Shown here piece by piece: positions 1 to 32,000 of a stretch of DNA of 32,000 nucleotides. The notes beneath the pieces are model-generated. The model did not search any database, was not told the DNA's origin, and worked only from the letters and a program-made list of their open reading frames with translations. A program made the position numbers and the translations under genes. This DNA is from Bellilinea caldifistulae (lineage in GTDB: Bacteria; Chloroflexota; Anaerolineae; Anaerolineales; Anaerolineaceae). The first letter of the stretch is position 1. Each line of letters begins with the position of its first letter. The DNA lies in the NCBI RefSeq assembly GCF_001306055.1, contig NZ_LGHJ01000013.1, forward strand, positions 90,001 through 122,000. The letters run 5' to 3'.

Positions 1-635
1 ACACCCAGTCGTAAAATCACCGCTCCAATCAACCACAACGCATCTCGTTCAAGGGTGGATTCAAAGGTGTAACCCAGACCGGGTTGGCGTGCCACGATCA
101 TCACACTCAGCAAAAGCCCAACCGAGAACAGGCGAAGCGCAAAGGAAGTCAGCACCTCGCGGCGGTAACGGTAATCGCGAATGATCAGCAGCACATAGAC
201 CACTTCTACTACGTCCAGCAAAGTCCATGAGATAGCCAGCGCCAGCGGTGATCCACTGAGAATCGAAAGCAAGCCAATCGCAGTAAACGTCATCGCCGCC
301 GACCAGGAAAGCGGGTTACTATTATATTGAAAGCGCACCGGCGCGGTGAGGATGACTGCCAGCAACAAACCAACCAGACAAATCGCCAAAACCCAGGCAT
401 TGGTTTCCCAATCAAAAACAATCCGATCTGCCGTAAGCGGCTCAAACGGACGCCATGCCGGAAAAACCACTTCAGCCGGTCGGAACCAACGCAGGGCAAA
501 CACCCCCAGCCAGGCAAGGAAAAGACCGATCACCGAAATCAGCCACGCAAAGCGCTTGCCCTGTTCACTCCAGTGCAAAGCAAAGATGACTACGGCCAGG
601 AGTAAAAGGAACAGAACCGGTAAAAAGTTAAACAT
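1..635 (-). CDS. polytopic integral membrane protein, N-terminal part only (gene continues past window start)
   Basis: Absent from the ORF track because it runs off the edge. Hand translation of the minus strand from the ATG at 635-633 gives 211 codons with no stop: MFNFLPVLFLLLLAVVIFALHWSEQGKRFAWLISVIGLFLAWLGVFALRWF...LWLIGAVILRLG. It contains several helix-length hydrophobic segments. The ATG lies 2 nt after the hydantoinase stop codon (640-638), implying co-transcription. Confidence 0.6.
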   Translation of the reverse strand, partial: MFNFLPVLFLLLLAVVIFALHWSEQGKRFAWLISVIGLFLAWLGVFALRWFRPAEVVFPAWRPFEPLTADRIVFDWETNAWVLAICLVGLLLAVILTAPVRFQYNSNPLSWSAAMTFTAIGLLSILSGSPLALAISWTLLDVVEVVYVLLIIRDYRYRREVLTSFALRLFSVGLLLSVMIVARQPGLGYTFESTLERDALWLIGAVILRLG

Positions 636-637
636 CC

Positions 638-2059
638 TCAAAGAACCGGATTATGTGAACTGCGCTGCACGAAACGCCCCATTCCAGCTTTACCAAGCCA
701 TTGATCACCATCTACAATGAGATTCCCGCGCAGGAACACCTTTTCCGGAAAGCCGGTTAAAGTCCAGCCTTCGAACAAGTTATAGTCGGTGCGATGATGC
801 GATTTTGCCACACCATACTCAACAACCCGCCGGGCATCCCAAACCACAATATCTGCATCTGCTCCCGGCATCAGACTGCCCTTGCGCGGATACAGGCCGA
901 AGATTTTGGCAGGATTTGTGCTGGTCAAAGCAACAAACTGAGAAGGAGTCAGCCGACCGCTGGCAACCCCCTCGCTCCACAACACCGGAAGACGGTCGCC
1001 TATTGCCGGTAAACCATTGGGAATTTTGGTGAAATCCTTCTTGCCCAGCTCCTTGCCGGGAATAGCCACCGGTTGACCCTCGTACAGGATCGCTTTCGTC
1101 CCATCGAAGAAAAATGGACAATGATCCGTTCCAACCACCTGCAAGATTCCCTTTTCCAGACCTTGCCAGAGCCGTTCGTTATCTTCCGTGGTGCGCATGG
1201 GAGGCGAACAGACCCATTTAGCCCCATCCGGCCGGCGCAGATGATCAATGGTAAAAAACAGATACTGTGGACAGGTTTCTCCCATCACCGGCAGACCGCG
1301 ATCGCGGGCATAAGCCAGTTGATCAACCTCACCGGCTGCATTCATGTGGACGATATAGAGGGGCGCCTCCGCCATGGCCGCCAGAGCCGCACCGCGCAAA
1401 ACCGCCTCAACCGCCGTCCATGCCGGCCGGGTCAAAGCATGCCATTCGGGTGTGGTATGGCCGGCAGCCAATGCCTCGGCAATCAGCAATTCAATCACAT
1501 CGCCATTTTCAGCGTGAAGCATGGTCAGAAAGCCCAGATCTCTGGCAATCCGCATCACCCGAAAGATGTTCTCATCCGAAAGGCGCAGGCGGTTGTTGTA
1601 AGCACTGAAAACTTTCAGGGAAGTAATCCCCATCCCCGCCAGATAAGGAATTTCGGCTTGTATCTGAGCATCCAGGCGGCTGATATTCATGTGAAAACTG
1701 AAATCAATCGCCGCTTTGGGATCGGCTTTTTCCCGCCAGAGCGCAACACTTTTTTCAATTCCCTCGTCTTCCAGTGGGACAAAATCAATCACGGTGGTGG
1801 TACCCCCAAATGCTGCCGCCTTATGACCCGTATAATGGTCATCCGATGAAACCGTTCCAAACATGGGTAAATCAAAATGGGTGTGCGGATCAACCCCGCC
1901 CGGTAAAATCAAGCGATTGCTAACATCCACAACCTGCGTATCTTCGCTGATCGGTAGATCGGTTCCAATCATGGCAATTTTTTCGCCTTCAATCAAAATA
2001 TCTGCCCGGAACATCTCCGCAGCCGTAACCAGCGTGCCGCCTTTGAGAATCATCTTCAT
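638..2059 (-). CDS. dihydropyrimidinase / D-hydantoinase family cyclic amidohydrolase
   Basis: Motifs GGVDPHTHFDLPMFG (HxH metal site), SLKVF (carbamylated-Lys context), MLHAENGD and VVGTDHCPF are typical of hydantoinase/dihydropyrimidinase. AAGGAGG lies inside the first ORF-track codons, 5 nt before the second ATG, so the start is moved from 2074 to 2059. Confidence 0.9.
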   Translation of the reverse strand: MKMILKGGTLVTAAEMFRADILIEGEKIAMIGTDLPISEDTQVVDVSNRLILPGGVDPHTHFDLPMFGTVSSDDHYTGHKAAAFGGTTTVIDFVPLEDEGIEKSVALWREKADPKAAIDFSFHMNISRLDAQIQAEIPYLAGMGITSLKVFSAYNNRLRLSDENIFRVMRIARDLGFLTMLHAENGDVIELLIAEALAAGHTTPEWHALTRPAWTAVEAVLRGAALAAMAEAPLYIVHMNAAGEVDQLAYARDRGLPVMGETCPQYLFFTIDHLRRPDGAKWVCSPPMRTTEDNERLWQGLEKGILQVVGTDHCPFFFDGTKAILYEGQPVAIPGKELGKKDFTKIPNGLPAIGDRLPVLWSEGVASGRLTPSQFVALTSTNPAKIFGLYPRKGSLMPGADADIVVWDARRVVEYGVAKSHHRTDYNLFEGWTLTGFPEKVFLRGNLIVDGDQWLGKAGMGRFVQRSSHNPVL

Positions 2060-2086
2060 GGTTTCCTCCTTCATGCGGTTTACTAC

Positions 2087-2704
2087 TCAGCTTTGACCGA
2101 TCTGATCAATCTTCTTCAGTTCCTGAATGGTCTTTTGATCACCCAACATGGCCAGAAGCAGGGCATCTAAACCTTCCAACTGATCTGGCAATTCCTGAGC
2201 GGTATAGGTCTGTTGATGCAAAGCGCGTTCCCGCAAGCCGCGCCACAAAATCAGCCTTTCCTCATCATGCACCACCAGATCCTGAAGGGTTGTCGCCCGG
2301 TTCAGCCGCTCACCGGTAGTGTACAGGAAAGTTAACCTCCGCCAGCGGTGAGCATGAATGGGCGGTGTCAGTCTTTGCAATTCGCCCAGTTGAACTTTGT
2401 AATACTCTTCATGAGCGCGGGGATGGTCAGCCTCATGACGGAGCAATTCAGCCCGCGTGGTCAGTTCATGTCCGCGCACGGCTGCAAGGTAATGAATTCC
2501 CCAACGCCCGTTTTCTCCAAAGGCTGCCGTCTGATAGAACGCCAGGAAATCCACACTCAATACTTTTGGCGCCGAACGCAGAGGAATTCGATACCATCCC
2601 AAAACCCGGGCAATTTCCAGGTCGCGGGGGTGGGGAAGAACGGCTACCAGAATAATGGCATCTTCCGAGACAATTGAACGCAACGGAGAATACGTACTGG
2701 TCAT
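2087..2704 (-). CDS. hypothetical protein, 205 aa, no family recognised
   Basis: Clean ORF, 12-27 nt upstream of the hydantoinase start on the same strand. It is His/Arg/Glu-rich (HEADHPRAHEEYYK, HAHRWRR) with an N-terminal GWYRIPL segment. It has no TM helix, no signal peptide and no obvious SD. Confidence 0.6.
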   Translation of the reverse strand: MTSTYSPLRSIVSEDAIILVAVLPHPRDLEIARVLGWYRIPLRSAPKVLSVDFLAFYQTAAFGENGRWGIHYLAAVRGHELTTRAELLRHEADHPRAHEEYYKVQLGELQRLTPPIHAHRWRRLTFLYTTGERLNRATTLQDLVVHDEERLILWRGLRERALHQQTYTAQELPDQLEGLDALLLAMLGDQKTIQELKKIDQIGQS

Positions 2705-2744
2705 CGGCTATTCGTATTATAGCCGAAAGTCAAAACCGGCAAGG
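2705..2744 (-). promoter_or_regulatory. candidate promoter with a palindrome over the -10 and start site, for the 205-aa ORF / hydantoinase unit
   Basis: Minus strand reads TTGCCG (2742-2737), a 15-nt spacer, then TATAAT (2721-2716). The ATG at 2704 is only 11 nt past the -10, which gives a near-leaderless mRNA. The inverted repeat CGGCTAT-N7-ATAGCCG (2705-2725) overlaps the -10 and the predicted start site. The short spacer lowers confidence. Confidence 0.35.
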
Positions 2745-2776
2745 AGATTTGCCGTAGAGCGGATGATCCTCCAGCC

Positions 2777-2817
2777 ACAAAAAGAGGATGGGGAGGGTAA
2801 AAGAATTTACCCTCCCC
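2777..2817 (-). terminator. rho-independent terminator after the large PLP enzyme gene
   Basis: Perfect 12-bp stem GGGGAGGGTAAA (2790-2801) / TTTACCCTCCCC (2806-2817) with a 4-nt loop. On the minus-strand RNA it is followed by AUCCUCUUUUUGU. It starts 27 nt after the stop codon at 2844. Confidence 0.65.
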
Positions 2818-2843
2818 GCTGGCACCAACGGCATAGTTTTTGC

Positions 2844-4310
2844 TTAAAGCAGCCCGGCTCGCTGGTTGAATTCGGTAATTAAGGCATCAATTTCCGGCAC
2901 CTGTTTCTGAATGTTCGTCCAGTAGTCCGGATCGTACCACTGCGCCACAATCTCTTCATAGGTCTTGCCCTGCTGCTCAACCCAGGTGTAGTACTTGAGA
3001 TTGTGGATCCGGCGGCGGTCTGCGTAGGTCAACTCAATCAAGTGATCGGTGGTTTCGCCGTGTAAATCACGGGCAAAAGTCTCGGCGGCATCGTAAGTTG
3101 TAAATTCACCAAACTGTTCGCGGTATTCCTGAATCCGGCTGGAATACAACTCCATCGAGTCGGTCATCACGAACAACATGATGTCGTTTTCGCCCATTTC
3201 GTAGTATTTGGCGGCTTTGATGGCTGAAAGCATGTTGGCAATCCCGGAAAAGCCGAACAGATCTAATTGCTGCACCAGTTCTGCCGGAACGCCCTTCTTG
3301 ACCAGATACTCACGGCCAGTTGGTTCATTGAAGAGACGCAACAAATTGACTACCGAATTATCATCAATTGCAACCACCATATCGGTGTTCTTCACATTGT
3401 GAATCCATGGCACATGCTTATCGCCGATACCTTCGATGCGGTGTGAACCAAAACCATTTTCCAACAAAGTCGGGCATTGAAGCGCCTCACTGGCGACAAT
3501 GATGCTGCGCGGGAAAATCTGCTTCATATAATCACCGCAGGCAATCGTACCGGCTGAACCGGTTGTCAATGCCACACCCCGGTAATTGTCCTTCGGCCCC
3601 ATCACCTGTTGCAAAACTTCTTCCATTGCGTGTCCGGTCACATCGTAATGCCACAGGTAATTGCCAAACTCTTCAAATTGATTGAAGATCATCAAATCTT
3701 CACCGGAGCGGCGCAGTTCCCAGCACTTATCGAAAATTTCTTTGACATTTGATTCAGAGCCGGGCGTGGCAATCACTTCTCCAGCAATCCGGGAAAGCCA
3801 CTCGAAACGTTCCTTACTCATACCCTCCGGCAGGATGGCAATAGACTGACAACCCAACAAGGCCGAGTCGTACGCCCCGCCGCGGCAGTAGTTACCGGTA
3901 GAAGGCCAGACCGCTTTTTGAGTGGTGGGGTCGAACTGACCGGTCACCAGCCGCGGCACCAGGCAGCCAAAAGCCGCGCCGACTTTATGCGCCCCGGTCG
4001 GGAACCATTTGCCCACCAGACCGATCAAGCGGGCTGGCACACCGGTCAGGCTGGAGGGTAATTCGATGAAATTGACGCCGCCGAACAAACCGCCAAAGGG
4101 TTTCGGCTCGTTTTTCCAGGTGATTCGGAAAAGGTTGCGGGGGTGTACATCCCATAAGCCAATGTTTCGCAATTCTTCCTTGATGTGGTCGGGTATTAAG
4201 TTCGGATTTTTCATTTGGGCAAAAGTCGGAATGATAATATTGCGTTCCTTTACCCGTTTTAATGCCCGCTCTCTGCGTTCTGGAATTACGGTTAAATCAA
4301 TGGTTGCCAT
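2844..4310 (-). CDS. large (about 488 aa) fold-type-II PLP-dependent enzyme (Trp-synthase-beta / cysteine-synthase superfamily), specificity unknown
   Basis: GKWFPTGAHKVGAAFG is the putative PLP lysine context. PSTGNYCRGGAYDSALLG and TTGSAGT resemble the Gly-rich phosphate loop. GAGGAG lies 7 nt before the sixth codon (ATG at 4310), so the start is trimmed from 4325. The first ORF-track ATG overlaps the GT2 stop (TAATG). Confidence 0.7.
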   Translation of the reverse strand: MATIDLTVIPERRERALKRVKERNIIIPTFAQMKNPNLIPDHIKEELRNIGLWDVHPRNLFRITWKNEPKPFGGLFGGVNFIELPSSLTGVPARLIGLVGKWFPTGAHKVGAAFGCLVPRLVTGQFDPTTQKAVWPSTGNYCRGGAYDSALLGCQSIAILPEGMSKERFEWLSRIAGEVIATPGSESNVKEIFDKCWELRRSGEDLMIFNQFEEFGNYLWHYDVTGHAMEEVLQQVMGPKDNYRGVALTTGSAGTIACGDYMKQIFPRSIIVASEALQCPTLLENGFGSHRIEGIGDKHVPWIHNVKNTDMVVAIDDNSVVNLLRLFNEPTGREYLVKKGVPAELVQQLDLFGFSGIANMLSAIKAAKYYEMGENDIMLFVMTDSMELYSSRIQEYREQFGEFTTYDAAETFARDLHGETTDHLIELTYADRRRIHNLKYYTWVEQQGKTYEEIVAQWYDPDYWTNIQKQVPEIDALITEFNQRAGLL

Positions 4311-4324
4311 CTGTTTTCTCCTCA

Positions 4325-5281
4325 TTAAGATTTGGTATTTTTTTCAAAATCTTCTGGGCTTTCGCTGACGATATACAGCGGCCGGCCCTTGGCTTCATCG
4401 TAAATTCGCCCGATATATTCGCCCAAAATTCCCAGGCAAATCAGCTGGACACCCCCCAGAAACAACACAGCGATGAGGGTGGTTGCCTGACCAAAAAACG
4501 CTTGCGCCTGAATGGCTCGCAAGATAATCACCACCGGAATGGCTAAAATAGCCAACCCCGCCGCAAAGAAGCCCAGATAAGTCGCCAGTTGGAGCGGAAA
4601 ATAGGAAAAACCGGTGATCGCGGTCAACGCAAGCCGCAGCATTTTACGCAGCGGGTATTTGGTTTCACCGGCAAAGCGGGGTGCCCGCCGGTAAAGCACG
4701 CCGGTTTGACGAAAACCCACCCATGCCGACATGCCGCGCAAAAAGCGATGATGTTCGCGCATGGTGTTCAATACATTGACCACCTTTCGATCCATCAATC
4801 GAAAGTCGCCGGCATCCATTGGAATATCCACATCTGTAATTCGGGCAATCAGACGATAGAAAAGGGAAGCCGTAAACTTTTTGAAGAAGGATTCCCCCTC
4901 CCTTTCGGCGCGCACCGCATAAACCACCTCATAACCTTCTTTCCACTTCTCAATCAAGTCCAAAATGACTTCCGGGGGGTCTTGCAAGTCAGCATCAATG
5001 ATCACAACAGCATCACCGCGGGAATAATCCAATCCGGCTGTCACCGCAATTTGATGACCGAAGTTTCTCGCAAACATGACCGGCCGTACACGTGGGTCTT
5101 GATTAGCCAACTCACGGATGATGTTAGGAGATTCATCCACCGATCCGTCATTGACCAGCACCAACTCCCATGGTTCAGCCGTGCGCTCCATAACTTCGAC
5201 CATGCGGCGGTAAAGCTCATGCAGACATGAGGCTTCGTTGTAGACCGGCACGACGATGGAATAAACTGGTTTTTCGGTCAT
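4325..5281 (-). CDS. family 2 glycosyltransferase, polyprenyl-phosphate sugar transferase type (GtrB/ArnC/DPM1-like)
   Basis: Motifs [20 protein letters not shown] and [11 protein letters not shown] (DxD), plus two C-terminal TM helices ([26 protein letters not shown] and [23 protein letters not shown]). Confidence 0.8.
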
Positions 5282-5318
5282 ATGTAAAATCTTTTCTCAC
5301 CTCACAAGGTATCGGTTT

Positions 5319-6566
5319 TCAAATTCCCAGATGTTTTTTTAAGGCACTCATGGTAGGCTCGATCACCGGCGCAGCCGGCACTGCTTGCATGGCAGCCCGG
5401 ATGTCCTTCAACCCGCTGCCGGTGTTAATGACCAGTACCGGATCCTCGGGCGTAATCTTACCCAAGGCAATGGCTTTCTTCAACCCAACATACGCTGTTG
5501 ATCCGGCCGGTTCGGCAAAGATACCAACCGGTCCAAGTTCTCCAATCCCGGCAATGATTTCTTCGTCCGAAACGGTGATGTACTCACCCCCCGTCTGACG
5601 GGCTGCCCGCACAGCCCGAACCCCATCTCGCGGCAAATCCACCGAAATGCTGTCGGCAATCGTGGTCGCCTGCACGGGTTCGATTTCTTCGGTGCCCTTA
5701 AAGAAGGCGTTGGCAACCGCTGCCGACTTTTCAGACTGGATGCCAAAAATGCGCGGCATTTTTTGCAGCCAGCCGAGCGCCTGCAAATCTTTGAAGCCTT
5801 TGTGCAGGCCTGAAATGATGTTGCCATCCCCCACTGAGACAAATACAGCCAGCGGTGGCAAATCCCGTTTCAGGTTCAAAATAACGTGTTCCCAAATCTC
5901 AAATGCAGCCGTTTTCTTACCTTCTGCCGTGAAGGGATTGTACCCCGTGTTGCGGCAGTACCAGCCGAACTCTTCAGCAGCCTGAATGGTCAGGTCAAAA
6001 GCCGAGTCGTAATTTCCATCCACCAGAATGACCTGTGCCCCGTACACCAGCAATTGGGCCACCTTAGCCGGGGGAGCCGTCTTAGGTGCAAAAATGACCG
6101 CTTTATGACCAACGGCGGCTGCCATTCCCGCCAGAGCCGCACCGGCATTCCCGGTTGAAGCGGTCACCACCACTTCGGCTCCAATTTGCCGGGCACGCGC
6201 CACCACCACCGAAGAAGCCCGGTCTTTAAACGAAGCGGTTGGATTACGCCCTTCGTCTTTGATCCACAAATGTCGCAGCCCCAACTTCTCAGCCAGGCGG
6301 GTCGGGTAATAGGTCGGCGTCCAGCCAGCCATGCGCAGCGGTGTACCTTCTCCCCCCGGGTCTTTGACGGGTAATAACGGCAAATAGCGCCACAGCGAAT
6401 AATCCGAGCGAGAAATGATGTCATTAATTTCGTATTTCTGCCGGATAGCAGCATAATCCAGCACAACATCCAGATTTCCGCCATCTTTCGGACAGGTATA
6501 GGTTACCTGTCCCGGCGCATACTCGGTGTTGCATAACGAACAGCGATAGCCAATAAATTCACTCAT
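5319..6566 (-). CDS. thrC: threonine synthase family PLP enzyme
   Basis: Motifs NPTASFKDRASS (PLP Lys), TASTGNAGAALAG and NTGSGLKD, with an N-terminal CSLC...TCP zinc-ribbon-like segment as in archaeal-type ThrC. It lies 28 nt downstream of the ABC permease gene, so its role in this context (housekeeping or catabolic paralog) is open. Confidence 0.65.
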   Translation of the reverse strand: MSEFIGYRCSLCNTEYAPGQVTYTCPKDGGNLDVVLDYAAIRQKYEINDIISRSDYSLWRYLPLLPVKDPGGEGTPLRMAGWTPTYYPTRLAEKLGLRHLWIKDEGRNPTASFKDRASSVVVARARQIGAEVVVTASTGNAGAALAGMAAAVGHKAVIFAPKTAPPAKVAQLLVYGAQVILVDGNYDSAFDLTIQAAEEFGWYCRNTGYNPFTAEGKKTAAFEIWEHVILNLKRDLPPLAVFVSVGDGNIISGLHKGFKDLQALGWLQKMPRIFGIQSEKSAAVANAFFKGTEEIEPVQATTIADSISVDLPRDGVRAVRAARQTGGEYITVSDEEIIAGIGELGPVGIFAEPAGSTAYVGLKKAIALGKITPEDPVLVINTGSGLKDIRAAMQAVPAAPVIEPTMSALKKHLGI

Positions 6567-6594
6567 AGATATTCATCCTTAGGTAGAAGATTGA

Positions 6595-7599
6595 TTATTC
6601 ATTCTCAAACGGTACGCCCAGTGAAGCCGGCGGCGAAGTACGCAATGCCCGTAGAACATTGGCAAGTCCCTTGCGGGTTTTCTCCGGTAAGGCTGCCAGC
6701 GTACGATCCACCCACTCAGCATTACCGATGTTGACCAGAAGGAGAGTTAAGATCATCAACGGGAAAGGCGCAACCTGTAAAACCTGGGAAGGGATGTTTG
6801 GCAAACTGGGTTGAAGCACCAAACCCAGCCACTGCAACAAACCAAACAGGTAAGCCCCAAATGCTGCCCGAAGCGGATTCCAGCCGCCAAAAATCGTCAG
6901 TGCAAGAGCAATCCACCCGAATCCATCCAGCCCGGAGATGGTACCCTTCCAGCCGGCTTTGACGCTCAAGGAAAACATCGGTCCCGCCAGACCTGCCAGC
7001 ATACCGCCCAATACGGTGTAAAAATACCGCATTCGATTGACATTTGCCCCGCGCACAAAAGCCGTTGCCGGTTTTTCCCCAATCCCCTGCAACATCAGAC
7101 CCGGACGGGTTTTGAAAATAAACACATACGAAACAATGATCAAAAGGAAACTGGCATAGACCAGTACATCCTGTTGAAAGAAGATGACCCCGATAATCGG
7201 AATATCCGCCAGCCCAGGAATGGGCAGGGAAGGCACCCGCGGCCCCTGCAAGCCCATGAATGGATTTCCAAGATAATAAGCCAGATCCCGGCAGGTAAGC
7301 GCCAGAATGAAACCAACCGCAACCTGAGACTGCTTGAGGGTGATGCTGCTAAACGCCACAATCAATGCCACCAGACCGCCGATGAATGCCCCCGCCAGAA
7401 AGCCCAAAAACAGACTGTTGGTGGTAACGGCAACCGCAAAACCTGCCATGGCGGTCAATAAGATTGTGCCGTTCAGGGAAAGGTTGATCACTCCGCTGCG
7501 TTCCGCAAAAGTTTCACCGATGGTTGCAAAGACAATCGGCGCCGATGAGGCTAAAACACCAGCCAGACCAATCAGGATGATTTGAGTATCCATTTCCAT
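6595..7599 (-). CDS. ABC transporter permease (BMP/nucleoside-type, NupQ/YufQ-like)
   Basis: 334 aa, about 8-10 TM helices, same operon as the BMP-family binding protein. The real start could be the second ATG at 7593. Confidence 0.8.
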   Translation of the reverse strand: MEMDTQIILIGLAGVLASSAPIVFATIGETFAERSGVINLSLNGTILLTAMAGFAVAVTTNSLFLGFLAGAFIGGLVALIVAFSSITLKQSQVAVGFILALTCRDLAYYLGNPFMGLQGPRVPSLPIPGLADIPIIGVIFFQQDVLVYASFLLIIVSYVFIFKTRPGLMLQGIGEKPATAFVRGANVNRMRYFYTVLGGMLAGLAGPMFSLSVKAGWKGTISGLDGFGWIALALTIFGGWNPLRAAFGAYLFGLLQWLGLVLQPSLPNIPSQVLQVAPFPLMILTLLLVNIGNAEWVDRTLAALPEKTRKGLANVLRALRTSPPASLGVPFENE

Positions 7600-7606
7600 A
7601 ACCTCA

Positions 7607-8653
7607 TCAAGAGCGTGTCAGACGGCGGCGGACGCCGTCCATCAACAACACGAACAGCACCAGCGAACCTTGCAACACCCCGGAAAGGGATGAATCCAGT
7701 TTCAAGACAATCGGCAACTGGATACTGCCGATATTCAAGGCGGCAAAGAACAAGGCAACCGGAGCTGCCCAAAGGGCTTGATAATTGACCAGCATGGCAA
7801 CCATCATGCCGAGAAATCCATAGCCGGACGAGATCGAAGGGATCAATCGGTGATAGACAGCTAAAACCTGAGTAGCGCCCGCCAGTCCAGCCATCAAACC
7901 GCACAACAAAAATGCCATCAACATGTAGCGGGTCGTAGGAATGCCCATCAAAAAGGCCGCCCTGCCGTTCCGCCCAACCGCTTTCAATCGCAGCCCAAAA
8001 TAAGTCCCGCGCAACAAAATATACACAATTGCAATTGCGATAATTCCCATTGCCAGTGCCAGAGGGCTGAGGCGAAAACCGGGCAGGGTAGGCAGCCATA
8101 ATTCCAGCGGGAATGGCTCGGTACCGCTCATCGAGCCAACCCCCGGACGTTTCCAGGGGCCGAAGATGAGCCAGATGGTCAATGCAGTCGCCACAAAGTT
8201 CAAACCAAGGCCGCCAAAAATTTCGTTAACGTTCCCAAAAATCTTCAGCAGGCCCACCAATCCTGCCCAGAACATACCTCCTAACGCCCCTGCCAGAAAT
8301 CCAACCGCCACAATTAACGTGGGTGGCAGGTCAGTCGGCTGTAATACTCGCAGCGCCCAGGTAGTGAAAATTGCCCCCAGCGTAATCTGACCTTCAATAC
8401 CGATGTTCCACAAACCCGCTGTAAAGGTCAGCAGCAATCCAGCCGTTGCTAATAGAAGGGGGGTCCAGGCTACCAGAATATCGTCAACTTTTGTCGGCGA
8501 GCCCAGGGCACCGGTAATGATGTTTTGATAAACCTGAAGAGGATCAGCCCCAGAAATCAACATGACAACCGTTGTAAAAGCCAACGCCAACAAAACGGCC
8601 AACGCTTGAAATCCAATGCCGCTCCAGCGTGAGGATGTCTTCATCATCGTCAT
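7607..8653 (-). CDS. ABC transporter permease (BMP/nucleoside-type, NupP/YufP-like)
   Basis: 348 aa polytopic protein. AAGGTG lies 5 nt before the ATG, and a 7-nt gap separates it from the next permease gene. Confidence 0.8.
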   Translation of the reverse strand: MTMMKTSSRWSGIGFQALAVLLALAFTTVVMLISGADPLQVYQNIITGALGSPTKVDDILVAWTPLLLATAGLLLTFTAGLWNIGIEGQITLGAIFTTWALRVLQPTDLPPTLIVAVGFLAGALGGMFWAGLVGLLKIFGNVNEIFGGLGLNFVATALTIWLIFGPWKRPGVGSMSGTEPFPLELWLPTLPGFRLSPLALAMGIIAIAIVYILLRGTYFGLRLKAVGRNGRAAFLMGIPTTRYMLMAFLLCGLMAGLAGATQVLAVYHRLIPSISSGYGFLGMMVAMLVNYQALWAAPVALFFAALNIGSIQLPIVLKLDSSLSGVLQGSLVLFVLLMDGVRRRLTRS

Positions 8654-8675
8654 ACCGTCACCTTGTGCCAGGGGA

Positions 8676-10139
8676 TTAAAAACCTTTACCGCCGATTAAC
8701 TGACCCAATTGTTCAACGGTAGTGGATTCGGCATCCAACGGTGGAGAAACCTTCCCGCCGTAAAACACCAGAATTCGGTCACTGTACTGCAAAATTTCCT
8801 CCAAATCCGCAGAAGTGAAAATGATACTTGTACCCTGCTTGCAGCGTTCTTTTAATTTTCCCCAAATCCAAATAGCCGACTCAATATCCAAACCGCGGGT
8901 GGGGTGTTCTAGCAGCAGTAAATTCACTGGCTGGCGCAACATCGCCAGCAAAGCGCGCTGTTGATTGCCACCGGAAAGAGACTCAACCGTACTGACCGGT
9001 GTTCCTTTGATGTTGAAATCTTCAATCCTCTGACGGGTGGTCGCCAGGGCTTTGTCAAAGTTGATAAAGAAACCATTTTGCTCTTCAGCCAGTATAAAAT
9101 GCTCGGTCAAAGACAGACCGGGGATTAACCCCTCTTCCATACGTGAGGCAGGCACATAGGCGATTCCCGCCTCCAAAAAAGCCCGGTAGGGTTTTCCGGT
9201 CAATCGGCGGCCGCCCAGATTAATCTCACCGGCCACCGGGCGGATCAAACCGGCGCAGGTGCGTAAAAACTGCACCTGGCCAGAACCTTCCATACCGGCT
9301 AATCCAATCACCTCTCCGCAGCTCACCGTAAGATTGATATCTCGAATTTGCAGGCGGTAATCTTCAATGGTAACATGATCGAGATGAAAGGAAACATCAC
9401 AGGTTTCGTATCGGCGTTTTTCCTCTAAACTAATCACGCGGCCGAACATCAATTTGACCAATTCATCGGTGACATACGGCGGGTCAACTTCTCCCACCAG
9501 TTCACCCTTTCGGAAAACCGCAATCCGATCGCACAGAAACTCGACATCCTCCAATTTGTGCGAGACAAAAATTACCGACATGCCCTGTGCGGCTAATTTT
9601 CGTAAGGTTTCGAACAACTTTTCTTTTTGAGAAGCACTGATCCCCGTTGTGGGTTCATCCAGAATCAGCACCCGCGCACCCAACCAGAGCAAACGCAGGA
9701 TTTCCAACTGCTGACGTTCTCCTACCGTCAGGGTATCCACATACGCATAAGGATCAATGCTGAAACCAAACTGGCTTTGTAACTCGTTGAACGCACGCAC
9801 CACCTCGCGGCGGTTGGGGAATAAACCCCCATCCTGACCAATCAGCAAGTTATCCACCACCCGCATGGGTGGAAAATCGAGCGGATCTTGATGAAGCATA
9901 CCAATCCCCATTCGGATGGCATCCGAGGGGGAACTGATTTTAACCGGTGTTCCATCCAGCCGAATTTCTCCTGAATCGGCCTGAATATAGCCGGAAAGGA
10001 TTTTCATCAGAGTGCTTTTGCCGGCTCCATTTTCTCCGAGAATGCCCTGAATCTTCCCGGATTCAACCGTCAGGTTGATATCATTGTTTGCATGAACTGC
10101 ACCAAAATGTTTGTGGATGTGAATCAGTTCAACCTTCAT
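8676..10139 (-). CDS. ABC transporter ATP-binding protein with two fused nucleotide-binding domains (NupO/RbsA-like)
   Basis: Walker A GENGAGKST, first-domain signature-like LTVGERQQLEI, ILDEPT, and second-domain LSGGNQQR and LLLEHPTRGLD. Confidence 0.9.
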   Translation of the reverse strand: MKVELIHIHKHFGAVHANNDINLTVESGKIQGILGENGAGKSTLMKILSGYIQADSGEIRLDGTPVKISSPSDAIRMGIGMLHQDPLDFPPMRVVDNLLIGQDGGLFPNRREVVRAFNELQSQFGFSIDPYAYVDTLTVGERQQLEILRLLWLGARVLILDEPTTGISASQKEKLFETLRKLAAQGMSVIFVSHKLEDVEFLCDRIAVFRKGELVGEVDPPYVTDELVKLMFGRVISLEEKRRYETCDVSFHLDHVTIEDYRLQIRDINLTVSCGEVIGLAGMEGSGQVQFLRTCAGLIRPVAGEINLGGRRLTGKPYRAFLEAGIAYVPASRMEEGLIPGLSLTEHFILAEEQNGFFINFDKALATTRQRIEDFNIKGTPVSTVESLSGGNQQRALLAMLRQPVNLLLLEHPTRGLDIESAIWIWGKLKERCKQGTSIIFTSADLEEILQYSDRILVFYGGKVSPPLDAESTTVEQLGQLIGGKGF

Positions 10140-10193
10140 GCAGAACTCAGCCTTCTAACACCAAAAGTCCTTCCATCTGGCTCGTGCTTCCAT

Positions 10194-10227
10194 TTTGGGG
10201 GCTGCCGCATCTGCGGCAGCCCCCAAA
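10194..10227 (-). promoter_or_regulatory. intercistronic GC-rich stem-loop between the binding-protein and ATPase genes
   Basis: Perfect 16-bp inverted repeat TTTGGGGGCTGCCGCA / TGCGGCAGCCCCCAAA separated by 2 nt. No flanking U-tract in either orientation. It sits 21 nt after the binding-protein stop codon. Confidence 0.6.
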
Positions 10228-10247
10228 TCCATATAGGATGTGAATGA

Positions 10248-11570
10248 TTAGTTACTGGGAACGCTCTGTCCTTCCATGCCTTCCAGCAATTGCGGCAGAT
10301 ACCAGACTTGCAAGTCAGTAGCCACCTCACCCTCGGCAAGGAACGGCGTGCCATCCTGGTAATTCAAAGGACCCACGAACAGGTTCAAACCACCAGCCAG
10401 TTCGGCGATGAATTTTTCCACATTGGCTTTGGCATCCGCGCTGAGCGCATCGCCAAACACAAAGCCGACCGCGGAGGTATCGTGGTTGTTGATGTTCGTC
10501 CAGTCCGGTCCTAGCCATTCAAAATAGGATTTGAAAGTACCGGCTTTAACCTGTTCAACAGCCCGCAGGTAAGCAGGCCCCCAGTTGAAGTACGGCACAC
10601 CCAAACATACTTCCGGTGCTTCGGCGCAAGCACCTTCATAGTCATACGGAATTGCCCAGACTTCTTTTCCGGCAGCACGGGCTTTGCTGGCCTGAACCAA
10701 TGCTTCGGTGGTGTCAATACCGGAGATGACCACATCGTAACCGCTGTTCAGGAAATCATCCGCAACCTGGGTGGGGTCGGCGGTGAAACCGGGGATGTTG
10801 AACCAGAAGCCGATCCAGGTAACTTTGAACTTCAGGTCGGCCGGGTTCTTGCCAGCGTATTTCTCATAGCAGTACTTGGCACCCAGGTAAGCCGAAGCCG
10901 TCAGACGGCGGGTCTCATCATTGATCAACGGGCCGAGATAGCCAATCTGGCCTGTCTTGGTGGTCAGGGCAGCAGCACAACCGGCAATCATCTTACCGTA
11001 TTCCATTCTCCCCATCGTGTTGCCGAATTTGGGGAATTCAATGTAATTTACGCCTTCTTTCCAGGAGGTATCACCGGAAGCGTGAATGACCGGCACATCA
11101 GGATGGGCACGGGCAAAGTTAATGGCGCCATCCTTCATATCATCCGAGTTGAAGATAATCAACTTTGCACCCTTCGAAAGTAAATCCTCCGCCAGCTGTT
11201 CGGGGGTTGTGCCGGGTCGGTCAGCCGGGTTAACTTTGTCAATGTAGATCAGCTTGACGCCAGGGATTTTCTTTTCAACATACAGACCGGCATCATAATG
11301 AGCCTGACTCCAGCCGCGGTCATTGTACGGTCCCACCAGAAGCATACCGATGATGAACTCTTCCGGTTCGGCGGGTGGTTGAGTCGGCTGCGGTTCGGCG
11401 GGTGGTTGAGTCGGCTGCGGTTCGGCGGGTGGTTGAGTCGGCTGCGGTTCGGCGGGCGGTTGAGTCGGCTGGGGCGCCTGAGTTGGAGTGGCTGCCGGTT
11501 GGCAGGCTGACACCAAAAGGGTGAGCAGTAAAACAAAGCTCATGACAAACCAGATGCGTTTGGATTTCAT
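10248..11570 (-). CDS. BMP-family (PnrA/Med/NupN-like) ABC substrate-binding lipoprotein with a repetitive Pro-rich tether
   Basis: Signal peptide plus lipobox LLVSAC, then a QPAATPTQAPQPTQPPAEPQ...x4 linker, then a periplasmic binding fold (LVGPYNDRGWSQAHYDAG, GYLGPLINDETRR). GGAGGAG occupies ORF-track codons 1-3 just upstream of the later ATG, so the start is trimmed from 11582 to 11570 (MKSKRIWF). Confidence 0.85.
   Translation of the reverse strand: MKSKRIWFVMSFVLLLTLLVSACQPAATPTQAPQPTQPPAEPQPTQPPAEPQPTQPPAEPQPTQPPAEPEEFIIGMLLVGPYNDRGWSQAHYDAGLYVEKKIPGVKLIYIDKVNPADRPGTTPEQLAEDLLSKGAKLIIFNSDDMKDGAINFARAHPDVPVIHASGDTSWKEGVNYIEFPKFGNTMGRMEYGKMIAGCAAALTTKTGQIGYLGPLINDETRRLTASAYLGAKYCYEKYAGKNPADLKFKVTWIGFWFNIPGFTADPTQVADDFLNSGYDVVISGIDTTEALVQASKARAAGKEVWAIPYDYEGACAEAPEVCLGVPYFNWGPAYLRAVEQVKAGTFKSYFEWLGPDWTNINNHDTSAVGFVFGDALSADAKANVEKFIAELAGGLNLFVGPLNYQDGTPFLAEGEVATDLQVWYLPQLLEGMEGQSVPSN
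11364..11471. repeat. 4 x 27-bp perfect or near-perfect tandem repeat inside the lipoprotein linker
   Basis: CGGTTCGGCGGGTGGTTGAGTCGGCTG occurs at 11364, 11391 and 11418 (identical copies) and at 11445 (one T-to-C change). It is in frame and encodes PAEPQPTQP x4. Confidence 0.95.
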
Positions 11571-11855
11571 TTTCTCCTCCATTGTTCAATTAAAAGCGAG
11601 AGATTTGGAAACGTTTGACTGTGGGATCAGGGATAAACTCAAATCTTTTCCTTCTACCAACCTCCTTTCTTGATCTTTGAAAAACATAGGGAAACCATCT
11701 TGACCACCCCATTCCGGGTTTACATTAAGGGTCGGGGGGCAAACCCTGAATTACCTTACTATTTTACACGAAATAGATACCGGTAGAAGAAGAAACTCGC
11801 TCCAAACGCTGGCAATATAATTAAACCCCAGATTAGCTTAAATCATTTGAGGGGT

Positions 11856-11898
11856 GGGTCTGCCTGATACGATCATATCAGGCAGACCCTTGTTTTTT
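11856..11898. terminator. terminator-like hairpin immediately after carbamate kinase, with its T-tract on the plus-strand side
   Basis: Perfect 14-bp stem GGGTCTGCCTGATA (11856-11869) / TATCAGGCAGACCC (11876-11889) with a 6-nt loop. On the plus strand it is followed by TTGTTTTTT (11890-11898). On the minus-strand RNA the hairpin is preceded by an A-tract and followed by ACCCCUCAAAUGAUUU. Confidence 0.5.
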
Positions 11899-11903
11899 GA
11901 GGT

Positions 11904-12857
11904 TTATGGGACGATCCAGGTACCGGTTTCGCCCTTCAACGCGCGGCCGATATTTTCCGGATTGGTGATTAATGCCTGTTTGCCGCCGGCTTCCAGGAAC
12001 CAGATGATCGCCTGAATCTTGGGCGCCATCGAGCCTTTGGCAAAGTGAGTGCCTTCCGCCAGATACTGCTTGGCTTCCGCTAATGTCATGCGGTCAATCC
12101 ACTTCTGGTCGGGTTTTCCGAAATTCAAGGCAACTTTTTCCACGGCGGTGGAAATGACCATCAGGTCGGCATTGATCTCGCGCGCCAGAAGACTGCTGGC
12201 GTAATCCTTGTCAATCACCGCTGCCACGCCCTGCAAGTCACCCTGCTCATTGCGGACGACGGGGATACCACCACCGCCAACCGTAATGACAACCACACCG
12301 GCATCCAGCAGGGTTTTAACCGCCGGCAATTCAACCACTTCCTGTGGAATGGGAGAAGCAACCACCCGCCGCCAGCCCCGGCCGGCATCCTCGACAACCT
12401 TCCAACCCATTTCCTTCTCGCGGCGTTTTGCCTCGGCTTCATCCATAAAACCACCAATGGGTTTGGTAGGGTTCTGAAAAGCCTTGTCATTCGGATCAAC
12501 CCGCACCTGCGTAACCACCGTTGCGACCGATTTTTCGATTCCGCGGCGGCGCAGTTCATTTTGCAGGTTTTGCTGCAAGGCATAGCCAATGGCACCCTGT
12601 GAGTCGGCCCCGCAGACATCCAGCGGAACTTCGTGCATTCCTTCTACCTTTGCGGCAATTTCGGAACGGCGCAGAATAAACCCAACCTGCGGGCCATTGC
12701 CATGTCCAATCGCCACATCCCAACCCGCCTCAATCATATCCACGATATGATAGGCGGTCTCTTTGGCGGCCTGGTACTGATCTTCAACCGATACTTTGGA
12801 GTTATCCTTGATCAGCGAATTTCCGCCGATTGCCACAACTGCCAGTTTTTTAGCCAT
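11904..12857 (-). CDS. arcC: carbamate kinase
   Basis: Motifs VVAIGGNSL, GHGNGPQVG, ITVGGGGIPVV and AVIDKDYASSLLA. The ORF-track start at 12866 is a TTG too close to the SD, while the ATG at 12857 lies 11 nt after GAGAGGAG. Confidence 0.9.
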   Translation of the reverse strand: MAKKLAVVAIGGNSLIKDNSKVSVEDQYQAAKETAYHIVDMIEAGWDVAIGHGNGPQVGFILRRSEIAAKVEGMHEVPLDVCGADSQGAIGYALQQNLQNELRRRGIEKSVATVVTQVRVDPNDKAFQNPTKPIGGFMDEAEAKRREKEMGWKVVEDAGRGWRRVVASPIPQEVVELPAVKTLLDAGVVVITVGGGGIPVVRNEQGDLQGVAAVIDKDYASSLLAREINADLMVISTAVEKVALNFGKPDQKWIDRMTLAEAKQYLAEGTHFAKGSMAPKIQAIIWFLEAGGKQALITNPENIGRALKGETGTWIVP

Positions 12858-12894
12858 AAATTCCAATTCTCCTCTCTCAAAGTGATAATTTTTT

Positions 12895-13875
12895 TTAGCC
12901 CATCGTCAGCGCCATCACCGCCATCTGGGCATGCATGCGGTTTTCGGCTTCATCGTACACAACCGATTGAGGGCCGTCCATCACACCGTCGGTGACTTCG
13001 ATGTTGCGGTCGGCCGGCAAGGGATGCATATAAATAGCGTCTTCTTTGGCCAGCGCCATCTTGCGTTCATCCGTGATCCAGTGAGAGTATTTCTTGATAA
13101 TCTCAGCGCCCTCATTGGCATCCGGCGTATGCACCATTGCGCCCCATGATTTGGCGTAGATGATATCGGCATCCTTGAAAGCCTCTTCCATATCATCTAC
13201 CACTTCAAAACCGACTTTGTACTTACGTGCCTGCTCCTGCGCCATCTCCATCACTTCCGGCATCAGGCGGAATTCAGGCGGATGCGCTAAAACCACATCC
13301 ATGCCAAAGCGCGGCATCTGCACAATCAAAGATTGCGGCACGGACATCGGCTTTTGATAGGAAGCCGCATACGCCCAGGAAACCACCATCTTTTTACGGC
13401 GCAAATCGCGCCCTTTCTTTTCGACAATGGTCATCAGGTCTGCCAGACACTGGAAGGGATGCCAGATATCGCACTGCATATTCAACACAGGCACACGGGA
13501 GTATTTAGCCACTTCGCTGATGTACTTGTTGCCGACACCCCAGTCCACATGCCGAATTGCAATCCCATCGAAATAGCGGCCGAAAATCTCACCAATTTCT
13601 TTGGGGGTATCGCCATGGGCAATTTGAGTGGTGCGGCTCTCGATAAAGGCGGCATGCCCGCCAAGGTGCGCCATGCCCGCTTCAAATGAACCGCGTGTGC
13701 GGGTGCTGCTGAAGAAGAACAGCATCGCCAGCACTTTATCGCGCAGGTAGGCGGTAGACTCATTCAAAGCACGCTTGCGCTTGAGGTCAAAAGCAACATC
13801 CAGGATAGTTTCGACTTCTTCTTTCGAGAAATCGAGATCCCCGATTAAGTCACGTCCGTGAAGAAAGGTTTGCAT
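12895..13875 (-). CDS. OTCase-superfamily transcarbamylase of unknown specificity (YgeW/AOTCase-like, not canonical ornithine carbamoyltransferase)
   Basis: The carbamoyl-phosphate motifs SSTRTR and HPFQ are present. HCLP is replaced by HPLP (YMHPLPAD). The ornithine motif DxxxSMG is absent, with IIYAKSWGAM in its place. GGAGG lies 4 nt before the ATG. Confidence 0.8.
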   Translation of the reverse strand: MQTFLHGRDLIGDLDFSKEEVETILDVAFDLKRKRALNESTAYLRDKVLAMLFFFSSTRTRGSFEAGMAHLGGHAAFIESRTTQIAHGDTPKEIGEIFGRYFDGIAIRHVDWGVGNKYISEVAKYSRVPVLNMQCDIWHPFQCLADLMTIVEKKGRDLRRKKMVVSWAYAASYQKPMSVPQSLIVQMPRFGMDVVLAHPPEFRLMPEVMEMAQEQARKYKVGFEVVDDMEEAFKDADIIYAKSWGAMVHTPDANEGAEIIKKYSHWITDERKMALAKEDAIYMHPLPADRNIEVTDGVMDGPQSVVYDEAENRMHAQMAVMALTMG

Positions 13876-13902
13876 GTTTCCTCCAAATTTCAGCAGTAAA
13901 AC

Positions 13903-14859
13903 TTACTCCATCTTGCCCAGAACCAGCGCAAGCAGTGCCATGCGCATCACAACGCCGTTGTAGGCTTCCTGCCAGTAACGTGACCAGCGAGTAATGTCCA
14001 CATCGGTGGGGATTTCATCCATACGCGGCAGCGAGTGCAGCAGGATCGCATCCGATTTGGCTTTGGTGGTGAGCAATTCGCGGGTAATCTTGTAATTCGA
14101 GGGGGTCATGCCGACGTCCTTGCCAGCGCGCTCATCGCGGGCTTTGGTGTAGTCCGGCTGCACCACCGGCTCAACCAGAATGACATCCGCCTCGGCAATT
14201 GCCTGCTCGACATGCTCCACCTCGCGGAAGTTCAAACTGTAGGATTTCAGTTCTGCCTTGAATTCTTCGGTCAGCGACATTTCCGGCGGGGAAACGAAGG
14301 TGATCGGGCAGTCGAATTGAGTCAAAGCATAGCCGAGCGAGTGCATGGTGCGCATGCGCATATCGCCTACTGCAAGCCACTTCAAGCCGTCAATGCGGCC
14401 TTTTTCGCGCAGCACGGTGTATAGATCGGTCAAAATCTGGGTGGGATGTTCACCCCAGCCATCCCCACCGTTGATGATCGGTACCGAAGCCCACTTGGCC
14501 GCTTCGTGCGGTGCTCCCTGCTGGAAGTGACGCATGACGATCACATCACCGTAGAACTCCAGCATTTTAACGGTATCCTTGATCGATTCTTGATACCAGT
14601 CACCGGCGCGGGTCATCTTGGCATCCGCGAAACCGGTCACGTGCCCGCCCAAACGGTGCATGGCTGCTTCGTGCGCCAGGCGGGTGCGGGTGCTGGGTTG
14701 ATAAAAAGCCGTCACCAGGGTTTTATCCTTGCACAGGTCAATATTTTTTCGTTCGCGGGCAATGTCTTCCATTTTCCGCGCCACTTCAAACACATGGAAG
14801 AATTCCTGCCGTTCGAAGTCCTTCAAAGACAGAATATCACGACCAGCAAAACTACGCAT
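13903..14859 (-). CDS. ATCase-like transcarbamylase paralog with altered second-substrate residues
   Basis: Shows PSTRTR, VMRH, GDGWGEHPTQ, GDMRMRTMHS and LHSLPRMDEI...NGVVMRMALLALVLG, which match the E. coli/archaeal-type PyrB layout. However, the TRxQ aspartate-binding segment reads EPVVQ, KGE is absent (DWYQES instead), and HPLPR is HSLPR. There is no pyrI or pyrC next to it. Confidence 0.75.
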   Translation of the reverse strand: MRSFAGRDILSLKDFERQEFFHVFEVARKMEDIARERKNIDLCKDKTLVTAFYQPSTRTRLAHEAAMHRLGGHVTGFADAKMTRAGDWYQESIKDTVKMLEFYGDVIVMRHFQQGAPHEAAKWASVPIINGGDGWGEHPTQILTDLYTVLREKGRIDGLKWLAVGDMRMRTMHSLGYALTQFDCPITFVSPPEMSLTEEFKAELKSYSLNFREVEHVEQAIAEADVILVEPVVQPDYTKARDERAGKDVGMTPSNYKITRELLTTKAKSDAILLHSLPRMDEIPTDVDITRWSRYWQEAYNGVVMRMALLALVLGKME

Positions 14860-14884
14860 TTTGATTACCTCCGTTTGTATTTTT

Positions 14885-14927
14885 GAAATTGAAACTCGAA
14901 GTGAACTTGGTCATTCGTTTAAATTTC
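14885..14927 (-). promoter_or_regulatory. long imperfect palindrome in the leader of the transcarbamylase / carbamate kinase operon
   Basis: GAAATTGAAAC (14885-14895) pairs with GTTTAAATTTC (14917-14927) at 10 of 11 positions. The inner arms CGAAGTGA / TCATTCG add more pairing. It lies 26 nt upstream of the ATCase-like ATG. Confidence 0.4.
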
Positions 14928-14992
14928 TGATCCGGTCAAAACCGAAATTGCAGCCATTGCAGCCAACAAGGTTTTGAAATCACCTCCTCTTT

Positions 14993-15736
14993 TCACACAT
15001 GGTTAACGTTCGGATGGCTGGCTACTCTCCGTACCAGATGGAAACGAAAATATCCGGGCAGGAAGTAACTGTGGGAGTAATCCACCACCCGCCCGCCATC
15101 ATCATAAAGATATACCTCAAACAGCAGCAGGGGATCGCCACGTTGAATTTCCAATGCTTTTGCAATTTCCGAAGAAGCCGAAGTGGCATTGATCTCCGTG
15201 TAAGAATTCATCAGGTTAAGGTCACCCCGTTTGAGTAAAAAGTCCAGCACCGAGCCGGTGAAACCCTGCTCTAACTCGGCGGGGGAAAGGATGTTTTCCG
15301 GCAAAATGTCAATCAGGTAGGCAACCGGCCTGTGCTCCGTGGTGATCACCCGCTCAACCTTTATGAGAGGTGTCCCTTTTTCCACATTCAGGTTGTCAGC
15401 CAGCATCGGATCTGCTTCCAGGCGGATAATCTTAACCTCGCCCATGTACACTTTAAGGTTGATTTTTTCGGCCAGGCTCTCAATGCTTTGCAAAACTTCC
15501 AGACCGGTTTCAATCACCTGCACATGACTGACCACGAAAGTGCCAATTCCCTGTCTTCGGCGAATTAAGCCCTGCCCTTCGAAGGAGCGCATCGCCTCTC
15601 GCAGGGTTGCCCGCGAAACCCCCAGTTGCTTGGCAAGCGCAGGTTCGGAAGGCAGCCGCTCGCCTGGCGGAGTTCGGGCAATAATTTCAGCCAGTTCTAC
15701 TTGAAGTCTTTGAAAAGGATGGATCATCGTATCCAT
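14993..15736 (-). CDS. GntR-family transcriptional regulator, HutC subfamily (UTRA effector domain)
   Basis: N-terminal winged HTH LPSEPALAKQLGVSRATLREAMRSFEGQGLIRRRQGIGTFV, with a C-terminal UTRA-like fold. The ORF-track start at 15760 is a TTG overlapping the ade stop. GAGAGAGG followed by ATG at 15736 is the better start. Confidence 0.85.
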   Translation of the reverse strand: MDTMIHPFQRLQVELAEIIARTPPGERLPSEPALAKQLGVSRATLREAMRSFEGQGLIRRRQGIGTFVVSHVQVIETGLEVLQSIESLAEKINLKVYMGEVKIIRLEADPMLADNLNVEKGTPLIKVERVITTEHRPVAYLIDILPENILSPAELEQGFTGSVLDFLLKRGDLNLMNSYTEINATSASSEIAKALEIQRGDPLLLFEVYLYDDGGRVVDYSHSYFLPGYFRFHLVRRVASHPNVNHV

Positions 15737-15749
15737 GTTTCCTCTCTCA

Positions 15750-17543
15750 TCAGGATTCAACGACCGGCAGGAAGCGGAAACGGCTTACATCCACCAGTCC
15801 GCGGTCGGAGATACGCAACGCTGGGATCACCACCAGCGCCAGTAAACTGAGTTGCATATTTGGATTATTCAATGAACATCCGCAAGCCTTAAAGCCTTGC
15901 AAGACGCTGTCGGCTTCTGCCGCCACCATTTCGGCGCGTTTGTTGGACATCAAACCGGCGATGGGAAGGTGAACCATTCCGATGATCTGGCCATCCTTGA
16001 TCACCACCTGCCCGCCGCCAACTTCTGCAAGATGATTGGCCGCCTGCGCCATCATCGCCTCATCCGTCCCCACAACAATCATGTGATGACTGTCATGAGC
16101 CACCGTAGTGGCAATCGCACATTTCTGGTCAAAACCAAACCCCGAGACCAATCCCACCTGCACAACCCCGCTGGCATGGTGGCGTTCAACCAGCGCAATT
16201 TTTGCTAGGTCGGTTTCCCCCGCCAACATCACTTGCCCATTGACCACTTTCACTTCGCGCTTCAAATGGCGAGTAGGCGCTTGATTTTCAATCACACCAA
16301 TGACATTGGCAAGTACTTTTCCATTTTCAGGGTGCTGGACAGCCAGATTAAAATCCTGCGGGGTAAGCGGACGCTTCAACCGAACCGAATGGACTGCCCA
16401 GTCGGGATAAGCATAAACCGGTAATTCGATCAGCAAATTTCCACCGCTGGCAATCACTTTCCCCTTCGCAATGACCAAATCCGCACGGAAATTGACCAGA
16501 TCTTCGACAATGACAATATCGGCAAAGCGGCCGGGAGCAATCATCCCCAGATCGCGGCTGACGCCAAAGTGAACCGCAGTGTTAAGGGTTGCCATCTGGA
16601 TTGCCTGCATCGGTTTCAACCCCTGTGCAATTGCATGGCGGAGAACACGATCCATGTGGCCTTCCTGAACGAGCGTAGCCGAATGCGAATCATCCGTGCA
16701 GAGGATGAAATGGCGCGGGTCTAAACCTAAATCTGTAACGGCTTTGACCTGAGCCGCTACATCATGCCAGGCTGAGCCGTAACGCATCATCACCTTCATC
16801 CCCTGACGCACCCGCTGAACCGCATCCTCCAGAGTTGTGCCTTCATGGTCATCCTCCGGGCCGCCGGCCACATAACCGTGAAACGGTAAACCCAGATCCG
16901 GCGAAGCGTAATGACCACCAATTACCTTCCCGGCTTTGCGGGTTTCCTCTAATTCTGCATGAACGTTTGGGTCACTGTTGAAAACGCCGGGAAAATTCAT
17001 CATCTCGCCAAGCCCGATGATTCCCTCCCACCGCATTGCCTCAGCAATCTCTTTGGGGCCAATCGCCGCACCGGGTGTTTCCAAACCGGGAGCCGAAGGA
17101 ACACACGATGGCATTTGCACGAATACGTGAATTGGCTGATTGGCTGCCTCATCCGCCATCAGCTGCACCCCTTTCAATCCAAATACATTGGCAATCTCGT
17201 GAGGGTCAATGAACATGCCGGTTGTGCCGCGGGGTGCCACGGCGCGCACAAATTCTGTCACGGTCAACATACCCGATTCGACGTGCATATGGGCATCCAG
17301 CAAGCCGGGGCTGAGGTAGCGCCCCTCGGCCTCAACGATGCGGGTGTGTTCGCCAATCGTATGCTCTGCCGAATCTCCCACAAAAGCAATTCTCCCGTCC
17401 AAAACCGCTACATCCGTAGAAGGAATAATCTCACCCGACTGCACGCAAACCCATTTGCCGTTGCGAATAACCAGGTCAGCCGGAATGCGCCCCATGGCGC
17501 AATCCACCAATCTACGAGTGTTCTCGGCGGTTAACTTTTCCAT
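15750..17543 (-). CDS. ade: adenine deaminase
   Basis: 597 aa with PGLLDAHMHVESGM, GTTGMFIDPHEIANV and CTDDSH, the length and layout typical of Ade/AdeC. GGAGGT lies 6 nt before the ATG. Confidence 0.9.
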   Translation of the reverse strand: MEKLTAENTRRLVDCAMGRIPADLVIRNGKWVCVQSGEIIPSTDVAVLDGRIAFVGDSAEHTIGEHTRIVEAEGRYLSPGLLDAHMHVESGMLTVTEFVRAVAPRGTTGMFIDPHEIANVFGLKGVQLMADEAANQPIHVFVQMPSCVPSAPGLETPGAAIGPKEIAEAMRWEGIIGLGEMMNFPGVFNSDPNVHAELEETRKAGKVIGGHYASPDLGLPFHGYVAGGPEDDHEGTTLEDAVQRVRQGMKVMMRYGSAWHDVAAQVKAVTDLGLDPRHFILCTDDSHSATLVQEGHMDRVLRHAIAQGLKPMQAIQMATLNTAVHFGVSRDLGMIAPGRFADIVIVEDLVNFRADLVIAKGKVIASGGNLLIELPVYAYPDWAVHSVRLKRPLTPQDFNLAVQHPENGKVLANVIGVIENQAPTRHLKREVKVVNGQVMLAGETDLAKIALVERHHASGVVQVGLVSGFGFDQKCAIATTVAHDSHHMIVVGTDEAMMAQAANHLAEVGGGQVVIKDGQIIGMVHLPIAGLMSNKRAEMVAAEADSVLQGFKACGCSLNNPNMQLSLLALVVIPALRISDRGLVDVSRFRFLPVVES

Positions 17544-17568
17544 TTCTCTACCTCCGGTAAGAACGCAA

Positions 17569-17590
17569 CCTGTTTCTCAGAAGAAACAGG
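17569..17590 (-). promoter_or_regulatory. intercistronic hairpin between the two deaminase genes
   Basis: CCTGTTTCT / AGAAACAGG form a 9-bp perfect stem with a 4-nt loop. On the minus-strand RNA it is followed by UUGCGUUCUU, so it may be a weak attenuator or stabiliser. Confidence 0.4.
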
Positions 17591-17596
17591 TCGCTG

Positions 17597-18985
17597 CTAA
17601 ATGGATAATAAGCGTCTTGCCCGTTGGTTGTGAAGTTCAATCTGACGCATCAGGTCAATCGTCTGCAATTCACCCTTGCGGACGATGAAACGGCCATGCA
17701 CGGCGGTGTAATCCACCGGGCGCGGTTGACAAAATACCAGCGCTGCTACCGGGTCATGCAGCGCACCGGCGTAGTCCAATCGGTTCAGGTTGATGGCGAT
17801 AAAATCCGCGCATTTTCCAACTTCCAGCGAGCCGATGTCGGTGCGTCCCAGCACGGCCGCTCCGCCGCGGGTAGCCAGTTCCAATGCCTGCCGGGCAGTC
17901 ATCAAAGGTGGTGCGGCTTCCTGACTGAGAGAAGCGCCCGCCAGACCTGCCCCCAGGCGTGCCAGCAACATCGCCTGACGCGCCTCAGCCAGCATATGCG
18001 AACCGTCGTTGGAAGCGGAGCCGTCCACGCCCAGCCCCACCTTCACCCCGGCTTGCAGGTAATTCATCACCGGTGCAATGCCCGAAGCCAACCGCATATT
18101 CGAAGAGGGACAATGCGCAACCCCGCAGCCCGTATGGGCAAAAACCTGAATCTCGGCCGGGTTGACATGAACGGCATGGGCAAACCAGACATCCTCACCC
18201 ACCCATTCAAGCGATTCCATGTAACCGACCGGCCGATAGCCAAACTTCTGCTGGCAGAAAACCTCTTCATCCTGCGTTTCGGCCAGATGGGTGTGCAAAT
18301 GAACCCCGTACTCCCGCGCCAGCCGGGCGCTCTCGCGCATCAGCTCGCCCGTGACGCTGAAAGGCGAACACGGTGCCAGCACAATTTGCACCATGGAACC
18401 GGGATTGGGATCATGGTAGGTTTGAATCAAACGCTGCGAATCGCGCAGAATGTCCTCCTCGCTGTCCACCACCGAGTCGGGCGGCAAACCACCCTTGCTT
18501 TCACCCAGACTCATCGAACCCCGCGAGGCATGAATACGCAGCCCAACCTGGCGGGCTGCTTCGATTTCATCATCCAGCCGCGAACCATTCGGGAAAAGGT
18601 ACAGGTGATCCGATGCAGTGGTGCAGCCGGAGAGCGCCAGCTCTGCCAGCGCGGTTTGGGTCGAGATGAAGATATCTTCGGGATTCATCCGCGCCCAAAT
18701 GGGATACAGCGTTTTCAACCAGTTGAACAAATTAGCATCCTGAGCAGCCGGTACCGCCCGCGTCAGGGTCTGGTAAAAATGGTGATGGGTATTGATCAAA
18801 CCGGGCAGCACCACATGACCGGAAAGATCCAGTACCTCATCGGCGGTTTGGGGCAATTCTTCGCTTTTACCAACCTGTTCTATAAAGCCATCGCGGATGA
18901 AAAGACCTCCACCCGCAATCTCGCGGCGGAGGCCATCCATCGTGACCAGAACCATAGCATTTTTGACGAGCAGCGTTTGCGTCAT
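17597..18985 (-). CDS. COG0402-type amidohydrolase, 8-oxoguanine deaminase-like (guanine/cytosine deaminase, SsnA relatives)
   Basis: LPGLINTHHHFYQTLTR is a signature I associate with 8-oxoguanine/isoxanthopterin deaminases. Also HLHTHLAETQDE, FAHAVH and GLGVDGSASND. The exact substrate is not determinable from sequence. Confidence 0.75.
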   Translation of the reverse strand: MTQTLLVKNAMVLVTMDGLRREIAGGGLFIRDGFIEQVGKSEELPQTADEVLDLSGHVVLPGLINTHHHFYQTLTRAVPAAQDANLFNWLKTLYPIWARMNPEDIFISTQTALAELALSGCTTASDHLYLFPNGSRLDDEIEAARQVGLRIHASRGSMSLGESKGGLPPDSVVDSEEDILRDSQRLIQTYHDPNPGSMVQIVLAPCSPFSVTGELMRESARLAREYGVHLHTHLAETQDEEVFCQQKFGYRPVGYMESLEWVGEDVWFAHAVHVNPAEIQVFAHTGCGVAHCPSSNMRLASGIAPVMNYLQAGVKVGLGVDGSASNDGSHMLAEARQAMLLARLGAGLAGASLSQEAAPPLMTARQALELATRGGAAVLGRTDIGSLEVGKCADFIAINLNRLDYAGALHDPVAALVFCQPRPVDYTAVHGRFIVRKGELQTIDLMRQIELHNQRARRLLSI

Positions 18986-19029
18986 GGTAAAACCATTCTC
19001 GTTTTTTGAACAGGGGTGGGGAAAATCCT

Positions 19030-19093
19030 CTGATCAGACATCAGACAATCTCAGTTTAATGGATTTCGGTTTCTCTGTCAATTGTCAGACAAT
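19030..19093 (-). promoter_or_regulatory. sigma70-type promoter of the deaminase-gntR operon, flanked by repeated TCAGACA(AT) / TnGTnnnACnA operator-like sites
   Basis: Minus strand reads TTGACA (19081-19076), a 17-nt spacer, then TAAACT (19058-19053). The palindrome ATTGTCAGACAAT (19081-19093) abuts the -35. Tandem TCAGACA TCAGACAAT (19034-19049) and the palindrome CTGATCAGACATCAG cover the predicted start site. Confidence 0.55.
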
Positions 19094-19103
19094 ATGATTT
19101 TCG

Positions 19104-19985
19104 TCACATTTTATCGGCCAGTTCGGCTGCCCGCAGGGTATTTTGCAGGAGCATCGCAATCGTCATCGGCCCTACCCCGCCCGGTACCGGCGTAATGTAA
19201 CTGGCAACTTCCTTAACCTCATCGAAGGCAACATCCCCAACCAGGCGCGAGCCTTTGGGATGATTGGGGTCTTCGATCCGATTGATGCCGACATCAATTA
19301 CCACTGCACCCGGTTTAACCCAATCACCGCGTACCATCTCGGCTTTGCCAACCGCAGCAATCAGCACATCGGCCTGACGCACTACCACCTGCAAATCGCG
19401 GGTGCGCGAATGGCAGATGGTCACCGTTGCATCCTCGCGCACCAGCAGCAAGGCAACCGGCATCCCCACAATGTTAGAACGACCCAACACCACCGCATTT
19501 ACTCCCCGCAAAGAAGGCAAGGTCTTCTTCAACAGGTAAATACAACCGGCCGGTGTACAGGGGACAAAAGCCGGTTCGCGTCCTTTTTGAGCCAGACGGC
19601 CGATATTGACCGGGTGAAAACCATCCACATCTTTATGAAGGCTGATGGTATTCAAAACCGCTTCTTCATCCAGCCCGGCAGGCAGGGGAAGCTGCACCAG
19701 AATGCCGTGAATGCGCGGATCTTCATTGCACTCCCGAACAACTTTTTCCACCTGCTCCTGGGTAGCATCGGCCGGCAATTCAAATCCAAATGACTCAATG
19801 CCAACCTCTGCACAGGCTTTGCGCTTGGAACGAACATAGACATGCGAGGCTGGATTGTCGCCCACCAGCACGGTCGCCAAACCCGGTCTGGGTTTTCCGG
19901 CGGCAATCCTCTCCTCAACCGCCATTTTAACCTGCGCCCGAACTTCCTCTGCAATCAACTTGCCGTCAATTATTGCAGCCGTCAT
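19104..19985 (-). CDS. folD: bifunctional methylenetetrahydrofolate dehydrogenase / methenyltetrahydrofolate cyclohydrolase
   Basis: MTAAIIDGKLIAEEVR, PGLATVLVGDNPASHVYVRSKRKA and GRSNIVGMPVALLL. AAGGAG lies 7 nt before the ATG at 19985, and the 33-codon ORF-track extension to 20084 has no homolog-like sequence. Confidence 0.9.
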   Translation of the reverse strand: MTAAIIDGKLIAEEVRAQVKMAVEERIAAGKPRPGLATVLVGDNPASHVYVRSKRKACAEVGIESFGFELPADATQEQVEKVVRECNEDPRIHGILVQLPLPAGLDEEAVLNTISLHKDVDGFHPVNIGRLAQKGREPAFVPCTPAGCIYLLKKTLPSLRGVNAVVLGRSNIVGMPVALLLVREDATVTICHSRTRDLQVVVRQADVLIAAVGKAEMVRGDWVKPGAVVIDVGINRIEDPNHPKGSRLVGDVAFDEVKEVASYITPVPGGVGPMTIAMLLQNTLRAAELADKM

Positions 19986-20145
19986 TCTTCGCTCCTTTCT
20001 TTCAGCTAATTTTTCGGCAGTCTGCGCCGTTTTTACCCGCCTGTTGAGTTGTTCAGTTATCTGACAATGCTGGGATAATTCCATTATACCGATTTTTCAG
20101 AAAAAGGCATCCTTCTCGAAGAGTTTAAAATCAAAGGGACAGGTT

Positions 20146-20175
20146 TTGCATAGAGACAACACTTTCCGTTATAAT
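20146..20175 (+). promoter_or_regulatory. candidate promoter of ugd
   Basis: TTGCAT (20146-20151), an 18-nt spacer, then TATAAT (20170-20175), 27 nt upstream of the AGGAGG-preceded ATG at 20203. The ORF-track start codon (TTG at 20146) is in fact this -35 element. Confidence 0.45.
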
Positions 20176-20202
20176 TCAAATCAACAGGAGGATCGCGAAC
20201 CC

Positions 20203-21534
20203 ATGAGTAAAATTTGTGTCATTGGAACCGGTTACGTCGGGCTGGTAACCGGAACTTGCTTTGCCGACCTTGGCAACGAAGTTCACTGTCTGGATATTGA
20301 TCATCAGCGCATCGAAAAATTAAAACAAGGCATTATGCCGATTTATGAACCCGGCCTTGAACAACTGGTCAGTCAGAATGTCAAAGCCGGGCGTTTGATT
20401 TTTACCACCAACTACGAAGAGGCACTGGAATCGGCTGAATTTGCCTTTATTGCTGTGGGTACGCCCTCCGGCGTGGATGGCGAAGCCGATCTACAATACG
20501 TTCGCGCAGCTGCCGAGAAAATTGCCGATCTGGTGGACCACCCGATTATTGTCGTCAACAAATCCACCGTACCGGTTGGTACCGGTGACTGGGTGGCAGA
20601 CATCATCCGCAAACGTCGCGCCGGTAAACCGCTGGATTTCGATGTGGTCTCCAACCCGGAATTTTTACGCGAGGGTTCGGCCATCAACGATTTCATGTAC
20701 CCCGACCGAATCGTGCTGGGTTCGGTCAACCGCGAGGCAGCCTCAAAGGTGGCACAACTCTACCTGAGCCTGCGCTGCCCGATCATGATCACCGACCTGC
20801 GCACAGCTGAAATGATCAAGTATGCCTCAAACGCCTTTTTAGCCACCAAAATCTCCTTTATTAACGAAATGGCAAATATCTGCGAAGAATTGGGTGCAGA
20901 TGTGCGTCAGGTTGCTCAGGGCATGGGCATGGATAAACGGATTGGTCACGCATTTCTGGATGCAGGTCTGGGTTGGGGCGGCTCGTGCTTCCCCAAAGAC
21001 GTTAAAGCCCTTGCCCACATGGCGGTGCTCCACGGCACCAGTCCTCAACTGCTGCAAGCCGTCATGGATATTAACCGAAATCAGCGCCGCCGGGTCGTTC
21101 TACGCCTGCGTAAGGCGCTTGGTTCGCTGGACGAAAAAGTCATCGGGGTATTGGGGCTTTCCTTCAAACCCAATACCGATGATATTCGCGAAGCTCCGGC
21201 TCTTGAGGTGATTCATCTGTTGCAGGTCGAAGGGGCAATTGTCAAAGCCTACGATCCTCAGGCAATGGAAGCTGCCCGCACGATGCTGCCCAAAGTGCAT
21301 TTGTGCAGTAACCCCTATGAGGTTGCAGATGGCGCTGATGCTCTGGTACTCGCCACGGAATGGAACGAGTTCAAGCAACTTGATTTTGAACGAATAGCCG
21401 GGCTGATGCGCAATAAATTGATCATGGACGGGCGTAACCTATGGGATCCTGAACGCCTGCGCCAGTATGGCTTTACCTATTATGGAATTGGGCGTCCCTC
21501 GCTCAACGGCAGCGACCAGAGCGGTTGCCCCTGA
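20203..21534 (+). CDS. ugd: UDP-glucose 6-dehydrogenase
   Basis: [27 protein letters not shown] is the Rossmann fold, and [10 protein letters not shown] holds the catalytic Cys. AGGAGG lies upstream of the ATG at 20203. Confidence 0.9.
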
Positions 21535-21555
21535 AAACTCTCAATCCACTCAATC

Positions 21556-21582
21556 GCCGGGCGCCTGAAAAGGGTGCCCGGC
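21556..21582 (+). terminator. possible weak terminator hairpin after ugd
   Basis: GCCGGGCGCC (21556-21565) pairs with GGTGCCCGGC (21573-21582) over 10 bp including one G-U pair, with a 7-nt loop. No clear T-tract follows, so read-through into the methyltransferase gene is likely. Confidence 0.25.
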
Positions 21583-21616
21583 ATGCTGTTGAGCATCCCA
21601 ATCGAGGTTTAGCCGC

Positions 21617-22408
21617 ATGTTGCCAACCACTTGGTTGAATCAGGTCCTCAATCAGGATGCGCTGGAAGGCATCCCCCACCTGCCAGATGCAAGCATTGAT
21701 CTGGTGATTGCAGACCCGCCTTATGGATTGGGTAAAGATTATGGCAACGATTCAGACCGCCGCAACCCCGAAGAATTGCTCAACTGGACATACCGCTGGA
21801 TTGATCTGGTGCTGCCAAAACTCAAACCAAGCGGCAGCCTGTATATTTTCACCACATGGCGCTACAGCCCGGAAATCTTCATCTACCTCAAGCAGCGCAT
21901 GATCATGATTAACGAAATCATCTGGGATCGCAAGGTACCCAGCATGGGCGGAACAACCCGCCGCTTTACCTCGGTACACGATACCATTGGATTATTCGCT
22001 AAAACTCAACAGTATTACTTCGATCTCGACTCTGTCCGCATCCCCTATGACCCGCAGACCAAAAAAGCCCGCTCGCGTTCGATTTTCGTCGGAAAAAAGT
22101 GGCTGGAAGTGGGGTACAATCCCAAAGATGTCTGGTCGGTCAGCCGCTTGCACCGCATTCACAATGAACGCGAGAATCACCCCACTCAGAAGCCCCTCGA
22201 AATCATTGAAAGGATGGTTAAAGCTTCTTGCCCGCGCGGGGGAGTCGTCCTCGACCCCTTTGCTGGTTCTGGGACAACCATAGCAGCCTGCATCCTCCAC
22301 CAGCGAAATTACATTGCCTTTGAAATCAACCCCCAGTATTATCAGATCATCCTGAAACGAATTGAAAAAATCAAGCGGGAGTCTGTCGAACAATCCCGTG
22401 AATCTTGA
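21617..22408 (+). CDS. beta-class (motif IV before motif I) DNA methyltransferase, probably N6-adenine; no partner nuclease seen
   Basis: LVIADPPYG (motif IV, DPPY) is N-terminal. HPTQKP and VLDPFAGSGTT (motif I) are C-terminal. This is the N4/N6 MTase (PF01555-like) architecture. Confidence 0.85.
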   Translation: MLPTTWLNQVLNQDALEGIPHLPDASIDLVIADPPYGLGKDYGNDSDRRNPEELLNWTYRWIDLVLPKLKPSGSLYIFTTWRYSPEIFIYLKQRMIMINEIIWDRKVPSMGGTTRRFTSVHDTIGLFAKTQQYYFDLDSVRIPYDPQTKKARSRSIFVGKKWLEVGYNPKDVWSVSRLHRIHNERENHPTQKPLEIIERMVKASCPRGGVVLDPFAGSGTTIAACILHQRNYIAFEINPQYYQIILKRIEKIKRESVEQSRES

Positions 22409-22538
22409 TGGAATTGGGTTTGCCTTTTAAAAACTCAGGGTTTAACCCATTCTTAACATTTGGGAGAAACCCAAAGGATCCCTTTTCATATATTATGATG
22501 ACGAGAAGAGAACATTCATTTCAGTAAAGGAGTATCTC

Positions 22539-23312
22539 ATGGAGCAAATCCTCAGCCTGGCAGCCTGTCTTGTACCCCTGTTATTTGTTGCGATTTTCTT
22601 GCTGTTTTCTTCCATCAAGCAACTCTATCAGTACGAACGTGGCGTAGTATTCACGCTGGGTAAATTCAGCGGCACACGCAACCCCGGTCTGACCCTGATC
22701 TTTCCCGTTATCCAGACCATGCGAAAGGTAGATATGCGCATCAAAACCGCTGATGTGCCGCGTCAGGAAGTCATGACCAAGGACAACATCCCCATGCTGG
22801 TCAATGCAGTGGTTTATTTCAAAGTCGTCCGCCCCGAAGATGTCGTCATCAAAATCGAAGACCATGTGTATGCCATCCGCCAGTACACTCAGGCTGCTTT
22901 GAGGGATGTGATCGGCAACCACGAATTGGATTTTGTGCTGAGCGAGCGCGAAAAAATTGCCAATAGCATCAAGGAGATTGTAGATGCTGAAACCAGCGGG
23001 TGGGGTGTGGATGTGGAAAGCATCAAGATTCAGGAAATTGAACTCCCTGCCGAGATGAAACGCGCCATGGCTAAACAGGCCGAAGCCGAGCGGGAACGAC
23101 GCGCCATGATCATTGCTTCGCAGGGTGAACTTTCAGCCGCAGAAAACCTGCGCCAGGCCGCCGAAACCCTTGCTCAATCCGCCGGGGCATTGCACCTGCG
23201 CACCTTACAGACCATCCGCGACATTGCCGCTGATCCTTCTGAAAAGATTGTCTTATTCGTTCCATCGGACATCAACAACACCCTCAGCACCATCATGAGC
23301 AAGAAAGAATGA
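22539..23312 (+). CDS. SPFH/band-7 (stomatin/slipin-like) membrane protein
   Basis: One N-terminal TM helix, then YERGVVFTLGKF...TKDNIPMLVNAVVYFKV and a coiled AEMKRAMAKQAEAERERRA segment. AAGGAG lies 7 nt before the ATG. Confidence 0.85.
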   Translation: MEQILSLAACLVPLLFVAIFLLFSSIKQLYQYERGVVFTLGKFSGTRNPGLTLIFPVIQTMRKVDMRIKTADVPRQEVMTKDNIPMLVNAVVYFKVVRPEDVVIKIEDHVYAIRQYTQAALRDVIGNHELDFVLSEREKIANSIKEIVDAETSGWGVDVESIKIQEIELPAEMKRAMAKQAEAERERRAMIIASQGELSAAENLRQAAETLAQSAGALHLRTLQTIRDIAADPSEKIVLFVPSDINNTLSTIMSKKE

Positions 23313-23986
23313 GCCGCAACCTTCTCGACACCAAAACTCGCTACCTGCAACTTGCTTTCAATTACGACCTCTCGCTTGCCAGACAGATTATTCCCTCTCT
23401 GCCGAAAAATGAGCGGATCTTTATTGAAGCAGGCACTCCCTATCTCAAGTACGAGGGGATGCGTGGTCTCCGCGAAATGCGCCGTATGTGGAAGGGTCAC
23501 ATTGTTGCAGACTTGAAGGTCAGCGATGGAGGACGTCAGGAAGTCGAAATGGCACATCAGGCTGGGGCAACCGCGGTTACGGCACTGGGCAGTTCACCGG
23601 TTGAAACGCTCAATCATTTCGTAAGCCGGTGTGCCGAATTGAGCATGATTTCCATGCTGGACATGCTTGGGGTAGACGATCCGCTTGAAAGGGTCATGAA
23701 AATGCGCCACCCGCCCGATGTCGTCATTCTCCACCGCGGGCGGGATGAGGAAAGCACCCGCGGCAAGGTGATTCAATACCGGCACGTCAACCGCTTGCGC
23801 AGTAAATTTGATGTGGTCATTTCGGCTGCCGGCGGGGTGGACTTGCGCGAGGCGCGCAGCGCCATCTTCAACGGCGCCAACATCGTGGTGGTCAATCTGG
23901 TCAAACCCGGAGACGATTGGCAGGGCATCCGCACCGATCAGGATGTGCCTGCCATCGCTGCCGAATTCTTGACCACAATCGAGTAA
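23309..23986 (+). CDS. OMP-decarboxylase suprafamily protein, 3-hexulose-6-phosphate synthase / KGPDC-like
   Basis: By-eye alignment to HPS: LQLAFNY (HPS has LQVAIDL), FIEAGTPYLK, IVADLKVSDGG (the D-x-K-x-x-D core), VTALG, ILHRGRDEE and ISAAGGV. Its start overlaps the SPFH stop (ATGA). Confidence 0.6.
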   Translation: MSRNLLDTKTRYLQLAFNYDLSLARQIIPSLPKNERIFIEAGTPYLKYEGMRGLREMRRMWKGHIVADLKVSDGGRQEVEMAHQAGATAVTALGSSPVETLNHFVSRCAELSMISMLDMLGVDDPLERVMKMRHPPDVVILHRGRDEESTRGKVIQYRHVNRLRSKFDVVISAAGGVDLREARSAIFNGANIVVVNLVKPGDDWQGIRTDQDVPAIAAEFLTTIE

Positions 23987-23990
23987 ACTT

Positions 23991-26906
23991 TCAGCGTCCG
24001 TTGTCCTTGCAATTGTGCAGGTGATGCAGGGAAAGATATTCACTTAAGTATTGACCGGTATAAGAACCGGGAAAACCGCAAATTTGTTCCGGGGTGCCTT
24101 CAGCAACCAGCATACCGCCCCGGTCACCGCCTTCCGGCCCAAGGTCAATGATGTAATCCGCCACTTTGATGATGTCCATGTTGTGTTCGATGATCAAAAC
24201 CGAATTTCCGGCATCCACCAATCGCTGTAACACTTCAATCAATTTATGGACGTCCGCCGCGTGCAAGCCAACCGAAGGCTCATCCAGCACATACAGGGTG
24301 CGCCCCGTCGCTCGTCGTGAGAGTTCACGGGATAATTTGACCCGCTGAGCCTCGCCGCCGGAGAGTGTGGTGGCTGGCTGCCCGATTCGGATATAACCCA
24401 GCCCCACATCTTCCAGCGTGCGCAATTTGTTGACGATTGCCGGAAAGGCAGAAAAGAAATCCAGCGCTTCACTGACGGTCATATCCAGCACTTCGGCGAT
24501 ATTTTTCCCTTTGAAACGCACCTGCAATGTCTCACGGTTGAATCGCGCCCCATGGCAGACATCGCAGGGAACATATACATCCGGTAAAAATTGCATTTCA
24601 ATCCGCAACTGCCCCTGACCCTGACACGCCTCGCAGCGTCCACCGTGAACATTGAAAGAAAACCGTCCGGCTTTGTAGCCGCGCAGTTTACTCTCCGGCA
24701 ATTCGGCAAACAATTTGCGGATTTCATCGAATAAACCGGTATAAGTGCCGGGGTTGGAACGCGGCGTTCTTCCAATTGGAGATTGGTCAATGTTGATAAT
24801 CTTATCGAGGTGTTCCAGCCCCTCAATGCGCTCGTACTCTCCCGGTTGAGTGTGCGCCCCGTTCAAATCACGGGCTAACGCATTGTAAAGCACATCCACC
24901 ATCAGTGTAGATTTTCCCGACCCGGAAACACCGGTAATGCAAACCAGTTTACCAAGTGGAATGGTTACATCCAGATTTTTCAGATTATTGGCGCGCGCGC
25001 CAATGATGCGCAGGGCTTTACCGTTGCCATTCCGTCGTTTGGGCGGCAGTGGCACCTGCTGACGGCCGGAGAGATAAGCCCCCGTCAGCGATTGGGGGTT
25101 TTCCAGAATCATCTGCGGAGTACCTTCCGCGACGATATAGCCGCCATGTTCCCCCGCACCCGGGCCAAGGTCAATCACCCAATCCGCCGCACGAATGGTT
25201 TCCTCATCATGTTCCACCACCAGAACGGTGTTTCCCAAATCGCGTAACCCTTTGAGAGTTGCCAGCAGGCGGTTGTTGTCGCGCGGGTGCAGACCAATCG
25301 AGGGTTCGTCCAGCACGTACAAGACGCCCATCAGCCGCGAACCAATCTGAGTAGCCAGACGGATACGCTGCGCTTCACCACCGGAAAGCGTACTGGCGGA
25401 CCGGTTCAGGGTCAGGTAATCCAGCCCTACATCCACCAGAAAACCCAGCCGGGCTTCAATCTCCTTCAAAACCCTGCCGGCGATCGCCTGATCGCGTGCC
25501 GAAAGTGGGGATTGCGGGCCATTCAAACGTTTGACCCATTCGAGTGTTCGATTAACCGGCCAGGAAGTCACCTCAACGATGTTGTAGTTATCCACCGTGA
25601 CTGCCAGCGCTTCGGGCCGCAAACGGCTGCCGTGACAGGTGGGGCAAGGACGGTCGCTCATAAATTCGGTGATCTTGTTGCGGATATACTCCGAAGAAGT
25701 CTCCCGGTAGCGCCGTTCCAGATTGGGAATGACCCCTTCAAAGGCAGTCTGGTAGGATGACTGCCGGTCATTTCGACCGTGAAAATGAACGCGGACTTCC
25801 TCGCCACCAGTACCGTACAGGATTTTATCCAATTTCTCTTTGGGGATGGTGTGAACCGGGGCATCCAGGTCAATATGATACCGTGCCGCAACCGCTTCAA
25901 CCATTTGCCAGTAATAACCTCCCTGGTCGCGCGGGCCATTCCATTCCAATGCAATAATCGCCCCGTCATTCAAAGAACGTTCCTTGTCAGGTATCAGCAA
26001 ATCGGGATCAATTTCCAGTTTGCTGCCCAAACCCTGACAATCGGGGCAGGCGCCATGCGGGGTGTTAAACGAAAATGTACGTGGTTCAATTTCCGGCAAC
26101 GAAACGCCGTGTTCCGGACAGGCGAGGTGTTCAGAGTAAAACAAATCCTGAGGCGGGTCAGTAGAAAGATTTTGAATAATTAAATACCCCTCACCCACTT
26201 TCAGGGCGGTTTCTACCGAATCAGTCAATCGTGAGCGGGCAGCCTGTTCTTCTTCAGCGGTCTCTGGTTTACTTAAAACCAGACGATCCACCACGGCTTC
26301 AATGTTGTGGATCTTATAGCGGTCAAGTGTGATCTCATCATCCAATGAATAAACCACACCATCTACGCGCACCCGCACAAAACCGGCTTTGCGGATCTCA
26401 TCAAAGACCGCCTGATAGGTGCCTTTTCTACCGCGCACAATCGGGGCAAGGATGAGGATACGTGTCCCTTCCGGCATTTTTTCTATCGCATCCACAATCT
26501 CCTGAGCAGACTGCCGAACCACCTCGCGACCGCAAACCGGGCAGTGAGGGATACCCACCCGTGCAAACAAAAGCCGCAGGTAATCATACACTTCGGTAAC
26601 CGTCCCAACTGTTGAACGCGGATTGCGAGAGGTGGCTTTCTGGTCAATCGAAACCGCTGGTGACAACCCCTCAATCGAATCAACATCCGGTTTTTCCATC
26701 TGGCCCAGGAACTGCCGCGCATAAGCCGAGAGCGATTCCACATAACGACGCTGCCCTTCGGCAAAGATCGTATCGAACGCCAGTGAACTTTTACCCGACC
26801 CCGAAAGGCCGGTAATCACCACCAGTTGATCGCGTGGAATTTCAACGGTGATATTTTTCAAGTTGTGTTCGCGAGCGCCGACTACCCGAATGACATTTTG
26901 GGTCAT
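23991..26906 (-). CDS. uvrA: excinuclease ABC subunit A
   Basis: 971 aa with [24 protein letters not shown], Zn-finger CxxC pairs, two LSGGE signature motifs and a near-canonical N-terminus ([12 protein letters not shown]). Confidence 0.97.
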
Positions 26907-26923
26907 ATCTATAACCTTTTTTT

Positions 26924-26962
26924 TAGAAACTTTATTCTATTATAACATGCCTTTCGGGCATG
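26924..26962 (-). promoter_or_regulatory. uvrA extended -10 promoter bracketed by two palindromes, one a degenerate SOS-box-like GAA-N6-TTC
   Basis: Minus strand reads TGTTATAAT (26947-26939). Immediately downstream is TAGAATAAAGTTTCTA (26939-26924), with arms TAGAA/TTCTA. Upstream is CATGCC-N5-GGCATG (26946-26962). The ATG is at 26906. Confidence 0.45.
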
Positions 26963-27111
26963 AAAGCAATTTTGAATCAGGCAATCCATAATTGTACCGC
27001 AAATCATAAATGCCTCGTGATTGTTAATAACTCTTAACCTCTTTTTCGCCCATGGATTACATTGGCTATGTATAATCTTTCTATTCCACGAGATCACTTT
27101 GGAGAGTGAAC

Positions 27112-28449
27112 ATGGACGAACAGAAACGCAAACGCGCCATTTGGGCATGGACAATGTACGATTGGGCCAACTCCGCCTTTGCCACTACCATTATGGCAGC
27201 CGTGCTGCCGGTTTATTACACCTCGGTTGCCGCTGCAAACCTCCCGCCAAACATTGCTACCGCCTACTGGGGATTCACCACTTCCATTTCTGCCCTGCTG
27301 GCGGCCATCATCAGTCCCATCCTTGGAGCAATGGCCGATTTCAGCGGCGCGAAAAAACGCTATCTGACCATTTTCATGATTCTGGGTGTGACCGGCACGG
27401 CACTCCTGTACTTTGTGCGCACCGGCGACTGGCTGCTTGGTTCACTCTTTTTCATTTTAGGAAACATCGGCTTTGCCGGCAGCCTGGTCTACTACGATGC
27501 TTTACTGCCTCACGTTGCCAGGCCCGATGAACTGGATCAGGTTTCCTCACGCGGTTATGCAATGGGCTACATCGGCGGAGGTGTGCTGCTGGCCATCAAC
27601 TTAGCTATGATCCTGTTTGTGCCGGGATTTTTTCCACCCGAACAGGAAGCCGAAATCACACAGTTGATGACCCGCATGGCCTTTTTGACCGTTGCGGTGT
27701 GGTGGTTTATCTTCACTCTCCCGCTTCTGAATTACGTCTCTGAACCGAAACGGCGGATTTTACCGGGGGAAGAAAAATTTAACCCTGTTCAAGCCAGTTT
27801 CAGCCGCCTCAGTACTACTTTCAAGGAAATTCGCAACTACCGCGATCTTTCGATTTTCCTGCTGGCGTTCTGGGTTTATGCCAATGGAATCGGCACCATT
27901 ATCACCATGGCCACCGCTTACGGCAACGAAATCGGCATTGGACAAACAACCCTGATCGGCACTTTATTGATGGTGCAATTTCTGGCTGCACCGTTCGCAA
28001 TACTCTTCGGGCGGCTGGCAAAGCGGATTGGGCCGAAAAAAGCCATTTACCTCAGCCTGTCCGTTTATACGCTGATTTCGATTATGGGCTATTTTCTGCA
28101 ATTTGAATGGCAATTCTGGGCATTGGGTGCGTTGGTTGCTACCGTTCAAGGTGGTAGTCAGGCGCTCAGTCGTTCGGTGATGGGACGCATGATCCCCAAA
28201 AGCAAATCTGCGGAGTTTTTTGGCTTTTTTAGCGTGTTTGAAAAGTTTGCCAACATCGCCGGCCCGTTCCTGTTCGGCGTTGTTTCAACGCTGACTGGTG
28301 CAAGCCGTTTGAGCATCGTTTCCCTGATTTTCTTTTTTGGGATCGGTATGTACCTCCTCAGCCGTGTCAATATCGAACGCGGTATGAAAGTGGCTGAATT
28401 GGAAGAACAAACCCTGATTGATCAGGATGTCCTCAATCAACCAGCCTGA
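27112..28449 (+). CDS. MFS transporter, UMF1 / Atg22-like family
   Basis: AWTMYDWANSAFATT is the N-terminal signature, with about 12 TM helices. GGAGAG lies 5 nt before the ATG at 27112, and the ORF-track start at 27106 is a GTG inside the spacer. A TATAAT at 27071-27076 is a possible -10. Confidence 0.8.
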   Translation: MDEQKRKRAIWAWTMYDWANSAFATTIMAAVLPVYYTSVAAANLPPNIATAYWGFTTSISALLAAIISPILGAMADFSGAKKRYLTIFMILGVTGTALLYFVRTGDWLLGSLFFILGNIGFAGSLVYYDALLPHVARPDELDQVSSRGYAMGYIGGGVLLAINLAMILFVPGFFPPEQEAEITQLMTRMAFLTVAVWWFIFTLPLLNYVSEPKRRILPGEEKFNPVQASFSRLSTTFKEIRNYRDLSIFLLAFWVYANGIGTIITMATAYGNEIGIGQTTLIGTLLMVQFLAAPFAILFGRLAKRIGPKKAIYLSLSVYTLISIMGYFLQFEWQFWALGALVATVQGGSQALSRSVMGRMIPKSKSAEFFGFFSVFEKFANIAGPFLFGVVSTLTGASRLSIVSLIFFFGIGMYLLSRVNIERGMKVAELEEQTLIDQDVLNQPA

Positions 28450-28452
28450 CCA

Positions 28453-28554
28453 TCAACCGAGCAAACCGCTCTGGACGGCTGCAAACAACAACGAAATCAG
28501 CAGGATCATTAACCCGATCGCAACGGTGAGGGCGGTCATTAATCGGCTTCGCAT
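28453..28554 (-). CDS. 33-codon sORF encoding a single-TM micropeptide, coupled to the NOX-like gene
   Basis: Below the ORF-track cutoff. The minus strand reads TAG (stop of the upstream gene), then GAGGAGGATTGG, then ATG. It translates to MRSRLMTALTVAIGLMILLISLLFAAVQSGLLG followed by a stop. The SD GGAGGAGG lies 5 nt from the ATG. No homology evidence is available to me. Confidence 0.45.
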   Translation of the reverse strand: MRSRLMTALTVAIGLMILLISLLFAAVQSGLLG

Positions 28555-28566
28555 CCAATCCTCCTC

Positions 28567-29940
28567 CTATACCAGATCAAACCGCTCCGAATGAACATCA
28601 CCGGCAAAGAAACCCATCCTGGCAAGCGCATCTTCAACAGCGTTCATCATCGGAATCGGGCCGCAAATGAAAATCTCCGTCTGATTTTTCCGGCGCTCTG
28701 GCAATAACCAGCGATCCAGAACCTCGCGGGTGATATAGCCCTTTTCACCCTGCCATCCTTCTGGAGGGTTTTCCAGAACATACACCACTTTCAGATTCAA
28801 TCGCCCTTGTAACTCCTCGATTTCATCGCGCAGGGTCAGGCTTTCCAGATCCCTACCCCCGTAAATCAACAACAGCGGCCGTGGATCGTTTCGTTGGGCC
28901 AGCGCGTGCAGCATACTCACTACTGGTGTAATGCCAACCCCGCCGGCGATGAAAACAAATTCTTTGGCGTGAGGGTGGCGGTCAATGCTGAATGCACCGT
29001 ATGGACCATCCACATACACCACGTCGCCGGGTTTCAACTCTTTTATCCGGCGGGTAAAGTCCCCCAATTCTTTGATGGTAAAGCGCAAACGGCCATCGCC
29101 AGCCGGGGCGTTTGAGAAAGAAAAGGGATGCTCGGCATCCTTGAAAGGTGAGCTGAAGGCGGTGATCCATGCAAACTGCCCTGGTTGAAAATCAAATCCG
29201 GCATGGTTGTCCGGCTGCAAAACCAGCGACCAGCAGCCACCGCGCTCTGGTTTGACTTCTTGCACGCGGTAAGGGGTTCGCAAGAGTTGCCAGGGCTTCC
29301 ACACCCTGGTGTAAAGCAGCAAACCCACAAAGAAAATCGAGTAACCCGCCCACAACAGCCGCTTCCAGGGTACATTGATGTACCAGTTGACCCCTAATAC
29401 ATGCAACATTGCAAAAGCGACCGCCGCCGTAGCCAGCACACCGTGCCAGATCCGCCAACGGGTATATTCAATCTTCAACGGCTTGCGCCACAAGGCCATC
29501 ACAATCAATCCGCAGAGAGCCAGCAGGGATGTGACCGCAAACCGAGCCCGCCAGGGCGTTTCTGGTGAAAAAATATTCAAAATGCTGATTGGGTGAATTT
29601 GAGGAACAAAGAGAAGAATTGGGTGGATCAGGATTAAAACAAAAGCCAGAATCGAAATCTGGCGGTGAAATTGATAAACCACGTCCGCCCCATAAGGAGC
29701 TTTGATGGTTTTGAAACGGGCTGTCAGTGCAAATTGCAGGGCCATCATCGCCAGCCCCACAAACCCCAGCGCCACCGACAATTCGCGGATAAACTCACGC
29801 CCAGGCGGTCTGGGAGGTAAAAACATGACCATAACCGGTAAAAGGGTCAGAAACAAATAAACCAGAATCCAGAAAATACCTTGGAGGATACGCTTAAGTC
29901 TATTATTCATGGTCATCGCCCGTTTCATTTTCAATATCAT
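28567..29940 (-). CDS. ferric-reductase/NOX-type flavocytochrome (6-TM bis-heme domain fused to an FAD/NAD(P)H-binding FNR-like domain)
   Basis: Two H-x13-H pairs in TM helices (FHRQISILAFVLILIHP and WHGVLATAAVAFAMLHV), then HPFSFS (FAD), IAGGVGITP (NAD(P)H) and ICGP. The start is uncertain. The ORF-track TTG at 29988 would place a 10-bp hairpin inside the coding region, so I chose the ATG at 29940; 29928, 29916 and 29910 are also possible. Confidence 0.75.
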   Translation of the reverse strand: MILKMKRAMTMNNRLKRILQGIFWILVYLFLTLLPVMVMFLPPRPPGREFIRELSVALGFVGLAMMALQFALTARFKTIKAPYGADVVYQFHRQISILAFVLILIHPILLFVPQIHPISILNIFSPETPWRARFAVTSLLALCGLIVMALWRKPLKIEYTRWRIWHGVLATAAVAFAMLHVLGVNWYINVPWKRLLWAGYSIFFVGLLLYTRVWKPWQLLRTPYRVQEVKPERGGCWSLVLQPDNHAGFDFQPGQFAWITAFSSPFKDAEHPFSFSNAPAGDGRLRFTIKELGDFTRRIKELKPGDVVYVDGPYGAFSIDRHPHAKEFVFIAGGVGITPVVSMLHALAQRNDPRPLLLIYGGRDLESLTLRDEIEELQGRLNLKVVYVLENPPEGWQGEKGYITREVLDRWLLPERRKNQTEIFICGPIPMMNAVEDALARMGFFAGDVHSERFDLV

Positions 29941-29945
29941 AACAT

Positions 29946-29978
29946 ACGCCCTGCGAGATTTTTTAACCCGCAGGGCGT
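29946..29978 (-). terminator. possible terminator or processing hairpin after the epimerase gene
   Basis: ACGCCCTGCG (29946-29955) and CGCAGGGCGT (29969-29978) form a perfect 10-bp stem with a 13-nt loop. On the minus-strand RNA it is followed by AUGUUAUGAUAUUG. It begins 35 nt after the epimerase stop. Confidence 0.35.
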
Positions 29979-30012
29979 TGTTGTACAAGCCTTGAACGAA
30001 CGATGACAGCGG

Positions 30013-30423
30013 TTACGGGGCGGTTAACTCATACAGTTCAATCAGCACACCGCCGCTGCTCTTGGGATGAATAAAGGCCATCTTTCGTCCCGGCAGTTCC
30101 AGAGGTGTCTCGTTGATCAGGCGCACACCCTTGGCCTTCAAGTCTTCCAGCATCCCCTGAATGTCATCCACCTCAAAACACAGGTGGTGCATTCCACCGC
30201 CGCGCTCAGCAAGGAATTTGGCCACCCCCGTATCTTCACTGGTGGGGCGCACCAGTTCCACTTCACTTTCGCCAACCGGAATGAACACAACCGTCGCTTT
30301 TTGGCTGGGAACATCTTCAATATGATCCACCGCAAGCCCCAACGCATCCCGCCAGAAGGTCAGAGAAGCATCCACATCCGGTACGGCAATTGCCACATGG
30401 TTGATTTTCTTGATCTTTGCCAT
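30013..30423 (-). CDS. mce: methylmalonyl-CoA epimerase (VOC/glyoxalase fold)
   Basis: 136 aa with INHVAIAVPDVDASLTFW, GGGMHHLCFEVDDI and IELYE. AAGGAG lies 7 nt before the ATG, and the gene is 15 nt downstream of the mutase gene. Confidence 0.85.
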   Translation of the reverse strand: MAKIKKINHVAIAVPDVDASLTFWRDALGLAVDHIEDVPSQKATVVFIPVGESEVELVRPTSEDTGVAKFLAERGGGMHHLCFEVDDIQGMLEDLKAKGVRLINETPLELPGRKMAFIHPKSSGGVLIELYELTAP

Positions 30424-30438
30424 TTTTCACTCCTTGAA

Positions 30439-32000
30439 CTAAATCCATGCGGGAGGCACATATTCTCCCCACACCTTGCGTAAAACACCGCAAATCTCCC
30501 CCAAGGTTATATCATTTTCCACCATGGTAATGAACAGGGGCATCAGATTTTCATTGCCTTTAGCGGCAATTTCCAGCTGTCCCAGCAGCTCAGAGACCTT
30601 TGCCGAATCTCGCCCGGCTCGCAATTCTGCCAGTCGCTGGCGTTGCTGCTGCTCGATGGATGGGTCCACCCGCAAAGCTTCCAGCTCGATCTTTTCTTCC
30701 ACCTGGAATGCATTCACCCCGACCACAATCTGTTCTTTACTTTCAACCGCTTTCTGATAGCGGTAGGCGGCATCCTGAATCTCGTTTTGGATATAACCGC
30801 TTTCAATGGCAGCCAGCGCCCCGCCCATTGCATCTATTTTCTGGATGTATTCGCAGGCGCGTTGTTCTATCTCATTGGTCAAGTACTCGATGACGTAAGA
30901 ACCCGCCAGCGGGTCAATCGTATCGGCTACGCCCGATTCGTAGGCGATGATCTGTTGTGTACGCAGGGCAACCCGCACCGATTTTTCAGTCGGCAGCCAC
31001 AAGGCTTCGTCCATGCTGTTCGTATGCAGGGACTGCGTACCACCCAGCACGGCAGCAAGAGCCTGTATGGCGACGCGTACGATGTTGTTCTCCGGCTGCT
31101 GAGCTGTCAGCGTTGAACCGCCCGTCTGAGTGTGAAAACGCAACATCCACGATTTGGGATCCTGAGCGTGAAACCGCTCCCGCATGATTCTGGCCCACAT
31201 CCGGCGTGCCGCCCGGAACTTGGCAATTTCTTCCAGAAAGTTGTTGTGGGCTGCAAAGAAAAAGGACAATTGGTCGGCAAAGCGGTCAACCTCCAGGCCG
31301 GCTTGAATGGCAGCCTGAACATACGCAATCGCATCCGCCAGGGTGAAGGCGACTTCCTGCACAGCCGTTGACCCGGCTTCACGGATGTGATACCCCGAAA
31401 TGCTGATCGTATTCCAGCGCGGGACGTTCTTTCCGCAATACTGAAACACATCCGTAATCAGCCGCATGGATGGCGCCGGCGGGAAAATATAGGTGCCGCG
31501 TGCCACATACTCCTTGAGAATATCGTTTTGAATGGTGCCTCGCAACCATTTTTCCTCAACACCCTGGCGGCGGGCAACTGCAATATACATTGCCAGCAAA
31601 ATCGCGGCTGGGGCGTTAATGGTCATGCTGGTAGAGACTTTGTCAAGCGGAATTTCATTGAAGAGAATTTCCATGTCCCTCAGAGAGGATATCGAAACCC
31701 CCACCTTGCCGACCTCACCGCTGGCAATCGGGTCATCAGCATCGTATCCGATTTGAGTGGGCAAATCAAACGCAACCGAAAGCCCGGTCTGCCCCTGCTG
31801 AAGCAAATAGCGATAACGGCGATTGGATTCTTCTGCCGTTGCGTAACCAGCATACTGGCGCATCGTCCAAAAACGGCCACGGTACATGGTGGGTTGGACG
31901 CCACGAGTGAATGGATACTCCCCCGGAAAACCCAATTCTTTGAGATAGTCACACTTAAATGGCAATCCCAGCCGTGGTAAGGGAATTTGAGAGGGTGTGA
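30439..32000 (-). CDS. methylmalonyl-CoA (acyl-CoA) mutase large catalytic subunit, N-terminus outside the window
   Basis: [59 protein letters not shown]. The ORF-track start is a TTG at 31965, but the frame stays open to position 32000 (..[15 protein letters not shown]..), so the gene is 5-prime truncated by the window. No B12-binding domain is fused, so this is a split-type mutase. Confidence 0.9.

Follow-up and report, generated by a model that had tools for sequence, protein, structure and literature searches.

The window analysed here, a 32,000-nucleotide stretch of DNA from the anaerobe Bellilinea caldifistulae, carries 15 consecutive minus-strand genes, among whose products the public annotation names an aspartate carbamoyltransferase, an ornithine carbamoyltransferase, a threonine synthase and a cysteine synthase, and the question is whether they are the biosynthetic genes that these names suggest or parts of one catabolic region. 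A sequence-only reading had placed all 15 genes in 638-18985 with short gaps; all are present in the order it gave, but the fifteenth, encoding a membrane protein, lies outside that span and runs off the edge of the window, and the spacing ranges from overlap to 139 bp except for one gap of 321 bp between the carbamate kinase and binding-protein genes. Hairpins stand between the blocks of the array, and the features are as follows.

19082..19092, unstranded: palindrome TTGTCTGACAA, upstream of the deaminase operon
17597..18985, minus: 8-oxoguanine-deaminase-family amidohydrolase, 462 aa (NF006055)
15750..17543, minus: adenine deaminase, 597 aa (TIGR01178 and Pfam Adenine_deam_C)
14993..15760, minus: HutC-type GntR regulator, annotated 247 aa (GntR and UTRA domains)
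13903..14859, minus: TC1, pseudo-ATCase carbamoyltransferase, 318 aa (passes TIGR00670)
12895..13875, minus: TC2, short YgeW-clade carbamoyltransferase, 326 aa (YgeW-clade motifs)
11904..12866, minus: carbamate kinase (CK), annotated 317 aa (TIGR00746)
11856..11889, unstranded: hairpin, 14-bp stem, directly 3′ of the carbamate kinase stop codon
10248..11582, minus: BMP-family substrate-binding lipoprotein (Pfam Bmp)
8676..10139, minus: ABC transporter ATPase (two ABC_tran domains)
7607..8653, minus: ABC transporter permease (BPD_transp_2)
6595..7599, minus: ABC transporter permease (BPD_transp_2)
5319..6566, minus: ThrC-like PLP enzyme, 415 aa (TIGR00260)
4325..5281, minus: GT2 polyprenyl-phosphate-type glycosyltransferase (Glycos_transf_2; PgfS/ArnC-like)
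2844..4310, minus: CysK/CBS-fold PLP enzyme, 488 aa (weak PALP/CysK match)
2790..2817, minus: terminator-like hairpin, 12-bp stem and T-tail, 3′ of the 488-aa PLP gene
2087..2704, minus: 205-aa conserved protein, without a Pfam or NCBIfam match
638..2074, minus: HyuA-type D-hydantoinase/dihydropyrimidinase (Hyd), annotated 473 aa (TIGR02033)
3..635, minus: membrane protein, N-terminal part of 530 aa, cut at the window edge

The invariant core of the array is TC1-TC2-carbamate kinase. TC1 keeps the carbamoyl-phosphate motifs STRT and HPTQ, but relative to the Pyrococcus abyssi ATCase it has P for R229, V for Q231 and HSLP for HPLP, replacements that are invariant across 70 orthologues, and in ATCase R229 and Q231 bind the β-carboxylate of aspartate. 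The families called from the letters alone held in profile searches, although TC2 scored under every NCBIfam cut-off (OTC 256 < 281, AOTC 253 < 288, YgeW 206 < 453) while sharing with the YgeW clade the motifs SQIAHG, QCDxxHPxQ, SWAYxxSYxKPxSVPQ and KSW; its identity to E. coli YgeW is 36%. In place of the OTCase motifs DxxxSMG and HCLP, TC2 has KSWGAMV and HPLP, again invariant in orthologues. With the aspartate-binding motifs gone from TC1 and the ornithine-binding motifs from TC2, the two are probably not pyrB and argF, which argues against the second refutation named by the sequence-only reading, that they are the sole pyrB/argF copies. The carbamate kinase scores 394.8 bits on TIGR00746 (cut-off 358) and shares 53% identity with E. 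coli YqeA; the hairpin behind its gene has, on the minus strand, an A-tract before the stem and lacks a T-tail, so its role as a terminator is uncertain.

A comparable loss of specificity residues was found in one of the two PLP enzymes. The ThrC-like protein passes TIGR00260 (179 bits vs 167) and falls under NF006050 (262 vs 303); where four solved threonine synthases have the invariant STGNT and NPxR(I/L)EGQKT, it has STGNA and NPFTAEGKKT. With two residues invariant in the solved enzymes replaced, it is probably not a threonine synthase. Both changes occur in all six cluster homologues checked, being kept in L071 and L052, two loci of Anaerolineae that carry SsnA, and in a urate operon of Woeseiaceae (L170), and found also in L175 and in Anaerolinea thermophila (L088), two loci without SsnA, YgfK or an XdhD-type gene. 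The 488-aa enzyme, about 80% identical across Anaerolineae, has the weak PALP/CysK match as its sole family match, and its structure model comes closest to the CBS and CysK folds, with 20-25% identity. The GT2 gene between the two is retained in 38 of 62 window-type loci, whereas the variant loci and the Woeseiaceae operon lack it; it is probably a passenger.

Most of the array order is repeated across 80 Anaerolineae species: TC1 adjoins TC2 in 70 of 76 loci and CK adjoins TC2 in 77 of 78, the ThrC-like gene is adjacent in 47 of 64, the importer in about 60 of 70, and full colinearity is seen in 21 of 53. A Hyd-seeded metagenome scan found the order ThrC-GT2-PLP-205aa-Hyd in most sufficiently long contigs. 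The order is thus beyond chance juxtaposition, and since it is kept in related genomes, the refutation on this ground that the sequence-only reading had named for itself fails. Conservation within a single class may partly reflect shared descent. The blocks are separable, as the carbamoyltransferase-kinase trio stands alone in L004 and L005, A. thermophila lacks the trio but keeps ABC-ThrC-GT2-PLP-205aa, and in L130 Hyd lies in an unrelated upstream context, with the same membrane gene set still downstream of it.

Such separability, together with the inter-block hairpins, would suit a composite of unrelated operons held together by descent, which would consist of purine-salvage deaminases, biosynthetic pyrB/argF with CK as a source of carbamoyl phosphate, a nucleoside importer, housekeeping threonine and cysteine synthases, a cell-envelope GT2 and a stand-alone dihydropyrimidinase. 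The public names agree with it, as do the passing of TIGR00670 by TC1 and of TIGR00260 by the ThrC-like protein; and TC1 and TC2 are unusually conserved (TC2 at 86-99% identity across the 80 species), which is frequent among central enzymes. However, the specificity residues described above are lost from TC1, TC2 and the ThrC-like protein, TC1 adjoins a HutC-type catabolic regulator, and the same families recur beside genes of urate breakdown.

In 17 of 80 loci, at least one of SsnA, YgfK, YgeY and an Xdh-type enzyme is encoded no more than 10 kb from the core. L071 reads TC1-TC2-CK-ThrC′-PLP′-SsnA (547 bits vs 444)-PyrD-like-YgfK; L052 holds a Se-XDH-like enzyme and YgeY (450 bits vs 321) with GntR-TC1-TC2-CK-ThrC′, PLP′, SsnA and an F420 reductase; XdhD-like, TC2 and SsnA are tightly packed in L083; and in Levilinea an XdhABC-like set stands between the PLP gene and Hyd. 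In rearranged loci the 488-aa PLP gene directly follows TC1-TC2-CK. A second phylum provides the Woeseiaceae (Gammaproteobacteria) operon YgfK-SsnA-YgfM-XdhD-PLP485-YgeY-TC2-CK-ThrC-like, in which PLP485, between XdhD and YgeY, is a 56% identical orthologue of the 488-aa enzyme, TC2 and CK are each 57% and the terminal ThrC-like protein 46% identical to those of the window, and YgeY is 52% identical to that of E. coli; TC1 is missing from the Woeseiaceae operons. Co-location with hallmark urate genes is therefore repeated in two phyla, the two PLP families occupy urate-type clusters without YgeX, and we regard the composite of unrelated operons as unlikely.

The same neighbourhoods support the earlier view of the array as a counterpart, assembled in another way, of the E. 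coli ygeW/hyuA/yqeA/ssnA region, whose parts list had been given correctly. The E. coli reductive urate (2,8-dioxopurine) pathway was solved in 2025, with HyuA, YgeW, YqeA, YgeY and YgeX performing the lower steps and ATP being made by YgeW and YqeA (PMC12507026; bioRxiv 10.1101/2025.04.24.650524). The B. caldifistulae array has a second carbamoyltransferase, TC1, and two PLP enzymes other than YgeX; since YgeY and TC1 occur together in five loci, TC1 is no simple replacement of YgeY. In Nocardioides, a pseudo-ATCase adjoins a ygeW homologue, xdhABC and hyuA (PMC4016543). The absence of a Mo hydroxylase, ring reductase and YgeY from the window, as previously stated, extends to 9 kb past its left edge, where, as in the window, no Xdh-type/Mo hydroxylase, YgfK/UacX reductase, SsnA, YgeY or YgeX was found.

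The link to purines within the window is provided by two deaminases that both exceed their equivalog cut-offs, adenine deaminase (TIGR01178, 509.8 bits vs 472.5) and the product of 17597-18985 (NF006055, 699.7 bits vs 532). The latter, named 8-oxoguanine deaminase in RefSeq, carries the motif HHHFYQTLTR, reaches 136-140 bits on SsnA models (cut-offs 444-455), is 23% identical to E. coli SsnA and is predicted to feed urate. The two deaminases and the HutC regulator form a predicted single co-transcribed unit directly upstream of TC1, and GntR neighbours TC1 in 64 of 73 loci. The palindrome TTGTCTGACAA, with a one-mismatch copy at 20057-20067, precedes the 8-oxoguanine-deaminase gene in all of the 50 orthologous loci and, in other species, TC1, GntR, Ade or ThrC-like; its occurrences in the window are confined to the regions upstream of FolD and of the deaminase operon, and its overall count shows no excess over chance. 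It is likely the operator of the HutC-type regulator, a putative binding site by position and conservation. The four genes at 6595-11582 encode a BMP-type ABC importer, and a 27-bp repeat in four copies at 11364-11471 translates into a repeat linker in the lipoprotein.

Hyd scores 527 bits on the dihydropyrimidinase equivalog TIGR02033 (cut-off 393) and shares 38% identity with E. coli HyuA; HyuA was within 10 kb of TC2 in none of 80 loci, SsnA-containing ones included. That score, the ATCase ancestry of TC1 and the PyrD/PreA-like gene of L071 would fit a reductive pyrimidine, orotate or hydantoin route, in which Hyd acts as a dihydropyrimidinase or dihydroorotase-like enzyme, TC1 phosphorolyses N-carbamoyl-aspartate or β-ureidopropionate and CK makes ATP. 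We consider this very unlikely, because TC1 has lost the residues binding the aspartate β-carboxylate, the window and flank lack a dihydropyrimidine dehydrogenase or β-alanine-handling gene, the genes that recur nearby are specific to purines (adenine deaminase, 8-oxoguanine deaminase, SsnA, YgfK, Xdh-type), and the urate cluster of C. difficile itself includes a PyrD-family protein, UacX (PMC12507026). Distinctly improbable, too, is a Rubrobacter-type allantoin/allantoate route with Hyd as allantoinase, TC1 as ureidoglycine carbamoyltransferase on allantoate and CK yielding ATP. Pseudo-ATCases beside carbamate kinase and allantoinase were proposed as ureidoglycine carbamoyltransferases (PMC4016543), the H(T/S)LP motif found in TC1 has been ascribed to that enzyme (PMC4581275), and allantoate (diureidoacetate) is the lower homologue of 2,3-diureidopropionate; but Hyd, with 527 bits on D-hydantoinase, reaches only 241 of the 358 bits required by the allantoinase model, neither the window nor the related loci examined showed a uricase, HIU hydrolase or OHCU decarboxylase, and the neighbours belong to the reductive, not the oxidative, pathway. 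In most metagenome contigs, as in A. thermophila and Levilinea, the 488-aa PLP gene is followed by the 205-aa gene, whose product has no match in Pfam and NCBIfam and an unusable single-sequence structure model (pLDDT 37); like GT2 and the membrane gene, it is given no place in the scheme below.

Based on the protein families, the lost ATCase, OTCase and threonine-synthase specificity residues, the kept order and the hallmark co-location, we propose that the array is probably a conserved Anaerolineae purine-catabolic region whose core corresponds to the ATP-yielding lower part of the reductive urate (2,8-dioxopurine) pathway; its substrates, the direction of flux, which ureido group each transferase removes and where the upper-pathway genes lie are all what we infer. 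Points against the proposal are the lack of those genes in the window and its left flank, the distance of HyuA from TC2 in the 80 loci, the separable blocks with their hairpins, the glycosyltransferase within the PLP operon, the joint occurrence of YgeY and TC1, and the chance-level count of the palindrome. First, a purine or nucleoside could be taken up by the BMP-type importer, and the two deaminases could convert bases to hypoxanthine and urate. Upon opening of the pyrimidine ring by an Xdh-type hydroxylase, a reductase and SsnA encoded outside the window, the ureidomethyl-hydantoin formed would be hydrolysed by the HyuA-type hydantoinase to 2,3-diureidopropionate, whose ureido groups TC2 (YgeW-like) and TC1 (pseudo-ATCase) could phosphorolyse to carbamoyl phosphate, from which carbamate kinase would make ATP from ADP. 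The leftover 2,3-diaminopropionate may be converted to pyruvate by the ThrC-like and/or the 488-aa CysK-like enzyme, replacing YgeX, while the HutC-type repressor and the conserved palindromic putative operator would control at least the deaminase operon. The four-step scheme put forward from the sequence, from a ureide to carbamoyl phosphate, ATP and a deaminated skeleton, is supported in that it matches the E. coli steps since solved, with the substrates here presumed. If this is true, two carbamoyltransferases and two unstudied vitamin-B6 enzymes may draw extra ATP from purines.

We moderately favour the reading that the array of 15 consecutive minus-strand genes serves a phosphorolysis of purine-derived ureides in which ATP is formed at substrate level, as a variant of the reductive urate pathway. 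The sequence-only reading, which had proposed a nucleobase/ureide supercluster leading to carbamoyl phosphate and ATP, described a real arrangement and its interpretation is supported; all 15 genes are present as described, and most of its family labels were confirmed by Pfam and NCBIfam profile searches of the window proteins (public record: Bellilinea caldifistulae GCA_001050215.2, contig DF967971.1).

Genes of the array, with the supporting profile evidence
Minus strand: 8-oxoguanine-deaminase-family amidohydrolase; NF006055, 699.7 bits against a cut-off of 532
Minus strand: adenine deaminase (Ade); Pfam/NCBIfam
Minus strand: HutC-type GntR regulator; Pfam/NCBIfam
13903-14859, minus strand: ATCase-like carbamoyltransferase (TC1); Pfam/NCBIfam
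12895-13875, minus strand: second carbamoyltransferase (TC2); Pfam/NCBIfam
11904-12866, minus strand: carbamate kinase (CK); TIGR00746 passed
Minus strand: BMP-type ABC importer, four genes; Pfam/NCBIfam
5319-6566, minus strand: ThrC-like PLP enzyme; Pfam/NCBIfam
Minus strand: GT2 glycosyltransferase; Pfam/NCBIfam
2844-4310, minus strand: 488-aa CysK-like PLP enzyme; Pfam/NCBIfam
Minus strand: 205-aa protein; no Pfam or NCBIfam family
638-2074, minus strand: D-hydantoinase/dihydropyrimidinase (Hyd); TIGR02033, 527 bits against 393
Minus strand: membrane protein, start only; cut by the window edge

By the equivalog cut-off of NF006055, the amidohydrolase is a predicted 8-oxoguanine deaminase, and it reached only 136-140 bits on the SsnA models (cut-offs 444-455). 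The Hyd open reading frame has 478 aa, the annotated start lying elsewhere, and the single-sequence structure model of the 205-aa protein was of unusable quality (pLDDT 37). The rest of the window encodes FolD, UDP-glucose dehydrogenase, a DNA methylase, a Band-7 protein, an OMP-decarboxylase-like gene, UvrA, an MFS transporter, a ferric-reductase-like protein and methylmalonyl-CoA epimerase and mutase, and searching the entire window against Rfam at E <= 1 returned no riboswitch and no other RNA family. The absence of a molybdenum hydroxylase and a ring reductase inside the window had been stated before and is borne out: neither an XdhD/DOPDH-type hydroxylase nor a dearomatising reductase (YgfK, UacX or F420-type) occurs there, and the 9 kb past the left edge, with membrane proteins, SelB, YhfC and L21, likewise contains no such hydroxylase and no ring reductase. 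The window also has no SsnA ring-opening amidohydrolase and no YgeY or YgeX orthologue.

Several other features of the stretch were observed. A 27-bp tandem repeat in four copies at 11364-11471 encodes a PQPTQPPAE linker in the BMP binding-protein gene; only three copies occur in a near-identical JGI contig (L002) and in Bellilinea sp. (L006), so the repeat number varies between close strains. A 461-aa plus-strand open reading frame antisense to the 8-oxoguanine deaminase gene (17624-19009) is most likely an artefact of composition. The N6/N4 DNA methyltransferase at 21617-22408 stands alone, with no obvious restriction partner, and a similar methylase lies within the urate cluster of the Anaerolineae locus L052.

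The gene order was compared across 80 Anaerolineae species representatives, in which TC2 is 86-99% identical; window proteins were placed in the 80 TC2 loci by tblastn, with family searches added for gene calls, and the denominators are the loci long enough to tell. Near TC2 lie carbamate kinase in 77/78 loci, TC1 in 70/76, the GntR regulator in 64/73, the BMP-type importer in about 60/70, 8-oxoguanine deaminase in 49/60, the ThrC-like enzyme in 47/64, adenine deaminase in 46/64, GT2 in 38/62 and the 488-aa PLP enzyme in 35/60, and complete colinearity with the window was found in 21 of 53 loci of adequate length. A metagenome scan seeded with Hyd (66-90% identity) recovered the ThrC-like, GT2, PLP, 205-aa, Hyd and membrane protein genes together in most contigs that were long enough. 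The alternative that these genes are merely juxtaposed by chance therefore fails, because the order recurs both in the TC2 loci of the 80 species and in the Hyd-seeded contigs.

The blocks of the array can nevertheless be separated. Only the trio TC1-TC2-CK is retained in L004 and L005, where its neighbours are XdhC-like and MocA-like genes and a remote relative of YgfK; Anaerolinea thermophila has the order ABC-PNPOx-ThrC-GT2-PLP-205aa and lacks the trio; and in L130 Hyd is still followed by its membrane genes but has unrelated genes upstream. In A. thermophila the PNPOx-like gene (L088, 7238-7639) lies between an ABC permease and the ThrC-like gene, and the best NCBIfam matches of the window ABC components are 'putative B6 ABC transporter' families, all far below cut-off. 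Hyd is always followed by a ~530-aa membrane protein, a ~191-aa protein, a Proton_antipo_M protein and a ~392-aa protein (L087 13676-20432, which corresponds to the region past the window's left edge; L130 11444-18219); this set persists even where the upstream context is unrelated, and in Bellilinea the SelB gene comes next.

The array probably comprises four transcription units, with hairpins 3′ of CK and of the 488-aa PLP gene and a gap of 28 bp between TC2 and CK. A palindrome, TTGTCTGACAA, stands upstream of the 8-oxoguanine deaminase gene at 19082-19092 and is found ahead of that gene in 50/50 loci, and in other species it also precedes TC1, GntR, Ade or the ThrC-like gene. This placement across species suggests one regulon with the palindrome as a putative operator. 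Within the window, however, no operator common to all four units was found, the motif occurring only upstream of the deaminase operon and, with one mismatch, upstream of FolD (20057-20067), and its total count there is not above chance. The first copy overlaps a TTGACA −35-like hexamer; the second precedes the real FolD start, so FolD may share the regulon.

In an alignment with the P. abyssi ATCase, the carbamoyl-phosphate residues of TC1 (STRT, HPTQ) are intact, while R229 is changed to P, Q231 to V and HPLP to HSLP, substitutions that are invariant in 70 orthologues; it passed TIGR00670 (253 vs 237) and failed NF002032 (230 vs 263). With the aspartate-binding R229/Q231 (RxQ) and the HP[LG]P motif absent, TC1 is predicted not to be an aspartate carbamoyltransferase. 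These motif changes fit the published definition of pseudo-ATCases, namely STRT and HPTQ kept and both C-terminal ATCase motifs altered, here to HSLP and PVV (Barba et al., 2013; PMC4016543). TC2 fell below every NCBIfam cut-off, including that of the ornithine carbamoyltransferase model (256 bits vs 281), and lacks the OTCase motifs, having KSWGAMV at the DxxxSMG ornithine loop and HPLP at HCLP. It is 36% identical to E. coli YgeW, with which it has SQIAHG, QCDxxHPxQ, SWAYxxSYxKPxSVPQ and KSW in common; it lacks four YgeW insertions and the C-terminal tail and scored 195-206 bits on the YgeW models TIGR03316 and NF005538, vs cut-offs of 453-500.

The ThrC-like enzyme passed TIGR00260 (179 vs 167) and failed NF006050 (262 vs 303). 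Four solved threonine synthases have STGNT and NPxR(I/L)EGQKT in common; the window enzyme, its A. thermophila orthologue and the homologues in L071, L052, L170 and L175 have STGNA, with Thr or Met for the Arg, and both changes (Thr to Ala, Arg replaced) are present in all six cluster homologues compared. The replaced Thr and Arg are presumably ligands of the substrate phosphate in threonine synthase. The 488-aa enzyme has distant CysK/CBS similarity alone, by sequence and by fold, and structure prediction with a fold search returned generic CBS/CysK folds only and no functional clue.

A link to urate comes from loci in which these families stand beside hallmark genes. The closest full-length TC2 relatives outside Anaerolineae (57% identity) are found in Woeseiaceae/Xanthomonadales MAGs, in the order YgfK-SsnA-YgfM-like-XdhD-like-PLP485-YgeY-TC2-CK-ThrC-like, where PLP485 is the counterpart of the 488-aa enzyme. 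Identities to the window proteins are 56% for the PLP enzyme, 57% for TC2 and CK and 46% for the ThrC-like enzyme, and YgeY is 52% identical to that of E. coli; YgeX and HyuA are missing. From this order and these identities, TC2, CK and both PLP families are embedded in a bona fide uricolytic operon in a second phylum.

Within Anaerolineae, one or more of SsnA, YgfK, an Xdh-type subunit and YgeY lie <=10 kb from TC2 in 17/80 loci. Ten related loci, and Levilinea, have an XdhD-type enzyme adjoining the orthologous module, true SsnA adjoins it in L052, L068, L071, L083 and L084, and YgfK is found in L029, L051 and L071; YgeY occurs in 6/80 related loci and YgeX in 0/80. Eight loci have a ThrC-like gene (50-58% identity) immediately after the trio, with a 488-aa-type PLP gene nearby (43-75%) and no importer, GT2 or deaminases. 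L071 continues after the PLP part with an alpha/beta hydrolase, SsnA (NF005540, 547 bits vs 444), a PyrD/PreA-like gene and YgfK. L052 runs from a Se-dependent-XDH-like gene through an MFS transporter, YgeY (450 bits vs 321), GntR, TC1, TC2, CK and homologues of the ThrC-like and 488-aa enzymes to SsnA and an NpdG F420 reductase. In L083 the XdhD-like gene, TC2 and SsnA follow one another with gaps <25 bp, and in Levilinea an XdhABC-like set, together with a second adenine deaminase, separates the PLP gene from the 205aa-Hyd pair.

A strict mutual exclusion of YgeY and TC1 was rejected, as both occur together in 5 loci; YgeY takes the place of TC1 only in one Levilinea species (L047, 6741-9938), where it lies with a 660-aa polytopic membrane protein between GntR and TC2. 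Small four-helix-bundle genes (TIGR02436) were also observed between TC1 and TC2 and beside SsnA in several variant loci (L052 9566-9946 and 19596-19991; also L068, L084 and L025).

In the reductive urate, or 2,8-dioxopurine, pathway of E. coli K-12, encoded by ygeW-ygeX-ygeY-hyuA-yqeA and ygfK-ssnA-ygfM-xdhD, XdhD catalyses the reduction of urate to 2,8-dioxopurine, YgfK and SsnA act on the six-membered ring to dearomatise and open it, hydantoin opening by HyuA gives 2,3-diureidopropionate, the ureido groups are removed by YgeW with phosphate and by YgeY through hydrolysis, YgeX yields pyruvate, and YgeW with YqeA yields ATP; the two reports are at odds on which ureido group YgeW removes (PMC12507026; bioRxiv 10.1101/2025.04.24.650524). 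The E. coli neighbourhood had been quoted correctly in the sequence-only reading, and the four-step scheme proposed there, ring opening, ureido phosphorolysis, ATP formation and PLP deamination, is the lower half of this pathway, whose function has since been established (PMC12507026; bioRxiv 10.1101/2025.04.24.650524). The window follows the same logic: of the features of urate clusters it has the HyuA-type hydantoinase (38% identity over full length to E. coli HyuA) and the pair of a carbamoyltransferase, of the YgeW clade, and a carbamate kinase (53% to YqeA), and fold-type-II PLP enzymes, purine deaminase(s) and purine uptake genes stand in the same neighbourhood. Unlike the E. coli cluster, it lacks XdhD, YgfK, SsnA, YgeY and YgeX, adds a second, ATCase-derived transferase, carries a short TC2 that fails the YgeW models, has the ThrC-like and 488-aa enzymes in place of YgeX, and employs an ABC importer rather than XanQ/GhxQ/UacT and a HutC-type regulator rather than the sigma-54 regulator YgeV.

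Uricolytic clusters, among them the Clostridioides difficile and Chloroflexota variants, are known to vary, with UacX for YgfK and UacY for YgeW/YqeA, and Chloroflexota SsnA neighbourhoods with an F420-type reductase have been reported (PMC12507026), as in L052. These Chloroflexota variants are noted at Pfam level only: the survey treated every PF00185 protein as a YgeW and every PF00291 protein as a YgeX, so the TC1/TC2 pair and the ThrC-like and 488-aa families are not told apart there (PMC12507026), and our literature search found no description of the pair or of the two PLP families. Pseudo-ATCases have been described together with a ureidoglycine carbamoyltransferase (Rubrobacter Rxyl_2847; Nocardioides JS614 group 2), and one of them adjoins a ygeW homologue, xdhABC and hyuA in Nocardioides (PMC4016543). 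TC1 resembles them in keeping STRT and HPTQ, in HSLP and in the loss of RxQ, and, as in Nocardioides, has a carbamate kinase and a YgeW-like gene as neighbours in a purine setting; compared by published motifs, its fourth motif, PVV, differs from the AIA-type, GX[SC] and VXP subgroups (PMC4016543). Ureido phosphorolysis followed by carbamate kinase for substrate-level ATP also resembles the arginine deiminase pathway (catabolic OTCase and carbamate kinase), but TC2 lacks the ornithine-binding motif, and no arginine or agmatine deiminase was found in any gene context examined. A precedent, judged by description, is the L-2,3-diaminopropionate transcarbamylase from antibiotic biosynthesis, which converts 2,3-diaminopropionate and beta-ureidoalanine into each other (PMC4581275, a review); this is the reverse of a step proposed for the window, and that enzyme is biosynthetic.

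A more specific and only tentative proposal is an Anaerolineae double-phosphorolysis urate pathway, in which TC1 might act on the 2-ureido and TC2 on the 3-ureido group of 2,3-diureidopropionate to give carbamoyl phosphate, and thus 2 ATP per purine instead of 1, while in two or more phyla the ThrC-like and 488-aa PLP enzymes might take over the terminal C3 chemistry from YgeX.

It was only in 2023-2025 that the anaerobic urate pathway was elucidated, in gut bacteria. For the Anaerolineae, a widespread environmental class that is abundant in digesters, sediments and hot springs, the locus presents a distinct set of enzymes at the end of the pathway that yields energy, and it gives concrete candidates for two new PLP-dependent reactions. 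If the proposal holds, four families whose routine annotation at present is aspartate carbamoyltransferase, ornithine carbamoyltransferase, threonine synthase and cysteine synthase would be renamed across thousands of genomes. If TC1 indeed takes over from the YgeY hydrolase, each purine would yield twice as much ATP, which would help to explain how slow-growing fermenters could live on necromass nucleobases.

Follow-up and report, generated by a model that had tools for sequence, protein, structure and literature searches.

Two divergent transcarbamylases in tandem with carbamate kinase in Bellilinea caldifistulae, most likely a variant of a known purine-catabolic pathway

The reductive urate (2,8-dioxopurine) pathway, of which SsnA, Xdh, F420-linked redox enzymes and a hydantoinase are parts, was solved in 2025 (bioRxiv 10.1101/2025.04.24.650524; PMC12507026). 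YgeW takes one ureido group off 2,3-diureidopropionate by phosphorolysis and the carbamate kinase YqeA converts the carbamoyl phosphate, with gain of ATP; the two sources conflict over which ureido group is removed (bioRxiv 10.1101/2025.04.24.650524; PMC12507026). In E. coli the second ureido group is removed hydrolytically by YgeY, and the reported pathway intermediates are D-(R) isomers. Described clusters of E. coli and Clostridium possess a single transcarbamylase, together with YgeY for the second group.

Transcarbamylases of the aspartate carbamoyltransferase (ATCase) branch can also be catabolic. Barba et al. 2013 (PMC4016543) named such proteins pseudo-ATCases and demonstrated for one member, Rubrobacter xylanophilus Rxyl_2847 (ureidoglycine carbamoyltransferase, UGTCase), phosphorolysis of allantoate, a diureido acid one carbon shorter than 2,3-diureidopropionate. 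The gene of this enzyme belongs to a purine cluster and adjoins that of carbamate kinase. UGTCase lacks RxQ, has an H(T/S)LP motif, keeps Ser/Lys in the 80s loop and belongs to an oxidative pathway, with uricase and allantoinase as neighbours. The same study recorded a pseudo-ATCase (A1SH59, "ATC_III_HSLP") paired with a ygeW homologue (A1SH60, YTC) in Nocardioides sp. JS614, adjoining xdhABC and hyuA; the pair was then known from this single organism and its function was neither proposed nor tested. Catabolic ornithine carbamoyltransferase (OTCase) and putrescine transcarbamylase, which act with carbamate kinase in the arginine and agmatine deiminase pathways, follow the same energy logic on other substrates: ureido compound and phosphate give carbamoyl phosphate, and this gives ATP.

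We analysed a stretch of 32,000 nucleotides of the B. caldifistulae genome (the window), in which three minus-strand open reading frames occupy positions 11904-14859. They encode an ATCase-like protein (TC-A), a second transcarbamylase (TC-B) and a carbamate kinase (CK), so that, as in E. coli YgeW and YqeA, transcarbamylase lies beside carbamate kinase. Features of the window are listed in Table 1.

Table 1. Features of the B. caldifistulae window (strand "." means not assigned)
Feature	Position	Strand	Basis
D-hydantoinase / dihydropyrimidinase, HyuA-like	638..2074	-	TIGR02033 527 (cut-off 393)
493-aa PLP-fold protein, cluster-linked	2844..4325	-	weak PALP/CysK similarity only
Threonine-synthase-like PLP enzyme	5319..6566	-	PALP domain; best PDB match threonine synthase, E 1e-47
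BMP-family ABC uptake system	6595..11582	-	Pfam Bmp, ABC_tran, BPD_transp_2
BMP-system permeases	7607-8653 and 6595-7599	-	Pfam
BMP-system ATPase	8676-10139	-	Pfam
BMP-system binding lipoprotein	10248-11582	-	Pfam
Hairpin, perfect 14-bp stem, 15 nt past CK stop codon	11856..11889	.	sequence
Carbamate kinase (CK), 320 aa	11904..12866	-	NF009007 435.9 (cut-off 266); TIGR00746 394.8 (cut-off 358.25)
TC-B, short YgeW-type (YTCase) transcarbamylase, 326 aa	12895..13875	-	BLASTP against YgeW, residue comparison, published YTC clade
TC-A, ATCase-fold "pseudo-ATCase", 318 aa	13903..14859	-	Pfam OTCace_N and OTCace; orthologue of Nocardioides A1SH59
Intergenic region upstream of TC-A, with GGAGG ribosome-binding site	14860..14992	-	sequence
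GntR/HutC-type regulator (GntR and UTRA), just upstream of TC-A	14993..15760	-	Pfam; in 65/80 loci
Adenine deaminase	15750..17543	-	TIGR01178 509.8 (cut-off 472.5); syntenic in 54/80 loci
Amidohydrolase, 8-oxoguanine deaminase family	17597..18985	-	NF006055 699.7 (cut-off 532); syntenic in 54/80 loci

TC-A starts with ATG preceded by the GGAGG site, and the intergenic region is likely to mark the beginning of the TC-A/TC-B/CK transcription unit. A comparison of 10 loci revealed no common operator upstream of TC-A, GGAGG alone being kept. The CK frame begins with TTG, but translation is likely to start at an ATG at 12857, three codons further on. The hairpin past CK probably represents the 3' end of the unit or an RNA stabiliser; since no T-run stands behind it on the gene strand, its role as a terminator is uncertain.

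TC-A has the fold of canonical ATCase chains (P. abyssi 1ml4, E. coli PyrB) with 34-41% identity. Its best PDB match is 1ml4 (E 3e-70), and the AF2 model (pLDDT 95.2) superposes on it with TM 0.88. All motifs named in the earlier note occur in the translations: STRTR, HPTQ, EPVVQ and HSLPR in TC-A; STRTR, HPFQ, YAKSWGAM and HPLP in TC-B. ATCase binds L-aspartate, with R229 and Q231 holding its beta-carboxylate and R167 and K84 its alpha-carboxylate. Alignment (E. coli numbering) reveals that TC-A retains S52-R56, R105, H134, Q137 and R167, and thus shares the S52-T55, R105, H134 and Q137 contacts and R167 with canonical ATCase, whereas E50, S80, K84, R229, Q231, R234 and P266 are all replaced (E50->Q, S80->R, K84->Y, R229->P, Q231->V, R234->D, P266->S; also T228->E). 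Both retained and lost features are invariant across 121 cluster representatives of the family, as are TRAGD[WF]YQESIK, GDMRMRTMHS, EPVVQPDYT and HSLPRMDE. As judged from the sequence, the carbamoyl-phosphate site of TC-A is intact and its aspartate side-chain site is lost. N-carbamoyl-aspartate, put forward previously as a substrate, is therefore unlikely, because both holders of the beta-carboxylate and K84, which helps to position the alpha-carboxylate, are missing.

We considered whether TC-A and TC-B might be ordinary anabolic PyrB and ArgF with drifted motifs, as database names imply. TC-A does exceed the cut-off of the TIGR00670 aspartate carbamoyltransferase model (252.9 vs 236.95), and sources name it accordingly. 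However, FxExSTR, RxQxER, S80/K84 and HPLP have all gone from TC-A, and these changes are fixed in the family. In the phylogeny, TC-A is placed apart from the canonical ATCases: its family is monophyletic (200/200 bootstraps) and groups only with sequences devoid of RxQxER (200/200). The operon contains carbamate kinase and purine genes but no pyr or arg genes, and no pyrI or pyr neighbours of TC-A were found. TC-B falls under all OTCase cut-offs, and a separate OTCase of A. thermophila is present in the published tree. The anabolic explanation is hardly tenable.

TC-A could instead be a non-catalytic partner of TC-B or CK, structural or regulatory, for example a scaffold channelling carbamoyl phosphate. 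This would account for its high conservation, TC-A varying least among the proteins of the cluster (median identity 89% in 80 species loci, compared with 79-80% for TC-B and CK). Yet S52-T55, R105, H134, Q137 and L267 are invariant in the 121 representatives, albeit with S80, K84 and P266 replaced, and the confident fold model is ATCase-like. We consider a non-catalytic TC-A very improbable.

TC-B carries both Pfam transcarbamylase domains, as does TC-A. It is devoid of DxxxSMG and of putrescine-enzyme motifs, has HPLP in place of HCLP, and scores under every NCBIfam cut-off (OTC 259.7/306, AOTC 252.9/288, YgeW 206.5/453), including those of catabolic OTCase and the putrescine enzyme. Proper alignments agree with the earlier note that both transcarbamylases keep the carbamoyl-phosphate site without the aspartate or ornithine motifs; neither the Arg/Gln pair in TC-A nor SMG in TC-B proved to be conserved. 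The YgeW-like segments listed there hold up: by BLASTP, TC-B and E. coli YgeW are 36% identical (E 4e-64) and have QIAHG, WAY.SY.KP.SVPQ, RFGMDV.LAHP and MEEAFKDADI.Y.KSW in common. The difference in length of about 70 aa was also confirmed by alignment and arises because TC-B lacks YgeW insertions and terminal helices. Seven of eight proposed YgeW substrate residues are retained (Q98, Q160, S200, K203, K270, D334, E344), the exception being D124->H. TC-B shares 79% of its residues with A. thermophila E8MZ16 and 65% with A1SH60, which has HPLP as well; both belong to the published YTC clade. These sequence comparisons make TC-B a shortened enzyme of the YgeW type that bears YgeW substrate residues.

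TC-A in turn is 68% identical to A1SH59 in the published trimmed alignment, and AKMTRAG.FYQES, GDGWGEHPTQ, GDMRMRTMHS, YMEPVVQ.DYT and HSLPRMDE are common to both. The two genes are the same pair as in Nocardioides, and neither constitutes a new family; treating a catabolic ATCase-type enzyme as unprecedented was an overstatement, given the pseudo-ATCases of Barba et al. 2013 (PMC4016543). Unlike the Nocardioides record, the Bellilinea pair is tied to carbamate kinase, purine deaminases and a transporter.

We examined synteny in 80 species-level loci, the best 80 of at least several hundred matching genomes, all of Anaerolineae type. The recurring order is deaminases, GntR, sometimes YgeY, TC-A, TC-B, CK and transporter, the BMP-type uptake genes coming after CK in most loci. 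TC-B lies immediately 3' of TC-A in 64 of the 70 loci with room, and CK comes after TC-B in 62/69. As this tandem arrangement recurs, the resemblances of both proteins are not due to chance. No deiminase gene was found near the three genes. The link to CK and the gene neighbourhood back the catabolic direction proposed before.

In three loci the pair is found amid SsnA, xanthine dehydrogenases, and F420-linked redox genes (two loci) or a hydantoinase (one). Locus L017 combines an XdhD-like protein, FAD subunit, two PLP enzymes, F420-type luciferase-like reductase, YgeY, TC-A, TC-B, CK, SsnA, Xdh and hydantoinase; L073 resembles it but lacks YgeY. At L078, TC-A adjoins a YgeW with 72% identity to that of E. 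coli, along with SsnA and Xdh. SsnA and YgeY genes of related loci exceed their NCBIfam cut-offs. In common with the 2,8-dioxopurine pathway, the related loci have SsnA, YgeY, hydantoinase and Xdh, as well as the F420 reductase described for Chloroflexota (PMC12507026; bioRxiv 10.1101/2025.04.24.650524).

In the window itself, SsnA, Xdh, reductase and YgeY-family genes are absent, an observation that, SsnA, Xdh and reductase concerned, counts against the pathway assignment; the amidohydrolase, of the 8-oxoguanine deaminase family, was rejected as SsnA (23% identity to the E. coli protein). The hydantoinase shows full-length 38% identity to E. coli HyuA. In contrast to E. coli, the cluster has two other PLP enzymes and no YgeX orthologue, comparison having rejected the threonine-synthase-like enzyme in that role. 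Its gene adjoins the transcarbamylase and CK genes in L010, L017, L037, L073 and L083. The 493-aa PLP protein is 78% identical to the product of the gene immediately 3' of CK in L002, and its gene also occurs in L010, L017, L037, L041, L073, L078 and L082-L084. Both are candidates for downstream deamination.

The earlier note had also suggested a pyrimidine-type substrate, N-carbamoyl-beta-alanine; in this reading the nearby dihydropyrimidinase would form it or N-carbamoyl-beta-aminoisobutyrate for phosphorolysis by both transcarbamylases. The hydantoinase passes the TIGR02033 "dihydropyrimidinase" model, and the existence of such catabolic enzymes was speculated on by Shi et al. 2015. On the contrary, no dihydropyrimidine dehydrogenase was found in the window or in L002, L017 and L073, the loci annotated gene by gene. 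Constant neighbours are adenine and 8-oxoguanine deaminases, joined by SsnA and Xdh in the three loci above, and hence serve purines, not pyrimidines. TC-B has YgeW substrate residues, and TC-A retains R167, the binder of an alpha-carboxylate that beta-amino acids lack. Reductive pyrimidine catabolism is thus improbable.

Most likely, TC-A, TC-B and CK take carbamoyl groups off a purine-breakdown intermediate and yield ATP. We give about an even chance to a specific form of this: a catabolic, ATP-conserving ureido-phosphorolysis module, the Anaerolineae version of the reductive purine/urate pathway, in which TC-B would perform the YgeW step and TC-A would phosphorolyse the other, alpha (2-) ureido group. 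The substrate of TC-A would be 3-amino-2-ureidopropionate or the diureido compound, in effect carbamoyl-aspartate in which an amino or ureido group takes the place of the beta-carboxylate. An alpha-ureido substrate would fit the retention of R167, which binds the alpha-carboxylate, and the charge reversal where ATCase holds the beta-carboxylate (R229->P, R234->D, T228->E, K84->Y). "Two successive ureido intermediates", a possibility raised earlier, is the reading that best matches present knowledge of the YgeW pathway. The pocket argument is built on L-aspartate, and its transfer to D-(R) intermediates may fail. Carrying out two phosphorolyses in a row is thermodynamically unfavourable, and later steps would have to exert a strong pull.

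A doubtful alternative, though not a negligible one, is that the module is purine-catabolic but TC-A acts on another ureido compound, with YgeY or another hydrolase performing the second decarbamoylation. TC-A might then attack the free ureido group of ureidomethylhydantoin or 5-ureido-dihydrouracil while the ring is still closed, or, like the Rubrobacter enzyme, use allantoate. SsnA products already bear a free ureido group (PMC12507026; bioRxiv 10.1101/2025.04.24.650524), and an allantoate-acting pseudo-ATCase with the same H(T/S)LP motif exists, a precedent equally for action of TC-A on a diureido acid. One representative (P0261) with the HTLP motif of UGTCase is about 43% identical to TC-A, its link to UGTCase being by motif alone. 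However, the 80s loop of TC-A reads R/Y where UGTCase has Ser/Lys, and the context of TC-A is that of the reductive pathway; no neighbourhood with uricase or allantoinase was found, and the hydantoinase matches D-hydantoinase with a much higher score than allantoinase. YgeY bears on both sides. It stands immediately upstream of TC-A in 27/77 loci, about a third, where three decarbamoylating enzymes would share two ureido groups; TC-A is therefore no simple replacement, and that model is weakened. On the other hand, a YgeY-family gene lies within 10 kb in only 18 of the 48 full-flank loci, and the window has none, as would suit TC-A as a second phosphorolytic enzyme.

The module is most likely a variant of a known pathway, with an extra ATCase-type transcarbamylase relative to E. 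coli and Clostridium. If TC-A indeed acts on the second ureido group, both carbamoyl groups would leave as carbamoyl phosphate, giving two ATP per purine instead of one, and the YgeY-type hydrolytic step would become optional. The enzyme group of TC-A, without a job since 2013, would then have one.

The genes for the ATCase-like transcarbamylase (TC-A), the short OTCase/YgeW-like transcarbamylase (TC-B) and carbamate kinase (CK) are separated by gaps of 27-28 nt (see table). A protein with the very sequence of TC-A is recorded for Bellilinea caldifistulae (Anaerolineae, Chloroflexota). TC-A and TC-B each contain both Pfam transcarbamylase domains, and the kinase scores above its NCBIfam cut-offs (NF009007, 435.9 vs 266; TIGR00746, 394.8 vs 358.25). 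The earlier note had described two non-canonical transcarbamylases accompanied by carbamate kinase; alignments and HMM cut-offs confirm this, and all motifs it quoted for TC-A and TC-B were found in the translations. On the gene strand, the hairpin beyond the kinase gene is preceded by an A-run and not followed by a T-run, the T-run lying on the opposite strand; it may act as a 3'-end or stability element of the RNA, and not as a terminator of the classic type. When a conserved operator was sought upstream of TC-A in 10 loci, the ribosome-binding site alone was common to them.

Positions of the transcarbamylase and carbamate kinase genes and of further features in the window
Feature	Position	Strand	Remarks
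TC-A	13903-14859	minus	318 aa; ATG start; GGAGG site upstream
TC-B	12895-13875	minus	326 aa
Carbamate kinase	11904-12866	minus	curated HMM cut-offs passed
Hairpin	11856-11889		perfect 14-bp stem, 15 nt past carbamate kinase stop
Tandem repeat	11364-11471		27 nt x 4 (98% matches); encodes PTQPPAEPQ linker
Conserved sub-cluster	638-6566		threonine-synthase-like PLP enzyme, GT2 glycosyltransferase, 493-aa PLP-fold protein, 205-aa protein, D-hydantoinase
ORF antisense to 8-oxoguanine-deaminase-family gene	17624-19009	plus	461 aa; Arg/Gln/His-rich, low complexity

TC-A was aligned with solved ATCases and E. coli PyrB, whose numbering is used here. Its carbamoyl-phosphate site is complete (S52, T53, R54, T55, R105, H134, Q137, L267), and the whole of S52-R56 as well as R167 are retained. 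Changes comprise E50->Q, S80->R, K84->Y, T228->E, R229->P, Q231->V, R234->D, P266->S and a one-residue deletion at 165. FxExSTR is thus not kept (FYQPSTR), the 80s loop reads TRAGDWYQES, and the RxQxER motif of the 240s loop is gone, EPVVQPDY standing in its place. According to Shi et al. 2015, the beta-carboxylate of aspartate is anchored by R229 and Q231, and its alpha-carboxylate is positioned by R167 and K84. The segments TRAGD[WF]YQESIK, GDMRMRTMHS, EPVVQPDYT and HSLPRMDE are invariant across 121 cluster representatives of the TC-A family. The AF2 model of TC-A (pLDDT 95.2) displays an ATCase fold, the nearest solved structure being P. abyssi ATCase 1ml4 (TM 0.88). That TC-A would serve TC-B or the kinase as a partner without catalysis of its own appears very improbable when set beside its retained carbamoyl-phosphate site.

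Of two PyrB HMMs, TIGR00670 is passed by TC-A (252.9 vs 236.95) and NF002032 is failed (230.2 vs 263). A search of 1.8 billion cluster representatives gave only two clusters close to TC-A (70-73% identity), the next being at 43-52%; many of these more distant relatives have an 80s loop of the R80/Y84 type and are without RxQxER. A neighbour-joining tree built from 75 sequences, with 200 bootstraps, shows the TC-A family as monophyletic (200/200) and as grouping exclusively with non-canonical (non-RxQxER) sequences (200/200), outside the canonical ATCase clade. Both groupings argue that TC-A is not a drifted PyrB. One distant relative (P0249, 46% identity), carrying ESVVRPDYT and HSLPR, was considered as a protein of the same function; it was not counted as such because of its actinomycete-type regulator/HMGL-like/aminotransferase neighbourhood.

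TC-B lies below every NCBIfam cut-off tested, namely those for OTCase (NF001986, 259.7 vs 306; TIGR00658, 255.9 vs 280.85), for the N-acetylornithine enzyme (252.9 vs 288) and for YgeW (NF005538, 206.5 vs 453; TIGR03316, 195.2 vs 500). The OTCase DxxxSMG loop and HCLP are missing, being replaced by AKSWGAM and HPLP. The likeness to E. coli YgeW, which the earlier note had pointed out, is real: both proteins share 36% identity (E 4e-64), including the segments quoted there. Second-substrate residues of YgeW were proposed by Shi et al. 2015 to be Q98*, Q160, K270, D124, S200, K203, D334 and E344. Seven of these eight (Q98, Q160, S200, K203, K270, D334, E344) are identical in TC-B and invariant in 20 family members, the sole change being D124->H. 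TC-B has an extended 120s loop and a proline-rich loop that align with those of YgeW, and ArgI has neither. These loops constitute the sequence signature of knotted transcarbamylase members. The extra N- and C-terminal helices of YgeW and its two-helix insert in the 240s loop are absent from TC-B; given the retained residues and loops, TC-B can be regarded as a minimal YgeW-type enzyme. An AF2 model of TC-B, made to look for the trefoil knot, was of poor quality (pLDDT 53) owing to a shallow alignment, and was not used. Taken together, the TC-A tree and the TC-B scores leave it scarcely credible that the pair represents ordinary PyrB and ArgF, a reading on whose side stands the TIGR00670 score of TC-A.

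Proteins of both types have been described before. Barba et al. 2013 (PMC4016543) defined "pseudo-ATCases", with P. abyssi ATCase as their closest relative. In the published supplementary alignment, A1SH59 of Nocardioides sp. JS614 matches TC-A at 68% identity and in its motifs. Orthologues of TC-B are found in the published YTC clade, these being Anaerolinea thermophila E8MZ16 (79% identity) and A1SH60 (65%), the neighbour of A1SH59 that Barba et al. classed as YgeW-type. The Nocardioides pair adjoins xdhABC and hyuA, and no function was proposed for it (Barba et al. 2013, PMC4016543). TC-A shares the features of Nocardioides-type pseudo-ATCases: STRT and HPTQ, H[ST]LP for HPLP, no RxQ, and an adjoining ygeW homologue, in this case TC-B.

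Distribution of the genes was examined by scanning one genome per species with TC-A-specific peptide patterns, which yielded at least 573 matching stretches. The best 80 of these all belong to Anaerolineae-type genomes, with TC-A identity of 86-98%. The order in these 80 loci is 8-oxoguanine-deaminase-family amidohydrolase, adenine deaminase, GntR/UTRA regulator, in some cases YgeY-family hydrolase, TC-A, TC-B, carbamate kinase and BMP-type ABC transporter, often followed by a threonine-synthase-like PLP protein and a 490-aa PLP protein. TC-B immediately follows TC-A in 64 of the 70 loci with room for it, and carbamate kinase comes next in 62/69. A YgeY-family gene lies immediately upstream of TC-A in 27/77 loci and within 10 kb in 18 of the 48 full-length ones. 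Where the fixed order is broken, the cause is an insertion, for example of a Wadjet island or small mobile genes. No canonical ATCase was found in the 80 loci.

The gap after TC-A gathers insertions: a 23S-rRNA-intervening-sequence protein gene occurs there in L002 (11036-11404) and L003, and a Wadjet JetA/JetC defence island in L032 (2873-8360). The TC-B match of L011 is split into two blocks (about 10970-11950), probably by a frameshift. In L059 (6201-10951), TC-A stands in divergent orientation to another set of genes, which comprises carbamate kinase (40% identity), one for a ThrC-like enzyme and, in place of TC-B, an OTCase-like gene 39% identical to ArgI. Across species-level genomes (loci L005-L084), TC-A is the best-conserved protein of the cluster, with a median identity of 89%, compared with 80% for carbamate kinase, 79% for TC-B, 76% and 69% for the deaminases and 58% for GntR. 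Such conservation is unusually tight for a catabolic enzyme.

Arginine or agmatine deiminase pathways were rejected, with no deiminase nearby and with OTCase and putrescine-enzyme motifs absent, as was an oxalurate pathway, E. coli oxamate transcarbamylase belonging to a different protein family. Two studies from 2025 (bioRxiv 10.1101/2025.04.24.650524; PMC12507026) solved the pathway that the ygeW-ssnA region of E. coli encodes. It begins with the reduction of urate to 2,8-dioxopurine, followed by a further reduction, in Chloroflexota presumably by an F420 luciferase-like enzyme; the rings are opened by SsnA and HyuA to give 2,3-diureidopropionate. One ureido group is phosphorolysed by YgeW, the carbamoyl phosphate yielding ATP through carbamate kinase YqeA, and the other is hydrolysed by YgeY. 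The resulting diaminopropionate is deaminated to pyruvate by YgeX. The studies assign YgeW regiochemistry in opposite ways: in one, the 3-ureido group is removed to leave 3-amino-2-ureidopropanoate, and in the other the 2-ureido group, to leave albizziin. In the 2025 gene-neighbourhood survey "YgeW" was scored by Pfam PF00185, which makes it blind to the presence of one or two transcarbamylases. No mention of a two-transcarbamylase form of the pathway was found in the literature searched.

Genes of this pathway are found next to the transcarbamylases in other genomes. Locus L017 contains, in order, XdhD-like protein, FAD subunit, two PLP enzymes, F420-type luciferase-like reductase, YgeY, TC-A, TC-B, kinase, SsnA, xanthine dehydrogenase and hydantoinase; L073 is similar but without YgeY. 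SsnA and Xdh thus lie beside the TC-A/TC-B module in both, and beside TC-A in L078, where TC-A adjoins a YgeW 72% identical to that of E. coli. SsnA of L017 and L073 and YgeY of L017 and L009 pass NCBIfam cut-offs. The L078 stretch (8144-10954) comes from a MAG labelled Verrucomicrobiia and its TC-A is of Anaerolineae type (87% identity), an arrangement that could be due to horizontal transfer or a binning error.

Within the 32-kb window itself, SsnA, Xdh and ring reductase were not found, nor were YgeY and a YgeX orthologue. The hydantoinase of the window is HyuA-like (38% identity to E. coli HyuA), and two other PLP enzymes might take the place of YgeX. A 462-aa amidohydrolase was rejected as SsnA (23% identity; it matches the 8-oxoguanine deaminase model), and the ThrC-like PLP enzyme was ruled out as YgeX. 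In a search with the YgeY-family protein of a close relative (L009), none of the best 120 matches (79-95% identity) is named Bellilinea caldifistulae; as all these places are filled at 79% or above, this says little about Bellilinea. The sub-cluster at the start of the window is conserved and also occurs in L064 and L084. Its 205-aa protein has no family match, and its 493-aa PLP-fold protein is without characterised close relative (best PDB match, cysteine synthases, 1e-14) and lies directly 3' of carbamate kinase in other genomes. In the BMP-family binding protein, the linker encoded by the tandem repeat comes after the lipoprotein signal. The antisense ORF can almost certainly be put down to the GC-rich coding strand, as its shadow ORF.

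With these neighbours, the trio of TC-A, TC-B and carbamate kinase very probably represents a catabolic purine module. Degradation of pyrimidine-derived N-carbamoyl-beta-amino acids, viewed against the hydantoinase on one side and SsnA, Xdh and the purine deaminases on the other, seems improbable. In the reading we put forward, TC-B would carry out the YgeW step and TC-A would phosphorolyse the alpha-ureido group, so that two carbamoyl phosphates would provide 2 ATP per purine; we give this overall scheme an even chance of being correct. The candidate substrate of TC-A, 3-amino-2-ureidopropionate, corresponds to carbamoyl-aspartate with -CH2-COO- replaced by -CH2-NH3+. Judged by its residues, the TC-A pocket would fit this compound: R167, the alpha-carboxylate binder, is kept, the positive beta-carboxylate site has become P, V, D and E, and K84 is Y. 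By analogy, the serine of H(S)LP may also count toward this candidate; Shi et al. suggested that, in the allantoate enzyme, it is in contact with the second ureido nitrogen. This exact substrate is proposed tentatively, at somewhat less than even likelihood. The reported intermediates are D-isomers, so the analogy with the ATCase pocket may fail geometrically.

A different ureido intermediate, or allantoate, is rather unlikely to be the substrate of TC-A. Allantoate is phosphorolysed by Rubrobacter Rxyl_2847, a pseudo-ATCase next to carbamate kinase, and the H(T/S)LP motif of ureidoglycine carbamoyltransferase (UGTCase) is also present in TC-A (HSLP). UGTCase, however, keeps Ser and Lys of the 80s loop (S102*, K106*), where TC-A has R and Y, and sits with uricase and allantoinase, neither of which was found in the window or in the loci annotated gene by gene. 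Returning to alpha-ureido phosphorolysis, the co-occurrence of YgeY in about a third of loci indicates that TC-A adds to, or is an alternative to, YgeY and is not a clean replacement. Two uphill phosphorolyses would need a strong downstream pull.

Each element has been published before: both protein families, the occurrence of the pair in tandem, and the pathway. New are the proposed assignment of the pseudo-ATCase/YgeW-type pair to the reductive purine pathway and the finding that this pair and carbamate kinase constitute a fixed unit across at least the 80 Anaerolineae loci examined; from these comes the idea of a doubly phosphorolytic, 2-ATP variant. We cautiously suggest, as a possibility short of an even one, that some actinobacteria and the Anaerolineae, the latter in at least several hundred species-level genomes, have a fully phosphorolytic reductive purine pathway, in which a YgeW-type enzyme and a recruited ATCase-fold enzyme would convert both ureido groups of 2,3-diureidopropionate to carbamoyl phosphate and so double the substrate-level yield to 2 ATP per ring, giving Nocardioides-type pseudo-ATCases their first function. 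If true, a transcarbamylase subgroup without known function since 2013 would acquire a concrete reaction, an anaerobic purine pathway solved only in 2025 would gain a second energy-conserving step, and hundreds of "aspartate/ornithine carbamoyltransferase" annotations in Chloroflexota would be corrected. If TC-A proved specific for the alpha-ureido group, it would also help to decide the ureido group targeted by YgeW, on which the 2025 papers disagree. Anaerolineae are abundant fermenters of digesters, sediments and wastewater, and purine fermentation yielding 2 ATP could therefore matter for their lifestyle.
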